Assembly (NCBI GenBank): GCA_963772815.1
Contig: CAVYYV010000004.1
Coordinates: 15,418-79,417, forward strand
Direction: 5' to 3'
Origin: an uncultured Acidimicrobiia bacterium
GTDB taxonomy: Bacteria > Actinomycetota > Acidimicrobiia > Spongiisociales > ZC4RG35
DNA length: 64,000 bases
Shown: positions 1 to 64,000 of the stretch, in pieces
How positions within the stretch are numbered: position 1 is the stretch's first letter
How the letters are laid out: the number at the start of each line of letters is the position of its first letter
Made by a program: the position numbers and the translations under genes
The notes under the pieces: generated by a model
What the model was told of the DNA's origin: nothing
Databases searched by the model: none
Seen by the model: only the letters and a program-made list of their open reading frames with translations

Positions 1-210
1 GAGTCGGGATGGTCCGATCTCGGCGACTATGACGGCTGGGAGCCTGCTCGGGACCTCCTTCCCGAGTCAAGTCGCGCCGCCACGGTGGAGAACCCTTGAG
101 TAGTCTCCTCTGCGATCGCCAGTTGAGGAAGGGGAGTCGTGGGTCCGGAGCCGAGACGCCACGAGCACGCCAACCCAGCGGATCCGCTCCGTGACGGGGG
201 GCAGTGGGTG

Positions 211-3200
211 ATGACGTGCCGGGGTGCTTCGAAGGATCGGCGGAATGGAGCGCGTCGCGGAATCGGGTGTGTGGCCGTGTTCGGCGCCCTCTCTTTGGTG
301 GTGTCTCTTTTCGCTGGCGCGCCGTCGACAGCGTTCGCTGCATCCGGGGTCCGTACCTATGTGGCGCACATGTCCGGAGATGAGACCGTGCCTGCAGCCG
401 AGACAGCTGCACAAGGGCAGGCGATACTGCGGTATGGCGTCGACGACGGACTGCAGGTCCGAGTTGTCGTCGCCAACCTCGAGGACGTCGCGGGCGCACA
501 CCTTCATCTTGCCCAACCTGGCTCCAATGGGCCGGTAGTGATCGATCTCCTGGATGGAACACCGATACCGGCCGGGTCCGTGACAGGTGTAATCGTCGAG
601 CGGACAGTCCGCCGGCAGGACCTGACAGGACCGCTGGACGGATCGGATTTGGCCGATCTCACCGCTGCCATCGAGGCCGGAATGGTCTACGTCGACGTGC
701 ACACCGCCGACTTCCCGACCAGCGAGATCCGGGGTCAACTGGTCTCCCGGCCCGACGGCGGCGACTTGACCGAACCGTTCACGTATTCGATCGACAACAC
801 ACTTGCACCGGATCCTGCAGCCGTGCCGGACTCACAAAGGGGAGTACGACCACTTGCCGCCGTCGCCGATGAACAGGGGGTCGTCAGCACCTTCGTCGAG
901 AACGAGGTGATACTCGCCCCCCGCAGCCGCGGCGAGCTGAGATCGTTCCTACGGGCCTACGGCGGCACCATCGTTGAGAGCGACAGGATCCCCCAACCAC
1001 CGGAATCCCTCGGGATCGTCCTCACCAGCGAGGAGATGGCTCCCACGGAGTACACGATCCGGGTTGATACAAGTCGAGTGACGCTGACGACACTCGAAGC
1101 CGACGCCGAAGCAGCCGGTTTCGGGGGAGACCGCACGTTCTCGTCGGAGTCGGCGGCCCGTCTCATGGCCTTGATGGTCGGAGAACGTCGTGGCGGAGCG
1201 ACCGTTTCGCCCAACTACGTCTTTGAACCGTCGGGCTCGATGTTGTTCGAAACCGAAGAGCACCCAGATCCCAAGCCGACCGATCCGACCAAAGACAATT
1301 TCGACGCCTTCCATTGGCCGGCGCTTCGTTTCGGTAACGATGCGGCGAGTAGCTACTCGAATGTGCTCAAGGCCTGGCAATTCGTCGCCGCCCACGGCAT
1401 CGAACGACGCGCGGAAGTTGCCATCATCGACAGCGGATTCTGGATAGACGGCCAAGGCGTCCCCGGTTCCACACGCAGCGATGGCATCTCCGACTTCTCA
1501 TTCGGCACACCGGTCAGCCAATACGACTTCGACGGCGAGGACTATCTCGCTGGTGGGCCGAACCTGGCCCCATGCAAGAACGGTGGCTGTCCCTGGCACG
1601 GCAACGACAGCGCGAGCATCGCTGCGGCGATCCCTGACAACGGATACGGAGTGGCGGGGACGGGAGGCTGGGTGACAGATCCGATGCTGTTCCGCACCAA
1701 CTTCCTCCGGTCCCAGATGGCATGGGCGATTAGAACGGCGACAGCCTGGGGCGCCGACATCATCTCCATCAGTAGCAACAACCCCTGCAACCTCGACTGC
1801 GGGCTGTGGCTCAGCAACACGTTCCTGGCGACTCTCGACGCGCAGCGAGGCGGTGTCGCCCTAGTGGCCTCGGCGGGCAACGAGGGGATAGACCTCGACC
1901 AAGCTCCCAGCTGGCCATGCTCCCTCCCGCCCATCGACGGCACTCCCGGCACCGTATGTGTAGGTGCCCTCGACCCGGGCACGATCCAACGTCGCCCGGG
2001 GACCAACTATGGGAGCGCGGTGGACATATTCGCCCCGACCCATCTGGCCACAACCCCGAACCCATCCACCACGGCGAACAACCCACCCCTTGCCTTCGGC
2101 ACCGGCACCAGCGCCTCGGCACCATTCGTCGCCGGGGTCCTCGCCATGATGAAAGCGGTCAATCCGACCCTGACGCCGTCACAGCTGGACGCAATCGTCA
2201 AGGGAGCCGCAAGGACCAACTCGTCAGATCCCACCGTGACCCGATATCTGGACGCGTTCGCCGCAGTGCGAGCCGCAGCAGGCGGCATCCTCCCACCGGA
2301 CTACCTCGAACCAAACGACACCGTAGGCACCGCCACACTCCTCGAGCCGGGTTCATACGAGGGACTCACACTGAGCACGGACCGCGACTACTACCAGTTG
2401 TCTCTCGCCGAATACAGCGACGTGACCATCGACGTCGACTACATGGCAGGCCTTTCGACCGTCCGCCCCGTCCTCATCGACACGCCGGGCGCCGCACCAC
2501 CAATCGGAGCACCGGTCGTGGAAGTCCACCCGGAAGGAACGGTCGAAGGGGAGTCCCGCAGCTGGTCCCTCGCTCCGGGCAGCTACGTATTCGAAATGAA
2601 GAGCGGCCTCAACCTCTACAACCTCACCCTCGACGCGAATCCAACGCCACTCCTACCAGATGTCTACGAGGTCAACGACACGATCGGAACAGCAGCCGCG
2701 CCGGCCGCCGGCCACCACGTCGCCAACCTCCATGCCGCGAGCGACGTCGACCACTATCAGTTCACCGTGCCCAACCTGAACACCGCAACCCAGGTCTTCC
2801 ACTTCGGAGTGGAATTCTCGGAGGCGCCGGTCGAGCTGACACTCTTCAAAGATGGGGCCAACCTCGGCACCCTGCCGCCGTCGACCAGCCCTTCCGTCGA
2901 CGTCAGCCAACCCGGCACCTATATCGCGGCGGATCGACGAACCCGGGAGAACCCGCTACGGCTTCTCGCTCGGCCTGGAAGCGACAGAGGCTCTCACCGG
3001 ACCCGACTTCCCGGTACCGATCGAACGGTTCTGGTTCATCGACCCCACCGGCGCCATCGATCGCTGGCTCTTCGACGAACGGGAAGCGTTCGTACTACCC
3101 CAGGATGCCTACCAGGTTGAGACCTTCGAAGGCCTCAACCTGGAAGGAGAAAAACTGCACGCCACTCTCTACACGCTGGGCGGCGACGTCGTCGCCGAAG

Positions 3201-3367
3201 GCGAACCCTTGGGGGACTCGACGGGAACGCAGGCCGAGTACCTGACGTTCGACACCACGAACGAAGGCCAGACCTACATCCTCGTCATCGAACGAACCAC
3301 ACTCACGGAAACCGACAGCCTCCTCCCAGCCATCCCCTACGCACTCAGCTGGCAAGAGGTCCCATGA
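211..3367 (+). CDS. Secreted subtilisin-like serine protease (signal peptide, CHRD domain, peptidase S8 catalytic domain, three PPC/pre-peptidase C-terminal domains). Reading frame breaks near 2925-2950: ORF 139..3120 continues in ORF 2852..3367.
   Basis: N-terminal hydrophobic signal ('VAVFGALSLVVSLFAGAPSTAFA'). CHRD-like block ('AHLHLAQPGSNGPVVIDL'). S8 triad motifs 'AIIDSGF', 'WHGNDSAS', 'GTGTSASAPFVAGVLAMM'. PPC-like blocks ('EPNDTVGTA...DRDYYQLSL', 'YEVNDTIGTA...DVDHYQFTV', 'TYILVIERTT'). The last block lies in a different frame (ORF 2852..3367), so a frameshift around 2930 is implied. Confidence 0.75.
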
Positions 3368-3667
3368 GACAGACCTCAAGGATGAGACGCCAAATCATGA
3401 ATGAGAAATCTGCGGCGGATTTGCCGGTTTGACCCCGTTCGACAGCGCCAGTCGGGCCATCCAAATCCGCAACAACGACAGACCTTCACCTGCTCCGCAC
3501 CTATTCCAGACTCGCGTGCCAGAAGGTGCCCGGGCTCTGGTTCGGTCATGTGCCGGTGGCGCGTTTGGCGAGTATTTGATGCGGGGTCGCACCAATCCTC
3601 TTCCTGGGAGATGACGCCTCGGTCTCGCAGCCTTGGGCTGTGCCCTGATGTGTTGGAGCCGGGTTTG

Positions 3668-6021
3668 CTACGGACCCATGGCGCGGTGGAGGAAGGCGGC
3701 CATCTGCGCCCGGGTGACCGGATCGTTGGGACAGAACATGTCGTTGGTGGGTGGGTTGCATCCCCGCGTGACCCCGGCTTCTGCCAGTCGCTCGATGTCG
3801 GCCTCGAAGATGGAACCGTCATCGTCTCTGAACCGATCTGAGCCGGCGCCGGTGGTATAACCAAACGCCCGAACCAGAAACGCCGCCATCTGACCCCTGG
3901 TTACCGGGTCATTCGGGCAGTACTGGTCGTTGGCCGGCGGGTTGCAGCCCTTGGTCACTCCTACCGAGCCGAGCCATTCGATATCGGCCTTGAAGACCGA
4001 GCCGGAGATGTCGGTGAAACTCAACGGGGCGTCGGGGGTCAGCACCCGGCTGAGGCCCCGATGCAGGAACGCAGCCATCTGACCCCGGGTGACCGGATCA
4101 TTCGGGCAGTACTGGTCGTTGGCCGGCGGGTTGCAGCCCTTGGTGATCCCCTGTGCAGCCAGCCACTCGACGTCGCCAAAGAAGGTGTGAGTGGTCGGAA
4201 CATCGCCGAACGTGGGCGACGCGGGCAGTTCGAACACATCGGTCACATCGATGGTTACCGTCGCCACATCACTCTCGGAGCCGTTTGTCACCTCAACGGT
4301 CAGCGAGTACGAGGGCGTGGTCTCGTAATCCAACGCGGCCGCCGTCGTGATCACCCCCGTGTTCGAACCGATCGCGAACACCGCACCCCCGTTGCCGCCG
4401 GTAATCGAGTAGCTCAGTGTGCCGACGCCTGTCGCCGCAACGGTGCCGACCTCGGTGCCGGGCGCGGCGTTCTCAGCTACGGAGAACACGGCGTCGGAGA
4501 TCGCCACCGGAGGGCTGCAGGCGGCCGGTGGGCTGGTCAGCCATGGGTCGTAGTCGATGTCGACGCTGACGCTGTCACCTGACCCGGGCCCGGCGCCGGA
4601 CGGGCCGGTGCTGCTACCCCACCAGTTACTCTCGAGCGTGACTCCGGTACCTGTGCTGTTGGTTGCGCCCGCAGCGTTGTCGACGAAGCAGTTCCCGGTT
4701 GAGCCTGTACCTAGGCCGGCGCTGTCCGTGAGCGTCAAGCCGGCGGTGGCAGCACCGGAGATGCTGTTGTCCTTGACGACCGAAGACCCTGAACCGATCA
4801 GCGCGATCGCGGTTGCGTTGGGTTGCCCATCCCCGACCGGCGTTGTTCCGAACACGTTGTCGCTCACCAGGACGCCGGCGCCCGAGTCGTCGCCGCTGAT
4901 GGAGACACCTGTGGCGGCTGAGGCGAAGTAGTTGCTGCTGATCCGGTTGCCGGTGGCACCGCTCGTCAGACCGACCACCTCGATACCCGTGTCGATTGAC
5001 GCCGGAAGACCGCTCGGGGTGACGCCGAATACGTTCCCCACGATCTCGTTATCGGTGGGGTAGTAGAAGTTGGCGTCGAAGCGGACGCCGGTGCTGCCGC
5101 CGAAGAGGTTGCGCTCGAGGTCATCAGACGTTCCGTCCTCATTGGTCCCCACCAGATTGCCGACGGAGATCTGACGCATGTAGACGTAACCGGCTTCGAC
5201 CTGGCTACTTCCGTCAGCGGTGAAACCGAAGTAGTTGCCCGCCACCCAGTTGTCGTGGTTCCCGGCATCTCCATTGATGTACACGGCCGACGCGCCGGCG
5301 CCGCCGAAGACGTTCCGCTCAGCGACATCGTTGAAACCGTCGCCGTTGGTGCCGATGATCACTCCGGATGCCTCGTTCTCGAGCAGGATCTGGACCGGGA
5401 GATCGCTGGTACCGAGATGCGAATCGCCGGACGCATTGAGGCTGAAGTGGTTGCAGAAGATCTGGTGGCCGGTCCCGTTGGTGACGTAGAGCCCACTGCT
5501 GTACACCGAGACGTTGTCCGAGCCGAAGGCGAAACCGTGGATGGTGGTCGACCCGGTGGCATGGTCGACGGCCAAGGCGGTCGCGTGCTGCCCGACGAAG
5601 GATCGGTGACGATCTCCACCCTCATGTATGAGGGCTCGGTCGTGGTGGTGCACACGTTCGCTTGGGGGGCGCCGTTCTGCGGTTGGGTGGTTCCGTCGAG
5701 ATCTACCGGGTCGGTGATGGTGATCGGACCCCCGGTGAGGGTGATTCGACACACCCCACCCGGACAGGAGGCGGCGGGTATGTCGAATTCGATGATGTCG
5801 GCACCGACGTTGGCGTTGGCGGCAGCGATGGCGCCTCGCAAGCTGCAGTCGTCGGCGGCTACGGTGCAGGACGAGAGCGCCCCGTTGTCGGCGACGGTGT
5901 CGACCACGTATGTGGTCGCCGCGGCTGCAGCCGTCGCGCCAGTGATTCCCGACAGCACCCAGGCGGCAACTCCGATCGCGGCCAGCCAGAGCGCGAAACG
6001 ACGGCGGATCCTTGTTCCCAT
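3668..6021 (-). CDS. Cell-surface protein: signal peptide, right-handed parallel beta-helix repeats, cadherin-like domain, three C-terminal SLH (S-layer homology) domains. Frame break near 5590 between ORF 5359..6021 and ORF 3668..5752.
   Basis: ORF 5359..6021 begins with a signal peptide and the beta-helix N-cap 'CSLRGAIAAANA'. ORF 3668..5752 has repeated 'G.N...NVFG' beta-helix turns, a cadherin repeat ('FSVAENAAPGTEVGTV...LSYSITGGNGGAVFAIGSNTGVITTAAALDYETTPSYSLTVEVTNG') and three repeats 'F.D....F..DIEWL...GVTKGCNPP.ND.YCPNDPVTRGQMAAFL.R' that match SLH domains. Confidence 0.7.
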
Positions 6022-6324
6022 ACTCCCTTCACTCCATCAGCTCCCGTTCGACCCTAGCGAAGCGCCAGTAACCGTGGGTCTCCGATCGGAGGCCAGAAGT
6101 GGACCGCGCCGGCACGGATTCTGACCTGACCGGCGCTCGTTGTGGTCGCTGCGGTGGACGCTGAGCAAGCCGGGTGCGTCGCCATCGCGCCAGGTCAGCG
6201 GACTGCCGTGTTCTTCCCTGACAGCGAAGAGGTCAGAAGTCCGAATCCGTCGGGCTCACGGTGCGGCCTCAGGTTGAAAGGCAGCGTCGATACGGCCGGT
6301 GCCTGCTGGCCCCGTCCCGCTGGA

Positions 6325-6460
6325 ACCTTCGACACCCGTTTGATCCAAGGCACCCAACGGGCCCGAATCCCCAACCGCCACTGGGCCAACGGCCGCACAC
6401 ACGTTCTGTTGAGCGCTCTGGTGTGGCACGCTTGCAAGGGCTCAACACGTTCCGTTTGGT
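6325..6460 (+). repeat. Partial/rearranged copy of a dispersed ~125-bp intergenic repeat family (GTTTGAC-box variant 'TTCGACACCCGTTTGATCC' followed by two ACACGTTC motifs 35 bp apart)
   Basis: Shares the boxes 'ACACGTTC(T/C)' and 'GTTTGACaccgGTTTGA' with copies at 12505-12625, 13309-13432, 17950-18040, 24361-24520 and 28485-28610. Confidence 0.5.
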
Positions 6461-6684
6461 TGTTGGTGATGGGCGCGTTGCGGATCTGATGGCCGAACGG
6501 TTGGCGGGGTGTAGGTGTCCGCGACTTGGCTTGTGGAGAGCGGTCGGCTGCTGCTGCTTCCGCTCGACGTTGCCGACTCGGCCGAGATGGTCGTTTTGTT
6601 CTCGCGTCGAGACTGTGCACCTTCCCCGGGGCGGAGGTTCCGAATCCCTCCTTGTCTAGGGAGTGTGCCCCGTATGATCGGGGG

Positions 6685-9600
6685 ATGGTTGGTACCCCTG
6701 GGCGGCAGCTGGCGGCGGTCATGTTCACCGACATGGTCGGCTTCACCGCGCTGATGGAACAGGACGAACTGCTCGGTCTGGAGCGCCGCGACCGGTACAC
6801 GTCGGTTCTGGGGAGAGAGCATGAGGCGTTCGACGGCCGAATCGTGGCGTTTTTCGGTGACGGATCGTTGAGTATGTTCACCAACTCGGTGGATGCCGTT
6901 TTGTGCGCGATCGAGATCCAGCGCCGGCTGGGCGAAGCGCCGCAGGTTCCGGTGCGGGTTGGGATTCATGTGGGAAACGTGTTGGTCGAATCGACCGGTC
7001 TGGTTGGCGACGCGGTCAACATCGCTTCGCGGATCGAGTCGTTGGGGACGCCGGGTGCGGTGACGGTGTCGGACTCGGTGTACGACCAGGTCAAGAACCA
7101 ACCTCAGTTCGGCTTTGTGAGTCTGGGCCGGTTCTCGCTCAAGAACGTCGATCGTCCGTTCCAGATCTACGTGGTGACGGCAAGGGGTCTGCCGGCCCCC
7201 GCGGTCGGCGCCGTCTTTGACGGCAAAGGCACACAGCTTGCCGACTCGGACGGGCGCGGACCCGTTCTCCTTGATCGGGATCGAGAGCTCGACGCCATGA
7301 GCGCACTGCTGGATGGGGTGGGCTCGTCGGGCGGCAAGGTGCTGTTGGTGCGTGGCGAAGCCGGCATAGGCAAGAGCACTCTCGTTGACGCGTTCGTCGA
7401 ACGGCACGCGGACGCGGCACATGTACACATCGGTTTCTGTGACGATCTGCTGACGCCCCAGCCGCTAGGTCCCTTCTGGGACATGGCCCGTGATGAACCG
7501 TCGCTTTTGGAACCCCTGGAGATCGGTGATCGCCGAGGGCTTATGGAGGCGCTCTTGGATCTGCTTGCCCGCAAGCTTCGGCCGACGGTGCTCATCTTGG
7601 AGGACACGCAATGGGCAGACGAAGCAACCCTCGACGTGATCAAGTACGTGGGTAGGCGAACGTCCAAGACCGACGGGATGCTGATCCTCACCTATCGAGA
7701 CGGTGTGGTGGACTATGACCATCCACTCCGAGCGGTGATCGGAAGCCTTCCTCCACAGGATCTTTCGAGGATCCATCTCGATGGTCTCTCACCGGTGGCG
7801 GTAGCGGCGATGGTCGATGAATCAGAGCTCGATGCCGCCGAAGTCCTCACCCTGACCGGGGGGAATCCGCTGTTCGTCACCGAAGTGATTGCCTCGGGTA
7901 TGAGTGACGTCCCTACGTCGATTCAAGATAGTGTCCTGGCCAGAGCGGCGAGCCTCTCCGCAGAGGCACGGAGCGTGCTCGATCTCGTCTCGGTCATCCC
8001 GGGAAAGGCGGAACCGGCCCTGATCGAAGGACTAGTCGGACCGAGGCACGAGCACTTGGCCGAATGTGTCCGACGCGGTCTTCTCCGCGACGAGGACGAC
8101 GGAGTTTCCTTCAGTCACGAAGTCGTCCGACGTTCTGTCGAGGCCGCATTGACCACGGGTGCCCGTCGTGCCCTCAACGAGGCAGTGCTCACCAGACTTG
8201 CCGGGTCGGGCGACCCTTCCCGGCTGGCCCACCACGCCCGCGAGAGTGGGGACGTCGAGGCGATCATCCGATTCGTCCCCGAGGCGGCCAGGGCCGCGAT
8301 CGCCGCCGAGAGTCACCGAGAGTCACTGGCCCACTTCCGAACGCTCGAACCGTACCTGGACCGGATATCCCAAACCGACCGGGCCGCCATCGTCGACGAC
8401 TGGGCCCGCAGCGAGTGGTACCTCGACAATGCCGAATCGCTCGACATTCTCGCCAGAGCCATCGAACTGCACCGCTCCAACAATGACAAGATCGCGTTGG
8501 CAAAGACGCTGACTTTCGCGGTGCGTGTGAACGAGGTGAACGGCCGCCCGGAAGTCGCCGACGCGTGCTCCACTGAATCGGTGGCCATCCTCGAGTCGTC
8601 CCCGCCGAGCGAAGACCTAGCCTTTGCGGTCGCCCAGCAGGCCTGGCTGGCGATCATGCGTGGCGAGAGCGAACGCGCGCTCGAGCATGCCAACCGGGCA
8701 ATCGGCATCGCAGAGCAGACGGGCGCCGAGCTGGCCATGATCTACGCCCTCAACACCAGGGGCTTCCAGCTCTATGTCAACGGCGATGACACAGGTCTCG
8801 ACGTGCTGGAGGAGGCCCGGCGCCGAGCCGAAAACGCCGGCTTCCGGTCGGAGGAAGTCAGGGCGCTTCTGAACATGGCCGCTGCGGCGATCGAACTCCG
8901 TAGATTGACGCTGGCAGAGGACCTGGCGCGCAGGACCATTGCGACCGCCGTTCGATACGACGTGCAGGTCTTCGAGGCGTACGCGCGAGCTCAGCTCGCA
9001 CAGGTGCTGGAGTGGAAGGGCGACTGGGAAGCAGCCGAAGACGCCGCCACCGACGTGCTCGGCTCGCTCCCACATCACGACGTGTTCGCAGGTTGGGTGT
9101 TGGGGACACTGTGGGCACGCCGGGGCCGGCCCGACGCGCGAGCTACGCTCGATCGGGTATGGCAGATGGCCGAGACGTCCGGTGAGATGCAGAACCTGCT
9201 CCCGGCCGCTGCTGCACTCGCAGAGTACCTGTGGCTGACAGGGGAGATCGATGCCGACCTGATCGCTCGCTTCCTGGACGTGCTCGACAGAGGTCTCGAA
9301 TTCGGGTTCTCATGGGCGGGCGGAGATCTCGCCATCTGGCTGTGGAAGTTGGGTGAACTCACCGAGGCGCCGGAGGGGATCGCCGAACCGCACCGACTCC
9401 TGATAGAGGGTCGGTCTGGCGAGGCGGCCGAACGATGGGCAGCGATCGGCTGCCCCTACCAGCAAGCGATTGCCCTTGCTCACGGGGACCGCACAGTCCA
9501 ACTCGAAGCACTCGAGATGCTCGAAACCCTCGGCGCCACCGCGGTGGCGGCCAAACTCAGAAAGGCCTTGCGGGATCAGGGGGTGTCGGTACCGCGTGGC

Positions 9601-9828
9601 AGGAGCAAAGCGGCTCGGTCTCATGCAGCGGGCCTCACCGCCCGGCAAGCGGAAGTGCTCTCGCTGCTCGCCGAGGGTCTCTCGAACGTCGAGATCGCCG
9701 ACCGGCTGTTCCTGTCGCCGCGAACCGTTGAGCACCACGTCGCCGCCGTGATCAGCAAGCTCGACGTGTCGACGCGTGACGACGCCGTCGAGGTAGCCGC
9801 CGAGCAGGGTCTCTTGACCGCCCCGTAG
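6685..9828 (+). CDS. Large ATP-binding LuxR-family regulator with N-terminal class III adenylyl/guanylyl cyclase domain, AAA/NB-ARC ATPase, TPR-like helical region and C-terminal LuxR HTH
   Basis: Cyclase motifs 'AVMFTDMVGFTALME', 'VAFFGDGSLSMF', 'GIHVGNVLVE...GDAVNIASRIE'. P-loop 'VRGEAGIGKSTLV'. LuxR HTH 'LTARQAEVLSLLAEGLSNVEIADRLFLSPRTVEHHVAAVISKLDV'. Start chosen at the ATG at 6685 ('MVGTPGRQLAAVMF'). Confidence 0.85.
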   Translation: MVGTPGRQLAAVMFTDMVGFTALMEQDELLGLERRDRYTSVLGREHEAFDGRIVAFFGDGSLSMFTNSVDAVLCAIEIQRRLGEAPQVPVRVGIHVGNVLVESTGLVGDAVNIASRIESLGTPGAVTVSDSVYDQVKNQPQFGFVSLGRFSLKNVDRPFQIYVVTARGLPAPAVGAVFDGKGTQLADSDGRGPVLLDRDRELDAMSALLDGVGSSGGKVLLVRGEAGIGKSTLVDAFVERHADAAHVHIGFCDDLLTPQPLGPFWDMARDEPSLLEPLEIGDRRGLMEALLDLLARKLRPTVLILEDTQWADEATLDVIKYVGRRTSKTDGMLILTYRDGVVDYDHPLRAVIGSLPPQDLSRIHLDGLSPVAVAAMVDESELDAAEVLTLTGGNPLFVTEVIASGMSDVPTSIQDSVLARAASLSAEARSVLDLVSVIPGKAEPALIEGLVGPRHEHLAECVRRGLLRDEDDGVSFSHEVVRRSVEAALTTGARRALNEAVLTRLAGSGDPSRLAHHARESGDVEAIIRFVPEAARAAIAAESHRESLAHFRTLEPYLDRISQTDRAAIVDDWARSEWYLDNAESLDILARAIELHRSNNDKIALAKTLTFAVRVNEVNGRPEVADACSTESVAILESSPPSEDLAFAVAQQAWLAIMRGESERALEHANRAIGIAEQTGAELAMIYALNTRGFQLYVNGDDTGLDVLEEARRRAENAGFRSEEVRALLNMAAAAIELRRLTLAEDLARRTIATAVRYDVQVFEAYARAQLAQVLEWKGDWEAAEDAATDVLGSLPHHDVFAGWVLGTLWARRGRPDARATLDRVWQMAETSGEMQNLLPAAAALAEYLWLTGEIDADLIARFLDVLDRGLEFGFSWAGGDLAIWLWKLGELTEAPEGIAEPHRLLIEGRSGEAAERWAAIGCPYQQAIALAHGDRTVQLEALEMLETLGATAVAAKLRKALRDQGVSVPRGRSKAARSHAAGLTARQAEVLSLLAEGLSNVEIADRLFLSPRTVEHHVAAVISKLDVSTRDDAVEVAAEQGLLTAP

Positions 9829-9940
9829 GTGCTCCGCACAAAAAAGGGTGGGTGCAACCCCATAGTTGGGTAGGGGCCACCGACGACCTCGCGGTCACCG
9901 AACCATACGTTGGCGTCGGAACAGACGAGGAGAGGCCCAC

Positions 9941-10135
9941 ATGTTTCCGTCACAGCCACAGATCGGGCAAGACATAGCCAGAGAGCGGCAGGAACTCGCA
10001 GCACGAATGCGGCAAGCATCCACGGTGCGTCCAGTCCAGAATCGCAGACGGGCGCTGTTCGGAAAGATTCGCAGACTCGGACTGCCTTCACTGCTCAAGC
10101 GGCCCCCACGCAGCCTCGAACGGAGCGCGGGATGA
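9941..10135 (+). CDS. Hypothetical small basic protein (65 aa) with good RBS; followed by a stem-loop (GGCTCCCC...GGGGAGCC) at ~10152-10200
   Basis: ATG at 9941 preceded by 'aggagagg' 8 nt upstream. ORF 'MFPSQPQIGQDIARERQELAARMRQ...'. No recognisable family. Confidence 0.2.
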   Translation: MFPSQPQIGQDIARERQELAARMRQASTVRPVQNRRRALFGKIRRLGLPSLLKRPPRSLERSAG

Positions 10136-10339
10136 ACCACGCTCAATGAGTGCGGCTCCCCCCGCCGCCGTGACCCTGCTCCCTCCACCAGAGGGGAGCC
10201 GACAGCGGTAGCACACTGAAAATGTGCAACTGCCACCTGACGGGCCGCTGTCCAGGCTCGTGCCCGAGCTGCATTCTTGGAGCTACGACACGACTTTGTA
10301 GATTCAGTCCGACGACTCCCTACTACTTCACTGCCGCAT

Positions 10340-10362
10340 CAGTTCACGCTGCGTGCGAACTG
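10340..10362. promoter_or_regulatory. Inverted repeat CAGTTCA-N9-CGAACTG in the AT-richer region ~80 bp upstream of abiEi; candidate AbiEi autoregulatory operator
   Basis: Sequence 'cagttcacgctgcgtgcgaactg'. AbiEi antitoxins are known to bind inverted repeats in their own promoter. Confidence 0.25.
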
Positions 10363-10439
10363 CCGGCTTCTTCATGTTATGTTCAGCAGTAATCCATTAA
10401 TTCCACTCACATGGGAACTACTGGACTAGCATTGTAGCC

Positions 10440-11246
10440 GTGAAAGCAGGGATATCCAGGTCCGGTCGTGAAGAGCTGGCCGCGGTGACCAGCCGCGGTA
10501 GGCGCCTTGTCACGGTGGACGTCGTCGTCGACGGGTTGGGGCTGGGTCGTACCGAAGCGGCGAAGAAGCTGGCGCGGTGGGCTGAGCAGGGGTGGCTCCG
10601 GCGCGTTCGGCGCGGACTCTATATCCCTGTGCCCGTAGACGTGGAGCAGCCTGATCTATGGTCCGAGGATCCGCTTGTTCTGGCTAATGCAGTCTGGTCG
10701 CCGTGCTATTTCACGGGCTGGACAGCTGCCAACCACTGGGGACTGACCGAGCAGATCTTCCGAACAACTGTTGTGAAGACTTCTCGTCGCGTGAGAGCGG
10801 CGAGTCAGCGGCTCCTGGATCACGATTACCTGATCGGACATACACCCGATTCGACTATGGCTTGGGGGATGCGGACCGTGTGGCGACAGGAGCACCGGAT
10901 CAACGTGGCAGATGAATCACGGACGGTTGTCGACATCCTTGACGATCCCAGGATTGGTGGCGGCATTCGTCACGTTGCGGAGATCCTGTCCGCGTACGTG
11001 GCTGACTTCGAAGGGGACCAGGTCGTCGACTACGCGGAGCGCCTGGGCAACAGGACGGTATTCAAGAGGCTGGGTTATCTGATCGAGGCCATGGGGATTC
11101 CTGATGATGACCTTGTGGCTGCGTGCCGGAGTCGGATCTCGGGAGGTGTCTCCCTCCTTGACCCGGGAGCGTCTGACACAGGACCCCGCATAAGCGAGTG
11201 GGGTCTGCGCGCCAACGTCCGCCTTGAAGGGAACGCTTCGTTGTGA
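10440..11246 (+). CDS. abiEi: AbiEi-family antitoxin / transcriptional regulator (type IV TA, abortive infection)
   Basis: N-terminal AbiEi_4-like wHTH ('LVTVDVVVDGLGLGRTEAAKKLARWAEQGWLRRVRRGLYIP'). GTG start. 4-nt ATGA overlap with the downstream AbiEii gene. Confidence 0.8.
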   Translation: MKAGISRSGREELAAVTSRGRRLVTVDVVVDGLGLGRTEAAKKLARWAEQGWLRRVRRGLYIPVPVDVEQPDLWSEDPLVLANAVWSPCYFTGWTAANHWGLTEQIFRTTVVKTSRRVRAASQRLLDHDYLIGHTPDSTMAWGMRTVWRQEHRINVADESRTVVDILDDPRIGGGIRHVAEILSAYVADFEGDQVVDYAERLGNRTVFKRLGYLIEAMGIPDDDLVAACRSRISGGVSLLDPGASDTGPRISEWGLRANVRLEGNASL

Positions 11247-12418
11247 TTCCGCACGGTGAGATCCTCGCCCTCCGTGGCGAGTGGAATCTACGAGGCGACG
11301 TCATCGAGAAGGACTACGTGCTCGGATGGATGCTCGCCGCCATCGCCCAACAGCCCGAGCTCACGGACACATGGGTGTTCAAGGGAGGGACGTGCCTACG
11401 GAAGTGCTATTACGAGACTTATCGCTTCTCTGAGGATCTGGATTTCACAGTGATCGAGGGAGGACCGGAGACTCCCGAAGACCTGCTCCCAATATTCGCT
11501 GGAGTAGCCGAACGCCTTCTTGATCAGTGCGGGCTCGAGATCTTCGTCGATCAGAAGACCTTTGTACGACAAAGGAACCGCCGAGGAAACCCAACCACGC
11601 AAGGTCGGGTCGCCTTCAGAGGCCCGAGCAATCCACCGAGCCTGCCCAAACTCAAGATCGACCTCACGAGCGACGAGGCGTTCACCGGCCCGCGTCACAG
11701 CCGGCAGGTGCTCCACCCATACAGCGACGCCGAACAGTTGACCTGGGAGGTGACCGCCTACTCCCTACCTGAGTTGCTGGCCGAGAAGATCAGGGCGCTC
11801 GCCGAACGGTGCAGACCACGCGATCTCTACGACGTCGTGAACGTTCATCGACACCCCGATCTCTTGGGAGACCCAGACCCTGTCCGAGCAGGCCTCAAGG
11901 AGAAGTGCGTGTACGTCGGGATTGACGTCCCGACCGCGGACTCAATTGCCGACTCTTCTTTCAAGGATGAACTCGAACAGGAATGGGAGAACATGCTGGG
12001 ACATCAGTTGCCTCATCTTCCTCCCGTAGCCGAGTTCTGGAACTCGCTGAATAGTGCCTTCGGCTGGCTGGAAGGAGAACCCATGGCGGTTCTCGACCGA
12101 GCACCCTTTGATGCCTCGATAGACGCCGCGTGGGTGCCGCCCCGAGCAATGACCACTTGGCGCCGCGCGGCTCCGCTCGAACTGATCCGATTCGCCGGGG
12201 CAAACAGACTGAGAGTTGAGATCGACTACCGACCGGCCGAGGGGCGCTGGGAGCCGCGTGTTGTCGAGCCGTTGTCGTTTCGGATGACTCGCGTGGGACA
12301 CCTGCTCCTCTACGTCATCAACGATCGTGGCCTACTCCGCAGCTATCGGGTGGACAGAATTGCCGGAATCCGTGTGCTCGATGAGAGCTTTACTCCGCGT
12401 TACTTTGTCGAATTCTGA
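11243..12418 (+). CDS. abiEii: AbiEii/AbiGii-family nucleotidyltransferase toxin (DUF1814) with a ~110-aa C-terminal WYL-like domain extension
   Basis: NTase motif 'VFKGGTCLRKCYYETYRFSEDLDFTV'. C-terminus 'LRVEIDYRPAEGRWEPRVVEPLSFRMTRVGHLLLYVINDRGLLRSYRVDRIAGIRVLDESFTPRY' follows the WYL-domain pattern (V.I.Y...R.V.P..L...WYL.A....R.FRLDRI), with WYL replaced by LLY. Confidence 0.8.
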   Translation: MIPHGEILALRGEWNLRGDVIEKDYVLGWMLAAIAQQPELTDTWVFKGGTCLRKCYYETYRFSEDLDFTVIEGGPETPEDLLPIFAGVAERLLDQCGLEIFVDQKTFVRQRNRRGNPTTQGRVAFRGPSNPPSLPKLKIDLTSDEAFTGPRHSRQVLHPYSDAEQLTWEVTAYSLPELLAEKIRALAERCRPRDLYDVVNVHRHPDLLGDPDPVRAGLKEKCVYVGIDVPTADSIADSSFKDELEQEWENMLGHQLPHLPPVAEFWNSLNSAFGWLEGEPMAVLDRAPFDASIDAAWVPPRAMTTWRRAAPLELIRFAGANRLRVEIDYRPAEGRWEPRVVEPLSFRMTRVGHLLLYVINDRGLLRSYRVDRIAGIRVLDESFTPRYFVEF

Positions 12419-12504
12419 TGTCTGACGTATGGCGCCGTCAGGATCGAGCCCCGTGCAACCGTTAACTTGTAGTAAGGAGGACGATGGAAGTCAGCACCAG
12501 GACC

Positions 12505-12625
12505 GACCACGTCTTAACTCCCTCGCGGGAGCCTGGGCAGGTTTGACTCCCGTTTGACCGCGAATTCGGAATCACCCGGTTGGGCCCGTTGTAGCTGGCC
12601 TTTCTGTCCCAACACGTTCCACTTC
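12505..12625 (+). repeat. Copy of the dispersed ~125-bp repeat family, immediately downstream of mazF-like gene
   Basis: 'accacgtcttaactccctcgcgggagcctgggcaggtttgactcccgtttgacc...cccaacacgttccactt' aligns with the copy at 13309-13432. Confidence 0.6.
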
Positions 12626-12634
12626 GCTCGGATT

Positions 12635-12973
12635 TCAGTAGTTCAGGAGCGTCTTGATGACGCTGGCGACTTGTTGGCTGGTGTGGGCGTCGACGCTGCC
12701 GAGTCGATGTACGAGCCGGGCCCGGTTGACCGATCGAATCAGTTCACACTGGACGTAGCTGATCTCGTCGAGCCCGGTGTCTGGGGTCGGTTCGACTTTG
12801 ATGTGGAGGGACAGCCCACGTGGGGTGGTTGTCAGTGGGGTGACGATCACAAACGGGAAGTCCGGTCCGAAGGTTTCGGGCGGACCTACTACCAGGGCGG
12901 GCCGATGAGCTGCCGGCTCTCCAGGGTATGGCTCGCCGAAGTCGACGAGCCATAGGTCATCGATCGATGCCAT
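12635..12973 (-). CDS. mazF: PemK/MazF-family type II toxin (mRNA interferase)
   Basis: 'WLVDFGEPYPGEPAAHRPALVVGPPETFGPDFPFVIVTPLTTTPRG' matches the MazF/Kid fold signature. Overlaps the upstream antitoxin ORF by 17 nt. Confidence 0.8.
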   Translation of the reverse strand: MASIDDLWLVDFGEPYPGEPAAHRPALVVGPPETFGPDFPFVIVTPLTTTPRGLSLHIKVEPTPDTGLDEISYVQCELIRSVNRARLVHRLGSVDAHTSQQVASVIKTLLNY

Positions 12974-13202
12974 CCGCTACCGAGGTTGCGTCCGCTTCGG
13001 CCAGGTATGCCTTCCAGGCGTCTTGGTCGGTCCTGAGTTCTGCCAGTTCGGCAGCCACCTGGTGAGCGAATCGCTGCCTACCGAGTGCCTCGGTGGCGTC
13101 GCGGATGGTTTCGATGAGCGTCCGTCCTGACTCTCTGCTGAGCGCCTGTAGCCGAGCGTGGGTTTGGGTGTCGACCCGGATGGTGGTGGTAGCCATGAAC
13201 AC
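12957..13202 (-). CDS. Ribbon-helix-helix (CopG/ParD-like) antitoxin partnered with the MazF-like toxin
   Basis: 81 aa; N-terminal 'TTIRVDTQTHARLQALSRESGRTLIETIRDA' is RHH-like. Sits immediately upstream of, and overlaps, the toxin gene. Confidence 0.65.
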   Translation of the reverse strand: MFMATTTIRVDTQTHARLQALSRESGRTLIETIRDATEALGRQRFAHQVAAELAELRTDQDAWKAYLAEADATSVADGIDR

Positions 13203-13203
13203 C

Positions 13204-13238
13204 AGTCTACAGATTGTATATATGTGAGTCTACAGACT
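13204..13238 (-). promoter_or_regulatory. Candidate antitoxin operator/promoter: direct repeats AGTCTACAGA flanking a TATATAT element right at the mazE-like start
   Basis: 'cagtctacagattgtatatatgtgagtctacagactc', directly 5' of the start at 13202 on the minus strand. Confidence 0.3.
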
Positions 13239-13308
13239 CGGGGTGACGGATCAGGCAGCGTCGTTCGATCACAGTTGAACAGTTTCCGCTTCCTAGGGCC
13301 CGAAGCGC

Positions 13309-13432
13309 GACAACACGTTCTACGTCCCTACGGGAGCCAGGGCGGTTTGACACCGGTTTGAGGGTGCGCCCCAGATCACGCGGACTTCGCCCGTGGCAGC
13401 TGGCTTCTATGCCCCTACACGTTCTATTGGGC
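13309..13432 (+). repeat. Most complete copy of the dispersed ~125-bp repeat family (terminal direct ACACGTTCTA motifs, internal GGGAGCCAGGGCGGTTTGACACCGGTTTGAGGG box)
   Basis: 'caacacgttctacgtccctacgggagccagggcggtttgacaccggtttgagggtgcgcc...cccctacacgttctattgggcg'. Confidence 0.6.
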
Positions 13433-13519
13433 GTGTCGTCGAGGGCTCCCGCCAGCGGTCCCTCGTCCGGGCCATTCGGCCCTTACCGTCGGGAAGGGCT
13501 CCAGTGATGATCACAACAC

Positions 13520-14032
13520 ATGAGTGACCATGGAGAACCCCCCGCCGGCGGAAGGATCCACAAGCCCTCCCGACTCCTCAAGTTCGTCTTCGACATGCCC
13601 TCCGTCATGTACCGCTGGGGTCTGGGTTGGATGATGGGCAAGCGGATCCTGGCGGTGACCCACACCGGTCGGAGAAGCGGCAAGACATACCAGACGGTCC
13701 TCGAGGTGGCGCTCTTCGATCCCAAGACCGAGGAGAGCATCGTCGCATCCGCCTACGGGACCGAGGCCGACTGGTACCGGAACATCCGGGCCGAGCCCGC
13801 CTCCAGAGTGCAGACGGGACGACTCGACTACACCCCCGAGCAGAGGTTCCTCAGCCCCGAGGAAGCCATGGAGGCTGCGGCGATGTTTTGCCATCGGCAC
13901 CCCTGGGAGGCCAAGCTGGTCCCTCGGGTCCTGCCATCCATCGGGGCGGTCATTCCAAGGGACACCAACGCTGCCCCCGAAGAGTTGTTGGGATCGTTGC
14001 CGATGGTGGGCTTCCGCCCCAAGCGGGACTGA
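13520..14032 (+). CDS. Deazaflavin (F420H2)-dependent nitroreductase family protein (Ddn/PPOX-like, DUF385)
   Basis: 'MPSVMYRWGLGWMMGKRILAVTHTGRRSGKTYQTVLEV...ADWYRNIRAEPASRVQ' matches the Ddn-like family. Paralog at 27883..28377. Confidence 0.8.
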   Translation: MSDHGEPPAGGRIHKPSRLLKFVFDMPSVMYRWGLGWMMGKRILAVTHTGRRSGKTYQTVLEVALFDPKTEESIVASAYGTEADWYRNIRAEPASRVQTGRLDYTPEQRFLSPEEAMEAAAMFCHRHPWEAKLVPRVLPSIGAVIPRDTNAAPEELLGSLPMVGFRPKRD

Positions 14033-14319
14033 GATCTCACGAAAAGCTTTGGGCCCGATCCCGTGATCCACATCGCCACGACAACCCGTCCCATTTCGCT
14101 ATGAGGCCGCCTCCGTCGCCGACTTCGGCTCCTATCACTGGCTCGCTTGGCGCATGTGGGCGACCAGCCTGTCCACCCCTCCTGAGCCGTGTCATCTGTC
14201 CCGGGCCGAGATCGAGGAGCTGGCGGTGGGAAGAGCAGGGGATTGAACCATCAACTGCATCGCTTGCCCTCATGCGAATGCCGCGCCTGCCCGGACACCC
14301 CGATCAAGAATGGCCCAGC

Positions 14320-14913
14320 CTACGAAGGCTGGATGGGCACAGCGCAGACCATTCCCTCGCTGAAGCCGGCAGATCCGACGTCGAGCCCGATGCCGAAGCG
14401 GCCGCGCATGTTCTCCATGGCGATCAGATGGGTCAACTCGACCATCTGGGCCGGGCTGAAGCGGTCGATGAGTTTGTTGAAAAGCTCATCGGAGATTTGT
14501 GCAGGTGTGGAGGTCATCCCGACTGCATAGTCCATGACCAGCCGGTCGGTCTGGTCGAACAATGGACTGGTCGAATAGCTAGGCAGTGCCAGCAGCTCCT
14601 CGTCGCTTAGACCCAGTTGCCGGAAGATCTGAGAGCCAAGGTCGATGCAGTACTCGCATGTAACCAGCGTCGCGGTCTTGATCGCGGCCAGCGCCATGTA
14701 TCGCTGGTCCATCTGGTCGAGTTTGCCGGTCGCTTGCTCGAGGCGGCCATACGCCTTCAGCAAGCCCGGAATATGCGCGTACATCTCGAGCGGCTCGAGC
14801 ATCTGCTCGGGAGCGCATCCTGCGATTCGAGCCAGGTTCCTGCGCGTCAAGGAGTAGACGATCCTCGTGCCGATACCGCTCTCTTTTGCGGCCACTCCCG
14901 TTATGCGAGGCAC
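14320..14913 (-). CDS. Carboxymuconolactone decarboxylase (AhpD-like) family protein
   Basis: CMD-family helical protein with a 'C..C' pair ('TCEYCIDLG'). GTG start with 'aggaga' RBS. Confidence 0.7.
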   Translation of the reverse strand: MPRITGVAAKESGIGTRIVYSLTRRNLARIAGCAPEQMLEPLEMYAHIPGLLKAYGRLEQATGKLDQMDQRYMALAAIKTATLVTCEYCIDLGSQIFRQLGLSDEELLALPSYSTSPLFDQTDRLVMDYAVGMTSTPAQISDELFNKLIDRFSPAQMVELTHLIAMENMRGRFGIGLDVGSAGFSEGMVCAVPIQPS

Positions 14914-15217
14914 TTTTCTCCTATCCGGCGGCTGGACGGAAGCTTACGCCTCGGTTACACGGTCGGCCGCTCACAGTGAACTCTGTGAGGGCAGCTTCCG
15001 GCGGGATGACCGGACGACTCGATTACACCGCGAGCGCTGAACTCTTCTGCTGTGTGGCTGCCCAGATTCTCAGGTCGAAACATCTATCCATAACTCTCGA
15101 TCACCTGCAAGGTGGCTGCGATCTCACTCTCGATCCGGGGCGAACCGAAGTATCCAAGGGTGCCGGCGGCGGTCCGAGGCCAAGCGGTCTTGGGGCTTTT
15201 CTGGGTGGTAAGCGCCG

Positions 15218-16717
15218 TCAGGGCTGTCGGTTCGAGATGCGGAATACCGGGATTTGCTCGGACACCCCCTTCATGGCGCCTGAGACCGGCTCGACGTCAT
15301 AGCCGGCGAGCAGTTGGCCCACACCCTCGGCGTCCAGGATGTCCTGGGTGATGAGGATCTCGCTTGCCCCGGCCAGTTGCTGGGTGCGGGCCGCGATGTT
15401 GACGTTCTGTCCGAAGTAGTCGAGTCGCTCGTTGAGGGTGACGGCTACCGAGTGACCTCTGTGCACTCCCACTTTCAGCTCCATCGGCCGCTCGCGGGCG
15501 GCGGTCTCGTTTCGGATACTGTCCACCATGTCGACGGCTGCCGACACGGCGTGGGTGGGTCTCAGGAAGGTGGCCATCACCGCGTCACCGATGGTCTTCA
15601 CCAAGACGCCGTGGTGTCTCGACACTGCTTTGTCGAGAATGTCGAAGTGGACTCTCACCAGGTTGTAGGCGGTGACGTCGCCTATCTCGTCGTACATTGC
15701 GGTCGAGTCCTTGAGGTCGGTGAACAGGTAGGTCAGGTCTGTGACCGAAAGGCCTTCACCCTCGGGCGGCGCCTCCATTCGAAACAGCCGACGAAACAGG
15801 GGCGTATTGAGGAGTCGTTTCGCCGACAGCGGACCCGAGTTCTCAACGTTGGCGACCACCTCCGCTATGAAGGTCGACGGATACTTGACTATCCAGACGG
15901 GCCATCTCCAGGACGATTCGTTCCTGCAGGTGAGATGAATGCCGCCGGGTCCGACGGCATGGACTGCGGGGAGTAGCAGGGTGCCGATCGGTGTCTCGAT
16001 CGGCACCTTCGAGGTAGGGATTCCCGGGTGGCCCAGCCCGTCGTCATCGAAGGTCAACACGAAGTGCCTGGTGATCTTCTCCTCGTCGCGCAGGACGGCG
16101 AAAGCGATCGACGTCGTCCAGTCACGCACGAGGAGCGTTCCCTCCTCGAGATCGACGTCGAATTCGGCGCGTTCGGCGGGCTCGACATATTGGAGAGCCG
16201 CCGTGACGTCGCGCAGGAGATCCACGGTGGCCATGTCACCGACATTGGTCCGTGCCGCCCGGCTGTAGTGAAAGTCGAACAGCAGCTGTTCGAGGGTCAA
16301 CTCATCGGGGTGATGAAAGACGATCTCCCGGACAACGGGATCGATCGTGAAGACGACCTGGATGACGTCGTCGAGCCTGGATTGGTTTTCCATGTCACAT
16401 AGGGTGCAGTGGAAGTGTGGGTCGACCTCCTCGAGGGCGCGGAAACTCTTGAAGACGTTGCCGCACGACACACAGACGATGTTCCATTCCATCCGGAACA
16501 GGCCGGCGGTGGTCGCCTGGAGGAACAGATCGATCACCGCGGACTGGTCGAGTCCCCTCTCGTCGGCGTATCGAATCGGGTTGACCCTGAACACTTCGAC
16601 ATCCGACGACGTGCCGACGAAGTCACCCAGGCCTTCGACAAGAGCAGCATCGGCACCCGAGGCGATGATTCTCTCAAGACACGAGAGGAGTGATGACTCG
16701 TCGAGTGAAACGCCCAA
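15218..16717 (-). CDS. Class III adenylate/guanylate cyclase with N-terminal Cys-rich (zinc-ribbon-like) regulatory domain
   Basis: C-terminal cyclase domain ('LTYLFTDLKDSTAMYDEIGDV...VKTIGDAVMATF...GVHRGHSVAV...GQNVNIAARTQQLA'). N-terminal domain with 'CVSCGNVF...HCTLCDMEN'. Confidence 0.8.
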   Translation of the reverse strand: MGVSLDESSLLSCLERIIASGADAALVEGLGDFVGTSSDVEVFRVNPIRYADERGLDQSAVIDLFLQATTAGLFRMEWNIVCVSCGNVFKSFRALEEVDPHFHCTLCDMENQSRLDDVIQVVFTIDPVVREIVFHHPDELTLEQLLFDFHYSRAARTNVGDMATVDLLRDVTAALQYVEPAERAEFDVDLEEGTLLVRDWTTSIAFAVLRDEEKITRHFVLTFDDDGLGHPGIPTSKVPIETPIGTLLLPAVHAVGPGGIHLTCRNESSWRWPVWIVKYPSTFIAEVVANVENSGPLSAKRLLNTPLFRRLFRMEAPPEGEGLSVTDLTYLFTDLKDSTAMYDEIGDVTAYNLVRVHFDILDKAVSRHHGVLVKTIGDAVMATFLRPTHAVSAAVDMVDSIRNETAARERPMELKVGVHRGHSVAVTLNERLDYFGQNVNIAARTQQLAGASEILITQDILDAEGVGQLLAGYDVEPVSGAMKGVSEQIPVFRISNRQP

Positions 16718-16751
16718 CAGCCCACCTCCTCTAATCAGTCTCCAAAGGGTG

Positions 16752-17444
16752 TCAGTCTGGGTTCAAGGCGAGTCTCGCAGAGTATCCCCTCCCTGCCTCC
16801 GCCAGTTGTACGAGAGCTACTGTCAGGCGCTTGCGGTCGACCCGGCCGCGGGTCAGCGAAGACTCCCGCTGATCGAGAAGACGGGCCGGGTCGAGGGTTC
16901 CATCATCGCCACACTCTCGCATTGTCACCGCAACCCAAGCGGGATGGGACATCGAAACGTACGCATGCTGGGTAAAGAACACGGTCACCGACCTCCTCAT
17001 CAGCCGGGACCTTCAGAAGATCAAACGGAGCTAGAACGGGACCCATCGCCGTGTTGATCGTGAAAGGGGGGCCCAACGGAGCCATATCGGGGTGATTGGC
17101 CATCGAGATCAGGACGGTGGGAGCAGCGTTAGATGAGCCACGCCTTCGGTGGCGATCAGGCGCCATATCTCGGCCGGGTCCACCGCACGCAGGCATACGT
17201 TGCGTCCCCCGAAGCCGGTAATGGCCTTGGGTGGCCCAACACGTCCTACTTCGGTATTGGCTCCGGCCCGCGCTCCCTTTTCTTGCCACGCGGCCGGGAT
17301 CGGATCGTCGTGTACGAGGTGCCAAAATCCCGAGGTCGCCGATCGCCTCGCAGTTACTGGGTGTCCGAAGTGACGGGCCAACAACGGGCGATCACCAGCC
17401 GTTTGCCGTCGGGCGAGTAACCCCGCATCGCTGAGCACGGGCAA
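16752..17444 (-). pseudogene. Probable remnants of an AMP-dependent synthetase/ligase (acyl-CoA synthetase) gene, split across frames
   Basis: Fragments 'DPAEIWRLIATEGVAHLTLLPP' (ORF 17109..17444) and '...GDDGTLDPARLLDQRESSLTRGRVDRKRLT' (ORF 16752..17000) resemble internal and C-terminal acyl-CoA ligase segments. No intact ORF. Confidence 0.3.
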
Positions 17445-17523
17445 GTCCTGGTCCTAGACTTGTGGTGCTGTCACGCCAGGGTCTCGGCAAGCGAGGCCGG
17501 TTGTCGAAAGATCGGAGTGCGCA

Positions 17524-17805
17524 ATGTCCAAGTACGTGAGCCTGTTCAAGTACAGGGGAGTGATCGAGGGCGGGGGCCCGGAGCGGTTCGCCAAGGTTCA
17601 GCAGATAGCGGTAGCTGAGGGCTGTGAGATCGTTGCGGTCTACGGCCTTCTCGGTCACTACGACATCGTGTCGGTCGCCGAGTGCCCGGACGATCGAGCG
17701 GCGATGAGGTTTGCTGCGAAGGCCGGCAATCTGATCGGTGCCAGGTCTGAGACGATGCCTGCCGTGGATAGGGACGACTTCCTTCAGCTGTTGGCCGAAC
17801 TCTAG
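17524..17805 (+). CDS. GYD-domain protein
   Basis: 93 aa 'MSKYVSLFKYRGVIEGGGPERFAKVQQIAVAEGCEIVAVYGLLGHYDIVSVAECPDDRAAMRFA' is the typical GYD family. Confidence 0.8.
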   Translation: MSKYVSLFKYRGVIEGGGPERFAKVQQIAVAEGCEIVAVYGLLGHYDIVSVAECPDDRAAMRFAAKAGNLIGARSETMPAVDRDDFLQLLAEL

Positions 17806-17949
17806 GTAGAGGTTCGGGACCCGCCTGGAGCGATCGAACGCCCACAGGTCGAGCGTGTGATCTTGCGGGGCGATTGAGTCCTGCAGCTGGGCGCGGTGCC
17901 AGTTGCGGCGTCCCAGAGCTCACCAGATCTCAGTCGGAACCAGCGAGAG

Positions 17950-18040
17950 TGTTGATTCCCGTTTCTTGACGAGACCTGAGCCAAACGGGGGGCCTGACGA
18001 ACGCGTCCCGCCACCGGCCAACACGTTCTATTTCGGCGTT
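17950..18040 (+). repeat. Partial copy of dispersed repeat family (ends in CAACACGTTCTATTTCGG)
   Basis: 'gttgattcccgtttcttgac...ccaacacgttctatttcggcg'. Confidence 0.45.
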
Positions 18041-18358
18041 CGCGGTTCGCCAAGAGTTCCAACGTTGACTCTTGGCAGGTCCTCGCGGCGTGGCGGCGGT
18101 GACGATACCCATGTCGTCTGCGACGTTGGGGAGGGTTCGAGAGTTGCACTCCACCCACACCCCCGCCCCCCACCCCAGAAAGAAGGGCGGCCTACGGCCG
18201 CCGCATCCGACCTGGCGGTCGGTCCCGGCCCGTCCACGCACCCCGCCGACTCCGAGTCCTAGTTCTCCGGGTGTCACCAGTCCTCCGCCCATCCTCGTTG
18301 GTCATGCTGGCCACACCCCCGGCACCGTGATGAACCACCCCTTGGGCCACGGGACCGC

Positions 18359-18805
18359 TTGGGCCACGGGACCCGGCGCCTCCTCCCACCCCACCTGGCC
18401 CAAGCCCTGGCCGATGCCCGCCAGCGCCGTGGGCTGTCCTTGCGCCAGGCCGCCCGGCTGATCGGGATCGACTACGGCTACCTGGGCCCGTTGTGCCGGG
18501 GGGAGCGGTGCCCAAGCAAGGAGGTGGCGGAGCGGTTGATCTGGGGCCTGGATCTGGACTCAGAGGTGGCCGAGGAGTTGCGGGCGGTGGCGGTGGAGCA
18601 CCTATCGACGCAGTGCTTTGCTTCGCTCATGGTTGGCCCTCGGCTGGGGAGGGTTCTCGTAGCCAGACGGCGGCGGTTGCTGGTGCCATGGTCCGCTGGA
18701 TGGTGTCTGAGAGATCATCGACAACCCCCCCAAGTGATACCCCTTCTGCTAGGCGGTCGCTTAAGAGGTCGACTTCTCGTTGAGTGTTGTACTTGCTGCG
18801 GTTGA
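18359..18805 (+). CDS. XRE-family helix-turn-helix protein (copy 1); C-terminal extent uncertain (overlaps the convergent membrane-protein gene)
   Basis: HTH 'LSLRQAARLIGIDYGYLGPLCRGERCPSKEVAERLIWGLDLD'. TTG start. Paralogous copy at 19830-21047. Confidence 0.55.
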   Translation: MGHGTRRLLPPHLAQALADARQRRGLSLRQAARLIGIDYGYLGPLCRGERCPSKEVAERLIWGLDLDSEVAEELRAVAVEHLSTQCFASLMVGPRLGRVLVARRRRLLVPWSAGWCLRDHRQPPQVIPLLLGGRLRGRLLVECCTCCG

Positions 18806-19829
18806 AGCGGTGGTCGACGGCCCGCTGGATGCGTCGGTGAGCGGGATTGAAGATGGCGGCGGCGGCGAGGGTAGAACCGGCGACAACCAGATCGTTGGAT
18901 TCGCCGAGGAGGCGGGCAAGCAGCAAGACGGGGATGGCGTAGACCGCGGCGACCACGGCGGCGACGAGGGCGTAGGTGACGGTCCGGGAGACGATCCGAT
19001 CAATGTCGTACAGGCGGTACCGGGTAATGGCCACTCCGAACGAAACGGGGATCAACATGTAGATCACGAGGACGGTTCCCCAAATGACGTTTCCATTGTC
19101 TCCGGCGGTGAACTTCGGGTCGGCGATGAGCCACCCTAGGAGAACGAGGATGCACACGCCCAGTAGCGCCATGGTGGCGAGCACGGGCTTGTATCGCATG
19201 CGCAGTTCTGGAGTGGCCCGGCGCCCCCTCAGGACCACTCCGACGGCGGCAGCGATGAGGAACGCCGTCACGGCGGCGTTGGTAACGGCGCCGGTTGATT
19301 CGGGGAGCCATGGGAGTCCGGTGGGGTTGGCGCCGATGAGGATGCTGGCGTCGTTGACATCGGTGACTGTGGGGGTGAGGAACCCGCCGAGGACCATTGC
19401 GGTAGCGATCCAACCGGCGATCCTCCACCACCGCGAGGGGCGACCGTCTGGGAAGAGGATGAGCAACCAGGTGAACAGGGCGAACATCAGTGTGAAACCC
19501 CATCCGTCAAGCCAGTCGACCCAGAGAATCGAGAGCCATGGCAAGTCGCTGGCGGTCATTTGGAGGACGACACCTAATCCGCACAGCACCCAGCCGATCG
19601 GATGCGACCCAACCTTGCGCAGGATTATGTAACCGGCGGCATAGAACGGAAGGGCAACAAAGGGACTCAAGTACAGCCCGCCCATCCGAACGCCGACGGC
19701 GACCGCCAGGGCGAGCATAAGTCCGAGGAGCACGAGGGCGGCAGAGCCTGGCGAGACGCTAAGAGGTCGCGTCCTCGTCACTCGGTTGGAAGAGATCTCG
19801 TTCATCGCTGGGCCACTATCGCAGGGCAA
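18627..19829 (-). CDS. Polytopic membrane protein (≥8 TM) with conserved cytoplasmic C-terminal domain; paralog of 21072..22244
   Basis: Hydrophobic helices throughout. C-terminal block 'ITRYRLYDIDRIVSRTVTYALV...AGSTLAAAAIFNPAHRRIQRAVDHRFNRSKY' is shared with the paralog ('ISRYRLFEIDRIISRTVGYGLV...[31 protein letters not shown]'). Confidence 0.75.
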   Translation of the reverse strand: MPCDSGPAMNEISSNRVTRTRPLSVSPGSAALVLLGLMLALAVAVGVRMGGLYLSPFVALPFYAAGYIILRKVGSHPIGWVLCGLGVVLQMTASDLPWLSILWVDWLDGWGFTLMFALFTWLLILFPDGRPSRWWRIAGWIATAMVLGGFLTPTVTDVNDASILIGANPTGLPWLPESTGAVTNAAVTAFLIAAAVGVVLRGRRATPELRMRYKPVLATMALLGVCILVLLGWLIADPKFTAGDNGNVIWGTVLVIYMLIPVSFGVAITRYRLYDIDRIVSRTVTYALVAAVVAAVYAIPVLLLARLLGESNDLVVAGSTLAAAAIFNPAHRRIQRAVDHRFNRSKYNTQREVDLLSDRLAEGVSLGGVVDDLSDTIQRTMAPATAAVWLREPSPAEGQP

Positions 19830-20042
19830 CGTTCCGTCATCGTTACGGAACAGCGCCGTGGGCTGGCCTTGCGTCAGGCCGCCCGGATCATCGGGATTGA
19901 CTACGGCTACCTGGGCCGGTTGTGTCGAGGTGAGCGGTGCCCGAGCAGGGAGGTGGCGGAGCGTTGATCGCGGTGCTGGACCTGGACTCGTGAGGTGTGT
20001 CTGATTTAATGTCGCACGTTCCGGATGTTTCAGACCGCATGG

Positions 20043-20492
20043 TCATGGTTCTGGAGTGTGGTTGTGGCGATGGTAATCGATGCGTCGTTTCCGGGCTTGT
20101 GCGAGTCCTTTCTTGCGGGCGGCGCGGACGGCGGGTCCTTGGCCGCGGTGTTCTTGGTCGGGGGTGACGTAGCCGATGCCGGCGTGGAGTCGCACCCCGT
20201 TGTAGTGGCGACGGCGGATCTCGAGTTCTTTACGGAGCACGTCGATGTCTTCGATCAGGTCGAGGTGGGGGAACTCGCCTTTGAGGTGCCCGAAGAACGA
20301 TTCGATCCACGCCTGGTCGGTGGGGGTTCCGGGCCGCCCGTAGTGGGTGGCCAGCCAGCACAGGGCCATGAACTCTCGGCTCGATCCTGACGTCATTTGG
20401 GGTCCGTTGTCTGACATGACCAACAGCACCGGCAGCCGCTCGTCTGCGGGGTCGTAAGGCTGGGATCCGTCGGGGCTGCGTTCCTCGATCAC
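20043..20492 (-). pseudogene. Truncated IS transposase OrfB (rve/DDE integrase core lacking first catalytic Asp region)
   Basis: 'VLLVMSDNGPQMTS...YGRPGTPTDQAWIESFFGHLKGE...YNGVRLHAGIGYVTPDQ' is an rve-domain C-terminal two-thirds. Only ~35 aa precede the DNG motif, so the N-terminal catalytic region is deleted. In frame with orfA after a TAA stop. Confidence 0.65.
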
Positions 20493-20519
20493 GTCGAGGA
20501 GTTCTTCGTCTCTGAGGCC

Positions 20520-20864
20520 TTAGGTGAAAGCGGTCTGCACCTGGATCGAGGTTTCCTCGGTGGAGGTGACATCGGAGATCCATTTGCGGGACACCACGTC
20601 GGTGATCACCACCGAAGCCTCCGCCTCCGCCCGGGCCTCGGCCAGCTCGAAATCTCTCTCCCGCTTGCCGGGACGGGAACGAGCCAGGGCGTCCAATGCC
20701 CCCTGACGGGCCACGTCACGCAGCTTCGAAATGGTGGAACGATCCACCCCGGAGCGGTCAGCCGCCTCGCCTATCGTGGTCTCACCCTTGACCAGCTGCA
20801 TCCAGATCTCGTACTTCTCCTGCGGCGCCAAGAACCGCTTCTTCTTCCTCGGTGGGGTACTCAA
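20520..20864 (-). CDS. IS transposase OrfA (HTH + coiled-coil)
   Basis: 'KKKRFLAPQEKYEIWMQLVKGETTIGEAADRSGVDRSTISKLRD' matches an IS3-type OrfA HTH. Confidence 0.65.
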   Translation of the reverse strand: MSTPPRKKKRFLAPQEKYEIWMQLVKGETTIGEAADRSGVDRSTISKLRDVARQGALDALARSRPGKRERDFELAEARAEAEASVVITDVVSRKWISDVTSTEETSIQVQTAFT

Positions 20865-21071
20865 GCAAGCCTCCTTCAGGCTCAGCCCAGAACCCTCCCA
20901 TGCTGGCTGAATCCCACCCGGAATAGCGACACGAAATCAGCCCCACGACACTCGGGGGTGGCGGAGGAGTTGGGGGCGGTGGCGGTGGAGCGGGCTGAGG
21001 GTTTGGCGGCTTCGTACCGGTCTCGTAACGGGGGATGGTAAGACTCTTGCGGTGTGGTGAGGTAGGTCTGA

Positions 21072-22244
21072 TTGATGCGGCGTCGCTGGATGTTGGCTCC
21101 ATGGGTATGGAGCGGAGTAGTCGTTGTTGCAGGTGCGGTCTCTATGGCTGCCGGTGGGCATGACTCCTTCGGCGTGGGGTTCAGTCTGGTTTTCGTGGGG
21201 ATCCTCCTGGCGTACGCCGTCCTGGCGTCTCTGATCGCTGTAAAACAACCGGGAAACGGGATCGCCTGGCTCCTCTTGATCACGGGGGTCTTCCTCTTCG
21301 TCCAGGTCACTACGACAGGGTCGTTGGCGACTTGGCCGCTGCCCGGGTCGCGATCTGCCTGGTACTTCACGTATATGGGGGTCTACAGCTTCGTGGGTTT
21401 GTTCTTCTTCTATCCGCTGAGCCTTCTCTTCTTCATCTTTCCCACCGGCGATTTCCTCACCAGGCACTGGAGGTGGCCGGTGTGGATCGGTGCGGTCTCC
21501 GGCCCCCTATCGGTCTTTATCTTGGTGTTCTCGGACAGGGTTGGACCCCTGTATGGGTCCTGGAAGATCACAAATCCGATCGGGTTCCTTCCCGCCCAGC
21601 TCTTCGACTCGGTTCTGGTGGTCATCGCGGCCACCATCCAGTTGGTGGCAATCGGCGGCGTGGTCGCCTTGGTGGTGCGGTTCCGACGGTCGTCCGAGGT
21701 CGTCCGCGCTCAGGTCAAATGGGTGGTCTTTGCCGGTGTGCTGATCGTTCCCCTGTTCGTCATCGTCGCGGTTGCTGAGGATTCATCGACGCTGTTTGGG
21801 TTGGCGTTCCTGGCCGTGCTTTTGTTGATACCCGTGGCGATCACGGTGGCGATCAGCCGCTACCGGCTGTTCGAGATCGACCGGATCATCTCCCGCACGG
21901 TGGGTTACGGCCTGGTTGTGGCCGCCCTCAGTCTTGTCTACGTGGTGGGAGCGGTGTGGCTTCCCACCAGGATCATGGGGGAGCAGCCCCAGTTGTTCGT
22001 GGCCGGGTCGACTCTGGTGGTGGCGGCATTGTTCAACCCGGTGCGGAGACGGGTGTTGTCCTGGGTGGATCGTCGCTTCAACCGGTCCCAATACGACGCC
22101 CAACAGGTAATCGACAGGTTCGCTGACCGCCTCCAGGACGGGCTGGATGTGAGCCAGTTGACCGCCGAGTCGGTGGAGGTGGTTGCCGAGGTCATGCAAC
22201 CGGACATGGTCGGCGTTTGGGTGCAGAGCCAAGCGACTGAATAG
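21072..22244 (+). CDS. Polytopic membrane protein, paralog of 18627..19829
   Basis: See the paralog. The same conserved C-terminal cytoplasmic block is present. Confidence 0.75.
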   Translation: MMRRRWMLAPWVWSGVVVVAGAVSMAAGGHDSFGVGFSLVFVGILLAYAVLASLIAVKQPGNGIAWLLLITGVFLFVQVTTTGSLATWPLPGSRSAWYFTYMGVYSFVGLFFFYPLSLLFFIFPTGDFLTRHWRWPVWIGAVSGPLSVFILVFSDRVGPLYGSWKITNPIGFLPAQLFDSVLVVIAATIQLVAIGGVVALVVRFRRSSEVVRAQVKWVVFAGVLIVPLFVIVAVAEDSSTLFGLAFLAVLLLIPVAITVAISRYRLFEIDRIISRTVGYGLVVAALSLVYVVGAVWLPTRIMGEQPQLFVAGSTLVVAALFNPVRRRVLSWVDRRFNRSQYDAQQVIDRFADRLQDGLDVSQLTAESVEVVAEVMQPDMVGVWVQSQATE

Positions 22245-23171
22245 CGAGAATGCCGATAGTGGGGAATGCCACTCGTGCCCGGTCGACGCTTTCCGTCACT
22301 GGCCGTCGGTGGCGGTGCGGATCCTCACCCGTATGCGCCCGCCGGTTGATCCGTCGGCTGCTCTGGCCGCTCTCGTGAGCTGACCCGGTTCATGCATTCT
22401 CGCCCGCATAACGGGCGACACGTTGACCGCTCATCCTCTTCGTTTGAAGGCTGGACCTGCCATCCGCCGCTCCAGCCCAGAGGCCCGGCAACGCCTTCGT
22501 GGAGTAGAGGTGCACGTGGTCGACCCGGCGGACACTCCCTCCCTCACCACCATGTTGGGCCCGACGCCGACTCACCCGGTTCAACACCTGGGGGTCGTAG
22601 TCCGCTACCGCTACGTACACGGTCTCCAACGGCCGGGAGGTATCGGGCCAGGCGCTCCAGGGTCTTCTGAGCCTTCGCTTCGGTGCAGTCCTGGTGCTGC
22701 CACGATCTACACGGCTTGGTGCACCAGCGCCGTTGCCGCCGTGGCCTGGTTGACCAACACCAACCAGAAGGGGCACTGCTTGGCCCGCACCGGGACGTCG
22801 GTCCAGGCCCTCCCAGGCGGTGTGCTCGGAGACGATTTCAGGTAGGTCGTGCAGGTCCATGGGGCCTCCAGGAGATGGAGGCGCTCACGGCGCTCAGCGG
22901 TGGCGAGAGGGCGGTCATCAGCCCAGATCCAGGTCAATGACGAGGGGAATCGTCAATCGGAATAGGGGTTTCTGGGGGGAGAGGTTTGAAAAGGGACGCT
23001 GAGGCTCCTCCGACCCAATCAGGCCGCGCAGAGCATCGTAATAGACGGGTCAATAGCGCAAGCTGACCTGGTGAACCGGGTCTGGATCGCCACGGTCCTG
23101 GCTCCTCGGCAGCGACCCGACCTGGTCTGAGGAGACCGCTTGGTATCGCGGGGAGCGATACTCTGGCGGCA

Positions 23172-24263
23172 ATGCCCCGAGAGCAGCGTGCGTTTCTGTG
23201 TGTCGCGGACATCACCGGATATACCGGATATCTGAACGTCTCCGAACTCGAACATGCACACGGAACCCTTACGGACCTGCTGGAACTCCTGGTCGATCGT
23301 GCCGGTCCGCCGATGAGGATCTCGAAGCTGGAGGGAGATGCTGTGTTCTCGTATGCGTTCGAAGACGCTTTCACCGACGGTCGGACGTTTCTCGATCTGG
23401 TCGAGGGCACCTATGTGGCGTTTCGTCGAGCCATCGACTCGATGGTCCTCAACAACACCTGTCAGTGCAATGCGTGTGCCAATGTGTCCTCGCTCGATCT
23501 CAAGTTTGTAATCCATTTCGGCTCGTTCCTGGTTCAGCGAATCGGAACCTACGACGAGCTGTTGGGACCCGATGTCAACCTGGTGCACCGGCTACTGAAG
23601 AACACAGTCACCGAGCGGCTGGGGCTGCGGGCATATTGCCTCTATACGAGTTCGGCTTGGGATCAGCTGGGGTTGCGGGAGGTGACCACCCTGGCGGCAC
23701 ATGGCGAAGATGTGGCGGATTTCGGTTTCGTGGAGACCTACGTACAGGACCTGGGCGATGTGTACCGCCCAGGCGACGAAGCCGGGATCACCCTCGACGA
23801 TTCAGACGTGTGGTTTTCCCTCGAAGCCGACCTCCCGATGAGCCCGGCGGTGGTGTGGGACTATATGTCCTCGCCCGTGTTTCGCAACATCCTGATAGGG
23901 AGCCAGAGGCAGGAGGTCAAAGACCTGGTCGGGGGACGAATCGGAGTAGGCAGCGCTTATCAGTGCTACCACGGCAACCGGCTCACGCCTCAGCGGATCA
24001 TCGAGTGGAAACCGTTCACCAAGATCGTGACCGAGGACGGGACCTCCGACTCGTTGATGGGAATCACCCTCGTTGTGTATCACCTGGAGCAGACATCGTC
24101 GGGCACGCATCTGAGGACCGACCTAGGCGGAACGGGCCGGCCCGGCTGGATGCGTGCGATTTTCAAGGCGGCAGGCTTCGTCTTCAAGAAGAGACAGAAG
24201 AGTGCTCTCAACGACTTCGTCGATGCGATCGTCGCAGATCACACCCGCCGTTCCGAGTCCTGA
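23172..24263 (+). CDS. DUF2652 (nucleotide-cyclase-like) domain protein fused to a SRPBCC/START-like ligand-binding domain
   Basis: N-terminal 'AFLCVADITGYTGYL...ISKLEGDAVFSYAF' is cyclase-fold-like. C-terminal ~150 aa resembles polyketide-cyclase/SRPBCC. The alternative frame 23198..24313 is Arg-rich junk. Confidence 0.7.
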   Translation: MPREQRAFLCVADITGYTGYLNVSELEHAHGTLTDLLELLVDRAGPPMRISKLEGDAVFSYAFEDAFTDGRTFLDLVEGTYVAFRRAIDSMVLNNTCQCNACANVSSLDLKFVIHFGSFLVQRIGTYDELLGPDVNLVHRLLKNTVTERLGLRAYCLYTSSAWDQLGLREVTTLAAHGEDVADFGFVETYVQDLGDVYRPGDEAGITLDDSDVWFSLEADLPMSPAVVWDYMSSPVFRNILIGSQRQEVKDLVGGRIGVGSAYQCYHGNRLTPQRIIEWKPFTKIVTEDGTSDSLMGITLVVYHLEQTSSGTHLRTDLGGTGRPGWMRAIFKAAGFVFKKRQKSALNDFVDAIVADHTRRSES

Positions 24264-24360
24264 ACCACTTCAGCGGTCAAGCCGTAACCAAGTCAACGCC
24301 TGTCGTCCCATAACCTTCAACTGGACAGGCGATGACCGCCGATCTGAAGGGCGGGCCGGG

Positions 24361-24520
24361 AACACCTGTGTTGGGGCGTTGAAGCGTTTCGGACTTCTCC
24401 GTTTCCCTCGAGCCGAACGACGACCGGGGGTCTGATCTGGTTTGGTGCCGAGTACCCGACCCATCGGAACCCCCTCAGATGGCACAGCTCTATCCACTCC
24501 AACACGTTCTAGTTCGGCTT
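24361..24520 (+). repeat. Degenerate copy of dispersed repeat family (ends CAACACGTTCTAGTTCGG)
   Basis: 'ccctcgagcc...gggggtctgatctggtttggtgccg...ctccaacacgttctagttcgg'. Confidence 0.45.
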
Positions 24521-25053
24521 CTTCGACTTAGGTATGCTGCGCTTCTAGATCGTGCGCGGTCGCAACGGGTTAGTTGCGACTCAGCATCCGAGCTGATTGC
24601 CATGGTGGTCGCTGATTGAGACCGAAGATGCGCCCCATACGAGCGTCTTCGTTCCCCTCAAAGGTGAAGAGCATCGATTGCGGGTCGTATTCTCGATTAC
24701 CGGTGAGCATCCGAGACCGCGGTGACGGTCTTCGATCGGGGACTACCGGATTGCGTTGCCTACGCAGCCGTGTATGGGTCGACACCGAACCAGCCATCGA
24801 AGCTGCGGCAGCGAACCGTTACCACGGCCGCGTGTTCGCCGCCCCTCCGTGCGAGGACATTACACAAACGACGACATGCGGCGAGCGACCTTAGGACAGG
24901 CCGAGGCGACGACGACTAGTGGACCAAGGGCTGGTGAGGTCGGCGGGTCGGTCGCTCGGCCCGGTTGCGGCTCCTGACTCTGAAGGGCTTGCGACACGGG
25001 CGATCGGCCATGAGACTCGGCGCCGGCCCGTAGAAAGCGTCTGGTTGGAGGTC

Positions 25054-26046
25054 GTGGTGCGTGCGGCGTGGTACGAACGTCAAGGTCCTGCCCATGAGGT
25101 CGTCGAGGTGGGGGAGATGCCCGAGCCTCATGCCGGTCCCGGCGAAGTCCGGGTCCATCTGGCGACCTCGGGGGTCAACCCGTCAGACGTGAAACGCCGC
25201 GGCGGATGGCGCGGTCAGCAGATGCCCTTCGACCGGATCGTGCCTCACAGCGACGGAGCCGGAGTGATCGACGAGGTCGGCGACGGTGTCGGCTCGGCGA
25301 GGATGGGTGAACGGGTCTGGGTCTACAACGCACAGTGGAAGAGGCCCTTCGGCACGGGCGCCGAGTACGTGGCGCTTCCCGCGGCCCAGGCGGTCCACCT
25401 GCCCGATGGGTCCGGGTTCCCTGCCGGAGCGTGTCTCGGGATTCCCGGGATGACCGCTCACCGGTGCGTCTTCGCAGATGGCGCCGTCGAGGACAAGACC
25501 GTCCTCGTCACTGGAGGAGCCGGGAGCGTCGGCTTCTACGCCGTTCAATTGGCCAAGTGGGGCGGGGCGACCGTGATCACCACGGTGAGCAGCGGGGCCA
25601 AGGCCGAGGTTGCCGCATCCGCGGGAGCCGACCACGTTCTCAATTACCGGGAGGACGACGTGGCCGGCCGCATCATGGAGATCAGCGACGGCGCGGGCGT
25701 AGACCACATCGTCGAGGTGGACTTCGGCGCCAACCTGCCGGTGGGCGACGCGGTCCTCAAGCGGCACGGAGTCATTGTCACGTACGCCTCCATGAGCAAG
25801 CCGCAGCCCGTTCTTCCCTTCTACTCCCTCATGGTGCGGAACGTGCTGATCCGCTTCGTGTTCGTCTACGAGGAGCCGCCGGCCGAGCTGGCGCGGGCGA
25901 CCCGGGATATCGACACCTGTCTCGAAGAAGGGTTCCTCCGGCACCTCATCGCCGAACGCTTTCCCCTCGGAGAGACTGCAGCGGCTCACGTCGCCGTCGA
26001 GAGCGGTCGCCTCATCGGCAACGCGGTGATCGACGTCGGTTCGTGA
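25054..26046 (+). CDS. NADPH:quinone oxidoreductase / zinc-independent MDR family (Qor-like)
   Basis: 'VLVTGGAGSVGFYAVQLAKWGGATVITT' Rossmann motif. Qor-like N-terminus 'GEVRVHLATSGVNPSDV'. Start assumed at GTG ~25054. Confidence 0.8.
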   Translation: MVRAAWYERQGPAHEVVEVGEMPEPHAGPGEVRVHLATSGVNPSDVKRRGGWRGQQMPFDRIVPHSDGAGVIDEVGDGVGSARMGERVWVYNAQWKRPFGTGAEYVALPAAQAVHLPDGSGFPAGACLGIPGMTAHRCVFADGAVEDKTVLVTGGAGSVGFYAVQLAKWGGATVITTVSSGAKAEVAASAGADHVLNYREDDVAGRIMEISDGAGVDHIVEVDFGANLPVGDAVLKRHGVIVTYASMSKPQPVLPFYSLMVRNVLIRFVFVYEEPPAELARATRDIDTCLEEGFLRHLIAERFPLGETAAAHVAVESGRLIGNAVIDVGS

Positions 26047-26060
26047 CCCCGGCCGCTTCC

Positions 26061-26545
26061 TCAGGTTCGGCCTGTGGCCCCGAACCGCTTGAGGGTGAGC
26101 GTCTCTCCGACCTCGACCCCGAGGTTCCGTGCGTCGGCGATCTCGAGGACAGCCGACGCCAGTGCCAGGTCCTGGAGGCCGGTTCCGGTGGACTTGAACA
26201 GGGTGAGTTGCTCGGGCGCGGTCCGGCCGGGGTGCAGCCCGGCCACCAGCGAGCCGAGAGACCGGGATCGATCCGGGTCCAACCCCCGCTCGACCGCGGC
26301 CACGGCGTCACCGGCCTGTTCGTAGCCGAGCTCGACGGAGTCGCAGACGATGGGATCGAAGCAGTCGACGAAGCGGGCATCGACCACGTCGCGCATCTCG
26401 TCGATGAACTCGGACCGGTTGGCCGCGTTGCGTGAGAAGACGCGGATCTCCTCGACTGGCCGAACGGCCTGCAGGGCAGGCAGTTGGGACCGAGCCACGG
26501 ATCCGGTGCCGATGACGGCGACTCGCTCGAGGGCCGACAAAGGTG
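26061..26545 (-). pseudogene. Truncated inverted duplicate of the 3' half of the ornithine cyclodeaminase/mu-crystallin gene at 35683..36675 (~99% identical, with a 168-bp in-frame internal deletion)
   Basis: Protein of ORF 26061..26540 equals residues ~115-331 of the 35683..36675 product, minus 'STVDEAV...GRFDL' (56 aa). Nucleotide identity is visible, e.g. 'ctcaccctcaagcggttcggggccacaggccgaacctga' at both loci. Confidence 0.7.
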
Positions 26546-26574
26546 CACGACAAGTCTGATCAGCCCACGTGCGG

Positions 26575-27361
26575 CATCACTGCTTCGGCCCACAACTGAG
26601 CGACCTCTTCCCACGCATACTCGGGAGGAGTCACGAGGAAGCTCTCCAGTCCGATCGAGCGGAGTTCGCGGGACGCGGTCGATGCAATCACCTGGTGTAC
26701 CGGAAATAGTGAATCTGTGCACGAGGTAGTCGGATATCAGCTCGACCGGGACCCGTTCTTCTAGGGGCCGGCTGATGTCGAACGCCTCCATGAGGCGCCG
26801 GACTCCTTCGCGCTCGGCCTCCGGTACCGACTCGAGCGACAGCCGGAAGTTGTGATGGGCTCGGTTGGCGATGCGGCGGCGGGCGAGCTTACGAGCGGTC
26901 TCGCCGTCCTCCGACACATAGATGATGCCGGCTGCCATGAGATGGATCGACTCCGGGTCCCGACCTGCCTCCGCAGCACCCTTGGCGATGCGTTGACGAG
27001 CGGACTCGATCACGTCGCGGTCGAATCCGCTCCCCAGCATCACGCCATCGGCGACCCGGTCCGCCGCCTCGAGGCCTCTGGGCCCGTCCACCGCGAAGTA
27101 GATCGGCACCGTGGTGTCACCGGCCGAGTAGCGAAGACCAACCGGACCGACTGCCGACTCCACCGTGCCACCGGTGAGCAACGCGTGGATCGTCTTCGTC
27201 GCCTGCTCCATGTCAGCAAGCCGGGTCGGCTTGCGACCGAACGTGTACGTGCTGGCATCGCCGGTTCCGATGCCCAGGACGAAGCGACCTCCCGTGATCT
27301 GGTTGGCCGTGGCCGCCTGCCCCGCCAGCAGCGTCGGGTCACGAAAGACCACGTTGGTCAC
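26575..27361 (-). CDS. LLM-class F420-dependent oxidoreductase, 3'-truncated by the duplicated cyclodeaminase fragment (probable pseudogene)
   Basis: 'FVLGIGTGDASTY...' LLM family. Recognisable sequence stops near '...FTISGTPGDCIDRV', after which ORF 26012..27361 reads the duplicated segment out of frame. Confidence 0.65.
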
Positions 27362-27882
27362 CGCGGTGCCCAGAGTGATGCGACTGGTGACGAATCGAGC
27401 AGCGGTGATGAGCTGAAACGGGTCGAGGACCGAGATCTGACCATCTGCGACGAACAGCCCCGAGTAGTCCTACTCCTCCGTCAGTCGAACCCTGGAGAGG
27501 AACGGCTCGAAATCCGTCGACGACGCGTGTAGATAGAACTTGGTCATCGACTCCTCGCCACCGAGATGGATCGAGAGAAAATCCTAACGCCGGAGTAGGA
27601 CATGTGGCGATGGAAACGCCATCTACCACAGGCGAGATCGCGCGACTGGAGGAGCACCGTCAAACGGGGTCAAATCGGAAACCTCCTGAGCCCGTCGACC
27701 CGGGGAGGCCCGCCGTTGTCATCCCACACGCGACATCTGGATCCACCGGGGGGGTACGGTCGGGTCCGATTCGTGCCGGCCTATATGAGGCAGGCGACGG
27801 ACCGTGCGTCGGTCAGTGCCTGATGGATAGGGGCTTGTCTGCTCGGATTTGACCGGTTGAGCCCGCGGAGCATTATGGCAGA

Positions 27883-28377
27883 GTGCTCGAGCGTCTCTTT
27901 CCCCCGGACCGCCCACCGACGGGCTGGCGTCGTCTCCTCCTAGGCTCGCCGGTCTACCTATGTCGGATCGGACTCGGCCGCCTGTTCGGTCATCGACTGT
28001 TGGTGATCACCCACCGGGGACGGCACCCAGGACGCATCTACCGGACCCCGGTTGAGGTTGCCAGATACGACTCGGCCACCGAAGAGGCGATAGTGCCCTC
28101 GGGGTGGGGACCACAGGCGGACTGGTACCGCAACATCCAGGCATCGCCCGCCACCGAGATCTGGCTTGCCGGGCGCCGCTTCCGCCCCCAACAGCGGTTC
28201 CTCTCTGAGTCCGAGGCGGCGGCCGTGATGGCGGATTACGCCCGGCGCCATCCGCGGGGAGCGCGCGAGCTGACACGCTGGATGCTGGGCCGTCGGTACG
28301 ACAGCGCCCACCAAGTCGGGGACGCGCTCGCCGCCAAGGTCCCTTTCGTCGGTTTCCGGCCCCCCTCGCCACCTTGA
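27883..28377 (+). CDS. Deazaflavin (F420H2)-dependent nitroreductase family protein, paralog 2
   Basis: 'VITHRGRHPGRIYRTPVEVARYD...ADWYRNIQASPATEIW' parallels 13520..14032. Confidence 0.8.
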   Translation: MLERLFPPDRPPTGWRRLLLGSPVYLCRIGLGRLFGHRLLVITHRGRHPGRIYRTPVEVARYDSATEEAIVPSGWGPQADWYRNIQASPATEIWLAGRRFRPQQRFLSESEAAAVMADYARRHPRGARELTRWMLGRRYDSAHQVGDALAAKVPFVGFRPPSPP

Positions 28378-28484
28378 CCCCGGTTCTACAGCTCATCGGT
28401 GGTGCACTGAAATTCGGGTTGAGCCTAGGCGACCTACGCAGCTGGATGGACCAGTTCTAGGTGGGCGACCGCTCCCTTTCCAAC

Positions 28485-28610
28485 GCTCGATAGAACGTGG
28501 TTGGGACGGAAGAGCCGGGTAGCACGGGCGAAATCGCGTGATTGCGGGAGCACCGTTGAACGGGCGTCATACCCGCCCTGGCTCCCGGCATCCGACCAAA
28601 GTAGGACCTG
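28485..28610 (-). repeat. Inverted-orientation copy of the dispersed ~125-bp repeat family
   Basis: Reverse complement reads 'ccgggagccagggcgggtatgacgcccgttcaacgg...cccaaccacgttctatcgagcg', collinear with 13330-13432. Confidence 0.55.
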
Positions 28611-28779
28611 TTGGGGGGGATTGGGCAATGGCCTGAGGCGAATCGATGAATGACCGAAGGCGCTTTCAGACACCTGTCGAGCGTTGTCGATAGAGTGCGC
28701 CAGGCACCGCGACCTCGAAGCTTGAGCGGTTGCAGAGCTTGAAGACAAAAGCTGAGGTCGTCGAGGGCCACAGAGATAT

Positions 28780-29631
28780 TTAGAGAGTCTGAAGGATCGC
28801 GACCGTGGCTCGGGCTCGGTCCTTCCAGACGTTCGTGATTTGGCTGAACGCTTGAGTTGAGCCCAGCCTCACTGCCTGACGGTCCGCTTCGATAGCGAGC
28901 CATTCCAGGACGGGCTGGGGAGATTGGTCGAGGAGGGATCTGAGAGCGTAGGCTCGCTCGCCGATGCGGATCCCTGCGTTGGTGGTTGCGGCGGCGCGAT
29001 TGAGGTCGGCGTGAGTGAGGATGATGCCGCTGCGAACGGGGGCGAGGAGGTAGGTGATGAGGTCGTCGGGCCCTTGTGGGAGTGAAGGTGGATCGGCCAG
29101 GTGGCGGGATGGTTGGTGAGGGCCCGGGTCGGTATGGAGGGCCGACCGGATGACTTCGATGATGAGTTGCGCCCAGGCCGGGTAGGGGGTAGGGGCGATG
29201 TTCTCGACTCGGGTGAGGTACGGAATCAGCCACGGGGCGAGGTGTTCGTAGACGAGGGTGTGTTGGGCGTGTAGGAGGAGACGGCGTCGGGCCGGGTCGC
29301 CGTTCGCGGCGGGGTCGAGAAGCGCGGCCCATAGCCCCAGGAGGGCGGCGAGATGGTCGGGTTCGGGGGGTGGGGTGAATCCGGTGGCGTGCCAGAATCC
29401 GGCTATTCGGTCTCTGGCTTGGCCACCGATCTTGCCGTCGGGGTCGAGGTAGATGGAGGCGTAGGGGGGAAGCTGGCGGATGAACAGCTCGGTGTGATCG
29501 GCCGGGTCAGGGACTGGAAGCCCCAACAGGGCTGCAATGCGTTCCGACTCTGGCGTGGGTCGTTCGCAGAGAACGGCCAGGGCGCGGATCAGTTCGGCCT
29601 GCTCAGTGGTGGGGGATTGTGTATAGGTCAC
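28780..29631 (-). CDS. TorD/DmsD-family redox-enzyme maturation chaperone
   Basis: 'FIRQLPPYASIYLDPDG' and 'EPDHLAALLGLWAALL' resemble TorD-family PPYxS and E(P/Q)xDH motifs. Lies immediately downstream of the molybdoenzyme catalytic subunit. Confidence 0.6.
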   Translation of the reverse strand: MTYTQSPTTEQAELIRALAVLCERPTPESERIAALLGLPVPDPADHTELFIRQLPPYASIYLDPDGKIGGQARDRIAGFWHATGFTPPPEPDHLAALLGLWAALLDPAANGDPARRRLLLHAQHTLVYEHLAPWLIPYLTRVENIAPTPYPAWAQLIIEVIRSALHTDPGPHQPSRHLADPPSLPQGPDDLITYLLAPVRSGIILTHADLNRAAATTNAGIRIGERAYALRSLLDQSPQPVLEWLAIEADRQAVRLGSTQAFSQITNVWKDRARATVAILQTL

Positions 29632-32513
29632 GGGAGGGTTTGAGGGGGCGGAGAAACCAGTAGGGGCGGCGGGTTCCGTCGGGGGAGGTCCCGTCGGCGG
29701 GTCGGGTCAGGGACAGCCAACGCTGGTAGGCGGCTCGGGAACGGGCCGTGTCGACGGCGATGTCGCCGTGGCTGTCGCCAGGTTGGGCTTTGGTGACCCG
29801 GACGGCCTGGTGCCAGCAGTGCTGCCCGGAGATGGGGTCGGGTTGGACGGGGAAGGTGAGGTTTTGGTGGACGCCGACCTCGGTCCACCAGATGCGGCTG
29901 GTGTCGGGGTCGGCCGACGGGAACGGCCCGATACCGGCCTGGCGGTCGAGTTGCCAGGCGTCGGCCTGGTGTTGGAGCGAGACGGTGGCCATGGCTTGGC
30001 GTTGGCCTTGGTCGGTGAGCTTCCAGCGTCCCATGTGATGCGAGCAGGCCACCACACCGGGTCGGATCCCTTCGGTGACCCAGGCTTTGACCACGAAGTG
30101 GCCGATTTCGGTTTCGACCCGGACCAGGTCCCCAGTGGCGACGTCGAGACGGGAGGCGTCGGTGGGGTGGATCCAGAGCGGGTTGGTGTGGGCGATCTCG
30201 TCCAGCCATTTGGCGTTGGCGGAGCGGGTGTGGATCTGGGTGGGGAGCCGGAAGGTGGAGATGAGCGGCATCTGACCGGCCTCCAGGTTATTCGGGTGGA
30301 TGTGGCTGCGGATGTAGCCGGGGAGGGCATGTTCTGACCATCCCCAGTCGACCATGGTGGCCGAGTAGAACTCCAACTTCCCCGACGGGGTGGGGAATCC
30401 CGCTAGGACCTGCCCGTCGACTTTCACTCCGACCGGTCGCCGTCCCTCCGAGTCGGGGTCGGGGCTGGATTGGGGAACCACGTTGGGCCTGGCCGGTTTG
30501 GGCGCCGCGGTGTAGACCCGCCCGAAGGGGTCCTCGCCCGGGTCGGCCAACTCGTCGTTGCCCACCGGCTGCTCGTGGACGGCTCCAACGCCTTTGGTCA
30601 CCTCGAACGCGCCGTAGCGTCGCATGTACTGGAGCGGAGTGAGTCCTTCGGCGGCGGCGGCTTCGGGCAGACCGGGGACCGAGTTCTCGAACATCCACCC
30701 GTAGTACTCGTCCACGCCCAGCTTGGTGCCCGGATCGGCCTTGGATTCGTAGTACTGGCGGATACCCAAAGAGCCGTCGGGGTCGATCCGCCAGGACAAC
30801 TCGATCCAGAACTCGTTCTCTTCCCACACCTCACCGGGGTTGACCTGGCGGGTGTCGGTGATCTCCTCGCCGGCCCGTTCACGGGCGGCGCGCAGCACCG
30901 GCTGGCGGAACCCGATCCACTGCCCGTCATACTGCTCGTAGGACGCAACGTCGTGACGTTCCGACGATAGGCCCATGGGCAGCACATAGTCGGCGAAATA
31001 GGCCGTCTCCGACCAGGTGGGGGTGAGCGCCACATGCAAGCCGACCTTTGAGGGGTCGGTCAGCATCTCGATCCAACTGAACCCGTCGGGGTTGGTCCAC
31101 ACCGGGTTGTACACCCGGGAGAAGTAGACGTCGATGCTCCCCCGCCCCTCGCCCACGAAATGGGGCAGCAGGAAGGACAGCTCATGCATGGCCAGCGGAT
31201 ACTCCAGCGGCCAGGTGAGCTCGTTCCACACCGGCGGATGAGGAGGGGAGTGGATCGGACGGGGTACGAACTTGTTCCAGGCGTTGGGATAGGTGCCGCC
31301 CGGTGTGGCCACCGCCCCCATCAGGGCGTTGAGCAGAAACAGGGTGCGCGACACCTGCCATCCGCCCAGGTTCCCCGCCGCCGCCGACCGCCAATTGTGA
31401 GTCGACAAACGAGTACCCGCCCCCGCCACCAGCTCGGCGACCTCCACGAAGCACGTCGGCGGCGATGCCCGACTCGGCCGAGGCGAACTCGAAAGTGAAC
31501 TCGGCGTACAAGCCCGCCAGAACCTCCTCGAACGCTTCGAACGTGGAAGGAAGGTCGGGATGCTGGGCGGCCAGGTACCGGTCCCAGTTCCACCAGCGGC
31601 GCACGAACTCACGGTTGTAACGGCCGGTCTGAATGAGATGGTTGGCGATGGCCAGGTTGATGGCCGCCTCCGACCCCGGATAAGGCGACAGCCAATGATC
31701 GGCATGGGTGGCGGTGTTCGACAGCCGGGTGTCCAACACCACCAGCTTGGCGCCCCGACGACGGGCGTCGGTGATGCGCTGAGCATGAGGATTGAAATAG
31801 TGGCCCGCCTCCAAATGAGCCGAGATCAGATAGATCACCTCGGCGTTGGCGTGGTCGGGGCTGGGCCGATCCAGACCCATCCACAACTCATAACCCACCC
31901 GCGATCCCGACGAGCACACGTTGGTGTGCGAGTTGTGCCCATCGATACCCCAGGAAGCCATCACCCGCTCGGTGAAACCATCCTCACCCGGCCGACCCAC
32001 GTGATACATGACCTGATTGCGGCGCCCCTCGCTCAACGCGGCCCGGATCCTGGCGGCGATGTCGTCCAGAGCCTCGTCCCAATCCACCTGCACCCACCGG
32101 CCCTCACCCCGGGCCCCGACCCGCTTCAACGGATACAGGATCCGATCCGGGTCGGTGACCTGGTTCACCACCGCCGGGCCCTTGGCGCAGTTGCGTCCCC
32201 TCGAACCCGGATGCTCGGGATTGCCCTCGAACTTGCGCACCTGCAACGTGTCCCGATCCACATACGCCAACAGGCCACAAGCCGACTCACAGTTGAAACA
32301 CGTCGTAGGCACCAACGCATAACGCTTCTCGACCCGCTCCGGCCACGACCGCGAATCCAACTCCACCCAATCGTCCCAACGCTCCCGGGGAGGAAACGAC
32401 GCCAAATGGACCCGCGACGGACCCGGATAGAACGTCTCCCCACGGGCCTCCACCTCGGCCCGAGCCGCCGACACCAACCCACCCAACTCTCCCAGGCGAT
32501 CCGTCACCACCAT
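29603..32513 (-). CDS. Molybdopterin (Mo-bisPGD) oxidoreductase catalytic subunit, DMSO-reductase/CISM family, no Tat signal; frame break near 31440 joins ORF 31182..32567 to ORF 29603..31786
   Basis: N-terminal FS0 cluster motif 'CFNCESACGLLAYVD'. MopB-like body ('KLVVLDTRLSNTATHADHWL', 'LNALMGAVATPGGTYP'). C-terminal molydop-binding beta-barrel ('WIHPTDASRLDVATGDLVRVETEIGHFVVKAWVTEGIRPGVVA'). Confidence 0.75.
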
Positions 32514-32520
32514 CTCCTTC

Positions 32521-34059
32521 TCATGCCAGCGGCACCGCCTGTCCCGACTGGACATAGGCATGCTCATAAGACAACAACCCGACCAGGGCGAAGGGAGCCG
32601 CCCACACCCCCATCCAGGGCGCCAGAACCGCCACCGCCATCAACCCCACCGACACCCATAAGAACCAGGCGTACCGGCCCCGGGTCATCTCCCACACCGC
32701 GGCATGGGCATGGGCGGTGCCATGCGGCAGAACAACCTCCCCCCACACCAACAACAGATGCACCAACGCCGCCCCACCCAACAGCCAACCCAAAGCCTCA
32801 GTGGCGGCCGAATCGACGAAGGCGTCGACCATCAACAACCCCGCCGCTCCCCCCAAAACCGCCTGCACCGCGATATGAGGAGGCAACAGCGGCGACTGCC
32901 ACAAATCCCGAGCCTTGGACTGGGCAAACAGAAACGCCGTGTACACCGCCGCCATCACCGACAACGGCAAACCCGCCACCGCCAAACCCTGGCGCAAACC
33001 CACCCAATCGACCATCCCCGACAACACCTGGGCGGCCAGCACCGCCCCGTAAGCCAGGATGATCACCGCCCCCCGCACCAACCAACTGCGCCACTGGGGC
33101 TGGGTGAACAACAACAAGAACCGCCCCGGATGCTTCAAATCCGCCACCAGAATCACCCCGGTTGCTGCCAAGAACACCAACCCCACCACCGGCGCCGCCC
33201 ACACGAACAGATCCGCCGACCAACCCAGGAACCCCGTCAACACCAACAGCAAAGCCACCAGATAGGCCCCGGCCGCCAACGACTTCGTCCACGTGTACAG
33301 GCTGACCGGCCAACCCCACGGCGCTCGATGCGGCACGTCATAAGACACCAGCGCCGCCGCCGACGAATTCGCCCGTCCAGCACGCATACCGCTCCCCACC
33401 CCCGGACCCTGCCCCGCCCACGCATACAGACCCCCCTCCGGCCGGCGAGCCGACAAAGGATCCAACGTCGACTGATGAGCCCCCACATAGAACAACTTGG
33501 GTCGGGTCTCCTTCTCCGGGCGACGCACCGAAACCGGCTTGCGACCCACCACCCCGGCCACCGCAGACGACGGATCGTTCACATCCCCCACCAGGATCGC
33601 CTCCGTCGGGCACACCACCACACAGGCCGGCTCCAACCCCACATCCAACCTGTGCGCGCAGAAGTTGCACTTCTCCGCCGAGTGATCCTCGGGATTGATA
33701 AAGATCGCGTCATAAGGACAAGCCGCCATACACGCCTTGCACCCGATACAGACCCGCTTGTCGAAATCCACGATCCCATCCGAACGAGCGAACATGGCCG
33801 CCGTCGGACACGCCGCCACACACGGAGCATCCTCACACTGATTACAACGAGTCACCTGAAACGCCCGCCGCACCTGGGGAAACACCCCCACATCCACCGA
33901 CTTCACATAAGTGCGAGTCACCCCCAACGGCACCTCATTCTCCGACTTACACGCCGTCGTACACGCATGACAACCAATACACACCGACTGATCGATCACC
34001 TTCACCCAACCGGCAGGCTTCGATTCAGCAATCTGGGAGTGGCGGAGAGGTACGTTCAT
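32521..34059 (-). CDS. Fused 4Fe-4S ferredoxin-type electron-transfer subunit (DmsB/PsrB-like, four Cys clusters) and NrfD/PsrC-like polytopic membrane anchor
   Basis: Four 'C..C..C...CP' motifs ('CIGCHACTTAC', 'CNQCEDAPCVAACP', 'CIGCKACMAACP', 'CNFCAHRL...CVVVCP') followed by ~8 TM helices. Confidence 0.8.
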   Translation of the reverse strand: MNVPLRHSQIAESKPAGWVKVIDQSVCIGCHACTTACKSENEVPLGVTRTYVKSVDVGVFPQVRRAFQVTRCNQCEDAPCVAACPTAAMFARSDGIVDFDKRVCIGCKACMAACPYDAIFINPEDHSAEKCNFCAHRLDVGLEPACVVVCPTEAILVGDVNDPSSAVAGVVGRKPVSVRRPEKETRPKLFYVGAHQSTLDPLSARRPEGGLYAWAGQGPGVGSGMRAGRANSSAAALVSYDVPHRAPWGWPVSLYTWTKSLAAGAYLVALLLVLTGFLGWSADLFVWAAPVVGLVFLAATGVILVADLKHPGRFLLLFTQPQWRSWLVRGAVIILAYGAVLAAQVLSGMVDWVGLRQGLAVAGLPLSVMAAVYTAFLFAQSKARDLWQSPLLPPHIAVQAVLGGAAGLLMVDAFVDSAATEALGWLLGGAALVHLLLVWGEVVLPHGTAHAHAAVWEMTRGRYAWFLWVSVGLMAVAVLAPWMGVWAAPFALVGLLSYEHAYVQSGQAVPLA

Positions 34060-34666
34060 CGCTCAGATCATCCGCCCGAAGCTTGTGCCAAGCGCGGCAG
34101 CCGCGTCCACATGGACGAGCATCGTAACTGCGTGCGGGCCGGGCCTTCGCGGTGTGGCGGGCCTCGGCTATTCGTCCGGCGTTTGGGAGTTTCGACCAGA
34201 GAACCTTGCCGCCCACGGCGTAGCTGATCGCAAACACCACTGCTGGGTCAGCCACCTGAGCGCGTTCAATAGAACGGGTAGGCGCCTGCTGGCCTGCGAT
34301 TCAAGGACCAATGGGCAGACCACGGTATGGAGCTCACACCAACGTCAGCCACGTCCTCGGTGAGGACGATGCGCGACATTGATCCGTCGGGTTCCGGCCC
34401 ATCTCGTCTCACCCAGCCGCGCGCCCCTGAAACCGTCCCGCGCGCCCCTCTGATCCTTAGCCTCCAGACCAACCCGTTTCCCCTGAAGCACCCACCGTCA
34501 CCCGGATCCAGGCTAGTCGACGGCCCCGTTCCGCGTCGAACGGGAATCGGGGGTTATGAGAGGGAGTGGGCTTCTATCCCCAAGCCTCCCACCCAGATCC
34601 CTCCCGGCGCATGGCGGCCCGTCCGACCTCTCCTACAGTGACCCCACGGCCACCACCGTGGAGATC

Positions 34667-35683
34667 ATGCCGACGTACACACGGTCCGAGATCAAGGACT
34701 GGGCTCGAGAGCACATGCAAGGGGTCTGCAACGTGATCATCCCCAGCTACACGGCAGACCTCAGAGACATCAACGAGGCCGGGATCCGGCACGATGTCCG
34801 CCGCAACATCGAACTCGGATTCTGGGGCGCCCTGCTCGTTTCGGAAGCAGGCACCACACACGACGAGATGCGTCGCTTCATGGAGATCGCCGTCGACGAA
34901 GCGCGGGGACGGCACCACTTCGTGTTGCAGGCAGCCTTCGACACGCCTGAAGACATCATCGAGATGGGCCGGGCGGCCACCGACATCGGGATCGATGCCC
35001 TGCTCCTCGGTCAGCCGAACAGCTTCTACCCTCGAACGCCCGACAGCCTCGAGGCGTACACCCGACACGTCTGCGCCTCCGTGGATCTGGCGGTCGTGCT
35101 GTTCATCGTGGCCCATTCGAACCTGGCCAGGCTGGACCCCAGCGGCTATCCGCGGGAGGTTCTCGACCGGGTCGTCCACCTCGACAACGTCGCCGCGGTG
35201 AAATACGAACTGGGGCGTCACAACACCACGATCACATATGAGACGTTCCGCCGCCTGGAGAACCAAGGCGTCCTGCTCTCGGACCCGATGGAGTACAACG
35301 CCCCGATGTGGATCGACCTCTTCGGGATGCAATGGATGGGGACCAGCAACTACGAGTACTACGGCGACCGGGTTCCCCGTCTGTTCACCGCGCTTCGCGA
35401 CGGCCGAACCGACGAGGGCATGGCGCTGTGGTGGGGCATCCACCCGGTGCGGCAGGCGAGAGCTCGCCAGATGTCATCCATGTCGGGAGCCAACTTCATC
35501 CACCGTTACCTCTGGAAGTACCAGGCGTGGCTGAACGGATACAACGGGGGCCCGATCCGCCAGCCCGCCATGAAGCTGACGGACGACCAGATGCGAGCCG
35601 CGGCGGCACCGCTCATTCAGACCGAAATCGCCTCCAATGCCGTCGAACTCGCCGACTTCTTCGTCGGAAGGAACCCGGCTTGA
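34667..35683 (+). CDS. Dihydrodipicolinate synthase/N-acetylneuraminate lyase superfamily (class I aldolase-like) protein, divergent
   Basis: TIM-barrel DHDPS-family layout with a Schiff-base-type Lys in 'NVAAVKYELG'. Start overlaps the downstream gene by 1 nt (TGATG). Confidence 0.7.
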   Translation: MPTYTRSEIKDWAREHMQGVCNVIIPSYTADLRDINEAGIRHDVRRNIELGFWGALLVSEAGTTHDEMRRFMEIAVDEARGRHHFVLQAAFDTPEDIIEMGRAATDIGIDALLLGQPNSFYPRTPDSLEAYTRHVCASVDLAVVLFIVAHSNLARLDPSGYPREVLDRVVHLDNVAAVKYELGRHNTTITYETFRRLENQGVLLSDPMEYNAPMWIDLFGMQWMGTSNYEYYGDRVPRLFTALRDGRTDEGMALWWGIHPVRQARARQMSSMSGANFIHRYLWKYQAWLNGYNGGPIRQPAMKLTDDQMRAAAAPLIQTEIASNAVELADFFVGRNPA

Positions 35684-36675
35684 TGGTCCGCATCCTCGAC
35701 GGACCCACGATCGACTCCATCCTCACCGTGGACCTCGCGCTCGACGCCATGCGTCGCGCCTTCGCTCTCGAGGGAGCCGGCCGGGCCGGCCCTGCCGCCC
35801 GCGTCGACATAGGGCACCCCAAGGGATGGATGCGGGTCCTCCCCGCAGCCTTCGAGGGCCTCGGCGTGTTCGGCCTGAAGACGATCTCGATGCAGACGGG
35901 CCTCGGTGTTCGCTACGCGGTTATCGTCCACGATCTCGAGAGCGGGGCACTCCGCGCCCTCGTCGACGCACAGGCGATCACGGGCGCCAGAACCGGCGCC
36001 ACGGCAGCCGTGGCGGCAGAGCACCTCTGTCGGCCCGACATCGAGCGAGCCGCCGTCATCGGCACCGGATCCGTGGCTCGGTCCCAGCTGCCTGCCCTGC
36101 AGGCCGTTCGGCCAGTCGAGGAGATCCGCGTCTTCTCACGCAACGCGGCCAACCGGTCCGAGTTCATCGACGAGATGCGCGACGTCGTCGATGCCCGCTT
36201 CGTCGACTGCTCGACGGTCGACGAAGCCGTCGAAGGCGCGTCGCTGGTGACCCTTGCGACGAAAGCGCCGCAGCCGGTGCTGGTACCCGAACACCTCCGT
36301 CGGGGTATGCACGTCAACTCCGTTGGTGCCGCCCGGCCGAACCTCTGCGAGCTGGATCCCGACGCCTTCGGCAGGTTCGATCTCATCGTCTGCGACTCCG
36401 TCGAGCTCGTCTACGGGCAGGCCGGTGACGCCGTCGCCGCGGTCGAGCGGGGGTTGGACCCGGATCGATCCCGGTCTCTCGGCTCGCTGGTGGCCGGGCT
36501 GCACCCCGGCCGGACCGCGCCCGAGCAACTCACCCTGTTCAAGTCCACCGGAACCGGCCTCCAGGACCTGGCACTGGCGTCGGCTGTCCTCGAGATCGCC
36601 GACGCACGGAACCTCGGGGTCGAGGTCGGAGAGACGCTCACCCTCAAGCGGTTCGGGGCCACAGGCCGAACCTGA
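35683..36675 (+). CDS. Ornithine cyclodeaminase/mu-crystallin family protein (ketimine/cyclic imino-acid reductase-like)
   Basis: 'AVIGTGSVARSQLPALQAVRPVEEIRVFSRN' Rossmann region. Full-length 331 aa. Source of the inverted partial duplicate at 26061-26545. Confidence 0.8.
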   Translation: MVRILDGPTIDSILTVDLALDAMRRAFALEGAGRAGPAARVDIGHPKGWMRVLPAAFEGLGVFGLKTISMQTGLGVRYAVIVHDLESGALRALVDAQAITGARTGATAAVAAEHLCRPDIERAAVIGTGSVARSQLPALQAVRPVEEIRVFSRNAANRSEFIDEMRDVVDARFVDCSTVDEAVEGASLVTLATKAPQPVLVPEHLRRGMHVNSVGAARPNLCELDPDAFGRFDLIVCDSVELVYGQAGDAVAAVERGLDPDRSRSLGSLVAGLHPGRTAPEQLTLFKSTGTGLQDLALASAVLEIADARNLGVEVGETLTLKRFGATGRT

Positions 36676-36839
36676 TAGCCCAGGCCGATGGGCCAATCCC
36701 ACACCTTGGGCCGATGCGGTTGGCTCTAAGGTTTCATTTGGTGCAGAGGCTCTTGCAGGCGATTCGAGGGGTCGGGGTGACCACCGGCCTTCGCCGGCCC
36801 GTGGGAAGCCGATGCCCGACATCGTGAGAAGGAGAGAGC

Positions 36840-38423
36840 ATGACGAAGACGGCTGACATCGTCGTCGCCGGGGCCGGACACAACAGTCTCGTGACGGCGG
36901 CATATCTGGCGAGCGCCGGCTATGAGATCGCCATCGTCGACGCACGACCGATCCCCGGCGGTGGTGCCACCACCGAGGAGTTACTGCTGGACGGATTCTG
37001 GGTGGACACCTGCTCGACCGGACACACACTGATCCAGGTCAACCCGCTGATTCGCAACGACGAGCTGGGCCTAGTCGCCAAATACGGCCTCTCCTACATC
37101 GATCCCGACCCGGTTGAGGTGGTGGCCTTCCCGGACGGTGAGGCGATCACGATGTGGCTCGACCTCAACGAGACCTGCGCCGAGATCGCCCGATTCTCAC
37201 AGCGCGATGCAGAGGCGTATCGCCGTCTGCTCGACGAGTGGGACGAGATCAAGGGTGTGGTGGGCGCCACCCGGTTCAGACCGGTCGGATACGGACCCAG
37301 CCCACAAGAGGTGATGGCGAGCCACCCCCGCGGGGGTGTGTGGATGCGCCGTTCGATGATGAGCGCCCGTGACCTCATCCTGCACGATTTCGAGAGCCCC
37401 CACGTACGCGCCTTCATGGGCTGGATGGCATCGCAGACGGCGGTACCGATCGACGGCGCCGGTACCGGTCTACTCGCCTATCAGATCATCGGGGGGCGAC
37501 AGGTCCGTAGCTGGTCGATCCCCGTCGGCGGATCGGGGAAGTTGGTGGAGGCGCTCGTCGGTTATCTCGAAGACCACGGAGCAACGATCGATTGCGGCCA
37601 GACGGTGTCCGAGCTGATCCTCGACGACGGTCGCTGCGTCGGGCTTCGGACCGAGAACGGCGAGGAGTACCGGGCTCGTCGTGCCGTCTTGTCGACGATC
37701 CATGTCAAGCACCTCGTGGACATGGCGCCGCCGGAGGCGTGGGGCGAGGACTTCCTCTACGGAGTCGACACCTATCACGTAGGCATCCCCTTCTTCGCCG
37801 CCTACTTCGCCACCACCGCCGCGCCGGCCTTCACGACCCACGACGGTTCCCGATCCTCGGTATCGGCCGGCGTCGCCGGCTGGATCGACGACCTGGCTCG
37901 CGGTGCCCGCAGAGTCTCGGACGGGCAGTATTGCGAGGAGGATCCCTTCCTGCTCGTGGCCACACCCACGCTCGCCGATCCGAGTCGCAGCCCCGGTGGA
38001 ACCCACACCGTGAAGATGGTGACCTTCAACGCCTACGATCCGGGTGGTGGACCACGGCGTTGGGACGACATCAAGGGGACGCACTCCGACCGTCAGGTCG
38101 AGTACCTGCGGCGGTTCGCCCCCAATTTCACCGACGACGTGATCATGGCGCGCATGGTGAAGTCCCCCCTGGACATCGAGCGGATCAACCCGCACATGGT
38201 CCACGGGGCCCCACACGGTGGGGACCGAGGAATCGCATTCACCGGTGCGCAGCGACCCGTCCCGGGATGGGCCCAGCACAGGATGCCGGTTCCCGGCCTG
38301 TACCAGACCGGAGGGACCACGCACCCGGGCGGTTCGATCACCGGCGCGCCCGGTCGCAATGCGGCGATCGTGATGTTGGAGGACCTGGGTCACGATCCGG
38401 CGGAGTTCACGGCGCTCGACTGA
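36840..38423 (+). CDS. FAD/NAD(P)-binding oxidoreductase of the phytoene-desaturase (CrtI-like) / amine-oxidase superfamily
   Basis: 'ADIVVAGAGHNSLVTAAYLASAGYEIAIVDARPIPGGGATT' dinucleotide-binding motif. Strong RBS 'gagaaggagagagc'. Confidence 0.8.
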   Translation: MTKTADIVVAGAGHNSLVTAAYLASAGYEIAIVDARPIPGGGATTEELLLDGFWVDTCSTGHTLIQVNPLIRNDELGLVAKYGLSYIDPDPVEVVAFPDGEAITMWLDLNETCAEIARFSQRDAEAYRRLLDEWDEIKGVVGATRFRPVGYGPSPQEVMASHPRGGVWMRRSMMSARDLILHDFESPHVRAFMGWMASQTAVPIDGAGTGLLAYQIIGGRQVRSWSIPVGGSGKLVEALVGYLEDHGATIDCGQTVSELILDDGRCVGLRTENGEEYRARRAVLSTIHVKHLVDMAPPEAWGEDFLYGVDTYHVGIPFFAAYFATTAAPAFTTHDGSRSSVSAGVAGWIDDLARGARRVSDGQYCEEDPFLLVATPTLADPSRSPGGTHTVKMVTFNAYDPGGGPRRWDDIKGTHSDRQVEYLRRFAPNFTDDVIMARMVKSPLDIERINPHMVHGAPHGGDRGIAFTGAQRPVPGWAQHRMPVPGLYQTGGTTHPGGSITGAPGRNAAIVMLEDLGHDPAEFTALD

Positions 38424-38886
38424 ACGAAGGGCTGACACGAATAGGCCGGGATCCGGAGCGGGTAGAAATCATCGAGACGATCGCCGGCAACGACTTGCAC
38501 CTCATGTATGACGAGGTCGGGGACGGGCTCGACGCCCCGATCTTCCCGGGCAAGCCCCCGGGACGGTCCATTCCCCGTCGTGCTACTCGCGTCGGGCAAA
38601 GGCGGCGAGGGGATGCGATGGGTCCGCACGCCTGCGCCAATCCGCTACCTCATGATGGCGGATCGATGCAGGCTAGGTCTGTGCCTGGTTGAGACACCGC
38701 AGGCAAGAATGCGAATGGGTCTCGTCCGACCACGATCTCCGTGGCTACATCTATCCAATCTGTGGCTCCGACGGCGAGTACGAGGTCGACGACGTACAGG
38801 AGAAGGCGACAGCCCACGTGATCGGATATCCGGACGGGCGATTGAAACCCTGAGCCACGATGGCGCCGGGAGCATTTGCCCAAATC

Positions 38887-38900
38887 AACAATCGATTGCA
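38887..38900. promoter_or_regulatory. Palindrome CAATCGATTG (site 1 of 3) ~55 bp upstream of the SAF/UxaA operon
   Basis: 'aacaatcgattgcatg'. Related sites at 43400-43411 and 44719-44730. Confidence 0.3.
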
Positions 38901-38954
38901 TGATCGGCCAGGATCGATGCGATAAGCATCGGCGGAGACCTGGAAAGGAAGCCA

Positions 38955-39236
38955 ATGATCCACTTCATCGTCCATGACGAAAACGACTCGGTTGGAGTCG
39001 TGGTCGTCGAAGGAATCGAAGCAGGCGACGCTATCGACGGGTGGATCATGGACCAGCAGCGCGACATCCAGGTCCAGGCGAAGGACGCCATCCCCATCGG
39101 CCACAAGCTGGCGGTCACCGACCTCGCTGAGAAAGACACGGTGATCAAGTACGGGGTCGACATCGGCCGCGTGGTGGCTCCGATCAAGGTCGGCGAGCAC
39201 GTCCACGTCCACAACGTCAAGACCAAGCGTTGGTGA
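38955..39236 (+). CDS. SAF-domain small subunit of a split UxaA-type (altronate/galactarate) dehydratase
   Basis: 93 aa '[19 protein letters not shown]...[43 protein letters not shown]' is a SAF/GarD-N-like fold. Confidence 0.7.
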
Positions 39237-39321
39237 TTCGGCCGGTCACGACAACACCCCTGGCGTCTCACCGTCACCGTTGAACTCCGTACTGCCATCG
39301 AAAGAAGCAGGAGGCCACACC

Positions 39322-40497
39322 ATGTCACTCGATCTCGCCAACGCAACCTTCCAGGGCTATCTCCGAGAGAACGGCCGCGTAGGTGTCCGCAACCACGTCC
39401 TGATCCTCTCCGTCGACGACATCTCCAATGCCGCCATCGAAGCGGTCGCAAACAACATCAAGGGGACCATCGCCATCCCCCACCCCTATGGCCGGCTTCA
39501 GTTCGGCGCCGACCTCGATCTGCACTTCCGCACATTGATCGGGACCGCATCGAACCCAAACGTGGCGGCGGCCGTGATCGTCGGGATCGAGGAGGAGTGG
39601 ACCGCCAAGGTCGTCGAGGGCGTCGCCGCCACTGGGAAGCCGGTCGCAGGGTTCGGCATCGAACGGCACGGAGACCACGACACGATCATGCGGGCCTCCA
39701 CCAAGGCGCAGGAGTTCGTCCACTGGGCCACCGTCCTCCAGCGCGAGGAGCGCCCGCTGAGCGACCTCTGGGTCTCGACCAAGTGCGGAGAGTCCGACAC
39801 GACGTCGGGGCTGGCGTCCAATCCCGCGGTGGGCAACATGTTCGACAAGCTGTACGAGCACGGGGTGACCATGGTCTTCGGTGAGACCACCGAGCTGACC
39901 GGTGGCGAGCACCTGGTGGCGGCCCGGTGCAAGACGCCGGAGATCCGGGAGCGGTTCCAGTTCATGTTCGACCGTTATCAGGATGTGATCGAGGCGCACA
40001 AGACGAGCGACCTGTCGGACTCGCAACCGACCAAGGGCAACATCGCCGGTGGCCTCACCACCATCGAGGAAAAAGCGCTCGGCAACATCCAGAAGATCGG
40101 CCGCACGTCGATGATCGACGGCGTGCTCGACAAGGCAGAGACGCCAACCGGGCCCGGCCTCTGGTTCATGGACTCCTCGTCGGCGGCCGCCGAGATGGTC
40201 ACGCTGTGCGCCGCCTCCGGCTTCACCGTTCACATGTTCACCACCGGTCAGGGGAACGTGGTGGGCAATCCGATCCTCCCGGTCATCAAGACGTGCGCCA
40301 ATCCACGTACGGTCCGCACGATGGGAGAGCACGTCGACACCGACATCACCGGCCTCCTCCGCAAGGAGATGACCATCGACGAGGCGGGTGATGCTTTGAT
40401 CGACATGACCCTCCAGACGGCGAACGGGCGGCTGACCGCTGCCGAGGTTCTCGGGCACCGGGAGTTCGTCCTCACCCGACTGTACGAGAGCGCGTGA
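39322..40497 (+). CDS. UxaA-family sugar-acid dehydratase large subunit (altronate dehydratase C-terminal domain)
   Basis: '[19 protein letters not shown]', '[14 protein letters not shown]', '[28 protein letters not shown]' match the UxaA/GarD family. AGGAGG RBS. Confidence 0.8.
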
Positions 40498-40585
40498 ACC
40501 TCCGGGTGGCGCCTCTCGACGGACGAGGTGGGTCGGTCGGACGAGCCGATCGAAGCTCATCGCCGAGCCCGGGGAGGGACCGCTG

Positions 40586-41416
40586 ATGCGTCACTCGTTC
40601 AAGGTTTGGGCTCAGCAGGCCGAGTGGGCCCAGCTGCGTGACATCTGGGTCGAGGCCGATCGGGGCGAATTCTGGGACATGGTGTGGCTCAACGACCACC
40701 TCTATCCACCCAAGTCCCCGTCGAGTCTTCCCATCATGGACGCCTACACGCTGTTCGGAGGCCTGGCGGCCGTGACCGAACGGTTGCGGTTCGGCACGAT
40801 GGTCACGGCCAACACCTTCCGTCACCCAGTCATCCTCGCCAAGCAGCTGGTGACCCTGGACCACATGTCCGACGGACGCCTCGAGATCGGAGTCGGTGCC
40901 GGTTGGCACGAAGGCGAGCACAAGGCGTTCGGGATCGATCTCCCGCCACTCGAAGAGCGCTTCGAGTTGCTCGACGAGACCTTCACCATCCTCCACGGGC
41001 TCATGACCGAGGAGGTGTTCAGTTTCCAGGGCAGGCATCGGACCATCCGGGACGCCCACTTCGAGCCCAAGCCGATCCAGCGACCACGGCCACCGTTCGT
41101 GATCGGTGGCAGCGGCCCCAAACGCACCATCCCGCTGGCCGCCAAGTGGGCAGATCAGTGGAACTATCCGGATTATGTGGGCAACCCCGAGGCGTTCGCT
41201 GCGTCGCTCGCGGTGCTCGACGCGGCTTGCGCGGCCATTGGTCGCGACCGCTCCGAGATCGAGGTGTCTGTCCAGTTCCGTTACTCGGGTGATCTCTCCC
41301 ACGCCCTGGATCTGGTGAGCGCGTACACCGAGTATGGCGCCGAACACATCCTCGTCAGCTTCACTCCACCGGCCGACCCATCGCTGCCGCCACTGCTGGC
41401 CGAAACCCTGGCCTGA
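40586..41416 (+). CDS. LLM-class F420-dependent oxidoreductase (luciferase-like monooxygenase family)
   Basis: 'LEIGVGAGWHEGEHKAFGIDLPPLEERFELLDETFTIL' is the LLM TIM-barrel signature. Confidence 0.8.
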   Translation: MRHSFKVWAQQAEWAQLRDIWVEADRGEFWDMVWLNDHLYPPKSPSSLPIMDAYTLFGGLAAVTERLRFGTMVTANTFRHPVILAKQLVTLDHMSDGRLEIGVGAGWHEGEHKAFGIDLPPLEERFELLDETFTILHGLMTEEVFSFQGRHRTIRDAHFEPKPIQRPRPPFVIGGSGPKRTIPLAAKWADQWNYPDYVGNPEAFAASLAVLDAACAAIGRDRSEIEVSVQFRYSGDLSHALDLVSAYTEYGAEHILVSFTPPADPSLPPLLAETLA

Positions 41417-41466
41417 TCGGGACTGAGGACCCTGTCGGTGCTCGGCCCGCGTGACACCATGGAAAC

Positions 41467-42459
41467 ATGCGGTCCCTATGGGTGTGGATCAGGATCTGGT
41501 GGGCTGTTGCCCTGGCCATAGTGCGGGCCCTCTCCCGTCGGGTCCGGTATGGACCGCTCGTCGCCGGATGGAGTTGGAGGATGGAGCTGCGGAGGGCGAC
41601 GATCTCGGCCCTGATCCTGGCCGGGACGGAGATCGGGGACGTGGAACGTTGGGCCGATCTCCGATTCGAGGCACCACTCCCGAGCAGGCTGCGCGGCGTA
41701 GTCACGGTGACCCCCGGCACGCTGAACCGCGTTCAGGGAGAGTGGCTGCGACTCCCCCAGCTTCCGGGTGACCGGCCGACGCTGCTCTACTTCCACGGGG
41801 GTGGCCATGTGATGGGAAGTCCCGGCATGGAACGCCCGCTCATCGCCGAGATCGCCGTCGCCGCCCGGGCCGACGCCTTCTCGGCCGACTATCGCCTCGC
41901 CCCCCGTCATCCCTTCCCGGCGGCCCTCGACGATGCAGTCGCCGCATACACGGGATTGCTCGAGGCGGGCACAGATCCACATCGGCTGGCGGTTGTCGGT
42001 GACTCCGCAGGAGGCAATCTCGCCGCAGCTCTGCTGGTAAGGCTCCGCGATGAGGGGCGCACCCTCCCGGCCGGAGCGGTGCTCTTCTCGCCATGGCTCG
42101 ATCTCGCCAACACGGGATCGACGCTTACCAGCAACGCAACCACCGACTATCTGCCGCCGATTGCCGACCGCCCCGCAACCGAGTACCTGGACGGAACCGA
42201 TCCCACCCACCCGCTGGCGTCGCCGCTCTACGCCGATCCGGTCGGGCTGCCCCCGATGCTGGTGCTGGCCGGAGGTGCCGAGATGCTGCTCGATGACGCC
42301 ACCCGCTTCGTCGAGAAGGCGCGCGCCGGCGGCGTTGACATCACCTTTCACGTCGAGCCCACGATGTTCCACGTCTGGCCCGCCGTCGTACCTCGTGAGC
42401 CGGCATCGCGGCGCGCCATCCTGCTGGCGGGAGACTGGATCGGGCGGCACGTGGTCTGA
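41467..42459 (+). CDS. Alpha/beta-hydrolase esterase/lipase of the HSL (hormone-sensitive lipase, family IV) type
   Basis: 'LLYFHGGGHVMGSP' oxyanion HGGG motif and 'GDSAGGNLAA' nucleophile motif. True start may be downstream (~41581). Confidence 0.75.
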   Translation: MRSLWVWIRIWWAVALAIVRALSRRVRYGPLVAGWSWRMELRRATISALILAGTEIGDVERWADLRFEAPLPSRLRGVVTVTPGTLNRVQGEWLRLPQLPGDRPTLLYFHGGGHVMGSPGMERPLIAEIAVAARADAFSADYRLAPRHPFPAALDDAVAAYTGLLEAGTDPHRLAVVGDSAGGNLAAALLVRLRDEGRTLPAGAVLFSPWLDLANTGSTLTSNATTDYLPPIADRPATEYLDGTDPTHPLASPLYADPVGLPPMLVLAGGAEMLLDDATRFVEKARAGGVDITFHVEPTMFHVWPAVVPREPASRRAILLAGDWIGRHVV

Positions 42460-42508
42460 TCGATGTCGCTCGGCCATTGGCAGGTGCCGTCCGGTCGAGG
42501 TGCCGGAA

Positions 42509-43381
42509 CTACTGCAGAGCGATCAGCACGACTCCCGAGATGACGAGGCCGACCGACCCGACCAGGGCACCATCGATGTGCTCGTCGCCCTTGAGGAACA
42601 TCAGGCTGAGCATGATGGTCCAGATCCCCTGCGTGGACTGGAGGATGCCCACCACCCATGCCTCCAGGTAGGTGAAGGCGGTGTACTGGCTGAGCAGGGC
42701 GGCGGAGGTTGAGATACCCGCTGCCACGAACCACCACGACGGTGAGCCGAAGTTGGACCGGGCCCTTTCGGCCAGCTTGCCGCGAACGGCGTCGATCAGC
42801 ACGATCACCAGGTAGGCGGAAGCGGCCCCGATGAACGCCCCGATCACCGACGAGTCGAACCGCTCGAGCCCCCACTTCCGGAACACGAAGGCGAGACCGA
42901 ATGAGGCCGGCGCCCCGGCGGCGATGAGGTAGTGGAACAACGGAGCCTTCCCGGCGCCGGAAGAGTCGCCCGACCTCGCCTTGATCAGCCAGAGCAGCCC
43001 GGCCACGACGATCGTGCCACCGAGCAGCTCGATCGGGGTGAGCGTCTCGTCCAGTGCCAGCCATCCGGCCAAGGCGGCCACCGCCGGCGCCCCCGTCATG
43101 AAGGCATTCGAACGGCTGGGACCGATCAGGCGCACCGCCCGCAACAGCGCCGTTCGTCCACCCACGGTGCCGATCACGCCACCGATGATGAAGGCGATCA
43201 TCGCCGGCGTGTCCCAGGTGGGCCAATCCACCAGCGTGGCGTAGATGCCGAGGATGATCACGTTGACCAGCACCGACATGAACACACCGTCGTCGTCGGG
43301 ACGGGTGCGCTGACCGACCCGCACCAGGATCGACGTCAACGAGAAGCAGATGGCGGCGGCGAGGCCGAAGACGATCCCCAT
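42509..43381 (-). CDS. EamA/DMT-superfamily transporter
   Basis: 10-TM pattern in two EamA halves. Confidence 0.8.
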   Translation of the reverse strand: MGIVFGLAAAICFSLTSILVRVGQRTRPDDDGVFMSVLVNVIILGIYATLVDWPTWDTPAMIAFIIGGVIGTVGGRTALLRAVRLIGPSRSNAFMTGAPAVAALAGWLALDETLTPIELLGGTIVVAGLLWLIKARSGDSSGAGKAPLFHYLIAAGAPASFGLAFVFRKWGLERFDSSVIGAFIGAASAYLVIVLIDAVRGKLAERARSNFGSPSWWFVAAGISTSAALLSQYTAFTYLEAWVVGILQSTQGIWTIMLSLMFLKGDEHIDGALVGSVGLVISGVVLIALQ

Positions 43382-43399
43382 CGGCGCTAGGCTAGCGCA

Positions 43400-43411
43400 G
43401 CAATCGATTGC
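43400..43411. promoter_or_regulatory. Perfect 12-bp palindrome GCAATCGATTGC in the divergent EamA / MBL promoter region
   Basis: 'cagcaatcgattgcagg'. Confidence 0.3.
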
Positions 43412-43705
43412 AGGACGTCTGATGTTCGCTCATTCATACGGTCGCCGCCGCCGAACCGGCCGCGCCCGACCGTAAGTGCGTCGGAGGCATCGGTATCAGC
43501 GAGGTCAGTAAGTGGCAGGATGAGGCCCTCGCAGAGGCTGCGCCTGCGACGGTCGACGGGTAGAGGTGCCGGTTGCAACTGGCCGCGGACACCCGAGCGG
43601 CAAGATCGGGGGACGTGTCTGCTGCCCAGACACTACCCACCGTCGATATGCTCTCCCGTCTCAGCGGTCGAGACGCAGACCTCCGACCCGGTCAGGAACG
43701 AGTAG

Positions 43706-44587
43706 ATGCAGGACCTATCCTTCATGGCCGCCGCCGAGGCCGCGATGGCTCGACCGAAGGGGCGGCCCTGGAGCCCCGACCTGACAGCCATCCGGGCTGC
43801 GGCGCGTATGGTCCCGGGGCACCGTCCGCACCGGGTCAACGCCGTCAAGGTGGCGGAGAGCCATCGGCCCAAGAGTGTCGCTTACGAAGGCGGGCCCGAC
43901 ACTACGACCGTGTTCGCCCGAACTGCATACCAGATCATGTACCGGGACGGCCACGTGATGCTCGAGGCCGGCATGGACAGGGAGATCCATGCGACATTCG
44001 GGAAGGGGAGCGACGAGCCCTACTTTCCAGAGGAGAATGCCCGGGTTCAGGAGGCACTGAGGACGTCGATTTTCAACATCGTGACCCACGAGCATGGTGA
44101 CCACATCGCCGGCGTGGTGCGCACCGACTTCCTCGAGGAGATCGCCCCCAAGACGCTCCTTACCGCGGTGCAGGCGTGGGCGCTCGTGGTGCAACCGCAG
44201 CGGCCGCAGCTGGGGATCACGGCCGAGTTGGCCGCCCAATACAGGGTCTTCGACTACGAGGACTACCTGCCCTTGGCCGCCGGCATGGTCGTCATCAAGT
44301 CGGCGGGCCACACACCCGGCTCACAGATGGTCTACGTCGAAACCGAGGCGGGCACCGAGTACCTCTTCGTCGGAGACTGCGCCTGGCACATGGACGGGAT
44401 CATCGGGTGTAAGCAGAAGAATGCCCCGTGGATCGACGAAGACCACGCGTCGATCATGAACCAGCTGCAATGGCTCAACGGGATCCACGGCTCCGAATCC
44501 GACATCACGATCGTGGTCGGGCACGACGACGAGCAGCTCGCCAGGTACCGAGCTGCTGCTCTACTCGGATCGGAGCTGGAGCTCTAG
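43706..44587 (+). CDS. MBL-fold metallo-hydrolase
   Basis: 'IVTHEHGDHIAG' HxHxDH motif. Confidence 0.8.
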   Translation: MQDLSFMAAAEAAMARPKGRPWSPDLTAIRAAARMVPGHRPHRVNAVKVAESHRPKSVAYEGGPDTTTVFARTAYQIMYRDGHVMLEAGMDREIHATFGKGSDEPYFPEENARVQEALRTSIFNIVTHEHGDHIAGVVRTDFLEEIAPKTLLTAVQAWALVVQPQRPQLGITAELAAQYRVFDYEDYLPLAAGMVVIKSAGHTPGSQMVYVETEAGTEYLFVGDCAWHMDGIIGCKQKNAPWIDEDHASIMNQLQWLNGIHGSESDITIVVGHDDEQLARYRAAALLGSELEL

Positions 44588-44718
44588 GGCCGAGCCGGGC
44601 GCACCCGCGCCTCGCGTGTTGAGCGGGAAGGTCTGTTCATCCGTTCGGCGTTGGTGAGCCTCGGTGCCAAACGAGACCGCCATTCGGCCCCTGGCCGTCC
44701 CTGCCTCCCGCCCATCTC

Positions 44719-44730
44719 GCAATCGGTTGC
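44719..44730. promoter_or_regulatory. Near-palindrome GCAATCGGTTGC upstream of cupin-nitrilase operon
   Basis: 'ctcgcaatcggttgcact', one mismatch from the palindrome. Confidence 0.25.
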
Positions 44731-44762
44731 ACTAAGAGGTGGTGACGGTGTAGGTTTCGGTC

Positions 44763-45134
44763 ATGCCCTCGGTGATACACCGCTCCGAGTTGCCCAAGAT
44801 CCGCTCCACCCGCGACGGGCGGGATCGAGTCGACTTGGTTACCGAGGAGCTGTTCGGCTTCAGCGATGTCCGGGCAGACCACATCACCTACCATCCCGGC
44901 GACACCGCCGCCGCCCACTACCACGTGGGGGCGAAGCACCTGTTCTTCATCGACGGCGGTGCCGGTGTCCTCCACCTCGACGATCGCACCTTCGAGCTCG
45001 AAGAGGGCGACGTGGCCTTCGCCGACGAGGGAGAGGTGCACTGGTTCGAGAACCCTGGCGAGGAGGTGTTCTCCTTCTACGAGCTGTGGGTGCCCGCACC
45101 CCGGGAGACCGTGTGGGTGACCGGCGACCAGTGA
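44763..45134 (+). CDS. Cupin-domain protein
   Basis: 'ITYHPGDTAAAHYH...HLFFIDGGAGVLHLDD...EGDVAFADEGEVHWFEN' cupin motifs. Confidence 0.7.
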   Translation: MPSVIHRSELPKIRSTRDGRDRVDLVTEELFGFSDVRADHITYHPGDTAAAHYHVGAKHLFFIDGGAGVLHLDDRTFELEEGDVAFADEGEVHWFENPGEEVFSFYELWVPAPRETVWVTGDQ

Positions 45135-45164
45135 ACATGGGAACGGGTGACGTGAGTTCACGTC

Positions 45165-46217
45165 ATGGGTGACACGGAAGCGGTGGTCAAAGGTGCGGTG
45201 GTGCAGGCCGCTCCCGTCTTCTTGGATCGGGAGGCCACGACGGAGAAGGCAATCGGGCTTATCGAGGAGGCTGGATCGAGCGGGGCCGAGATCGTCGCTT
45301 TCCCTGAGGGCTTTATCCCCGCCCACCCGATCTGGTTCCACTTTCATTCTGGAACCGACCGCATCTCCACCGCTCTGTCGGTGGAGCTGTTCCAGAACTC
45401 GGTCGAGGTTCCCGGCCGGGAGGTGGAGGCGCTGGCGGCCGCCTCCACCCGCGCCGGCGTCTACGTGGTGATGGGGGTGTGCGAGAAACTCCCCGGAACG
45501 TTCGGCACCATGTACAACACCCAGGTGTTCATAGACCCCGAGCGGGGCTTTGTGGGCAAGCACCAGAAGCTGGTGCCCACGGTGGGAGAGCGGCTGGTTC
45601 ACCGTCCCGGTGGCCCCGAGACATTCGGTGTGTTCGGTTCTCGGTTCGGACCGGTGTCGGGACTGATGTGCGGGGAGAACTCGAACCCCCTGGCCATCTT
45701 CGCCCTTACCGCCGAGGCGACCCGGATCCACGTCATGTCCTGGCCCAACCACTTCCCCAAACCGGCCCTTCCCATGCCCGAGATCTCCCTTACCGCCGCA
45801 AAGGCGTTCGCGCAGATGTCGAAGGCGTGGGTGCTGAGCGCCTCGGCGGTAGTCGACGATAGGGTTCGGGAGATGGTCCCCGGTGGGGACGACGACCTCG
45901 AGTTCCTGGCTCGGGAAGACATCGGTGGCGGCTCCTGCATAGTCGCCCCCGACACTCGGGTGGCGGCGGGACCGGTAGTCGGAAACGAAGAGCTGATCCT
46001 CTACGCCGACATGGATCTGGAGGTGGGTGTGAGGATGAAACTCCGCCACGACCTCGCCGGCCATTACAACCGCCCCGACGTGTTCCGCCTCCTCGTCAAC
46101 CGGAGCGCAGCCCCCCTCATTCATACGTTCGCCGCCGACGAACTGGCTGCGCCCGACATCCCGGTGCTGGAGCAGGAGGCGCCGATGGTGCTCGAGGTCC
46201 GGGAGCTACCGGACTAG
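45165..46217 (+). CDS. Nitrilase/cyanide hydratase (carbon-nitrogen hydrolase superfamily)
   Basis: 'AEIVAFPEGFIP' (Glu), 'VGKHQKLVPT' (Lys), 'LMCGENSNPL' (Cys) catalytic triad context. Confidence 0.8.
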   Translation: MGDTEAVVKGAVVQAAPVFLDREATTEKAIGLIEEAGSSGAEIVAFPEGFIPAHPIWFHFHSGTDRISTALSVELFQNSVEVPGREVEALAAASTRAGVYVVMGVCEKLPGTFGTMYNTQVFIDPERGFVGKHQKLVPTVGERLVHRPGGPETFGVFGSRFGPVSGLMCGENSNPLAIFALTAEATRIHVMSWPNHFPKPALPMPEISLTAAKAFAQMSKAWVLSASAVVDDRVREMVPGGDDDLEFLAREDIGGGSCIVAPDTRVAAGPVVGNEELILYADMDLEVGVRMKLRHDLAGHYNRPDVFRLLVNRSAAPLIHTFAADELAAPDIPVLEQEAPMVLEVRELPD

Positions 46218-46296
46218 ACCCGGATCGCTCCTTGGGTCGGGCTTGGCGCGCACTACCGGCTCATCGTGCATCCCGCAGGGATTTCCCAGTCGATTC

Positions 46297-46352
46297 GCGG
46301 GGCCGAGAACGCAGCGGGTGGTGATGCATGGTCGTCAAGACCGGTGACATGG
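46297..46352. repeat. ~55-bp repeat (copy A) shared with 49428-49480
   Basis: 'cggggccgagaacgcagcgggtggtgatgcatggtcgtcaagaccggtgacatgg' vs 'cggggccgggaacgcagcgggtgccgatgcatggtcgtcaagacgggtgacatga'. Confidence 0.4.
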
Positions 46353-46418
46353 CGATTCTGCTTTCGAGGCGGGAGGGGTTCGCTAAAGGGTGCCGATGCG
46401 TGGCGACGTGGACTTCTC

Positions 46419-48166
46419 CTAGCCGGAGGGGATGACGGGGATGATCAGGCGACTGGGCGTCTCGGGTCCCAGGTGGACTGTTGTGCGACCCCCGAAGACC
46501 TCGGCCGGACGATCAGATGGATCATCATGGAGGAATGGACCGCAACCCGAAAACCTGTTCTTGAAGCTGCCGATCACCTCGGCATCAGTGTCCTCGTCAC
46601 CCTCGTACCGGTAATCATGGCCCAGCACGGACAGGCCGATTCGGTACCCCGGGGGCACCACGATGCTGGTCGGCCAGATCTCTATGTCCAGTTGCACAGG
46701 GTTCCCGGGAGTGAGCGGCATTACCTCATCGTGGGTGTGAAAAGGTCGCCAGGGGAGCGATCGTTCCGGGTCGAGCTTGCGATGAGACGCCCGCAACCAT
46801 CCCTGCGCAATCGGAGTATGGGGGTCCAGGGCGCCCTGGAAGGTGACTTCGTCCCCGTCCGGACCGAACAGGCGCACCACCAAAAAGACGTCGGCGTCGG
46901 TAGTCGACGACGAGATCCAGAGGCGCGCCGCCAGGGGCCCGGTCAACTCGGTCTCGGAGTGGAACGGGGTTGTGATGAAGGTCAGCCCCTCTCCCAGAGC
47001 ATCGAAGGACGACGCGTTGGGCTGATCTTCGGCTTCCCTCGAGAGCCCTCCATCCCCCCGAAGGAATAGAGAGGTCCATTGCGTGCGCGGTATTGGCCAA
47101 TCATCCTCTGCCCGAGGCTCGAAGCCATCGACGTGGCGGATCTGAAGCCACAGCCGCGGTTGAGATTCCCAGTCGCCTTCGTCTTTCAGGAAATAGTCGA
47201 AGAATCTCTTCTGAAGGCCACGCCCGTAGTCCGTGTAGAAATGGGTCCAATGCTCGATGCCGTGCATCTCGAGCCATTTCTGAGAAGACGCCGCCTGACG
47301 GAAGCCCTCGATGTTTCCTCGCAGATGAAGGCCTTGCCCACCCCAGTTGCCGGCCGACAACAGAGGCACCGTCACGTTTTCCCACCGGGGAGATCGATCA
47401 CGGTGAAAGGAGTCGTCGAGGGGGTGGTTGCGGATTTCCGCCCCGAGGTCGGAGCGGTGGTCCTCGAGTTCGTCCTCGTCCAGGGTTTCGTCGCCACAGA
47501 TGAGCTGACCGGTTGAGGGATTGCGGCCGTCCCGTTCACCCAAGCCGTACTGCACGGTCTTGACCTGCATGTCGTACCAGTTCTCCCAGAACGTCGAGAG
47601 TATCCCGCCGTGACGGGTCATGTCGCGATAGAAGTCTTCTGCTCCTTCCCAGACGCACATTGCGGTCAGGTGAGGGGGCTGCAGCGAGGCCACATGCCAT
47701 TGGTTGATGGCGTAATAGGAGATCCCGTTCAGTCCCACCTTTCCATTCGACCACGACTGGCGGGCGGCCCACTCGATGCACTCGTACAGGTCCCTCGTCT
47801 CTCGGGGAGAAAAATGGTCGATGTATCCCGGCGACCGCCCAGTTCCCGCGAATCCACTCGTACGCACACGTAGCCGTACGGCACCCACTTCTCGGGGTCG
47901 GCCACTTCCCACGCCTGATATGCGTTGGACGAGCCGGCCGTCACGTCGGGATGCCCGTCTGCCATCCGGTTCCATTGGTCCGGATAACCCACTTGAAACG
48001 GCAGCCCCTTGGCGTATGGGCCGTAGGTGAGAATGGTCGGGTATCGACGGTGTGCCTCGGGTCGGAATACGTCGGCCCGCAAGACGAGATCGTCGTCCAT
48101 TGTGATCGGCACGTCCCAGTCGATTCGCATTCCGTCCCGTACCTCGGTCTTGAAAAGGTCTGTCAT
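46419..48166 (-). CDS. CocE/NonD-family alpha/beta hydrolase (X-Pro dipeptidyl-peptidase S15-like); frame break near 47840-47870 between ORF 47729..48307 and ORF 46419..48236
   Basis: N-terminus 'MTDLFKTEVRDGMRIDWDVPITMDDDLVLRADVFRP...YPTILTYGPY' reaches 'VRVDSR' in one frame, then 'GTGRSPGYIDHFSPRE...GISYY' in the other. C-terminal PepX_C beta-sandwich. Confidence 0.75.
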
Positions 48167-48303
48167 ATCCCCAGATTGTCGCGCGTCTCGCGTCCTCGGG
48201 AGATGGTCGTCGAGAGAGATGATGCCTCGTCGGCACCCTGAGGATGCCGGGGCTTCCCAGAGGAGATCGATGACTGGCAGCGGGGGAGATAATCTGAGGC
48301 CGG

Positions 48304-49302
48304 TCACCCGACCTTCATCAGCACCTTGAGACTGGCGGAATCCCTCACCAGGTCAAAAGCCCGGGCGGCGTCCTCCAGCGTCAGTACATGCGACACGATG
48401 TCATCCAGCCGGAGAGCACCGGTTGCCGCCAGGGCTATACCGTCCTCGTAGTCGGCGGGAATTGCTGCGCGAGGATTGTGCACCGTCAGCTCCTTGCGAT
48501 ACAGCTCGTAGTAGGGCAGTCCCAGACTTCCCTCGGTCAGGGTTCCGAACACCATTAGATCTCCGCCCGTGCCTGCCAGCGAGACGGCTTCGCTCAGCGT
48601 GGCCTCGGTGCCGACGGCTTCCACGACGACCTGGGGACCCCGGCCGGAGGTGACGTCGGCCAGCGCTGCGACGGCCTCAGAAGGTTCCGCTGCCACAGCG
48701 ACGCCGTTGTCAATGGCGAGCCGCCTCTTCCACTCGGAACGAGTTATGCCCACCACCTGCATTCCCATCATCGTCAGCAGCTGGGCGATCAGTTGGCCGG
48801 AGACTCCCAGGCCGATCACCGCTGCCACCCCACCCGGAAATGGGTTGACGCGTTTGCAGGCATGAACACACGTCCCGAGCACTTGCAGCAGGCCTGCTGC
48901 ACGGTCCGAGATGTTGTCAGGCACGGGGATGAGCCGGCTGACAGGTGCGGCAACATACTGGGCGAATACACCGTCGACGTCGCGTCCCAGCAGACCACCG
49001 TTGATGCAGAGGTTGGGCTTCCCGGCTCGGCAGAGGTGACACCATCCGCAGGCGACGCACGGATCGACCAAGACCCGCTGTCCGTCTTGGTACGGTGCTC
49101 CCTGGGGAGCGGAGACCACCTCACCCACCACCTCATGGCCCATGATCCGCGGATACTCCACCGGTATCTTGCCGCCGAAGATCTTGGTGTCGGTTCCGCA
49201 AATTCCCACTTGATGAACCTGGACCACCACCCGGTCCGAGGGCGGTTCTGGGACTTCAGAGACGGCCAGTACACCCGGCTCCATCACACGCACTGCTCTC
49301 AA
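48304..49302 (-). CDS. Zinc-dependent alcohol dehydrogenase (MDR; threonine/sorbitol dehydrogenase-like)
   Basis: 'VGICGTDTKIF', 'GHEVVGEV', structural Zn Cys cluster 'CVACGWCHLCRAGKPNLC', Rossmann 'VIGLGVSGQL'. Alt (TTG) start in ORF track; true start may be the ATG at 49284. Confidence 0.8.
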   Translation of the reverse strand: MRAVRVMEPGVLAVSEVPEPPSDRVVVQVHQVGICGTDTKIFGGKIPVEYPRIMGHEVVGEVVSAPQGAPYQDGQRVLVDPCVACGWCHLCRAGKPNLCINGGLLGRDVDGVFAQYVAAPVSRLIPVPDNISDRAAGLLQVLGTCVHACKRVNPFPGGVAAVIGLGVSGQLIAQLLTMMGMQVVGITRSEWKRRLAIDNGVAVAAEPSEAVAALADVTSGRGPQVVVEAVGTEATLSEAVSLAGTGGDLMVFGTLTEGSLGLPYYELYRKELTVHNPRAAIPADYEDGIALAATGALRLDDIVSHVLTLEDAARAFDLVRDSASLKVLMKVG

Positions 49303-49427
49303 GACGGCTCCTCTGAGTGGGTGAACGAGATCCTACGGGTCTGTTGGATGATGCCGTTCCTTGGATCAGCGGCCAGGCGCGCCGGGCGCTAGGCCGAGGC
49401 TTCGCCACTTCCCGTATCGGAATGGCG

Positions 49428-49480
49428 GGGCCGGGAACGCAGCGGGTGCCGATGCATGGTCGTCAAGACGGGTGACATGA
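49428..49480. repeat. ~55-bp repeat (copy B), ~125-180 nt upstream of the ADH gene on the minus strand
   Basis: See copy A. Confidence 0.4.
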
Positions 49481-49667
49481 CCTGGAGCCGATGGCGGTGA
49501 GGCAGTGCCCAAGGTGAGCGACCAGCTCCTGTCCCGGCTCGAAAACTGCCTGAGAAGATGTTGGCGGAGCCGCAGTCAGCCGAGCGGGTCGATCGAAGCC
49601 CGGGTGTTCCCCATGGCCATCTACGAGGCGGCAGCATCACCGCCCCTGATCGGCATATTCCGCACCA

Positions 49668-50636
49668 CTAGGAGCCCGGGATCCGTGCTCGCCCCTGTCC
49701 CTGATCGGAGACGAGATTGAGGGTGACACCGACGATGACCAGGACCATTCCCGCCGCCAGAGGGCCCGTTATTGGTTCCTGCAACAGCGCCGCTGACGAT
49801 ATGACGCCCACCACAGGGACCGCCATCAGGGTCAGATTGGTGGATACGGCGGCGAGATTCCGCAAGATCACTATCTGGGCCCAGAACGCCACTCCCGTGG
49901 CCAGCATCCCCTGATAGGCGACGATCCATGCCAGCTGGGCGGTCCAGTGGATCTGCGGCGGCCCCTCCGTCACCAGCCCGAGTAGGACCAGCGGAATGGC
50001 TGCCCCGGCCAGTTGCCAGGGGATGGCCTCCAGGGGGGCGATGGTCCAACGGTGGGCGCGAATGTGAACCGAGGTTGCGGCGTTGGTGATGGCTGCCAGA
50101 ATCAGCAACCCGTGGCCCAAAGCGACGCCGGGTACGGTCCAGTCCCGACTCCAGGGCTGTGAGAGCACCACCACACCGGTGATCCCGACTGCCAGCCCCA
50201 TCCATCTGCGCCGGTTCATCGTCTCTCCCAGGAACATGGCAGCGATGGGCACCGTCCACAGCGATGTGGTCCATACAACGACCGATGCTCGTCCCGCCGG
50301 CACAAGCCTGAGAGCAGTGAAGACCAGAAGGAAGACCGCCGCCAGGCGAAAGATCCCGAGCGAGACGATGATAGGGAGGTCACGTCGGGGCGGAAGGTGG
50401 AATCTACCGGTGGAGACAGTGATGGTGGTGACGACGAGCGCGGCGCCGGCGACGCGGAACACCGCCATCCAGACCGGGGTGATGGATCTCAGTCCGGTAG
50501 ACATGATCGGCCAGTTCAAGCCCAGCACCACCACGACGGTTGCCAGGAGCAGATACACGATGATCGGGTTGAGGCGCCGCTCGTGGCGCTCACCCTCTTG
50601 AGAGCGCCAGATCATGTTCCGGAGAGAGCCGGTCAT
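49668..50636 (-). CDS. EamA/DMT-superfamily transporter
   Basis: 10-TM EamA pattern. Confidence 0.8.
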   Translation of the reverse strand: MTGSLRNMIWRSQEGERHERRLNPIIVYLLLATVVVVLGLNWPIMSTGLRSITPVWMAVFRVAGAALVVTTITVSTGRFHLPPRRDLPIIVSLGIFRLAAVFLLVFTALRLVPAGRASVVVWTTSLWTVPIAAMFLGETMNRRRWMGLAVGITGVVVLSQPWSRDWTVPGVALGHGLLILAAITNAATSVHIRAHRWTIAPLEAIPWQLAGAAIPLVLLGLVTEGPPQIHWTAQLAWIVAYQGMLATGVAFWAQIVILRNLAAVSTNLTLMAVPVVGVISSAALLQEPITGPLAAGMVLVIVGVTLNLVSDQGQGRARIPGS

Positions 50637-50698
50637 GCTCCGCGTCTCCCCATTGGCGCCGGGGGTATGGTGCCGCCACCGACCCCTAGGTAGGAGCC

Positions 50699-51697
50699 AT
50701 GAAGACTGTCGACGTCCATTGCCATCTCTCTACTCCCGCCGCCAAGGCGCCGGTAGAGGTACACCGGCGGCCGGAGTTCGAGCCCTACGACTACTTCATG
50801 AATCAGGCTTCCAAGGAGCAGAACCGGGAGATGCTTCCCAGCATCGAACCCGTCCTGACGGATCCATCGGCGCGGTTGGAGCACATGGATGCGATGGGGA
50901 TCGAACTGCAGGGTCTGGCCACCTTCGTGTCGGAGTACTTCTATTGGGCGCCGGGACCGGCCGCGGCCGAATCTGCTCGCATCCAGAACGACAACCTGGC
51001 GGCGGTGGCGGCCGAGCGCCCGGATCGGTTCGCAGCCATCGGTGCCACCCTGCCGCTGCAGGATATCGATCTGGCGCTGGCCGAGATGGATCGGGCAGTC
51101 GATGAGTTGGGCTTCAAGGGCGTCCAGATCGGAGGAACGATCGACGGTCGGAACCTGGATGAACCACGGTTCCGTCCTTTCTGGGCCGCCGTCGAAGCCA
51201 AAGGGGTGCCGGTCATCCTCCATCCCAGCGGTTATCCGGAGGGGCGGCGCCTTTCCGACTACTTCTTGACCAACTGCATCGGGAATCCTCTCGAGACCAT
51301 GGTGGCCGCCACCCGCATGATCTTCAGTGGGCTGTTCGAGGAGCACCCCGGGATCAAGCTGGTGCTTCTCCACGGCGGCGGCTATCTCCCCTTCTACTGC
51401 TCCCGGGCCGATCACACGTGGAAGGTCAGACCCGAGACACGTAGGCGGATTCCCGAGCACCCGCCCAGTCACTACATGAAGCGCCTCTATTACGACACGA
51501 TGGTCTTTCAACCGCTCTACCTCCGGCATCTGATCGAGGTGGTTGGGCCGGAACGGGTCATGCTCGGCACGGACTTCCCTTTCGATATGAGCGAGACCGA
51601 CCCGCTGCGCCTGCTGGCCGAGACCGGTGGTCTGGACTCCGACCAGCGTGCGGCCATCTCGGGGGGGACCGCCAAGAGGCTGTTCACCCTGGACTGA
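50699..51697 (+). CDS. Amidohydrolase-2 family (ACMSD-like metal-dependent hydrolase/decarboxylase)
   Basis: 'VDVHCHL' N-terminal His pair, 'VILHPSG', 'LHGGGYLPF', 'GTDFPFD' are the amidohydrolase_2 hallmarks. Confidence 0.8.
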   Translation: MKTVDVHCHLSTPAAKAPVEVHRRPEFEPYDYFMNQASKEQNREMLPSIEPVLTDPSARLEHMDAMGIELQGLATFVSEYFYWAPGPAAAESARIQNDNLAAVAAERPDRFAAIGATLPLQDIDLALAEMDRAVDELGFKGVQIGGTIDGRNLDEPRFRPFWAAVEAKGVPVILHPSGYPEGRRLSDYFLTNCIGNPLETMVAATRMIFSGLFEEHPGIKLVLLHGGGYLPFYCSRADHTWKVRPETRRRIPEHPPSHYMKRLYYDTMVFQPLYLRHLIEVVGPERVMLGTDFPFDMSETDPLRLLAETGGLDSDQRAAISGGTAKRLFTLD

Positions 51698-51957
51698 GAG
51701 GCCGGAGTCATGGCCGAGGCGACTCACGGCCGTCGTCATGACTCAGCCCTCACGGTTCCTTCGGGGCCGCTCGCCGTCGGGCTCGTAGCTGTATGCGGCG
51801 AGAGAAGGCGTCCAGCGGGCAATTGCCAGGGCCCCGAGGACGCACACGATCCCGCCCGAGACCACCGAGAACCTGATCGAGGCCAGCGAGGCGACCACCC
51901 CTGCCTCCAGGTCACCCAGCCTAGGCCCGCCGGCCACTACCGCTATGTGCATCGACA

Positions 51958-52986
51958 TCAGCCGGCCCCGGAGCGCGTCGGGGTGGACATCTGGACGATG
52001 GTGTTGCGGAAGATGGCGGACACGACGTCTGCGGCGCCGGCGATTGCCAGCATCGTGAGGGCCAGGGCGGTCGAGGCGGTCAGGCCAAACAAGGCTATGG
52101 CCAGACCCCAGCCGATGACGGCCACGATGACGGCTCGACCCTGGCGGCGAATGGAGGCCACCCAGCCCGAAGTGAGGGCAGCGAAGAGGGCTCCCGCCCC
52201 GGGAGCTGCGTAGAGCAGGCCGACTGTGAAGGCGTTCCCGTTCAAGATTTGGGTACCGACTGCGGGGAAGAGGGCGGTCGGCATTCCAAACACCATCGCG
52301 TTGAGATCGATGAGCAGGGCCGCCTGGATGAGGCGGCGGGATCGTAGATATCGGAAGCCGTCGACGATCGAGGAGATACTGACACGTCGTTTCCCGCCCA
52401 CGACGGGAAGGCTGGGAATCCGGTGGAACAGGACTCCGCTGGCAACGAACATGACGGCTACCACCGCGTAGCTGAAGGGAAGCCCGGCCGTGGCGATCAG
52501 GAGGCCGCCGGCGGCGGGCACGGCCGCCGTGGCGACGTTCCCGAGCGTCTGATTGAGGGCCAGGGCGGATGGGAGGAGTGCTCGCCCCACGAGGCCCGGC
52601 AGCACTGCCTGACGGGCCGGGGAGTCTACGGCCGAAACCCCTGCGTTCAGCCCGCTGAGGACGAAGAGTGGCCAGAGCAGCGGAGAGTCGCTGGCGGCAT
52701 TCCACAACAGCCCGACCCCGGTGAGGGCGAGAATCACCTGTGACAACGAGAGAAGCCGACGGCGATCCACCGCATCGGCCAGGGCGCCTCCCACCAGGGA
52801 TACGAGCAGGAGTGGTACGAGCTGAGTGAGTCCCAGCAGGCCCACTGCCAGCGTGGATCCGGTCAGCTCGAACACCTGGAACGGAACGGCCACCACCGTC
52901 ATCTGTCGTCCGGCCTGTCCGAAGAACAGGCCTGCGAACAGCCACCGGTATCCGGGTACGAGCCGGAGCGGTTTGACGTCCACCAC
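51958..52986 (-). CDS. MFS transporter
   Basis: 12-TM MFS layout. Start taken at the GTG ('VVDVKPLRLVPGYRWLF'). The upstream ORF extension and the overlapping ORF 51743..53002 are Arg/Pro-rich artefacts. Confidence 0.75.
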   Translation of the reverse strand: MVDVKPLRLVPGYRWLFAGLFFGQAGRQMTVVAVPFQVFELTGSTLAVGLLGLTQLVPLLLVSLVGGALADAVDRRRLLSLSQVILALTGVGLLWNAASDSPLLWPLFVLSGLNAGVSAVDSPARQAVLPGLVGRALLPSALALNQTLGNVATAAVPAAGGLLIATAGLPFSYAVVAVMFVASGVLFHRIPSLPVVGGKRRVSISSIVDGFRYLRSRRLIQAALLIDLNAMVFGMPTALFPAVGTQILNGNAFTVGLLYAAPGAGALFAALTSGWVASIRRQGRAVIVAVIGWGLAIALFGLTASTALALTMLAIAGAADVVSAIFRNTIVQMSTPTRSGAG

Positions 52987-53152
52987 AACCCGCCGCCCCC
53001 ACCTCAGCAAGGGACGCTTCAACGAGCGACCGTTTCCGATGAGGGACTTCGGGTCGTGAGATCGATCGATGCGGTGCTCCAGGGGGCTGAGTAGCGGGGC
53101 GTTCGGCGCCGCGCAGTTCTGCGGTCCACCTCTTCGCGTTGCGCCCCGGCAG

Positions 53153-53390
53153 TCAGAGCGTGCCTCGATATGATCCTCCGTCCGGCTGCAGGTTCCGGCC
53201 GGAGATGTAGCCCGAGTTGGCGCCGCACGCGAAGGCACAGGCGGCGCCGAATTCCTGGGGCCGGCCTATGCTCCTGACGGCGATGCTGTCGACGATTGTG
53301 CATCGCGCCTCCTCGTAGGTGATACCGGCGGACTCGGTCCTTTTCCTGGCCATGTATACCTGAGGTTCCGTGTCTGTCCGTTCTGGGAGT
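53153..53390 (-). pseudogene. C-terminal fragment of a short-chain dehydrogenase/reductase (SDR) gene
   Basis: '...IGRPQEFGAACAFACGANSGYISGRNLQPDGG' is the canonical SDR C-terminus. No N-terminal Rossmann/catalytic region is present upstream. Confidence 0.45.
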
Positions 53391-53504
53391 CGATACTTGG
53401 GACGAAGACGGCGTGTGACGTGGCGGGCGGGGAGATGTCGTCGACGTAACGTCCTCTCCCTGTGATCAGACGGGAATCCTCGAGCCGACGAAGCGGCCGA
53501 CCGA

Positions 53505-54383
53505 TCATCGTTCGAGGCCGGCTTGCTTGCGGAGATGCTCAAACAAGACGGCCGCGTCGAAATCCCCCAAACCGGTTGCGCTGGCCCGGGTATAGACCTC
53601 GAGGGCTGCATCGAGGAGCGGGGTTGGAGCCCCCAGGCCTTCGGCGAATTCTTCGATGATCCGTGCGTCTTTGAGGATGATGTCCAGCCGGGCAGCGGCT
53701 GGGTATTCGCCGGCCACCATCATCGGGCCCCTGATCTCGAAGATCTTCGAGGAGCCGACGCCGTCTTCCATCACCTCTTGGACAACTGCAGGGTCCATTC
53801 CGGCGGCCATTCCGAGAACGTGGGCCTCGGCGGTGGCCAGGTTGTGGATGGTCACCAGAAGGTTGGCGATGTATTTCATCTTGGAGCCGTTGCCGAATTC
53901 CCCCAGGTAATGCGTTGACCGGCCGATGGCACGGAAGACCGGCTGGGCTCGTTCGAACGCTTCCGGCGTTCCCGATGCGAACACGACCAGGGTTCCGTCT
54001 GCTGCCTGCAGGCCGGTGCCCGACAGCGCCGTGTCCATCAGTTCGATCCCGGCTGCCGCCAGCACATCGCGGGCAGAGAACTTGGCGCTGAGCGGGAACG
54101 TGCCGGTTTCGAGGCAGAGCAATTCGCCATGGGCATTGGCGGCGATCTCGTCGGCCACCGCCGCCAGGGCCTCGACGGTGGGAAGGGAGAAGATGACCGT
54201 GTCTGCTCGCTCGGCCACCGCAGCCGCATTCGCCAGGACGCTCACACCGGCGTCGGTGGCGATCTGTCTCCTGTGGGGAGCGAGATCGAACCCGAGTACT
54301 TCATGATCGGCCGCGAGGAGATTCTTGGCCATGGCGGCACCCATGACCCCGAGCCCGATGATTCCCACCCGCACAGACATCAT
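53505..54383 (-). CDS. 3-hydroxyisobutyrate dehydrogenase family NAD(P)-dependent oxidoreductase
   Basis: 'VGIIGLGVMGAAMAKNL' Rossmann motif. 6PGDH-like C-terminal helical domain. ATGA overlap with the upstream PEP-utilising enzyme gene. Confidence 0.8.
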   Translation of the reverse strand: MMSVRVGIIGLGVMGAAMAKNLLAADHEVLGFDLAPHRRQIATDAGVSVLANAAAVAERADTVIFSLPTVEALAAVADEIAANAHGELLCLETGTFPLSAKFSARDVLAAAGIELMDTALSGTGLQAADGTLVVFASGTPEAFERAQPVFRAIGRSTHYLGEFGNGSKMKYIANLLVTIHNLATAEAHVLGMAAGMDPAVVQEVMEDGVGSSKIFEIRGPMMVAGEYPAAARLDIILKDARIIEEFAEGLGAPTPLLDAALEVYTRASATGLGDFDAAVLFEHLRKQAGLER

Positions 54384-56063
54384 GCTTCTCCGAACAGGGG
54401 AGTGGTGGAGACGACACCCGAATAGCCGTCCACCGCCACGATCTCGTCGTCGGTCTCCCCCGACGACACTCCACACACAGCCGGTACTCCCAGAGACCGG
54501 GCGGACTCGAAGAGGTGGGCGGCCGGGGATCCCGATTCTGTCACCAATCCCGCCGAATCCCACAGGAACGGGGCCAGGTTGGGGACGGGTTGTGGAGCGG
54601 CGATCACTTCCCGGGGCGAGAACCAGGCGGCCTCGTCGGGTCCATTGATCGAGTGCCGTCGGCCCGCCCCGATGCCGGGGGCCGCCGGGGTGCCCCGGTG
54701 ACGTTGTCCTCCGGCCAGGACTACGGAGGCCACGAAAGGTTCCCAGCCGGAGACACCGACGCGGTCGACGGCACTTGTGGGGGTCTTCTGTGCCGCCCGT
54801 TCGACCTCGTGAGTCGTGGCGTACCAGGCCGAGCCGGGGTCGGGGAAAGCGCCCAGTCCTACCAGGGCCTGGCGCATGCCGTCCACCAGGGACAGAAGCG
54901 TCGTCGCCTTCGCTGTGTCGGGGGGACGAAGCCGCCGGATGCGGGCCAGCGCAGGTGAGGGATCGCCGGTGCGGAGTCGTTCCAGGGTTTCCAGGGCCAA
55001 TGATTGGGCTTGGGGAGCGGCACATCCCCACACTTCGGCCGTCAACTCCGCGCATAGGTGGCGGGCTCGGGCCAGCGCCGTCGCCGGCCTCTCGACGGAG
55101 GAGGCCACGTTTTGGGGGAGGCCCGCCAGAGCCCAAGGGAGAACCAGTTCTTCGCCCAGGGCGCCCGGGGCTCTGGTCACCGTGCGTGCCACGTCGAGCA
55201 GGATGGGGTCGAGGTCTCGAGGGTGGGTGATGAGCTGAGCGGGGGCGGGGGGAGCGGGCACCGAGTCCAGCTGCAGAATCCAGATGTCGTCGTCCAACGC
55301 CCATTCGCAGCGGTCGGCGCCGACGACCTGGTGCGCTCTTCTGATGAGTGTGGCGATGGCGTCGAGCCTGTCGGCTCCCAGCAGGGCGATGGCCTCTTCG
55401 CCAAGCCACTGGCCGTCCCATCGTGCCTCAGCACCCCGTGACCAGCCCTGGAGCAGCGGGGCAGGCGAGCCCTCGACCGTATGAACCGCTACCCGGCCCT
55501 CCCCATCGATGACCGCCGTCCCCCCCGCCGTCGGAACCAGGGCAGGTTGGACCAGAACGCTCATCGGGAAGGAGCCGGGCTCGATGTTCTCGGCTCGCTG
55601 CCGGCTGATTGCCTGCACGGAGAAGGCCGACGCCCAGCATCCGACGATCGCCCTGGGCAGTTCGTCGGGAGCCAGGTCCAGATACGAGGTGAAGGCGCCC
55701 GACCACCGGCCCGATGCCTCGAGACTGGTGGAGGAGCGGGCCACCAGCCGGGGACCGAGACGGGATCCAGGCCGCGACCAGATCGTCGGCGATGGGCAGA
55801 GGCTCGGACATCACCTCCAGGCGTGCCCCTCCCGAGCCCCGCCTGGTCAGCGCAGCGGCGCCGATCTTCATGTGGTGGGTGGAGGCCGAACCGTTCACGA
55901 CGAATCCGGGAAGGACCGGGATTCCTGCCCGGCGTGCCCTGGCCAGCCGGGCCGCCTTGGCGCCGACCAGCCGGTGATCGAGACAGCGATCGTCGTCGAG
56001 CCCGATGAGCAGCGACCTCTCAGAGCTCAGCGGGGCAGCGGCCAGTCGATCGGGATATCGCAC
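54380..56063 (-). CDS. PEP-utilising enzyme family protein (PPDK/PEP-synthase-type ATP-grasp nucleotide-binding domain + mobile His domain); frame break near 55745
   Basis: N-terminal 'GAKAARLARARRAGIPVLPGFVV'. Then, in another frame, 'ARSSTSLEASGRWSGAFTSYL' and 'IVGCWASAFS' (PPDK_N motifs). C-terminal 'AAHLFESARSLGVPAVCGV' is the mobile domain. Confidence 0.7.
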
Positions 56064-56073
56064 GACCCTGGCG

Positions 56074-57312
56074 TCAGTCGATGACGATGATCTCGTGGTT
56101 CTTGTACGTCGATACGAGCTCGATGCCGGTGTCCGTGACGTAGATCATCTCTTCGAGACGCACCCCGTAGTCGTGTACCTTGCCATGCTGGGTTTCCAGA
56201 GCGAAGGTCATGCCCGGCTGGATCTCGACCGGGTGATCGAGGGACCAGATCCGGGATATCACCGGCGGGTCGTACTGGGCCAGGCCCAGCCCGTGACCCC
56301 AGTTGTTGGCTGCTGCACGGTCCTCTTCCTCGTATCCCCATGCCTCCTTGGCCGACGGCCATTTGGAGGCGACGTCGGCGGTCGTCACCCCCGGCTTGGT
56401 CGCTTCGATCGAATCCCACAGCCACTTGTGGGCCATGTCGTAGGCCTGCTGGTGCTCATCGGTGGGTTTGCCCCCCACGCAGTAGGTTCGATAGACGCAG
56501 GACTTGAACCCGTTCCAGGTCAGAGCGGCCAGATCGATGATGACGAGCTCGCCGGGACGGATCATGCGGTCGGAGAAGTTGCGCCAGTTGGGCCAGGCAT
56601 TGGGACCGGAAGACACGATGACGTCCTCGACGTCTTCCATCCCCGGGATCGAGTAGAGCTGCTCGAATCCAAAGGCTGCCACTTCATTCTCGGTCATGCC
56701 GGGCTTCATGAAGTTCGTTATCTCGTAGTGCACCCGGTCGCAGATGGCTCCGACGATCTGAAACGCCTTGATCTCGTCGGGAGACTTGATGGCCCTCGCC
56801 TCCATCATGGGCGACATACCATCGGTCCATTCGATTCCCCGTTCTTGAAACGCCCGCAAGAGGTTGATGTCGATGAAGTCGACTCCGAGTGGTAGATCCC
56901 GGACCCCGGCCTCCTCCAGGTCGTTCAAGAGGGCGTCCACGAACTTCGTGACCTGTTGGTCGGCGGCCGGACCGACGGCTCCCTTGATCCATATGTAGGA
57001 GTGGCGGATGTTCTCCTTTGGGATCCATGGATTGTGGACCTCGAGGTGCATGCCGATGTCGCCTTGCTCGTACACGATGGGAGGCTTTCCCGCCGGCAGG
57101 ACCACGTAGCGCAGACCGGGCTTGAGACGGTTCCACCCAGGCGTCAGGGTCGACGACACGTATCGCATGTTCTCGTCATAGAACAGCAGCAGCGCCCCGA
57201 GACCGTGCCGCTCCATGGCCTCGTGAGCCCTCTTGAGCCGCCAGTCTCTGACGTTGGCCCAGTTGATCCCTTCCTTCCAGTCGGTGCTCAGACCGAAAAA
57301 TGCTTCTCGCAT
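56074..57312 (-). CDS. M24-family metallopeptidase (creatinase/prolidase/Xaa-Pro aminopeptidase type)
   Basis: Creatinase_N-like N-terminus plus pita-bread domain 'GELVIIDLAA...', 'HGLGLAQYDPP', 'GMTFALETQ'. Confidence 0.8.
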   Translation of the reverse strand: MREAFFGLSTDWKEGINWANVRDWRLKRAHEAMERHGLGALLLFYDENMRYVSSTLTPGWNRLKPGLRYVVLPAGKPPIVYEQGDIGMHLEVHNPWIPKENIRHSYIWIKGAVGPAADQQVTKFVDALLNDLEEAGVRDLPLGVDFIDINLLRAFQERGIEWTDGMSPMMEARAIKSPDEIKAFQIVGAICDRVHYEITNFMKPGMTENEVAAFGFEQLYSIPGMEDVEDVIVSSGPNAWPNWRNFSDRMIRPGELVIIDLAALTWNGFKSCVYRTYCVGGKPTDEHQQAYDMAHKWLWDSIEATKPGVTTADVASKWPSAKEAWGYEEEDRAAANNWGHGLGLAQYDPPVISRIWSLDHPVEIQPGMTFALETQHGKVHDYGVRLEEMIYVTDTGIELVSTYKNHEIIVID

Positions 57313-57338
57313 GAATACCGCTCCCTCAGACGCCTGTT

Positions 57339-58574
57339 TCAGTTGACCTTGTCGGGGATGACCTGGCGGACGACGTCGAGGAATTCGTCGTCGTCCAACA
57401 GGCCCTTCTTAGCCAAAGACCGACCCTTCACCTCGGCCAGGATCGCCTCGATCTCCTTGGTCTCGACGTCGTTGATGCCGTGCCGGGCCAGCCAGATGGC
57501 AATGGAGTCGAGCCCGGAGCCCTTTCCCAGGACGATGCTCGGGTCGGCCTGGCCGACCAGCTCGGGACGGTAAGGGAAGGGCTCGAGCAACTCGTCGCCC
57601 ACGTTGTTGACCCAGGTGGCGATGATGCCCGATTCGACGTTGTACAGCATCTCGCCGGTGACCGGGCGATTGGCGGGCTGGGTGACACGCGACAGCTCGG
57701 CCACCAGTCGTGCGATGTCGGTGAACCTCTCCGTCTTGACGCCGGTGTCGATTCCGTACATGGTCAAAAGGGCCAGGACCGTCTCCTCGGTGGGAGCGTT
57801 GCCGGCCCGCTCCCCGATCCCGCTGACGGTGGTGTGGAGAACGGAGGCGCCCTCTGTCACGGCCAAGGCCGTGTTCGCCACCCCCATACCGAAGTCCATG
57901 TGGAAATGGGTCTCGAGCGGCACGCCAGGGAAACGCTCTCGAACTTTGCGCGTGTAGTAGCGGATGGCATGGGGAGACGTCACTCCGAAGGTGTCGACGA
58001 GGGCGATGTTGTCGACATGACCATTGGTAGCCACCGTCTCGAGGTCATCGAGGAGCTGGGTCATCGTCGCTCTCGTGGCGTCGATGGGAAAGAACGTCAC
58101 CTTGAGCCCATTGTCGTGGGCGTATTTGGTTGCCTCGACGGAGGCGTCGATCGCCTTTTGCACCGGCCACCGGTAGGCCTTCTCGATCAAGTGATGGCTG
58201 GCGGGAACCTCCATCACCACACCCGACACCCCACAATCGAGGGCCAATTCCACGTCCGAGACCAGACACCTGCTGAAGGCATAGATCTCAGTCGGCAGCT
58301 CGGCCGCCACCATCCGCTCGATGGCCTCCTTGTCGGCAGGGGAGACTGCCGGCAAGCCGGCCTCGATGCGATGGATACCGGCCTCGGCGAGCGCTTCGGC
58401 GATCCGCACCTTCTCGTCGGCGGTGAACTCCACACCGGCCTGCTGCTCCCCGTCCCGCAAGGTCACGTCGTGGATACGTATCTCGTCGGGAACTTGAAAT
58501 CCCTCTGTGACCTCCGGCAGGTAGTTCCAGGGACTGGAAAACCATTGCTCGGTCTTCCAAGGTTCTTGAGCCAT
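57339..58574 (-). CDS. DRE-TIM metallolyase (HMG-CoA lyase / homocitrate-isopropylmalate synthase-like aldolase)
   Basis: 'IHDVTLRDGEQ' and 'ETHFHMDFGMGVANTALAV' motifs. Confidence 0.8.
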   Translation of the reverse strand: MAQEPWKTEQWFSSPWNYLPEVTEGFQVPDEIRIHDVTLRDGEQQAGVEFTADEKVRIAEALAEAGIHRIEAGLPAVSPADKEAIERMVAAELPTEIYAFSRCLVSDVELALDCGVSGVVMEVPASHHLIEKAYRWPVQKAIDASVEATKYAHDNGLKVTFFPIDATRATMTQLLDDLETVATNGHVDNIALVDTFGVTSPHAIRYYTRKVRERFPGVPLETHFHMDFGMGVANTALAVTEGASVLHTTVSGIGERAGNAPTEETVLALLTMYGIDTGVKTERFTDIARLVAELSRVTQPANRPVTGEMLYNVESGIIATWVNNVGDELLEPFPYRPELVGQADPSIVLGKGSGLDSIAIWLARHGINDVETKEIEAILAEVKGRSLAKKGLLDDDEFLDVVRQVIPDKVN

Positions 58575-58705
58575 CAGCTACTCCTGTCCGTTCGAAGGCC
58601 TGATCCTACGTCATCTGCGATTGGTCATCACCAAGCCCTTCGTCAAACAGGGGAGCCAGATCGAACTCCACATCGAAGAAGACCCCCATCGGCCCAGCCT
58701 CCCGT

Positions 58706-59713
58706 CTATAGGTTACGAGTGGCCGCCACGACTCGATGAAGTTGTGTGACCCTGAGTTCGTCCACAAGCCGACGAGATACTCCCTCCACGCATCCGGCCC
58801 GGGTTGCCGCCGCCGCACCCACGGATTGAGCATGGGCCAGCAACTCAGCGAGATCACCCGGCCCCAATTCATCGAGCGTTGACGGGGTGGGAGGCGACGT
58901 GTGTTCGATCAGCCATTCGATGACCCCGGCGCAGAAGGCGTCGCCGCAGCCAGTGGCGTCGACGGGATCGATGTGGAATGCGGGTTGCGCAACGGAGGTC
59001 GTGGCCGTGATCGCCAGAGCACCGGATGTTCCCGACGTCAGAAGCACCAGGCGGGGGCCCGACTCGAGGAGAAACGTCAGCGCCGACTCGAGGTTGGGCG
59101 CTCCCGTCACCGCCATTGCCTCTTTCTCGTTGCAGTGGACGATGTGGACGTGAGGCAGCACCGGCAACACCAGATCAACCGGTCTCGAGGGATGTGGCTG
59201 CATCACGTCGAGCATGACCAGGACCCCGGACAGATCGGCCAGTAGAGATTCCAAGTGGAGATCGATACCTGTGTAGCCGGGTCGCAGGGTGAGGACATGG
59301 GGACTGAATCTCTCCAGAGCGGCGGCAACGTGATCGGGGTCGAGGTACCAATTGGCTCCCGGGTCGACGTGAAAGCGGCGATCCTCGCCCCGGACCTCCA
59401 GCACCAGGTTCTTGCCGGTGTCGTGGGACGGAACTCGCTGGAGGAAGGTCTCGAGGTCGTGTCGCTTGATGACTTCGGCCACGTAGGCTCCGTACATTCC
59501 ATCGCCGAGGGCCGCCACCAGCCCGATCGAGCGGGAGGGAAAGCCCAGCTTGACGAGATCGATCGCCACATCTACCGGATGGCCGCCGATGAGCGACTCG
59601 ATCTCGCCCGGTGTGTAGACCACGTGGCCGGGTTCGGCAATGTGGGGCAATCCCACTGCCAGGACGTCGACCATGACGGTGCCGACCGCCATCACTCTGG
59701 CCGGCTCAGTCAT
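58706..59713 (-). CDS. PfkB-family carbohydrate/small-molecule kinase
   Basis: Ribokinase-like fold with 'DATGCGDAFCAGVI' anion-hole motif. Confidence 0.75.
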   Translation of the reverse strand: MTEPARVMAVGTVMVDVLAVGLPHIAEPGHVVYTPGEIESLIGGHPVDVAIDLVKLGFPSRSIGLVAALGDGMYGAYVAEVIKRHDLETFLQRVPSHDTGKNLVLEVRGEDRRFHVDPGANWYLDPDHVAAALERFSPHVLTLRPGYTGIDLHLESLLADLSGVLVMLDVMQPHPSRPVDLVLPVLPHVHIVHCNEKEAMAVTGAPNLESALTFLLESGPRLVLLTSGTSGALAITATTSVAQPAFHIDPVDATGCGDAFCAGVIEWLIEHTSPPTPSTLDELGPGDLAELLAHAQSVGAAAATRAGCVEGVSRRLVDELRVTQLHRVVAATRNL

Positions 59714-60290
59714 GGAGTTCCTCGGCCTTCCCGTGCCAGGTTTCGACAAAGGACCCGGCTTCATCCGGGTCGGCACCCCAGGCCACGATCCCGTGCTGGA
59801 CCAGAACGAAGTATCCGACCTCTGGATCGCGATCGAGTAGACGTTCGATCTCGCTCACCGATTCGCTGGTTCCAGCCGGGAAGAAGCGATCCGTGGAAGG
59901 TATGCTCAGCCGATCCGCCCGTTCCAGCATTTCGGAGTCGTGCAGATGGAAGATGGACTGTGCGGTGGGACGGCGGCGGTAGACGGTGCCGTGGACGAAG
60001 CTATCCCGCGATGGGGTGTGGTCACCGAGGTAAGACACCTCCAGCGTCCCGTCCGATCGGCGCTCGAGGTCGACCACCCGGACCCAGTCCCCCGGTTCGA
60101 TCGAAGCCAGTTCGACCTCGGTGCGTGTGATGACGAAGCCACGCTCGTAGCGCACGCTCAGGTTGCCTGCTGCTCCCGGAGCGATCCCGAGGCGGCTGAG
60201 TCGCGCTCCCCACCACGAGAGCCGGCCGAGGCGCCGGTCATCGCTCAGGTCCGGCGGGAGATCTCCGATTCGCCTGGCCAGGACTTTCAC
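59706..60290 (-). CDS. Class II aldolase/adducin-family protein (fuculose-/ribulose-phosphate aldolase-like)
   Basis: 'SIFHLHDSE' and 'GYFVLVQHGIVAWG' motifs. Confidence 0.75.
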   Translation of the reverse strand: MKVLARRIGDLPPDLSDDRRLGRLSWWGARLSRLGIAPGAAGNLSVRYERGFVITRTEVELASIEPGDWVRVVDLERRSDGTLEVSYLGDHTPSRDSFVHGTVYRRRPTAQSIFHLHDSEMLERADRLSIPSTDRFFPAGTSESVSEIERLLDRDPEVGYFVLVQHGIVAWGADPDEAGSFVETWHGKAEELHD

Positions 60291-60347
60291 GCCTTCATCC
60301 GATCATGACGTGAGACTGCCAATAGTCTCGTGTGCTGCCTTCCCGCC

Positions 60348-61325
60348 TCATGGTGGATACGCCAATGTGTAGATGTGTCGGCCACCAGGCCGACGCGGAC
60401 CCTCGAGCACCGCTTCCACCTCTGCCCGGGGGCGCATGCTGACCTGGTCGATAGGCGGGAGGCTTCCGGCGGGGTACATAGCCATGATGTCGTTGACCAA
60501 CCGCTCCAGGTAGTCGAGTATGGCGTTGAGCCCGCCTCTCGCCTTTTCGGGATCCGCCAGCGTGGCGTCTCCTACCGTGCCCTCGGGGGTGGCGACGACC
60601 TCGAGCGGAGAGCCCCCCACCTGTTGCCAGAACGGAAGAGGCGCTTCTTTCAGGGGCAGAGCCGATCCGGACTTGTTGATGTGCCCGGGGGGTAGCAGCG
60701 GGGTGAAACTGGTCGTCTCGGCGTAGCGGAGGTCGATGAACTCCGGGAACAAGGCCATCGAAAACGAGGCTTCGCATTCGTCGCCGTGAATGAATTGGGT
60801 CTCGAATGGGCCGCCGTGTTGGACGTCGCGGATGTGCTCGGGGATCACGAACCACCAGTTGACGTTGACGAGTATGCACGGAACTTGATATTTCTTGCCG
60901 AACTGCTGCATGGCAGCCGGAATCACATAGTCCTGACCATGTCCGTTCAACAGGATCTGCTTGCGGAAGCCGGCGTTCCAGAAGCCGGCGATCACCGCTC
61001 GTAGGTAGGCGTTGAGCGTCTCCTCGGGGATGATGATGTTGCCCGGCATCCCGAGGTGATGGGAGGGATGGGACCCGTACCAGATGGGCTCCGCCACCGT
61101 GCAGCCGGTTCGTTGGGCGACCTGCTCCGCCTGGCGACTCACCAAGAAGGTGTCCTCACCCGGGTTCTGAGCCAGACCGTGCGACTCGGTGCTTCCGACC
61201 GGGATGATGATCAGGTCGTTCTCCTTGAGCCGGTCCTCGATCTGTTTGCCCGTCATCGTCTGGTAGTAGATGCCAGTCGGGCGCTCCATATGACCGCCGT
61301 CGGGGGGAATTCTCCACTCGCTCAC
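60348..61325 (-). CDS. Creatininase (creatinine amidohydrolase) family protein
   Basis: 'IIIPVGSTESHG' and 'LNGHGQDYV' motifs typical of the creatininase/ArfB/MftE family. Confidence 0.8.
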   Translation of the reverse strand: MSEWRIPPDGGHMERPTGIYYQTMTGKQIEDRLKENDLIIIPVGSTESHGLAQNPGEDTFLVSRQAEQVAQRTGCTVAEPIWYGSHPSHHLGMPGNIIIPEETLNAYLRAVIAGFWNAGFRKQILLNGHGQDYVIPAAMQQFGKKYQVPCILVNVNWWFVIPEHIRDVQHGGPFETQFIHGDECEASFSMALFPEFIDLRYAETTSFTPLLPPGHINKSGSALPLKEAPLPFWQQVGGSPLEVVATPEGTVGDATLADPEKARGGLNAILDYLERLVNDIMAMYPAGSLPPIDQVSMRPRAEVEAVLEGPRRPGGRHIYTLAYPP

Positions 61326-62425
61326 GAACCCTGCCCTTTCTGTCCGCTCGTCTTGTCGGCGTTGGGTTGTACCAACACCTTCAGTGCGCCGTCGATCCGT
61401 TGTGTGAATGTCTCATAGGCGAGGCCGAAGTCCGCCAACGGGAACCGATGGGTGGTGACGGTGTCGACATCGATCTTGCCCGCCGCGATGAGAGGGATCA
61501 CCTCCTCGCAGGTGCCGGGATTGGCCCGCACACCGTATAGGTCCATCTCTTCGATCACCATCCGGGCCAGGGGAAGCTCGGAACCCTCCATGGGCACGCC
61601 GATGAGCGCGACCCTTCCACCCTTCCGGGTCATCTCGATCGCCTCCCGGGTAGATGTGCCCCGAGCCGCGGTGTCGACGGTCATGTGCGCACCCTTGCCA
61701 TCGGTGAGATCCCGAACGGCCTGGGGCCCGTCGACCTCGGTGTTGTCGACCACGATGGCGCCCAGGGCGGAGGCGGTGTCGAGGCGTTGTCCCCGACCGA
61801 CCACGATCACCTGCGCCGCGCCCAGCTGGGCCGCGCATTGGGCGGCAAGCAGACCCTGTGCCCCCGATCCGACGATTGCCACCGTGTCGCCCGGCATCAC
61901 CTTGCCGCGCTTGACTGCATGCAAGGCGATGGAACTGGAATCCACCAAGGCGGCCTGCTCCAGAGTCATCGAGTCGGGGATTGGGAAGACCGACTTGATC
62001 GAACTGGCGTGGTATTGACGGAGGGCACCGGTGCTGTAGTGGCCGTAGTGGCGGTGGTTGCGCTCTTCGTGCCCGTAGTTGTCGCACAGCGTGTAGCGGC
62101 CGATGGCGCACATCCGGCAGTAGCCGCACCCTGAGTGCGCGGTCCCGGCCACTCGATCGCCAACCGCAAACCCGAAGTTTTCGCTCTTCTCGCCCAGTGC
62201 CACCACCTCGCCCGACCACTCGTGTCCCGGTGTGTAGGGATATGCCGCCGGCCAGCCCCTCTTGAGAAAGTTGCCCGAGACGATCTCCTTGTCGGTTCCA
62301 CAGATGGCCACCGAGTGCACTTTGCAGAGCACCTCGTAGGGGGCGGGGCTGGGAACCTCGACCGTTTGTATCTCGAACTGGTTGGGAGCGGTCAGGACGA
62401 GCGCATCCATCGAACCATCGGGCAT
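61322..62425 (-). CDS. Zinc-dependent alcohol/polyol dehydrogenase (MDR)
   Basis: 'VAICGTDKEI', 'GHEWSGEV', 'CGYCRMCAIGRYTLC', 'IVGSGAQGLL'. 4-nt overlap with the creatininase gene. Confidence 0.8.
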   Translation of the reverse strand: MPDGSMDALVLTAPNQFEIQTVEVPSPAPYEVLCKVHSVAICGTDKEIVSGNFLKRGWPAAYPYTPGHEWSGEVVALGEKSENFGFAVGDRVAGTAHSGCGYCRMCAIGRYTLCDNYGHEERNHRHYGHYSTGALRQYHASSIKSVFPIPDSMTLEQAALVDSSSIALHAVKRGKVMPGDTVAIVGSGAQGLLAAQCAAQLGAAQVIVVGRGQRLDTASALGAIVVDNTEVDGPQAVRDLTDGKGAHMTVDTAARGTSTREAIEMTRKGGRVALIGVPMEGSELPLARMVIEEMDLYGVRANPGTCEEVIPLIAAGKIDVDTVTTHRFPLADFGLAYETFTQRIDGALKVLVQPNADKTSGQKGQGS

Positions 62426-62589
62426 GTGTACTCCTTTGTCACCGCCGAACCGCCTTGGGAGGTATCGTCCGCGTACCCTCTTCGTGCGACCCCAAGGCTA
62501 CGGCACTGGCGGGTGATCGACCGGGCCGAAGGTCCCAACACGGCGGATAGCGTGTTGGCCGTCAAGCGAGTGATTGGAGATGGCAACCG

Positions 62590-63465
62590 GTGAAACTGGG
62601 ATGGATAGGGCTAGGAGACATGGGACAGGTGATCGTTCCCCGGTTGCTGGCTGCGGGGCACCAGGTCACCGGATGGAATCGAACGCAGTCCAAGGCCGAC
62701 CCGCTCCTCGAGGCAGGAATGGCCTGGGCGGAGTCACCGGGTGAGGTAGCGGCAGCCTCCGAGGTCGTCTTCTCGATGGTGACCGACGGTGCAGCCGTCT
62801 CCGCGGTGGCCGGCGGCGACAGCGGTGTCATAGCCGGCCTGTCACCGGGGGCGGTCTATCTCGACATGAGCACCATCGATCCTCTGGTGAGCCGGGAAAT
62901 GGCTGCAGCATTCCGGGAAAGAGGGCTGGCAATGCTCGACGCCCCGCTGTCGGGAAGCCCGGTGACGGTTCGCCAGGGCTCCGCTTCGACCATGGTCGGT
63001 GGAGACAGGGTGGCCTTCGAGAAGGTCGAGCCGGTGTTGCATGACATCGGATCAAAGGTCAGCTACATCGGGCCCTCAGGAACCGCCATGCAGATGAAGG
63101 TGGCGATAAACCTCACCCTCATAGTGGAGATGGTGGTGTTCTGCGAGTCAGTAGCGCTCGCCGAGAAGGGAGGCGTAGACCGGGAGGTTGCGGTCGATGC
63201 CATGCTGAAGAGCGTCGTGGCTTCACCGGTGATGGGTTATCGCGGTCCCTTCATCCTCGAGATGCCGGACAAGCCCTTGGCCAACGTAACGCTGCAGCAG
63301 AAGGACATGGTCCTCGCTTTGGAGGTAGCCCGACGTCAGGGCTCGCCGGCACCGCTGGGAGCCGTGGCCAACGAGTTGCTCAACGCTTGTCGGGGCCTGG
63401 GAATCGATCATCGTGACTTTGTGACGGTCATCGACGTCTATCACATGTTGTCGGGTGGGCGATGA
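62590..63465 (+). CDS. NAD(P)-dependent 3-hydroxyacid dehydrogenase (HIBADH / 2-hydroxy-3-oxopropionate reductase family)
   Basis: 'LGWIGLGDMGQVIVPRLLAAGHQVTGWNR'. GTG start. Confidence 0.8.
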   Translation: MKLGWIGLGDMGQVIVPRLLAAGHQVTGWNRTQSKADPLLEAGMAWAESPGEVAAASEVVFSMVTDGAAVSAVAGGDSGVIAGLSPGAVYLDMSTIDPLVSREMAAAFRERGLAMLDAPLSGSPVTVRQGSASTMVGGDRVAFEKVEPVLHDIGSKVSYIGPSGTAMQMKVAINLTLIVEMVVFCESVALAEKGGVDREVAVDAMLKSVVASPVMGYRGPFILEMPDKPLANVTLQQKDMVLALEVARRQGSPAPLGAVANELLNACRGLGIDHRDFVTVIDVYHMLSGGR

Positions 63466-63869
63466 CCGAGCGCCTTCACACCAGTCTCTCCCAGATTCCT
63501 CGTGTCGAGGGCCTGCGGGAAGATGAGGGCTGGATCAGCATGCAGGTCCAGTTCCTCATCGACAAGGCCACGGCGGGAACCGACGTTTTCCTGCTTGGAT
63601 GGACGGTTCTCCCGCCCGGAGCCCGCCACGATCGGCATCTGCACAGAAATGCCGACGAGTTCTTCGTGGTCCTGGCCGGATCGGGCCGGATCTATGTCGA
63701 TACTGGCAGCGAACCGGCCCAGACGGGGGACGTGGTCTGGACACCCCGCGGACGCATCCATGGATTCGACAACACCGGTGACGACGACGTTGTGCTCGTG
63801 TGGGGCTGGAGTGGTTGTGGGTCCCTAGAGGATTCCGGCTACGAAGTCGAGGACGAGACACCGAGATGA
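63462..63869 (+). CDS. Cupin-domain protein
   Basis: 'HDRHLHRNADEFFVVLAGSGRIYVD...GDVVWTPRGRIHGFDN'. ATGA overlap on both sides. Confidence 0.7.
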   Translation: MTERLHTSLSQIPRVEGLREDEGWISMQVQFLIDKATAGTDVFLLGWTVLPPGARHDRHLHRNADEFFVVLAGSGRIYVDTGSEPAQTGDVVWTPRGRIHGFDNTGDDDVVLVWGWSGCGSLEDSGYEVEDETPR

Positions 63870-64000
63870 CCGCTCCCTGGGAGGATCCCAGAGTCGAGGC
63901 GGGCCTGGGCCGGCAACTGGCAGTGCGGAGCCGGCTGCTGGATGGAGGTGCAGGACACGTCGGATGGAAGGTCGGGTTCGGTGCTCCCTCGGCCCTGGAA
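63866..64000 (+). CDS. Fumarylacetoacetate-hydrolase-family hydratase (2-oxopent-4-enoate hydratase-like), 5' part only (runs off window)
   Basis: 'RSRLLDGGAGHVGWKVGFGAPSALE' resembles the MhpD/FAH N-terminus. Truncated by the window end. Confidence 0.5.
   Translation, partial: MTAPWEDPRVEAGLGRQLAVRSRLLDGGAGHVGWKVGFGAPSALE

Follow-up and report, generated by a model that had tools for sequence, protein, structure and literature searches.

In an uncultured Acidimicrobiia bacterium, a gene island exceeding 50 kb carries repeated copies of an intergenic site of approximately 100 bases, and we rate as about even the chance that these repeats are double-stranded site-specific recombination sites, which mark off gene cassettes along an extended array of uniform orientation and are cut by a putative recombinase encoded elsewhere. 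Comparisons of near-identical contigs place the apparent point of DNA exchange about 8 bp past the core of the site and indicate that each site moves with the cassette on its 5′ side. In the stretch analyzed (64,000 nucleotides, hereafter the window) we recognize four copies as full and clear (B, C, F, and G) and another five as diverged, besides several solo boxes; every copy lies between genes. Upstream, the array runs on for at least 20 kb more, with at least seven further boxes there, and relatives of the site were found on approximately 15 other metagenome contigs; searches of Rfam, GTDB species representatives, phages, and plasmids returned none. The co-orientation, the length of the array, and the role at cassette boundaries formed no part of the original prediction made for this DNA.

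The family consensus is GTTTGAC-N4-GTTTGA followed, after 53–57 nt, by the box CCAAC-NN-GTYCTA, which we call the core. The accessory part consists of two direct half-sites 11 bp apart, and its distance from the core, approximately five helical turns, is constant and in helical phase (one subfamily has a spacing of 45 bp, or about four turns). The earlier suggestion that tandem half-sites one helical turn apart point to protein binding is upheld. The unit common to the whole family is about 95–100 nt, shorter than the ~125 bp first proposed, and the terminal direct motifs survive in part: a clear flanking direct repeat of the box is limited to copy C, weaker box-like sequences accompany B and F, and GGGAGCCAGGGCGG is restricted to B, C, and F. 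Within the box the central dinucleotide varies and AAC and GTT are invariant; the left half of the palindrome is unconserved. To the right of the cassette boundary the sequence is also unconserved, and the left half-site alone is visible. An unconserved right side is unusual for the cores of tyrosine or serine recombinases.

That a dispersed family exists, as had been claimed, is confirmed by a profile trained on four copies, by a 19-member family profile, built with relatives on other contigs as well and used to score the remaining window sites, and by a number of boxes well above expectation. The first profile recovered B (12492–12631), C (13298–13436), F (28476–28627), and G (27591–27733), the last two on the minus strand. 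With two or fewer mismatches, AACACGTTCTA occurs 21 times against 5.1 expected, a count reached by none of 100 shuffles, and a 21-nt box matrix gives 13–14 matches in the window against 0.9 expected, matching untrained sites at 13308–13328, 14079–14099, 28596–28616, and 34264–34284. The predicted minimum of six intergenic copies was borne out, and to these are added copy G, the sites at ~17234–17257 and 34264–34350, and the solo boxes.

Copy B (12492–12633, plus strand), detected by the four-copy profile (E=5e-36, as a training member), the family profile, and the box matrix, comprises a 5′ box-like sequence (12505–12518), GGGAGCCTGGGC, the tandem box (12541–12557), and the 3′ box (12613–12621), and the cassette boundary probably falls after 12629. 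A mazEF cassette common to the window and to contigs L035 and L036 starts a few bases past this boundary and is closed by the solo box CAACACGTTCTA (13308–13328, plus strand; 15.9 bits by the box matrix, outside its training set), directly 5′ of copy C. Copy C (13329–13434, plus strand; profile match 13298–13436), recognized by both profiles and by its sequence, carries GGGAGCCAGGGCGG, a tandem box at 13346–13362, and a 3′ box at 13418–13426, with the boundary between 13434 and 13435. On the minus strand, copy F (28476–28627; both profiles and the box matrix) has a 5′ box-like sequence (28616–28596), GGGAGCCAGGGCGG, a tandem box, and a 3′ box (28499–28491), and copy G (27584–27733; four-copy profile E=1e-32, and the family profile), absent from the earlier list, has the tandem box GATTTGAC-CCC-GTTTGAC and the box CACATGTCCTA at 27606–27596.

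Among the diverged copies, A, D, and E retain a degenerate tandem box 54–57 nt upstream of CACGT, and for this reason we regard them as diverged full copies, not chance motifs. All three lie on the plus strand. Copy A (6328–6460; profile E=0.004 over 6328–6414; box matrix 16.1 and 19.0 bits) has its tandem box at 6327–6343, the box CACGTTCTG at 6400–6408, and a second, solo box, CACGTTCCG, at 6446–6454. In copy D (17950–18038; family profile at the 3′ box, 18017–18039, box matrix 29.3 bits, and spacing) GTGTTGATTCCCGTTTCTTGAC is followed after 54 nt by a box at 18022–18030; in copy E (24427–24519; family profile E=8e-6, box matrix 30.0 bits, and spacing) GTCTGATCTGGTTTGG is followed after 57 nt by a box at 24503–24511. 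A possible seventh copy had been suspected, and the family profile recognizes one (3424–3510, plus strand; E=1e-5 over 3424–3489) with the tandem box GTTTGAC-CCC-GTTCGAC at 3427–3443 and a degenerate 3′ box near 3497–3508; its sequence resembles a subfamily from other metagenomes (CCAAATCCGCAACAACGACAGACC). The weakest assignment is the minus-strand copy at 34264–34350 (box matrix 16.3 bits, and sequence), in which GCTGACGTTGGTGTGAG is separated by about 53 nt from the box CCTACCCGTTCTATTGAAC. A solo box, CCCAACACGTCCTACTTCGG, lies upstream of a GYD gene at ~17234–17257 (plus strand; profile E=0.011; box matrix 27.8 bits); in this site and in copy D it is the 3′ box alone that scores in the family profile, at E of about 0.01–0.02. 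The box-like site CGACAACCCGTCCCATTTCGCTA (14079–14101, plus strand; 17.4 bits, untrained) closes a 680-bp F420H2-quinone-reductase-like cassette, a single-gene unit with a box at both ends.

The site acts as DNA, not RNA. We find it scarcely credible that it is a structured non-coding RNA, such as a riboswitch or a 5′ leader common to several genes, even though copies C and G and the copy at L020 lie 40–100 nt upstream of co-oriented genes and a helix between GGGAGCCAG and CTGGCTYCT is possible in C and F. RNAalifold, applied to an alignment of 19 members, returned no base pairs; as single-stranded RNA the members fold no more stably than shuffled sequences (z from -1.8 to +0.75); Rfam gave no match at the gathering score and only chance-level matches at E up to 10; and half of the copies have no co-oriented gene downstream. 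An Rfam RNA family or riboswitch was rejected on the lack of both a model match and a consensus structure, and the earlier view that conservation resides in sequence and not in structure is upheld. As DNA, four members, taken on each strand, mostly fold less stably than shuffles (z from +0.5 to +1.5). No reading frame stays open throughout the family; the repeat is not coding.

The evidence for exchange comes from six comparisons of near-identical contigs, all of them metagenome assemblies, in which breaks or mis-joins at repeats are possible; indeed, as deduced from a coordinate offset, a sister strain's ENA assembly breaks inside copy E. In four of the six, homology changes exactly between bases 8 and 9 past the box. 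Where the upstream cassette is shared, identity extends through box+8 (window 14101 with L034 10582; L035 1289 with L036 25); where the downstream cassette is shared, it starts at box+9 (window 13435 with L034, at 93.5% homology; L035 2146 with L036 881), and the element bodies of copy C and its L034 counterpart upstream of the breakpoint are unrelated. One other junction lies at +5, L009 and L015 being 99.7% identical over 3637 bp, through box+5, and unrelated beyond; another can be placed only at or after position -10, identity between L010 and L023, which share a downstream cassette, beginning inside the box. The breakpoint falls outside the best conserved bases, in unconserved sequence, and therefore fits a site-specific cut and not crossing-over within shared homology. 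The mazEF genes, at 87–89% DNA identity, follow three different cassettes (AbiE, HTH_20-HEPN, and HTH_31) in different contigs. The contig comparisons revealed no circular cassette or empty site.

A different explanation is that the repeats are binding sites for regulatory or architectural proteins, and that repetition and conservation make these sites passive hot spots at which homologous recombination and assembly breaks occur; the binding protein could be a TetR/KstR-type dimer on AAC-NN-GTT, or an activator or nucleoid protein on the phased half-sites. We consider this unlikely, though deserving of some weight. The KstR operator pattern, TnnAACnnGTTnnA, is a palindromic 14-mer upstream of regulon genes, and the box CCCAACACGTTCTA fits it at seven of eight fixed positions (PMC1995591), with a variable central dinucleotide between fixed AAC and GTT, as in a dimer site. 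Helical phasing suits an activator, copy A lies upstream of a gene in the array for a LuxR-type regulator with a cyclase domain, and the element is kept in place at the orthologous loci L016 and L025, where it is ~93% identical and the flanking genes 78%, a difference that points to selection on the element and counts for the recombination-site reading too. Part of the array is also syntenic with a related contig, L041, in which sites are few and degenerate, so many of the "cassettes" must have been static for long periods. Against regulation, orientation relative to the downstream gene is approximately 50/50, with about half of the copies facing a convergent gene; distances to start codons are spread over 40–550 nt; and the four full copies lack a sigma-70-like promoter. 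The Pfam-scanned ORFs include no TetR gene and no steroid or lipid catabolism genes. In contrast to a KstR/TetR operator, the box is always coupled to tandem half-sites ~55 nt away and coincides with cassette boundaries, and its left T is unconserved, conservation being limited to the right half and AAC/GTT. Homologous exchange should strike the conserved stretch, whereas the breakpoints cluster at the unconserved box+8. A purely regulatory family, one of the two original proposals, is weakened accordingly.

Strict co-orientation over more than 50 kb, likewise unexpected for operators, counts in favor of a cassette array bounded by recombination sites. The sites are co-oriented within each locus (nine of nine in L038, seven of seven in L035, and three of three in L036), and L034 contains a complete 9.6-kb array with housekeeping genes on both sides. 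The window shows a single orientation switch, between the arms of an inverted duplication (26061–26530 and 36041–36675, 95–98% complementary), and all minus-oriented copies fall between those arms; one inversion between them would account for the switch. This arrangement sits poorly with the other original proposal, a MITE- or REP-like selfish element spread by transposition and without function for the flanking genes, which we judge quite improbable. The family is dispersed, intergenic, and about 100–140 bp in length, box-like sequences stand on either side of B, C, and F, and IS3 and IS256 are nearby. The predicted dispersal and the link to mobility do hold. A MITE, however, is defined by terminal inverted repeats and target-site duplications, and neither was found: the ends of the family alignment are unrelated, and the flanking "repeats" are the conserved family motif, not a duplicated arbitrary target. 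Nor does the family match REP/BIME sequences, imperfect palindromes of 20–40 nt in alternating clusters, since there is no conserved palindrome (most copies have none at all) and the copies are co-oriented and clustered in arrays. Copies within one genome are just 60–75% identical, the element is better conserved than its neighboring genes between orthologous loci, and what varies from one context to another is the neighboring cassettes, rather than just the element.

The cargo is of the kind usual in mobile arrays: toxin-antitoxin pairs (mazEF and AbiE), F420-dependent reductases, cyclases, and transporters, as well as the insertion sequences, phage-like genes, and a gene resembling an excisionase. 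Some cassettes are small and carry a single gene, and others carry none. These contents recall integrons, and so do the co-oriented arrays in which each cassette has one site at its 3′ end (an attC array calls for at least two co-oriented sites separated by cassettes; the window has 13 boxes and L038 nine) and the fixed position of exchange where the site ends. We nevertheless judge it very improbable that the repeats are attC sites and the array a genuine integron cassette array of the type lacking a nearby integrase (a CALIN). Arrays without a nearby integrase are common among integrons, and the 2016 IntegronFinder survey found no complete integron in any genome of the Actinobacteria (Actinomycetota), the phylum to which Acidimicrobiia belong (PMC4889954). 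The repeats lack both the single-stranded palindromic fold of attC and its complementary R″/R′ pair (RYYYAAC and GTTRRRY), and two direct repeats make up half of the site. The boundary is misplaced as well, lying 8 nt past CACGTYCTA instead of within G/TT, so that the next cassette opens with unconserved sequence; attC identity was rejected on these grounds. The cassettes here, unlike those of integrons, are often several genes long. The array resembles an integron in its logic, yet it has a different type of site and no known enzyme.

Parallels to the site itself, comparing architecture alone, are found in attI1 of class 1 integrons, which consists of DR1 and DR2 plus the core; in the 116-bp internal resolution site of Tn4430, with an IR1-IR2 core plus DR1-DR2 recognized by TnpI; and in the res sites of Sin/beta resolvases, with a site I plus a direct-repeat site II. 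Like ours, these are ~90–120 bp long, with crossover at one end and, at a distance of a few helical turns, two direct repeats facing the same side of the helix. They occur once per element, beside their own recombinase gene, whereas the sites described here number in the dozens, are diverged, and have neither an adjacent recombinase nor a clear inverted core pair. Neither a tyrosine nor a serine recombinase gene was detected in L034, L035, L036, or the 84 kb around the array (of an 870-kb contig), and those 84 kb contain no PF00589 match; no recurrent uncharacterized protein common to the arrays was found.

Accreted integrative elements and their integrase-less derivatives (streptococcal CIMEs, the ssrA islands of Dehalococcoides, and the tycheposons of Prochlorococcus) offer a second parallel. 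There, too, an island is divided into cargo modules by directly repeated attachment sequences, and most modules lack their own integrase; here direct repeats flank the modules and the regions searched contain no integrase, although L016 has an excisionase-like gene beside its site and L035 an HTH_17 gene. The CIME-type repeats are near-identical copies of the 3′ end of a tRNA, tmRNA, or protein gene. The repeat described here, in contrast, is non-coding and strongly diverged outside the core, and no tRNA gene is present at the array. In a close variant of the reading we favor, small integrative elements would have inserted next to one another time after time and later lost their integrase; the sites would be the right-end attachment sites, each with an arm and a core, that these events left behind.

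If the repeats are recombination sites, a putative recombinase encoded outside the array would bind the core, the phased half-sites would be bound by the same recombinase, alone or with a helper protein, and the recombinase would cut next to the core. In this way cassettes from 0.1 to about 6 kb in length could leave an array, enter one, or be traded from one to another. We suggest, tentatively and as a possibility that is somewhat doubtful, that Acidimicrobiia possess a cassette-capture system distinct from integrons, in which diverged, double-stranded composite sites of ~100 bp, with exchange 8 bp beyond the core by a putative trans-encoded recombinase, may organize arrays of more than 50 kb, and that the same system may operate in other uncultured lineages with 56–64% G+C.

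The dispersed repeat is real, and its extent is larger than the original prediction reported. A four-copy profile recovers copies B (12492-12631), C (13298-13436) and F (28476-28627, minus strand), all of them listed previously; it also matches copy G (27591-27733, minus strand), which had been overlooked, and gives a weak match at 3418-3448, where a possible seventh box had been suspected. With a broader profile of 19 members, which includes relatives from other contigs, that box emerges as a diverged copy at 3424-3489 (E=1e-5). The same profile finds copy E (24427-24518, E=8e-6), copy A (6328-6414, E=0.004), a solo box (17235-17257, E=0.011) and copy D, as a box only (18017-18039, E=0.016). 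Because a degenerate tandem box is retained in A, D and E, 54-57 nt before CACGT, we take these three, which had also been listed, to be old, diverged copies rather than chance motifs. The shared motifs originally described are present when the DNA of the copies is read, and every site is intergenic, as had been said of the copies known then. Allowing no more than two mismatches, AACACGTTCTA occurs 21 times against 5.1 expected occurrences, and a 21-nt matrix of the box gives 14 matches against 0.9 expected, four of which (13308-13328, 14079-14099, 28596-28616 and 34264-34284) are untrained.

The anatomy of the family, drawn from the 19-member alignment and a table of about 30 members, consists of four conserved blocks. 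The first, G-GTTTGAC-N4-GTTTGAC, holds direct half-sites 11 bp apart; the second is a weak (C)GAAATCCCC-like block, the third is GGC, and the fourth is the box, yCCAAC-NN-GTYCTA, with a semi-conserved nTTCk after it. No variation occurs in the columns GTT (second half-site) and CA.GT.C (box); the central dinucleotide of AAC-NN-GTT is variable (AC, CC, GC, GT or TC). The second half-site stands 53-57 nt from CACGT in 17 members and 45 nt from it in the subfamily formed by L016 and L025, two orthologous metagenome loci, and the spacing is therefore shifted by about one helical turn. The genes of these two loci are 78% identical and the element about 93%, which argues that the element is under selection. 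In this subfamily (L016 1630-1722 and L025 2002-2080, from a 56% G+C organism), a conserved terminator-like hairpin with TTTT separates the tandem box from the 3' box, and the element begins directly after the stop codon that ends a QueC-like gene, upstream of an excisionase-like gene. The GGGAGCCAGGGCGG block and a 5' box-like sequence are restricted to the window subfamily (B, C and F); we read the box-body-box arrangement as a gene-less cassette.

Relatives were recovered from metagenomes. Scanning JGI and NCBI metagenome contigs with a degenerate pattern gave 17 loci, and true family members are present at about 12 of them (L009, L010, L014-L016, L018-L021 and L023-L025). Other contigs from the ENA sample of the sister strain described below, reached via cluster mates of window proteins, carry arrays of at least four (L034), seven (L035) and three (L036) sites. 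The L034 array is complete, occupying 9.6 kb between purU and a CoxL-like operon. Among GTDB species representatives, the pattern scan gave six matches, about the chance level, and none fits the profile; two pattern scans of viral contigs produced no match and two chance matches at 34% G+C, and blastn with the consensus found no match in plasmid and phage collections. Rfam likewise had no match, either to the whole window at gathering score or to 12400-13600 at a permissive threshold. Literature searches found nothing on integron-like systems in Acidimicrobiia and, for the motif, the KstR operator paper alone (PMC1995591); the operator pattern described there is similar to the box, but half of the palindrome and the regulon are missing here, and the Pfam-scanned ORFs include no such regulator.

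Sites are co-oriented within each locus. All plus-oriented sites of the window lie left of 24.6 kb, and the four minus-oriented ones are all enclosed by the arms of an inverted duplication (26061-26530 and 36041-36675, 95-98% complementary), which suggests an inversion of about 10 kb; one inversion between the arms would restore a single co-oriented array. The duplicated DNA is the C-terminal portion of a luciferase-like monooxygenase gene. Such a gene is split at 26012-27629 (minus strand), with one ORF (26012-27361) that starts from profile position 75 and the N-terminus in another frame (27339-27629); it is a frameshift or a pseudogene. A sister-strain contig (contig_84916 of ENA ERZ25039549) is collinear with the window at 99.5-99.9% identity, the surroundings of the GYD and MazF genes in the same strain are collinear with it as well, and in sister-strain DNA the array reaches at least 20 kb further upstream, with at least seven more plus-oriented copies.

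Toxin-antitoxin pairs (AbiE and MazEF) lie between 3.4 and 34.3 kb of the window, as do two F420H2-quinone-reductase-like genes, genes for a luciferase-like monooxygenase and an alcohol dehydrogenase, and regulators with adenylate cyclase domains. This stretch also has the remnant of an IS3 element, duplications of HTH and membrane-protein genes, and genes for an S8 peptidase and an SLH/cadherin protein. Ordinary metabolic genes fill the window from about 35 to 64 kb, where the family profile and the box matrix find no copy of the element. Proteins with adenylate/guanylate cyclase domains, several carrying fused AAA, TPR or LuxR modules, are recurrent cargo in and around the arrays (window 6526-9828 and 15218-16717; L034 10820-13666; L038 8161-9606; and, on a related contig, L041 10916-16962). 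The SLH/cadherin gene has three tandem repeats of 186-189 bp with 62-71% identity (3661-4187), probably repeated protein domains. A local duplication at 18359-22244 contains two XRE-type HTH genes (90% identity over 18422-18534 and 19851-19963) and paralogous membrane proteins of 390-400 aa (18627-19829, minus strand; 21072-22244, plus strand) on either side of the IS3 remnant (20043-20864, minus strand). The AbiEii toxin gene, intact in the window (11243-12418), is two ORFs in the sister strain (L001 732-1906), and the differences between the two strains are mostly concentrated in the AbiE region and copy B. At 29000-30000 and 32000-34000, around molybdopterin oxidoreductase genes and a 500-aa ORF with no Pfam match, the DNA is extremely skewed in GC and AT and contains C-rich repeats of low complexity (CCACCC...). 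Two pairs of short intergenic repeats, unrelated to the element, are 90% identical and about 3 kb apart (43429-43470/46116-46157 and 46292-46351/49420-49479); the second has three further occurrences in L041.

The decisive evidence on the limits of the cassettes comes from six homology breakpoints, all in comparisons of metagenome assemblies, of which one is itself broken within copy E. The loci L009 and L015 share upstream DNA (99.7% over 3637 bp, two copies included) that stops 5 nt past the second copy's box, with unrelated sequence downstream. L010 and L023 share downstream DNA (99%) starting inside the box; their upstream bodies are two different family members, beyond which nothing is related. 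Between the window and L034, a segment of 690 bp with an F420H2-reductase-like gene (93.5%) is continuous from 13435, the ninth position 3' of the copy C box (box+9), the upstream bodies being different, and its right edge, at 14101, coincides exactly with box+8 of a box-like site, CGACAACCCGTCCCATTTCGCTA, that was detected independently. Finally, a mazEF cassette shared by L035 and L036 (97.8%) starts at box+9 or +10, the element being a different one in each, and at its other end identity runs through box+8 before the sequences diverge. A rule under which the element, its box and the next 8 nt would belong to the 5' cassette, the following cassette beginning at +9, fits all six, with the L009/L015 breakpoint off by 3 nt and that of L010/L023 uninformative within the conserved core. 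Crossing-over in shared homology is disfavored as the source of these junctions, since the boundary falls in unconserved sequence adjoining the conserved core; a boundary so placed fits cutting, at a set distance, by a protein bound to the core. The mazEF cassette of L035 and L036 is 87-89% identical in DNA to that of the window, and the cassette before it differs in each of the three contexts: AbiE (window), HTH_20-HEPN (L035) and an HTH_31 gene (L036). L041 has homologues of several array genes and only few, degenerate sites, which suggests that much of the array has been stable over time. The independent sister-strain assembly contig_84916 ends inside copy E (window ~24491), an indication that the repeat breaks metagenome assemblies.

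Other identities for the element were considered and rejected. The MITE favored as one reading in the original prediction would have terminal inverted repeats and target duplications; the copies have neither, and those of the same genome are only 60-75% alike. The accompanying statement that copies share sequence and not just structure is borne out by the conserved blocks of the 19-member alignment, in which RNAalifold finds no consensus pair, and a structured RNA is rejected on that result and on the folds of single members given below. A coding remnant is rejected because each frame is stopped in at least 5 of 19 members and none is open in all. Nor is the element a promoter or leader: about half of the copies face a convergent gene, and distances to the starts of co-oriented genes range from ~40 to 550 nt rather than being fixed. 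Neither a sigma-70-like promoter nor a terminator was detected inside the four full copies when the regions around B/C and G/F were scanned, and ARAGORN found no tRNA that might be an integration target.

The elements are best explained as recombination sites at cassette boundaries, forming a family of a type absent from the databases searched. We regard as shown a composite double-stranded site made of helically phased direct half-sites and a core, in which the left half-site alone is visible, and likewise the co-oriented arrays, the boundaries at core+8, the occurrence of cassettes in different contexts and selection on the site. In its architecture the element may be likened to composite double-stranded sites such as attI1, the internal resolution site of Tn4430 and Sin/beta res. 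We suspect that a site-specific recombinase binds the core, that the tandem half-sites are bound by the recombinase alone or with an excisionase-like helper, and that strand exchange just 3' of the core would lead to excision, insertion or exchange of a cassette. Tyrosine or serine recombinase genes are absent from the 84 kb around the array and from L034, L035 and L036. Pfam scans of about 60 window ORFs and the precomputed Pfam tables of L033, L034, L035, L036, L038 and L041 contain no recombinase, all-against-all blastp reveals no recurrent unannotated protein family among array ORFs, and the only transposases in the surveyed array regions are IS3 and IS256. Since no recombinase gene lies near the arrays, the enzyme would act in trans, as has been proposed for integron cassette clusters without a nearby integrase (PMC4889954).

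Integron arrays are closest in logic to these arrays, but the element lacks the features that define attC: when eight members are folded as single-stranded RNA or DNA, from either strand, their stability does not exceed that of shuffles and is mostly lower, RNAalifold finds no consensus pair, and there is neither an R''/R' pair nor a boundary inside G|TT. The arrays may also be likened to islands that grew by side-by-side integration of elements whose integrase was lost afterwards. Cassette arrays with att-type sites are a kind of system already known, and we rate the elements as a variant of it; the chance that they form a separate cassette system with its own putative recombinase is smaller but, in our view, still substantial.

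To our knowledge, no well-described system other than the integron stockpiles single genes as cassettes and shuffles them. A survey with IntegronFinder reported no complete integron in Actinobacteria (PMC4889954). If a second, mechanistically different cassette system does operate in Acidimicrobiia and other uncultured bacteria, it would explain how islands of accessory genes are built, would supply a sequence signature for mobile cargo in metagenomes (toxin-antitoxin and defence genes, F420-dependent enzymes), and would point to a recombinase with a simple, portable target. Under the modest reading too, the element is a practical marker of variable regions and assembly breakpoints in these genomes.

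Follow-up and report, generated by a model that had tools for sequence, protein, structure and literature searches.

The segment at about 10136-13440 of the window (the whole 64-kb stretch of DNA analysed, from an uncultured Acidimicrobiia-like actinobacterial genome) carries two toxin-antitoxin (TA) gene pairs side by side, abiEi and abiEii on the plus strand and mazE and mazF on the minus strand (Table 1). It is very probably (roughly 80%) a mosaic of two independent, self-regulating TA operons in a part of an Acidimicrobiia-like chromosome with little conservation, and at least one of the two modules is a mobile cassette obtained from elsewhere. Both modules, AbiEi-AbiEii and MazF with its antitoxin, had been named in a first-pass annotation of this DNA and are upheld. 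Both families are already known, and these ordinary, recognisable pairs are a routine find that represents no new kind of system.

Table 1. Features of the TA segment and members of the dispersed repeat family, with positions in the window
Feature	Position	Strand	Remarks
Small conserved ORF, 64 aa	9941..10135	+	Downstream of LuxR-type cyclase/STAND regulator
Unique spacer, ~200 nt	10136..10336		Featureless; unmatched in window and all fetched loci
Putative abiE operator	10341..10419	+	Two inverted repeats ARTTC-N11-GAACT: IR1 10341-10361, IR2 10399-10419
-10-like hexamer TAGCAT	10427..10432	+	Read from sequence; 7 nt before abiEi GTG start
abiEi, antitoxin/regulator, 268 aa	10440..11246	+	N-terminal winged HTH, C-terminal AbiEi domain
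abiEii, toxin, 391 aa	11243..12418	+	DUF1814 nucleotidyltransferase and C-terminal WYL domain
Repeat copy A	12516..12631	+	nhmmer E=1.8e-32; convergent gap, abiEii stop to mazF stop
mazF, toxin, 112 aa	12635..12973	-	PemK/MazF endoribonuclease family; PF02452 (PemK_toxin) 68.5 bits
mazE-like antitoxin, 79-81 aa	12957..13202	-	Probable N-terminal ribbon-helix-helix
Putative mazEF promoter/operator	13204..13236	-	AGTCTACAGA twice (13204-13213, 13227-13236) around AT-rich stretch
Repeat copy B	13321..13436	+	nhmmer E=9.3e-32; divergent gap between mazE and the gene at 13520-14032
Repeat copy D, more diverged	27594..27676	-	nhmmer E=7.2e-11
Repeat copy C	28483..28591	-	nhmmer E=1.5e-30; 77% to copy B by blastn (109 nt)

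AbiEi matches the Pfam model AbiEi_4 (31.7 bits; cut-off 25), falls slightly under the cut-off of AbiEi_1 (20.3 bits) and aligns over its full length with the PADLOC AbiEi model (E=2.6e-79), while its 15 bits against the NCBIfam AbiEi equivalog lie under that model's threshold of 150. The start giving 268 aa is supported by 268-aa homologues, 89% identical. The two genes overlap by a GTGA, with the GTG start of abiEii at 11243 and the TGA stop of abiEi at 11244-11246, and not by the ATGA reported earlier. AbiEii consists of a DUF1814 nucleotidyltransferase (residues ~1-290; PF08843, 122.6 bits) fused to a WYL domain (residues ~312-382, nt 12176-12388; PF13280, 28.2 bits, cut-off 21.8), which the first-pass description of the toxin had omitted, and matches PADLOC PDLC02317 (396 positions) over its full length (E=3e-127). 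The AF2 model of AbiEii has a pLDDT of 84.7; Foldseek relates the N-terminal part to MenT3/TglT and MenT4 (E ~2e-6, about 300 columns, only 14-19% sequence identity) and the C-terminal part to the WYL domains of DriD, PafBC, BrxR and CapW, that of DriD superposing with an rmsd of 1.8 A over 75 columns (26-28% identity). Among 35 homologues with 60-87% identity, all 35 retain K47, G48, G49 and T50, R61, S63 and E64-D65-L66-D67, the block R189-C190-R191-P192-R193-D194-L195-Y196-D197, and R366 and Y368 of the WYL domain.

The operon belongs with the AbiE/MenAT systems, comprising AbiEi-AbiEii of S. agalactiae and L. lactis and MenA3-MenT3 (Rv1044-Rv1045) and MenA4-MenT4 (Rv2827c-Rv2826c) of M. 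tuberculosis, with which it shares a bicistronic, antitoxin-first arrangement and 4-nt overlap, a COG5340-type wHTH antitoxin, a DUF1814 toxin with GG[TS]...RFS.D.D and K...RxRDxYD motifs, a predicted toxin fold nearest to MenT3/MenT4 and a promoter with paired inverted repeats like those of the S. agalactiae operator. The AbiEii, MenT3 and MenT4 proteins that have been characterised are about 290 aa long and lack a WYL domain, whereas AbiEii here is longer by about 100 residues because of its C-terminal WYL domain. In this respect it is another member of the long AbiEii-WYL form represented by PDLC02317, from which it does not differ structurally. Homologues of ~391 aa with both PF08843 and PF13280 gave 7272 matches at E<=1e-5, the best 120 of these 7272 all being 376-406 aa long, and homologues with 44% identity and 100% coverage adjoin AbiEi genes on Rhizobium plasmids, where PGAP names the product 'nucleotidyl transferase AbiEii/AbiGii toxin family protein'. 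The WYL-DUF1814 fusion was noted by Makarova et al. 2014 (PMC4012209); no experimental work on this fusion turned up in the literature searched. The WYL domain is of the single-stranded nucleic acid-binding type and shares the R-x-Y-R-V-D-R-I signature with the single-stranded-nucleic-acid sensors DriD, PafBC, CapW and BrxR, but these are HTH-WYL-WCX transcription factors, whereas here the domain sits on an enzyme toxin without an HTH.

Within the 64-kb window the ARTTC-N11-GAACT pattern occurs solely at the abiE promoter (3 matches vs 0.08 expected), and equivalent RTTC-N11-GAAYT sites are retained upstream of the homologous operons of diverged homologues (L002, L003, L085 and L004). By analogy with the S. 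agalactiae system, these repeats are candidate binding sites for AbiEi. The CTA.CATTGT block at the promoter is also kept among homologues, and the position of the TAGCAT hexamer, which was not called by a simple sigma-70 scan, suggests a leaderless or near-leaderless transcript.

We infer the biochemical activities of both modules, and any phage-defence role, largely from previous work on related systems (PMC7450476, PMC10435456, PMC11375011, PMC3985639, bioRxiv 10.64898/2026.01.19.700257). AbiEi would repress its operon through the two inverted repeats abutting the promoter and may hold AbiEii inactive by inducing auto-phosphorylation at Ser63, a residue that stands two positions before the catalytic Asp65-x-Asp67. 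Should this control fail, AbiEii would add nucleotides to tRNA 3' ends and stop translation, as the MenT and AbiEii work implies, with the WYL domain most likely sensing a single-stranded nucleic acid ligand or helping to hold the tRNA acceptor end. The label 'type IV' given to the pair in the first-pass annotation is the historical one for AbiE, recently reclassified as type VII, and anti-phage activity is not universal in the family, S. agalactiae AbiE having shown none in E. coli (both bioRxiv 10.64898/2026.01.19.700257).

The second module resembles M. tuberculosis MazEF7 (Rv2063/Rv2063A; PDB 6A6X, 5WYG) in having the antitoxin upstream of, and overlapping, the toxin, here by the 17 nt (12957-12973) already seen in the first-pass annotation. 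MazF is assigned by its PemK_toxin match, and its nearest solved relative is MazF7 of M. tuberculosis (E=7.6e-14, 104 residues aligned). The ribbon-helix-helix (RHH) antitoxin proposed alongside it is less secure: Pfam hits of this fold remain sub-threshold (RHH_1 E=0.055, MatP_C E=0.037, TraY E=0.043), with RHH family hits on residues 5-36, and the kinship to MazEF7 is distant, the match to MazE7 (6A6X_C) being marginal at E=0.034; all these matches lie within residues 3-56. MazE7 contains an RHH domain (PMC9477884), and the N-terminus TTIRVdTQThaRLqAlsREsG aligns with that region, so this part of the antitoxin is probably a ribbon-helix-helix. The module is a MazEF7-like type II pair in which MazE would neutralise the MazF endoribonuclease. 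On the minus strand a TACAAT (13218-13213) was read 10 nt ahead of the mazE GTG start, and MazE may bind the repeated AGTCTACAGA sites around this -10 box, making 13204-13236 a putative promoter and operator.

The view of the segment as accessory DNA gained by horizontal transfer is upheld by comparison with relatives. Those with an 81-82% identical cyclase-regulator gene and the small downstream ORF lack both modules and carry other genes instead. In L086 and L087-L090 the ORF encodes 68 aa, has the same offset past the regulator and aligns end to end with that at 9941-10135 (56-64% protein identity). DNA homology in this left-flank block fades at 10012 and the block itself stops at ~10135; the small ORF, being the last element common with relatives, therefore sets the left limit of the variable segment. 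In the right flank none of the available relatives shows conserved synteny, so that a clean empty site cannot be demonstrated and the case for acquisition is weaker for mazEF than for abiE. Module 1 (10337-12420) is, on this reading, a mobile AbiE cassette: DNA homology covers exactly this interval, at 83-84% identity to cassettes on other contigs that lie near relaxase and integrase genes, and further relatives adjoin an integrase and a TIR-domain (CAP12-PCTIR_TIR) gene, or phage remnants. No integrase, tRNA, att-like direct repeats or mobility genes were found flanking or near the segment itself.

The first-pass annotation had described an AT-richer segment, and a dip exists, although it is small. 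At 60.6% GC against 64.05 +/- 1.5%, the 3.5-kb segment is the window's lowest at that size (lowest 1% of positions) and ranks in the top 5% for tetranucleotide distance. GC3 is 0.68-0.72 in the four TA genes and 0.76-0.84 in their neighbours, and averages 0.77 +/- 0.06 across 46 crude gene calls; the shift is modest, about 2.3 SD for GC and about 1.5 SD for GC3. The right edge cannot be placed by GC, values of 0.60-0.63 continuing to about 17.5 kb across apparently native genes. Such a weak signal, shared by other window genes at GC3 0.67-0.68 and accompanied by no adjacent mobility genes, would suit long-resident, vertically inherited chromosomal TA genes whose lower GC is a trait of the gene family rather than a trace of recent transfer. 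This explanation is unlikely in view of the relatives that share the left-flank genes and lack the modules, the recurrence of the abiE cassette in unrelated contexts, and its GC of about 60% in all of them, which fits those mobile contexts and not the chromosomal relatives (65-66%).

A single defence island, gained in one event and with its ends marked by dispersed repeats, as the first-pass annotation proposed, would account for the low GC of the entire segment, the adjacency of the modules and the repeat copy at the right end. The repeat family exists, although its members are about 105-116 nt long rather than 125 bp: nhmmer found four copies in the window (E 1e-32 to 7e-11). They do not delimit the segment, however, since copies A and B bracket mazEF only and the 612-nt stretch before abiEi (9829-10440) has no match in the rest of the window, hence no left-side copy exists; the other two copies surround a gene for an unrelated oxidoreductase at 27.6-28.6 kb. 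Homologous abiE cassettes elsewhere also lack mazEF, their DNA homology stopping at the abiEii stop codon. In the 99.7%-identical strain L001, 23 of 46 difference events fall within 10337-12569 (p=5e-11) and 0 in mazEF, differences in abiE being ten times denser than in the flanks and the dense tract ending inside copy A; between the two modules, too, divergence differs ten-fold. Strain mixing in metagenome assemblies could be a partial cause of this excess, and a frameshift in abiEii of L001, within a CCC run, may be an assembly error. PADLOC found no further defence genes among 10 neighbouring proteins. A one-event origin is thus very improbable, and a mosaic of two modules that evolve independently is preferred.

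The repeats could instead act as functional boundaries of cassettes, at which recombination mobilises the enclosed DNA, like integron attC sites or MITE pairs. The copies lie as two close pairs, with spacings of 805 and about 900 bp; both pairs are in direct orientation, both enclose a small gene unit read from the other strand, and the divergent tract in L001 ends within copy A. There are only two such instances, however, and similarity within pairs (about 76%) does not exceed that between them (B-C 77%). By eye, the RYYYAAC/GTTRRRY attC signature is not readable in the copies, flank alignment showed neither terminal inverted repeats nor target duplications in any consistent form, and no conserved secondary structure was predicted (consensus -7.5 kcal/mol, covariation term unfavourable). 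With no integron integrase in the regions examined and no relatives from JGI metagenome pattern scans, such a role is unlikely. The gene at 13520-14032 beside copy B encodes an F420-dependent (DDN-like) oxidoreductase, and the unit enclosed by copies C and D (27883-28377) is a paralogue of that gene.

The segment is best read as two independent toxin-antitoxin (TA) modules of known type in a variable chromosomal spot, one a mobile AbiE cassette of the subclass with a fused WYL domain, the other a pair resembling MazEF7 on the opposite strand. Both modules were named in the first-pass annotation, which took 10150-13450 for a horizontally acquired defence island bracketed by repeats. Both are indeed present, AbiE from its PADLOC and Pfam matches and MazEF from PF02452 and the overlapping antitoxin gene. 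The observation is partly confirmed and its interpretation partly supported. Annotation tools in standard use already recognise both families, which have many members, and the locus illustrates cleanly how TA cassettes come to sit in a variable chromosomal spot, here in an uncultured lineage that is Acidimicrobiia-like (window GC content of 64%; nearest named relatives are Acidimicrobiia metagenome-assembled genomes).

The product of abiEi matches Pfam AbiEi_4 (31.7 bits, cut-off 25) and the full length of the PADLOC AbiEi model (E=2.6e-79), and falls narrowly under the cut-off for AbiEi_1 (20.3 bits, cut-off 22.2). It is a COG5340-type antitoxin encoded upstream of its toxin, with an N-terminal wHTH, a C-terminal AbiEi domain and translational coupling to abiEii, the overlap being GTGA and not the ATGA originally described. 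AbiEii matches PF08843 (DUF1814) at 122.6 bits (cut-off 22.5) over profile positions 3-231 of 238, and the full length of the 396-position PADLOC model PDLC02317 (E=3e-127). The nucleotidyltransferase motifs of the Pol-beta type, GG[ST], [DE]x[DE] and K...RxRDxYD, are intact, and K47 G48 G49 T50, R61, S63, E64 D65 L66 D67, K182 and R189-D197 are invariant in all 35 aligned homologues (60-87% identity). The catalytic motif aligns with that of MenT4 (6Y56), and the AlphaFold model (pLDDT 84.7, pTM 0.83) matches MenT3/TglT and MenT4 in Foldseek searches (E=2e-6 to 2e-5, target TM-score 0.52-0.62, approximately 300 columns). S63, two residues ahead of the catalytic D65, has the position of the phospho-acceptor S78 of MenT3 (MenT3 D82; 6J7N and 6J7R titles), which is auto-phosphorylated under antitoxin control (PMC11375011) and to which the phospho-site T65 of Streptococcus agalactiae AbiEii corresponds (bioRxiv 10.64898/2026.01.19.700257). 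The same study reclassified AbiE as a type VII system, demonstrated pyrimidine-specific tRNA modification and described the trigger that releases AbiE/MenT toxins as still unknown.

The architecture of AbiEii is the sole point of wider reach at this locus. Its C-terminal 75-95 residues, approximately, separately match the WYL domains of DriD, PafBC, BrxR and CapW in Foldseek searches, with DriD as the top match (rmsd 1.8 Å, 28% identity). Makarova et al. 2014 (PMC4012209) listed the fusion of WYL to DUF1814, which is very common, and no experimental study of the fused form was found in the literature searched. Homologues of AbiEii-WYL number 7272 at E<=1e-5, the best 120 of which are all 376-406 aa long, and homologues with 44% identity adjoin AbiEi genes on Rhizobium plasmids. 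For the representative of the 100% AbiEii cluster, a look-up by exact sequence returned no record. Viral contigs hold only two AbiEii-WYL loci, both distant (44-45% identity), and matches in the phage collection are partial, at about 30%. In DriD, CapW and PafBC, WYL domains of this class bind single-stranded DNA, whereas here the domain is fused onto the toxin. The WYL domain could conceivably serve as an internal sensor for single-stranded nucleic acid, such as phage or conjugative ssDNA, that gates the tRNA-modifying toxin directly; this is an unlikely proposal, to which we would give about one chance in four. If it were true, a very widespread AbiEii-WYL subclass would detect its trigger via the toxin itself and not via the antitoxin. 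Common to thousands of conserved homologues, this layout offers a testable handle on the question of the AbiE/MenT trigger.

MazF is assigned by PF02452 (68.5 bits, cut-off 23.1) and is closest to MazF7 of Mycobacterium tuberculosis (E=7.6e-14). Its gene shares 17 nt with mazE (12957-12973). Residues 3-56 of MazE have sub-threshold matches to RHH_1 (E=0.055), MatP_C (E=0.037) and TraY (E=0.043), the N-terminal match to MazE7 is marginal (E=0.034), and a single-sequence AF2 model, consisting of one long helix, is uninformative on this point. An RHH fold for the N-terminus of MazE, as named in the first-pass annotation, is likely, MazE7 being itself an RHH protein (PMC9477884), though the matches to MazE7 and RHH families are marginal.

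Both modules are preceded by candidate regulatory sites. The two inverted repeats upstream of abiEi are identical in architecture, their pattern is absent from the rest of the window (0.08 expected), and equivalent sites are retained 5' of homologous abiE operons, including one whose proteins are just 64-72% identical. Upstream of mazE, the TACAAT hexamer lies 10 nt ahead of the start codon. Judged from sequence, these layouts would fit antitoxin autoregulation of short-leader transcripts in both modules, and at abiE the paired repeats would be bound by AbiEi in negative autoregulation; a simple scan for sigma-70 promoters and terminators returned no more sites than shuffled sequence.

Features of the TA segment and members of the dispersed repeat family (window coordinates)
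Feature	Position	Strand	Remarks
Inverted repeat 1	10341-10361		ARTTC-N11-GAACT; upstream of abiEi
Inverted repeat 2	10399-10419		ARTTC-N11-GAACT; upstream of abiEi
TAGCAT hexamer	7 nt 5' of abiEi GTG start
abiEi	10440-11246	+	GTG start, 268 aa; length backed by 89% identical 268-aa homologues
abiEii	11243-12418	+	391 aa; Pfam AbiEii and WYL
Repeat copy A	12516-12631	+	flanks mazEF
mazF	12973-12635	-	Pfam PemK_toxin
mazE	13202-12957	-	immediately upstream of mazF
AGTCTACAGA, two copies	13204-13213 and 13227-13236		upstream of mazE; TACAAT between them
Repeat copy B	13321-13436	+	flanks mazEF
Repeat copy D	27594-27676	-	flanks DDN-like paralogue
Repeat copy C	28483-28591	-	flanks DDN-like paralogue

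The composition of the segment is atypical, as the first reading of this DNA had it, with a modest shift in the GC and tetranucleotide checks. Across 10012-13500 the GC content is 60.6%, against 64.05 ± 1.5% in 3.5-kb windows (lowest 1% of positions), the tetranucleotide distance ranks among the highest 5%, and the GC3 of abiEi, abiEii, mazE and mazF is 0.68-0.72, against 0.77 ± 0.06 for 46 crude gene calls. Total GC remains low to approximately 17.5 kb across genes of normal GC3, so that GC alone fails to fix the right edge. Within the window, composition deviates most at 28500-34000, where the GC skew is +0.3 over 28.5-30.5 kb and -0.32 over 32-34 kb, and the largest tetranucleotide distance, at 29.2-31.5 kb, exceeds that of the TA segment.

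Five metagenome contigs show where the variable DNA begins on the left: they carry the LuxR-type cyclase/STAND regulator at 81-82% identity followed, at equal spacing, by a small ORF (9941-10135) that aligns end to end as protein. Past this ORF these contigs have different genes, and abiE and mazEF are present in none of the five; since the shared genes end with the small ORF, the edge lies at approximately 10136, near the 10150 first proposed. The right flank is kept in no relative, leaving no clean empty site, and orthologues of the DDN-like F420 oxidoreductase gene that begins at 13520 occur in unrelated contexts at 67-77% identity. The GTDB representatives searched do not include this species; the top matches of the regulator among them are only 44-49% identical in the genome-collection scan and share no synteny, and thus provide no empty-site test. 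A 910-aa cyclase upstream of one DDN-like orthologue (locus L093), considered as a counterpart of the window regulator, is not its orthologue.

The abiE cassette is clearly drawn from the pool of mobile elements. On other contigs, cassettes with 83-84% DNA identity to precisely 10337-12420 follow genes for a TrwC relaxase and an HTH protein; a tyrosine integrase is also present on one of these contigs. Another close relative adjoins an integrase and a TIR-domain (CAP12-PCTIR_TIR) gene, and a 72% relative adjoins phage remnants; mazEF is absent from all of these contexts. The cassette has a GC content of approximately 60% in every context, against 65-66% in chromosomal relatives. A metagenome contig in ENA from a near-identical strain (L001; 99.7% identity across 20.3 kb) differs from the window by 46 events, of which 23 lie within 10337-12569, a ten-fold enrichment (p=5e-11), with none in mazEF or repeat B. 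This half of the differences spans the abiE cassette together with the first half of repeat A, is densest at 12419-12569 and includes a 6-nt indel, and the tract could reflect recombination or a strain mixture. In L001, abiEii is split at 11623, where a CCC run is one nucleotide shorter, which may reflect genuine loss or faulty assembly.

The description of the segment as a defence island is supported by its atypical composition, but not by mobility hallmarks at its borders or by clustering of several defence systems. No tRNA gene was found in the window, no att-like direct repeats flank the segment and no integrase lies at its borders, the nearest transposase being an rve_3 gene (20043-20864) approximately 7 kb off. 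AbiE is the only system called by PADLOC, whose scan of 10 neighbouring proteins gave no specific match. In the window a stop codon interrupts the rve_3 gene (- strand), which is called intact (273 aa) in L001; this gene adjoins a 400-aa ORF (18627-19829, - strand) without Pfam or PADLOC match, flanked by 113-nt direct repeats (18422-18534 and 19851-19963, 90% identical). Two class III adenylate/guanylate cyclase-domain signalling genes flank the TA segment, the cyclase-STAND-TPR-LuxR regulator (6652-9828) and a DUF5939-cyclase (15218-16717). Their weak, generic matches to PycC, accompanied in the regulator by CARF3 (PADLOC), reflect a shared cyclase domain and nothing more.

The repeats were first thought to delimit the whole segment; copies A and B bracket mazEF alone, no copy lies on the left, and the 612 nt preceding abiEi have no other match in the window. 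The family has a unit of approximately 105-116 nt and four copies in the window, of which C and D enclose a paralogue of the DDN-like gene (27883-28377). The copies of each pair are direct repeats running antisense to the gene or genes that they enclose. Less probably still than a sensor role of the WYL domain, the repeats flanking mazEF and the small 27.6-28.6 kb gene would be the boundaries of a lineage-specific cassette-shuffling system. Among all fetched loci an nhmmer profile of the repeat matched only in L001, and JGI metagenome contigs gave zero matches in either of two pattern scans. Similarity between copies is no higher inside a pair than across the two pairs. In copies A and B, a tandem GTTTGAC-N4-GTTTGA motif is the feature most strongly conserved.

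A structured RNA was dropped as an explanation of the repeat, as folds of single copies on both strands and three- and four-copy consensus folds (z from +0.7 to -2.9) gave no conserved structure or covariation. Integron attC sites or MITEs are unlikely given the same lack of conserved structure, the lack of any relevant Rfam match (gathering scan of the whole window; permissive scan of 12400-13550) and, when all four copies are aligned with their flanks, the lack of any evident terminal inverted repeat or target duplication.

The copies of the two repeat pairs are spaced 805 and approximately 900 bp apart. Each pair encloses a small opposite-strand gene unit, and after each comes a co-oriented gene for an F420-type enzyme, DDN-like at 13520 and LLM-like from 27548 (- strand). 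The luciferase-like (LLM) oxidoreductase gene (26012-27548, - strand) is probably a pseudogene, with its ATG at 27548, an in-frame TAG near 27473 and a 3' part extending into the repeat at 26061-26530. This repeat and 36041-36675 form inverted repeats of approximately 330 and 170 nt (95-98% identity), approximately 10 kb apart, which bracket part of the window. Elsewhere, a cadherin/SLH-domain surface protein gene holds three tandem units of approximately 186 nt (3661-4187, 62-71% identical). Short direct repeats approximately 3 kb apart and 90% identical, of 60 nt (46292-46351/49420-49479) and 42 nt (43429-43470/46116-46157), suggest duplicated gene starts or paralogous genes.

Follow-up and report, generated by a model that had tools for sequence, protein, structure and literature searches.

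At positions 10440 to 12418 of the window, the whole 64,000-nucleotide stretch of DNA analysed here, two overlapping genes on the + strand make up an AbiE antitoxin-toxin pair, and the toxin is prolonged at its C-terminus by a linker and a WYL domain. The question raised by this locus is what such a domain contributes to the toxin: it might report infection to the enzyme, hold the substrate, receive a small nucleotide, or serve contacts between proteins. The features on which the analysis relies are as follows.

10440..11246, + strand: abiEi antitoxin gene, 268 aa, with an N-terminal winged-helix AbiEi_4 domain and the AbiEi C-terminal domain
11243..11246, + strand: GTGA overlap of the toxin GTG start and the antitoxin TGA stop, read from the sequence
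11243..12418, + strand: abiEii-WYL toxin gene, an open reading frame of 391 aa plus stop, recognised by Pfam and PADLOC
11243..12028, + strand: DUF1814/AbiEii nucleotidyltransferase core, residues 1-262, with motifs I-IV
11429..11431, + strand: codon of Ser63, the predicted phospho-acceptor in antitoxin-induced autophosphorylation, from the HMM alignment; invariant
12029..12172, + strand: conserved linker, residues 263-310, supported by pLDDT and conserved aromatics
12173..12415, + strand: WYL (Sm-like) domain, residues 311-391, from Pfam WYL and fold matches

The operon and the nucleotidyltransferase core

The genes at 10440-11246 and 11243-12418 almost certainly constitute an AbiE toxin-antitoxin, or abortive-infection, module. 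The antitoxin matches Pfam AbiEi_4 with 31.7 bits (cutoff 25) and, over residues 8-257, the PADLOC AbiEi profile PDLC02271 (E 2.6e-79); its score against Pfam AbiEi_1, 20.3 bits, falls below the cutoff of 22.2. Since it reaches only 15.2 against the NCBIfam AbiEi equivalog, far under the cutoff of 150, we assign it to a divergent AbiEi subfamily, and comparison with the PDB sequences gave no meaningful match for AbiEi. In all 73 related loci with enough upstream DNA, the toxin gene is immediately preceded by an AbiEi homolog (51-71% identity). In homologous loci independent toxin pseudogenes adjoin intact antitoxin genes, an indirect sign of toxin function. Clustering of the neighbourhoods of 80 loci revealed no conserved third gene, for example a phosphatase or a cyclase. 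The best explanation of the cassette is that it is self-contained and horizontally mobile.

Translation of the two genes is probably coupled through the 4-nt GTGA overlap, and the identical overlap is found in the gene calls of the homologous loci L001-L006. Upstream of position 10440, a sigma-70 scan, which may not suit this organism, found no promoter-like site on the + strand, and a scan for repeats of the kind used in AbiEi autoregulation found only short inverted repeats at chance level; promoter, terminator and inverted-repeat scans around the operon likewise gave nothing above chance. Neither a tRNA gene nor an Rfam family occurs in the 64-kb window, so that no site of integration could be recognised. 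The chromosomal surroundings of the cassette consist of ordinary metabolic and regulatory genes, together with a second toxin-antitoxin pair. Two class III cyclase genes also lie near the cassette in the window, and they are not conserved neighbours elsewhere.

The toxin is matched by Pfam PF08843 over residues 31-264 (122.6 bits, cutoff 22.5) and, over residues 1-390, by the 396-position PADLOC AbiEii profile PDLC02317 (422.8 bits, E 3.2e-127). DUF1814 proteins are characterised by motif I, hG[G/S], and motif II, R...DhD, at a spacing of 15 residues (Dy et al. 2014). The toxin has F46-K-G48-G49 and, at this spacing, D65-L-D67, plus R61, all of which are invariant in 37 homologs, as are motif III, K182-I-R-A185-L-A-E-R189 (criterion K-h-x-A...R), and motif IV, R193-D194-L-Y-D197 (criterion +DxxD). 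The predicted structure of the core has a MenT/AbiEii-like fold. Judged from motifs I-IV, the core is a catalytically intact nucleotidyltransferase. It has been reported that the phospho-acceptor of Streptococcus agalactiae AbiEii is T65 (bioRxiv 10.64898/2026.01.19.700257), and the HMM alignment places 'rfSedlDf' of the toxin against 'RSTVDIDF' of AbiEii, which contains T65, and 'RFSTDLDF' of MenT4. Because Ser63 is aligned with these two residues and is invariant in the 37 homologs, it is the predicted phospho-acceptor here.

The linker and the WYL domain

The linker (residues 263-310) is predicted to form one helix and an ordered coil, carries the conserved aromatics W266, F273, W275, W297 and W306, and has a pLDDT of 80-92 that falls to 64 at residues 301-310; the pTM of the toxin model is 0.86. 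Mean pairwise identity is 70.4% in the WYL domain, 65.9% in the nucleotidyltransferase core and 46.8% in the linker.

Residues 312-378 match Pfam WYL PF13280 over positions 3-70 of its 70 (28.2 bits, cutoff 21.8), and the PADLOC WYL profile also recognises the C-terminal domain (E 2.3e-7). The predicted fold is Sm-like, with a helix (312-320), five beta-strands (323-382) and the tail F383-x-P385-R-Y-x-V-E390-F, and its structural matches are DriD, PafBC, BrxR, CapW, Hfq and WYL1. It is thus very nearly certain that the C-terminal 80 residues adopt a genuine WYL fold. The first-pass annotation had described the protein as an AbiEii nucleotidyltransferase with a C-terminal WYL domain, and the scores against both Pfam families, the barrel in the predicted structure and the conservation all bear this out.

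The basic and aromatic residues conserved in the domain are R316, R322, Y329, R339, R347, R366, Y368, R369 and R372. Among them are the residues of the presumed ligand patch, made up of a Tyr/His on beta1 and R-x-[FYW]-R on beta4/beta5, which aligns with 'RVFRLSR' of PafBC; Y329 and Y368 are kept in 37 of 37 homologs, R366 in 36 and R369 in 33. PafBC depends on the corresponding residues for its function, and in DriD they make contact with ssDNA. The eponymous Trp-Tyr-Leu triplet on beta3 is missing and is replaced by L354-L355-L356, with L-L-L as the family consensus. This is compatible with membership of the WYL family, since accepted members also have degenerate triplets (NYL in DriD, WHV in CapW). 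As a PDB sequence search with the WYL profile matched PafBC only, and weakly (E 0.011), the ligand residues of DriD and CapW were mapped with the help of the PafBC alignment and of the motif that these proteins have in common. By analogy with these proteins, the domain probably binds a nucleic-acid-like ligand, and we infer this ligand to be single-stranded nucleic acid.

Possible roles of the WYL domain

Our tentative reading, which rests on analogy and which we place somewhat short of likely, is that the WYL domain works as a sensor rather than as a substrate clamp. The sensor-effector fusion named in the first-pass annotation corresponds to this reading and is likewise tentative. By homology to MenT1/3/4 and S. 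agalactiae AbiEii, the toxin core would extend the 3' acceptor ends of tRNAs by nucleotides, which would bring translation to a stop. AbiEi would repress the operon through its winged-helix domain and, by binding the toxin, would induce the autophosphorylation of Ser63, as the alignment with T65 of AbiEii suggests, which would neutralise the toxin. The WYL barrel, in which the Tyr on beta1 and the Arg-x-Tyr-Arg on beta4/beta5 used for ssDNA binding by DriD, PafBC and CapW are retained, would bind a short single-stranded stretch, either ssDNA or RNA, arising from phage replication or DNA damage. Such binding would allosterically license the nucleotidyltransferase, for instance by opposing the AbiEi-induced self-phosphorylation, and an infection sensor and a killing enzyme would thus reside on one polypeptide. 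That phage-derived ssDNA or RNA on the barrel specifically blocks or reverses the autophosphorylation of Ser63, and so switches on tRNA nucleotidylation, is possible but, in our judgement, rather unlikely.

Several observations weigh against a sensor. In DriD and CapW the ssDNA pocket is completed by WCX or dimer-domain residues that have no counterpart in the toxin, and where DriD has the phosphate-contacting Tyr of the WYL triplet the toxin has a Leu. Furthermore, S. agalactiae AbiE, the best-studied AbiE, failed to protect in a screen of 32 coliphages, so that a role in defence may not be assumed for every AbiE module.

The expected substrate of the toxin, the 3' tail of tRNA, is itself single-stranded, and in a fusion with an enzyme a WYL domain may simply be an accessory substrate-binding module, as is the ssDNA-binding one of Thermotoga elfii PIF1 (bioRxiv 10.1101/163188). 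Both points also count in favour of the alternative that the barrel, and in one sub-family the zinc-ribbon tail with it, serves the enzyme as an accessory domain for RNA binding. It would play no part in infection sensing but would hold the 3' end, which is single-stranded, or some other portion of the target RNA, and so raise the affinity of the enzyme or change its targets. WYL/Sm folds accommodate single-stranded nucleic acid over 3-4 nt and irrespective of its bases, and the choice of target among the tRNA 3' ends used by MenT/AbiEii enzymes varies among homologs. The high pTM and a linker that is both ordered and conserved point to a fixed composite architecture, and the extra C2HC zinc-ribbon-like tail, present in 14 of 150 representatives, is a typical nucleic-acid-binding accretion. 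On the other hand, close relatives that lack the WYL domain (38-46% identity) exist, hence the core evidently recognises its substrate alone, and the WYL domains studied so far in defence contexts are regulators. Overall, we consider such a substrate-holding role rather unlikely, though little less probable than that of a sensor.

It is improbable that the barrel has lost ligand binding and serves dimerisation, AbiEi docking or stability, the cassette being mainly a selfish addiction or stress toxin-antitoxin module without sensing. Such a role would fit the loss of the eponymous Tyr (L355) and the ordinary chromosomal setting with its second toxin-antitoxin pair. It would also fit the neighbor-joining tree of the enzyme core, made to see whether the fusion had a single origin, in which fused and unfused forms are interleaved, a hint that the WYL domain is dispensable; the tree is star-like and carries no support values, and we read neither gain nor loss of the domain from it. 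The basic/aromatic surface, however, is strongly kept across representatives clustered at 50% identity, a pattern that marks a site for nucleic acid or nucleotides rather than a hydrophobic interface; moreover, conservation is higher in the WYL domain than in the enzyme core.

Even less probable is that the domain binds a cyclic di-/oligonucleotide or an alarmone instead of a strand, and so links the toxin to a second messenger. One WYL regulator is reported to sense c-di-GMP (PMC11880434), nucleotides figure in the ligand proposal of Makarova et al. 2014 (PMC4012209), and the missing pocket-completing WCX domain implies a binding site different from that of the ssDNA sensors. But no cyclase or other signal-generating gene is conserved beside the cassette, the two class III cyclase genes of the window included, and every one of the nearest structural matches binds ssDNA.

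Distribution, prior record and comparison with known systems

The fused toxin is widespread, and related representatives number roughly 1,700. Public data include a protein 100% identical to it (P0001); both Pfam domains occur in 113 of the best 120 clusters at 90% identity. Among 489 related loci in species-representative genomes, all of the best 80 encode the full-length toxin. The nearest such genomes are Acidimicrobiia and Actinomycetota MAGs (66-74% identity), and the architecture is also found in several phyla and on plasmids of cultured Rhizobium, one plasmid homolog being WP_283054706.1. A search with the C-terminal 130 aa alone recovered only short proteins of the same family, most of which share one start, an internal Met of the full-length toxin. 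Two candidate stand-alone WYL proteins, P0149 and P0145, were checked on their contigs and turned out to be frameshifted or stop-interrupted toxin remnants. That the 391-aa open reading frame arose by mis-assembly or by reading through two distinct genes, for which only the existence of such short proteins in databases speaks, is rejected as practically negligible in view of these remnants and of the uninterrupted architecture in the 80 best loci, several phyla and the Rhizobium plasmids.

The fusion is not new, and this locus is one more member of a catalogued, common architecture. Makarova et al. 2014 (PMC4012209) list 'WYL + AbiGII-like nucleotidyltransferase (DUF1814)', suggest that the WYL fusion regulates the AbiG system, and propose 'nucleotides or nucleic acid fragments' as WYL ligands. 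NCBI names members of the family 'WYL domain-containing protein' or 'AbiEii/AbiGii toxin family protein'. Between the toxin described here and the architecture of Makarova et al. or PADLOC PDLC02317 there is no substantive difference, and neither source gives a mechanism or an experiment. The first-pass annotation had taken the fusion to be uncharacterised, which holds for experimental work, none having been found in the searchable literature, but not for the record as such, given the listing in 2014, the PADLOC profile and the NCBI names. The value of the locus therefore lies in pointing to a possible mechanism and not in discovery. The AbiEii-WYL subfamily is large and well conserved, and it has cultured carriers in which the fusion is borne by Rhizobium plasmids; it offers a tractable test of how AbiE/MenAT-type nucleotidyltransferase toxins are freed from their antitoxins during phage attack. 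If the WYL domain is indeed a sensor that blocks Ser63 autophosphorylation, an AbiE-type module would have the receptor for its trigger built into the toxin, which would give a concrete answer to the activation of at least one AbiE subfamily, and the zinc-ribbon-tailed sub-family would represent a second receptor variant.

AbiE of S. agalactiae and Lactococcus lactis has been classified as a type IV, and recently as a type VII, toxin-antitoxin or abortive-infection system. With it the present module shares the bicistronic antitoxin-then-toxin operon with overlapping genes, the antitoxin composed of a winged helix and a C-terminal domain, and the DUF1814 toxin, which has motifs I-IV and, two positions ahead of the first catalytic Asp, a phospho-acceptor Ser or Thr, predicted in the present toxin. 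It differs in the length of the toxin (391 aa against 287 aa), with its additional linker and WYL domain, and of the antitoxin (268 aa against about 195 aa). At the sequence level the toxin is only remotely similar to the solved AbiEii (profile E 4e-4). The Mycobacterium tuberculosis toxins MenT3/TglT (Rv1045), MenT4 (Rv2826c) and MenT1 are single-domain proteins of 195-292 aa in the solved chains and show only 13-20% identity to the toxin; the expectation of the first-pass annotation that the canonical AbiEii/MenT toxins studied so far are without a WYL domain holds.

Membership among the wHTH-WYL-WCX regulators (DriD, PafBC, CapW, BrxR) was considered and rejected: a nucleotidyltransferase occupies the N-terminal part, and only 9 residues follow the barrel. 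In contrast to these regulators, the toxin has neither a DNA-binding wHTH nor a WCX or dimer domain, its triplet is LLL, and its output would be directed at the enzyme within its own polypeptide instead of at transcription. Other enzymes are also associated with WYL modules, i.e. the T. elfii PIF1 helicase-WYL, Cas3-WYL and the Cas13d accessory protein WYL1; in the present case, the partner is a predicted DUF1814 tRNA nucleotidyltransferase toxin, and the WYL module is located inside a toxin-antitoxin pair.

The cassette and its surroundings in the window

The toxin-antitoxin (TA) cluster consists of the AbiEi/AbiEii-WYL cassette and a second, convergent TA pair directly downstream, with class III adenylate/guanylate cyclase genes on either side.

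6526-9828, + strand: class III adenylate/guanylate cyclase gene
10440..11246, + strand: AbiEi antitoxin ORF, 268 aa
11243..12418, + strand: AbiEii-WYL toxin ORF, GTG start, 391 aa
12635-12973, - strand: PemK/MazF-like toxin of the second TA pair
12957-13202, - strand: 80-aa ORF of the second TA pair
15218-16717, - strand: class III adenylate/guanylate cyclase gene

The first-pass annotation had called the toxin an AbiEii protein with a C-terminal WYL-like domain, quoting a C-terminal sequence that is the same as that of the ORF. This call was borne out by Pfam and PADLOC, the HMM search giving both domains. In Pfam, residues 31-264 form the AbiEii nucleotidyltransferase domain (122.6 bits against a cutoff of 22.5) and residues 312-378 the WYL domain (28.2 bits against a cutoff of 21.8, model positions 3-70 of 70); in PADLOC, residues 1-390 match the 396-position AbiEii profile with 422.8 bits, and residues 292-386 match a WYL profile. 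An alignment of 37 full-length toxin homologs (60-87% identity) was fed into an AlphaFold2 prediction, and the resulting model has a mean pLDDT of 87.2 and a pTM of 0.86, every segment being at least 50. Residues 312-382 are modelled as one helix and then five beta-strands of Sm-like topology, as the WYL call requires. The block pLDDT of the linker (residues 263-310) is 80-92, except for a drop to 64 at residues 301-310. Together, the high pTM and the linker pLDDT suggest that the enzyme and WYL domains may be held in a fixed mutual arrangement.

Dy et al. 2014 described four AbiEii/DUF1814 motifs, each required for toxicity (PMC3985639). All four are present in the toxin, and are invariant across the 37 homologs:

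Motif I: G48-G49
Motif II: R61 and D65-x-D67, with the family-specific 15-residue spacing
Motif III: K182...R189
Motif IV: R193-D194-x-x-D197

In S. agalactiae AbiEii, the binding of AbiEi leads to autophosphorylation of Thr65, which turns the toxin off (bioRxiv 10.64898/2026.01.19.700257); Thr65 and the equivalent Ser of MenT4 align with Ser63 of the toxin. With the four motifs intact and Ser63 so aligned, the toxin by homology looks catalytically competent, and looks open to neutralisation by the mechanism of S. agalactiae AbiEii.

The antitoxin scores above the cutoff for Pfam AbiEi_4 and matches PADLOC AbiEi with E 2.6e-79, and its TGA stop overlaps the GTG start of the toxin in the sequence GTGA. 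The ~610-nt non-coding gap upstream of abiEi (9829-10439) contains a perfect hairpin of 9 bp (10153-10161 / 10193-10201) and, immediately 5' of the GTG start, a stretch richer in AT; neither a + strand promoter-like site nor AbiEi-type inverted repeats were detected in it. The cassette is surrounded by ordinary chromosomal genes and is convergent with the MazF/RHH pair, and no tRNA genes or Rfam elements were found near it. In this second pair, the PemK/MazF-like toxin scores 68.6 bits in Pfam and is preceded, with a 17-nt overlap, by the 80-aa ORF, which has weak, below-cutoff matches of ribbon-helix-helix type; PADLOC has no model for either gene. One of the cyclases is a 1,100-aa cyclase-AAA_16-LuxR regulator and the other a DUF5939-cyclase; these genes are not kept beside the cassette in other genomes.

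Elsewhere in the window, a molybdopterin oxidoreductase catalytic subunit (29603-32567, - strand) seems to be spread over two ORFs with ~600 nt of overlap, each in its own frame, pointing to a frameshift, a pseudogene or a sequencing error. The adjoining Fer4-NrfD fusion gene (32521-34059, - strand) is the site of the window's strongest GC and AT skew.

31182-32567, - strand: ORF with Fe4S4 and Molybdopterin domains
29603-31786, - strand: ORF with a Molydop_binding domain

Distribution, variants and mobility of the fusion

The fusion had been put forward as an uncharacterised sensor-effector protein. It is uncharacterised at the bench, in that we found no experimental test of it in the literature, and recent mechanistic MenAT and AbiE papers do not mention a WYL domain; as an architecture, however, it is widespread, catalogued and already published, Makarova et al. 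2014 having listed WYL together with an AbiGII-like nucleotidyltransferase (DUF1814). In a survey of homologs clustered at 90% identity, both Pfam domains are present in 113 of the best 120 clusters, essentially all of ~391 aa. In the 50%-identity library, related representatives number 3,997 at E <= 1e-3, 312 of them at E <= 1e-30; the best 150 were sorted with family-specific HMMs into full-length AbiEii-WYL (24), AbiEii-WYL with an extra 50-90-aa tail (14), unfused AbiEii of 272-296 aa and 38-46% identity (25), proteins with another C-terminus (10) and fragments (77).

Relatives are encoded at 489 loci in GTDB species representatives. The best 80 all span residues 1-391 at 55-74% identity and are mostly from Acidimicrobiia, Thermoleophilia and Solirubrobacterales, together with MAGs labelled Dormibacterota, Chloroflexota, Myxococcota, Gemmatimonadaceae, Bacillota and Burkholderiales. 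An identical 5,915-bp cassette contig (L017 and L018) is binned to two phyla, as Gemmatimonadaceae and Gaiella, and further copies come from bins named Micrarchaeaceae archaeon (L039) and Saccharibacteria (L070). Binning artefacts or mobile DNA seem the likely source of these copies, and the phylum range seen for the cassette is therefore to be taken cautiously. Full-length relatives of 43-44% identity are also found on plasmids of cultured Rhizobium and on a Thiodictyon plasmid.

Among the 80 related loci from species-representative genomes, an AbiEi homolog lies directly upstream in all 73 with sufficient upstream DNA, and no other neighbour is recurrent, the biggest cluster being an integrase-like ORF (6/80). 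The surroundings of the pair are unrelated across genomes: aromatic-catabolism genes at one location, fatty-acid oxidation genes with an adjoining type I restriction system at another, and a conjugative Rhizobium symbiosis plasmid with adjoining HipA and SIR2 genes at a third. The cassette behaves as a self-contained mobile two-gene unit.

In two lineages, an inactivated toxin stands beside an antitoxin gene still called full-length, which is the expected pattern for a toxic gene. One pseudogene has a frameshift near residue 131, and its locus shares synteny with the intact L001; in the other lineage, an in-frame stop after residue 196 leaves 196-aa and 141-aa ORFs. Such remnants account for at least some database 'stand-alone WYL' proteins of 89-141 aa.

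L007/L008, 3111-4267: toxin pseudogene
L009/L010, 3248-4426: toxin pseudogene

In one sub-family, the fused toxin extends past the WYL domain by a tail of ~70-90 aa. The tail has no Pfam family at threshold, and a zinc-ribbon-like CxxC...H...C motif is present in 13 of 14 tails, P0250 being the exception; the conserved pattern (C2HC) is Y-V-x-x-C-x-x-C-x-K-x-F ... H-K ... C-x-G-R.

Tailed relatives: P0168, P0170-P0172, P0174, P0178, P0180, P0193, P0196, P0199-P0202
Fragments of the tailed sub-family: P0159, P0164, P0166
L091, 4001-5425: tailed relative WP_283054706.1, Rhizobium sp. CB3171 plasmid, 474 aa

Possible roles of the WYL domain

Mean pairwise identity is 70.4% in the WYL domain, 65.9% in the enzyme core and 46.8% in the linker, and the WYL domain is under strong constraint. 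Across 64 WYL regions (the window's and 63 from 50%-identity representatives), conservation falls chiefly on basic and aromatic residues, namely R316, R322, Y329, R339, R347, R366/K, Y368/F, R369, R372/K, R386 and Y387. PafBC function needs a beta1 Tyr/His, two Arg and a Phe in the beta4/beta5 loop, and the Tyr of the WYL triplet (bioRxiv 10.1101/612655); their counterparts in DriD contact ssDNA (Y168, R176, R178, Y192, R204, R207; PMC9186387), which CapW binds in the same manner (PMC11662680). By HMM alignment, Y329 of the toxin corresponds to the PafBC beta1 Tyr and R366-S-Y368-R369 to its R-V-F-R, the sole loss in the patch being the triplet Tyr, here L355. The toxin has nothing equivalent to the WCX or dimer-domain residues with which the regulators complete the pocket. 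Judging from these conserved residues and the aligned patch shared with DriD, the ligand of the barrel is probably a short stretch of single-stranded nucleic acid or a related nucleotide.

As to what this would serve, the WYL domain could well be a sensor, which we hold tentatively. The WYL domains so far studied in defence systems are signal receptors (CapW, BrxR), AbiE toxins have no known trigger, and the close unfused relatives show that the AbiEii enzyme can do without the domain. It is possible, if somewhat less likely, that the domain is instead a clamp: in PIF1, the one enzyme-WYL fusion studied biochemically, it is an accessory ssDNA-binding module (bioRxiv 10.1101/163188), the toxin's expected substrate is likewise single-stranded, an RNA 3' tail, and the zinc ribbon of one sub-family resembles the accretion of nucleic-acid-binding surface. 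Binding of a small-molecule nucleotide ligand and a purely protein-protein role are both improbable. The fusion gives a practical way to approach how toxins of the AbiE/MenAT type are triggered.

Compared with known systems, Pfam score, fold and ligand patch all place the C-terminal domain in the WYL family, its triplet being degenerate like those of DriD and CapW. The protein does not belong to the wHTH-WYL-WCX regulator family. The toxin has all the AbiEii-defining sequence and fold features tested here, its cognate AbiEi is present, and the cassette is a member of the AbiE systems.

Follow-up and report, generated by a model that had tools for sequence, protein, structure and literature searches.

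The question raised by this locus is how the 3′ part of a gene of the ornithine cyclodeaminase (OCD)/mu-crystallin family comes to stand twice, in opposite orientations, in the 64,000-nt stretch of uncultured Acidimicrobiia DNA analysed here (the window). The first-pass annotation had offered three possibilities for the pair, namely repeats that could promote inversion of the intervening DNA, the mark of a past rearrangement, or an assembly chimera. The second of these has gained support, and comparison with relatives now allows it to be made specific, whereas the other two have fared less well and are weighed further below.

The two copies and the genes around them

That the duplicate is real, inverted, partial and nearly identical is agreed on by a repeat search of the window, which returned arms of 328 and 171 nt, by a self-BLAST of the window, in which the two arms (E = 7.6e-148 and 8.7e-84) rank by far as the strongest repeat, and by the base-by-base register, in which the last 655 nt of the OCD gene are matched on the opposite strand by a shorter copy at 26 kb, hereafter the relic (Table 1). 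Within this register, 26061-26360 aligns to 36675-36376 (300 nt, 5 mismatches) and 26360-26530 to 36211-36041 (171 nt, 3 mismatches), and beyond a 4-nt gap there follow a further 15-16 nt of homology (26531-26546) with 1 mismatch. The in-frame deletion noted previously is confirmed, but its length is 165 nt rather than 168 bp, corresponding to 55 codons (OCD residues 177-231), with 1 nt of microhomology at the relic junction at 26360, and it is joined by a second deletion of 4 nt near the 5′ end of the relic and by 9 substitutions. Identity between relic and gene is 98% overall, the final 240 nt are identical, and the OCD stop codon is the exact limit of the homology.

Table 1. Coordinates of the repeat, its flanking genes and the intervening segment within the window
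Feature	Position	Strand	Remarks
OCD/mu-crystallin-family 3′ relic	26061..26546	-	486 nt; distal arm 26061-26360, proximal arm 26360-26530, then 15-16 nt past the 4-nt deletion
Counterpart of the relic in the functional OCD gene	36021..36675	+	last 655 nt, stop codon included
Block missing from the relic, kept in the functional OCD gene	36212..36376	+	165 nt, 55 codons
Functional OCD/mu-crystallin-family gene	35683..36675	+	330 aa; start overlaps the stop of the DHDPS-like gene
DHDPS-family gene, conserved upstream partner of OCD	34556..35683	+	pairing seen in relatives
FAD-dependent oxidoreductase (amine-oxidase/phytoene-desaturase family), current downstream neighbour of OCD	36840..38423	+	
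NADPH:quinone-reductase-type Zn-ADH-family gene (ADH), convergent with the relic	25117..26046	+	ancestral downstream neighbour of OCD, as judged from relatives
Spacer from ADH stop to relic stop codon	26047..26060	.	14 nt; homologous to the 11-nt spacer of relatives
LLM (luciferase-like, F420-type) oxidoreductase gene	26560..27547	-	full length; likely pseudogene; in-frame TAG 27472-27470, 1-nt insertion 26670
Segment between the inverted repeats	26547..36020	.	9.5 kb; LLM gene, F420H2 quinone-reductase-like gene, NarJ-like chaperone, split molybdoenzyme, FeS-NrfD fusion, DHDPS, 5′ third of OCD

The LLM gene beside the relic had been thought to lose its C-terminal ~45 aa at the junction. The final 38 codons of the gene are still there, however, and are followed by its own TGA stop (26562-26560), with OCD homology starting only 14 nt beyond; the apparent truncation arises because the single extra base at 26670, which is missing in both other assemblies of this region, shifts the frame. 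Conservation of the LLM flank extends over 14 nt, after which OCD sequence abruptly takes over. Intact 328-aa orthologues were found, and the reconstructed 328-aa LLM aligns to them over 100% of its length. The gene is nevertheless likely to be a pseudogene, because an in-frame TAG is common to two assemblies.

The copy at 36 kb reads as a full-length OCD/mu-crystallin-family gene under purifying selection: its product matches PF02423 (E = 2.2e-49) over profile positions 12-310 of 314, its orthologues are 330 aa long at 89-60% identity, and its dN/dS against relatives is 0.15-0.26, with no NCBIfam equivalog cut-off being reached by the product. The relic has an open frame of 159 codons (26540..26061) that is without OCD residues 1-~120 and 177-231, and its Pfam and NCBIfam matches are limited to profile positions ~130-181 and ~234-323 of ~326; in an alignment to 1omo, the deleted block spans the conserved G-x-H-x-N-x-x-G of the nucleotide-binding domain. 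As a functional OCD gene, for which ~320-350 aa are expected, the relic was rejected, neither the N-terminal domain nor a complete nucleotide-binding domain being retained.

Gene order in relatives and the origin of the repeat

In the related contigs L020 and L021 (OCD 78% identical at the amino acid level; from two sequencing runs), DHDPS, OCD and a convergent ADH lie on one contig, and L020 matches both window 34820-36675 and 26361-25526. In L018, whose ADH is 90% identical at the amino acid level, a contiguous 1303-nt alignment (90.8%) links ADH to the OCD 3′ end across the spacer. The adjacency of ADH to OCD or its relic is conserved in all three, and the spacer, 11-14 nt from stop to stop, can be aligned among them and the window. 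By this comparison the junction of ADH, spacer and OCD stop is ancestral, and the direction implied by the first-pass annotation, with a new copy dropped beside the LLM gene, is wrong on the ADH side. The 165 nt absent from the relic are present in the ADH-adjacent OCD 3′ end of L018, and since purifying selection acts on that copy (dN/dS about 0.15), the ADH-adjacent site would once have held a working gene, as it still does in L018. L018, L020 and L021 are short contigs built from short reads, and two-copy genomes could let an assembler walk through the repeat; had this happened, the full-length OCD beside ADH would be uncertain, while the junction of ADH, spacer and OCD stop would still be real.

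The pairing of DHDPS with OCD recurs in L011, L016, L012, L013 and L020, and the junction of OCD with the FAD oxidoreductase (36675|36676), which in this comparison is the derived one, is common to the window, L016 and L011, intergenic DNA included. Between the window and L016/L011 the DHDPS-OCD-oxidoreductase block is 91.5-91.6% identical, adjacent genes about 92-93% and the repeat itself 90.8%; no relic was found within 9 kb upstream of the L016 DHDPS. Gene order in the relatives shows, as far as contigs of this kind can be read, an ancestral locus in which DHDPS was followed by OCD and OCD converged with ADH, and a rearrangement that moved DHDPS-OCD before the FAD oxidoreductase and left behind, attached to ADH, an inverted duplicate of the 655 nt at the OCD 3′ end. 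We consider it probable that the relic is the leftover of this rearrangement at the ancestral position, homogenised by gene conversion, and that it is a non-functional remnant and not a newly inserted copy.

The likeliest mechanism would be a single inversion, of which one breakpoint would have been a staggered cut spanning the 655 nt between the spacer just past the OCD stop and a site within the gene, so that fill-in of the overhangs would have given each end of the inverted segment its own copy of these 655 nt. The later decay of the relic is plain from the alignment, two stretches of 165 and 4 nt having been lost and 8 substitutions private to it acquired. Within the relic reading, such a staggered-break origin is a fair way short of assured, though quite possible. 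With such an origin the exact end of the homology at the OCD stop would be understandable, because only a break in the spacer leaves both OCD and ADH intact; the same sequence is found inverted at both ends of the rearranged segment, each copy holds one ancestral junction, and L020 and L021, short short-read contigs as they are, have the contiguous arrangement. On this model the LLM 3′ flank would be expected to have once run on into the 5′ flank of the oxidoreductase; the LLM orthologue is followed downstream by other neighbours (TetR or SDR) in L017 and L009, and the LLM flank of L017 gives a weak anchored match to window 36676 onward (8/12, p about 0.04). The segment between the repeats has been rearranged again, its quinone-reductase-like gene being inverted relative to L016; the whole history is not explained by any single event.

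The strongest alternative, although an unlikely one, is that the whole DHDPS-OCD operon was duplicated upstream of the FAD oxidoreductase and that the old ADH-adjacent copy then decayed under the same gene conversion, from an ancestor with two complete copies in which a deletion or rearrangement removed DHDPS and the 5′ third of OCD and brought the LLM gene alongside. The undeleted, selected OCD 3′ end of L018, beside ADH and at about the distance of L016, is compatible with relatives that have two loci, and the window OCD is nearer to L016 (dS 0.22) and L018 (0.33) than these are to each other (0.44), with shared derived states (14 for window-L016, 12 for window-L018, 4 for L016-L018) as expected from a mixing of two paralogous lineages. 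These counts, however, come close to the noise level that an outgroup 22% divergent would produce, and window-L016 identity in the repeat (90.8%) is not below that in the unique OCD 5′ part (90.3%), which gives no sign of B-to-A transfer. In a duplicated block, moreover, an exact end at the OCD stop has no reason, the DNA separating OCD from the oxidoreductase includes nothing derived from ADH, and no genome with two complete OCD copies was seen among those compared.

Identity of the copies and divergence of their orthologues

Both junctions of the relic reading predate about 9% divergence, the junction types being shared with relatives at about 91%, yet relic and gene differ by only 2%, which implies gene conversion. 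Identity of the relic to the functional gene is 98.6%, 91.5% and 100% in three sub-regions, where its identity to L018 at the orthologous position reaches only 90.3%, 81.4% and 90.0%, and none of the private differences of the relic is shared with L018; the copies within one genome are more alike than the copies at orthologous positions, and both loci are older than the split. When L016 and L011 serve as outgroups, the relic has the derived state at 8 of the 9 inter-copy differences and the functional gene at 1. All 8 relic substitutions fall within 59 nt of an indel or of the 5′ junction (p = 0.0009-0.007 by simulation), and the last 240 nt of the relic have none (p = 0.036), a clustering that is expected if conversion tracts rarely reach heterologies. 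From these patterns we strongly infer that the relic is maintained by gene conversion from the functional gene, which would repeatedly overwrite it by RecA-type exchange between the inverted repeats; such overwriting would account for the near-identity of the copies, complete over the last 240 nt, where the orthologous DNA of relatives is only about 90% identical.

Substitutions clustered by the indels and the 5′ junction are also what break-induced or template-switching synthesis gives, and together with the 98% identity of the copies, the microhomology of 1 nt only at the 165-nt deletion and the abrupt passage from conserved LLM flank to OCD they would fit a recent de novo inverted copying of an OCD piece (by template switching or templated insertion) into an existing intergenic region between convergent ADH and LLM genes, with the skips of 165 and 4 nt, like the substitutions close by, stemming from the same error-prone synthesis. 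We regard this as very improbable: the ADH-side junction and spacer are common to L018 (about 91%) and L020/L021 (about 76-78%), so that OCD would have stood beside ADH long before the window copies reached their present likeness, and no relative with an "empty" ADH-LLM site was found.

Possible function and known parallels

Retention of the fragment for a function, whether as a small OCD-derived protein or as an invertible arm switching DHDPS-OCD between the FAD oxidoreductase and ADH, deserves hardly any credence. The relic frame is open, both deletions leave the downstream OCD frame intact and, of the 8 substitutions specific to the relic, 5 are synonymous when read in that frame (codon positions by hand), but an open frame is expected anyway under frequent conversion, three substitutions (L->P, V->G, A->V) are radical for a folded domain, and the product would have no N-terminal domain at all and would lack the core of the nucleotide-binding fold. 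The relic also lies downstream of a pseudogene, and a sigma-70-type scan, a weak test for this phylum, gave no promoter-like site. As for switching, promotion of inversion by the repeats is mechanistically possible, but two long assemblies, the window and L001, give no evidence of an inversion of the 9.5-kb segment, which has the same, single orientation in both, and no recombinase gene occurs among the called neighbours. Crossing over between the repeats would flip the 9.5 kb that separates them, with an outcome that depends on the arm involved: a crossover within the 300-nt distal arm would bring back the ancestral order of DHDPS-OCD convergent with ADH and leave OCD intact, as it would be in either orientation, and one within the 171-nt arm would transfer the deletion into OCD. 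That the pair still flips the block and toggles the operon context of DHDPS-OCD is speculative, with a slim chance of being right. A programmed invertible DNA switch was rejected, the neighbouring products having no recombinase domain and the repeats being 300 and 171 nt of coding sequence in one observed orientation, and so was a composite transposon or IS-bounded element, the repeats being OCD coding sequence and 23-39 kb containing no transposase; no tRNA was found in the window.

An assembly artefact at 26 kb, be it a chimeric join or a collapsed repeat, has a negligible probability despite the general risk of repeats in metagenome assemblies and the private 1-nt indels in the window and L001 (which could be sequencing errors), and the suspected chimera is refuted by three assemblies from ENA/NCBI and JGI, the window included, with the same relic, junctions and inter-copy differences (ENA ERZ25039549 contig_64210, 99.66% over 14.8 kb with zero differences within either repeat; JGI Ga0392306_0089105, 99.93% to the window), by private deletions and substitutions in the relic that are unexpected for a collapsed repeat, and by conservation of the ADH-side junction in other species.

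Staggered breaks yield inverted duplications at inversion breakpoints in the Drosophila melanogaster group (Ranz et al. 2007, PMC1885836). As in those inversions, a non-repetitive gene fragment occurs here twice, inverted, at both ends of a rearranged segment, one copy with the ancestral outer junction (ADH against OCD stop) and the other with OCD 5′-3′ inner continuity, and the outgroup has the single-copy contiguous order. Unlike them, the present case concerns a bacterium and a 9.5-kb segment, its mechanism is drawn from one locus with one breakpoint reconstructed, and the OCD duplicate appears to have been shortened later by internal deletions and homogenised by conversion. Our tentative suggestion, held with more doubt than confidence, is of a bacterial staggered-break inversion, a mechanism documented mainly in Drosophila, whose dead duplicate has been held 98-100% identical by one-way conversion while orthologues diverged by ~9%.

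In Salmonella, the duplicate and inverted genes tufA and tufB undergo RecA-dependent gene conversion bounded by the gene ends (PMC5485169). The OCD copies resemble them in staying near-identical over evolutionary time, in an identity that ends with the homologous coding sequence, and in being a substrate that can also yield inversions. Earlier work by Hughes reportedly linked tuf gene conversion in Salmonella to chromosomal inversion. The OCD copies differ in lying 10 kb rather than hundreds of kb apart and in that conversion is read from sequence patterns; since one of the two is no more than a dead piece, truncated and internally deleted, of a metabolic gene that is itself dispensable, transfer would be effectively one-way. 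Gene/truncated-pseudogene pairs that exchange sequence also form silent-cassette systems such as pilE/pilS of Neisseria, with which the OCD pair shares a complete expressed gene alongside a promoter-less partial copy, the two being recombinationally active together. Here, unlike in pilE/pilS, there is a single cassette, the flow appears to run from gene to fragment, erasing variation rather than creating it, and OCD is a cytoplasmic enzyme in which variation would be without evident benefit.

The locus reveals no new kind of system, and its value lies mainly in a correction and a worked example of ordinary genome history: it records a catabolic gene pair switching neighbours, apparently via a breakpoint in the 11-14-nt spacer, and offers a clean natural case for measuring how near to heterologies conversion extends, in a class of actinobacteria that has received little study and is known from metagenomes alone. 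In the JGI annotation the relic is named an OCD-like protein; it should carry a pseudogene annotation.

The inverted repeat and its setting

The first-pass annotation had described an inverted partial duplicate of the ornithine cyclodeaminase (OCD)/mu-crystallin-family gene about 10 kb from that gene, and this observation is real, with its details here corrected. A repeat search resolved the duplicate into two inverted pairs (26061-26388/36348-36675 and 26360-26530/36041-36211), and base-by-base comparison gave 5 mismatches over 300 nt for 26061-26360 against 36675-36376 and 3 over 171 nt for 26360-26530 against 36211-36041; past a 4-nt gap, 15-16 nt more match with one mismatch, reaching 26546/36021. 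When the whole window is compared with itself by BLAST, no other repeat comes near this pair in strength (E = 7.6e-148 and 8.7e-84). The deletion previously given as 168 bp in frame does lie in the fragment (hereafter the relic) but measures 165 nt (36212-36376; 55 codons), with 1 nt of microhomology, and the relic is without a further 4 nt besides. Homology ends exactly at the OCD stop codon, past which the DNA of the two copies is unrelated.

Features of the OCD neighbourhood and other positions mentioned in the text
Feature	Window position	Strand	Remark
Long ORF	3668-5752	-	contains tandem repeats at 3684-4175
Direct repeat, 148 nt	18422-18568 and 19851-19997		87% identical
Further repeat pair	18558-18599 and 20950-20991
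ORF, 400 codons	18627-19829	-	no Pfam match
NADPH:quinone-reductase-type Zn-ADH-family gene (ADH)	25117-26046	+	one outer flank of the repeat pair
Relic	26061-26546	-	partial copy of the OCD 3' end
LLM F420-type oxidoreductase gene	26560-27547	-
F420H2 quinone-reductase-like gene	27836-28378
Molybdopterin-oxidoreductase catalytic subunit	29603-32567	-	two overlapping ORFs in different frames
Variable patch, 420 nt	31346-31764		at the molybdoenzyme frame change
FeS-NrfD fusion	32521-34059	-
DHDPS-family gene	34556-35683	+	upstream partner of OCD
Functional OCD gene	35683-36675	+
FAD oxidoreductase, amine-oxidase/phytoene-desaturase family	36840-38423	+	other outer flank of the repeat pair
Stretch of ~4 kb	38437-42506		between the FAD oxidoreductase and an EamA gene

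Between the repeats lie, in order, the probable LLM pseudogene, the F420H2 quinone-reductase-like gene, a NarJ-like chaperone, the molybdoenzyme split over two frames, the FeS-NrfD fusion, the DHDPS-family gene and the 5' third of OCD. The closest named OCD homologue (89%) comes from an Acidimicrobiia MAG, and querying GTDB-representative genomes and JGI metagenomes with the OCD protein, under the patterns used, returned no match above 37% identity. The whole window contains no tRNA or Rfam family and the repeat-bounded stretch no transposase or recombinase gene, and mobile-element, tRNA and ncRNA landmarks are absent from the breakpoints.

An assembly chimera, one of the explanations first offered, is refuted, since two further assemblies have the same arrangement. 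Proteins identical to the 159-aa product of the fragment and to the 330-aa OCD are encoded together both on an 870-kb NCBI/ENA contig, which is presumably the source, and on L001 (ERZ25039549 contig_64210). Over 14.8 kb, L001 shares 99.66% identity and the same arrangement with the window; it shows zero differences within either repeat and carries the same inter-copy mismatches. The third assembly, JGI 3300036925 Ga0392306_0089105 (L015), covers LLM, fragment and ADH and differs from the window only by one indel.

Junctions in relatives and the origin of the duplicate

Each outer junction of the repeat pair recurs in relatives. The junction of OCD with the FAD oxidoreductase is common to L011 (GCA_049579045.1) and L016 (ERZ25039549 contig_29030), both of which have the order DHDPS-OCD-oxidoreductase, with intergenic DNA between the last two that can be aligned with that of the window; identity over this block is 91.5-91.6%, and 90.8% inside the repeat. 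The junction running from ADH through the spacer to the OCD stop is common to L018, whose ADH is 90% identical and which aligns with the window over a single contiguous 1303 nt (90.8%) in the order ADH, spacer, OCD; L018 has the 165 nt missing in the relic, and reads as an intact C-terminal half of an OCD under purifying selection (dN/dS ~0.15). L020 and L021 (contigs from two sequencing runs; OCD 78% identical in amino acids) carry DHDPS, OCD and a convergent ADH on one contig with 11 nt between the stops, and L020 aligns with window 34820-36675 and then, through the stop codon, with window 26361-25526. L018, L020 and L021, which like L017 come from SRR31012002-10, are short contigs from short reads, in which an assembler may have crossed the repeat if each genome holds two copies; even then the ADH-spacer-OCD-stop junction must be present in the reads, which suffices for the argument. 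Both junction types are old, and L018, L020 and L021 show that the ancestral locus was DHDPS-OCD with ADH convergent on it. A past rearrangement, also among the initial suggestions, is the correct reading and can be specified: the ancestral locus is split in the window, where the full OCD faces the oxidoreductase and ADH retains only a 3' remnant.

Our preferred source for the duplicate is one inversion made through a staggered break, as has been proposed for inverted duplications found where Drosophila inversions have their breakpoints (PMC1885836). One nick would have fallen in the 11-14-nt spacer right after the OCD stop and the other 655 nt inside OCD, so that one step would both leave ADH joined to a fragment that keeps the ancestral outer junction and place a full OCD beside a new neighbour; homology would end at the OCD stop because only a break in the spacer leaves OCD and ADH both intact. 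This model predicts that the LLM 3' flank was formerly continuous with the oxidoreductase 5' flank, for which the sole comparison, the LLM-downstream flank of the relative L017 against the window, is weak (8/12 anchored matches, p ~0.04). An empty site with ADH and LLM convergent was not found in the relatives, in which LLM orthologues have TetR or SDR genes beside them and a hydrolase gene adjoins a more distant ADH orthologue.

The main alternative, in which the whole DHDPS-OCD pair was duplicated and the old copy then decayed, would fit L018 if that genome has both loci, and would fit the intermediate position of the functional OCD between L016 and L018, but it gives no reason for a boundary at the OCD stop codon, and against it the repeat is no less identical to L016 than is the unique portion of OCD. 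The idea, taken from a further relative with the DHDPS-OCD pair (L012), that an ancestral ADH-amine oxidase operon was broken by insertion was rejected, as the L012 ADH is not orthologous and its oxidase is 31% identical.

Divergence between the two OCD 3' ends

Because both junction types predate the ~9% divergence from L016, L011 and L018, the two OCD 3' ends have coexisted in this lineage at least since then. The relic nevertheless matches the functional OCD at 98.6% in its left arm, 91.5% in the 59 nt beside the deletion and 100% in the last 240 nt, against 90.3%, 81.4% and 90.0% for the same sub-regions of L018, which occupies the orthologous position. L016 and L011 served as outgroups to polarise the inter-copy differences: 8 of 9 arose in the relic and one, at 36416, in the functional OCD. 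All eight relic changes are found no more than 59 nt from an indel or from the 5' junction (p = 0.0009-0.007), and for the 240 nt free of mutations p = 0.036; five are synonymous in the OCD frame, by our own arithmetic more than expected for unconstrained change, a sample of eight being too small to interpret.

This sequence pattern is most simply read as non-reciprocal transfer, many times over, out of the functional OCD into the relic, in tracts that seldom reached the heterologies, for which tuf gene conversion is a bacterial precedent (PMC5485169). Error-prone synthesis at the time the deletions formed could also cluster the changes, but would leave 98% identity across such old junctions unexplained. 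Transfer from the relic into the functional OCD, giving a mosaic functional copy, is suggested by synapomorphy counts, but the repeat and the unique portion of OCD are equally identical to L016. Private relic substitutions as remnants of an older ADH-linked paralogue were rejected, as none matches L018. The locus is a further example of processes already known: a relic of rearrangement combined with concerted evolution.

With lengths of 300 and 171 nt and 98% identity, the repeat arms suffice for homologous recombination. A crossover between the repeats would flip 26547-36020: an exchange in the distal arm would bring back the ancestral gene order and keep OCD whole, and one in the proximal arm would carry the deletion into OCD. 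Only one orientation of the segment is seen (window and L001).

The LLM gene, the relic as a gene and minor observations

LLM had been thought to be truncated at the junction, which is not the case: its coding sequence runs to its own TGA at 26562-26560, 14 nt short of the OCD homology, and these first 14 nt past the stop are still similar to those of the orthologue in L017. The apparent loss of the last 38 codons stems only from one extra base at 26670 in the window, present in neither L001 nor L015. Intact orthologues were found in relatives, and the reconstructed 328-aa protein aligns with these 328-aa proteins over 100% of its length (86% and 82% identity). LLM is probably a pseudogene, because an in-frame TAG at 27472-27470 is common to the window and L001. 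Single-nucleotide indels vary by assembly (L001 has one at 26732, L015 neither) and reflect either strain-specific pseudogene decay or assembly indel errors; such private indels could be sequencing errors.

Lying downstream of the LLM pseudogene, the relic cannot encode a working enzyme, because it has no N-terminal domain and its nucleotide-binding domain is without residues 177-231. A scan of 25.8-27.8 kb for promoters and terminators, a weak test as regards promoters, found nothing. Gene callers predict a 159-aa protein at 26061-26540 (-), named 'ornithine cyclodeaminase/alanine dehydrogenase-like protein' by JGI; this call is an annotation artefact, for which a pseudogene-fragment flag is warranted.

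The F420H2 quinone-reductase-like gene matches L016 5659-6201 (88% nucleotide identity) in opposite orientation relative to DHDPS-OCD and between unrelated flanks, which marks a second rearrangement in this neighbourhood. In the variable patch the window and L001, elsewhere 99.7% identical, show 17 differences (~4%, 2 indels); a DGR-like origin was rejected, as the changes are not confined to A positions, and recombination, strain mixing or assembly error could be responsible. The fusion ORF joins a 4Fe-4S dicluster domain to an NrfD-type membrane domain, and its very strong strand skew (GC skew ~-0.3, AT skew up to +0.48 on the + strand) is consistent with a hydrophobic membrane protein. The ~4-kb stretch beyond the FAD oxidoreductase (two small ORFs, altronate/galactarate dehydratase, a second LLM oxidoreductase and an alpha/beta hydrolase) is missing in L016, reflecting either an insertion in the window or a deletion in L016. 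Farther away, the 148-nt direct repeats, which appear to encode a helix-turn-helix-like peptide, bracket the 400-codon ORF, and the tandem repeats in the long ORF are diverged (~72-76% identical, at offsets of ~190 and 375 nt).
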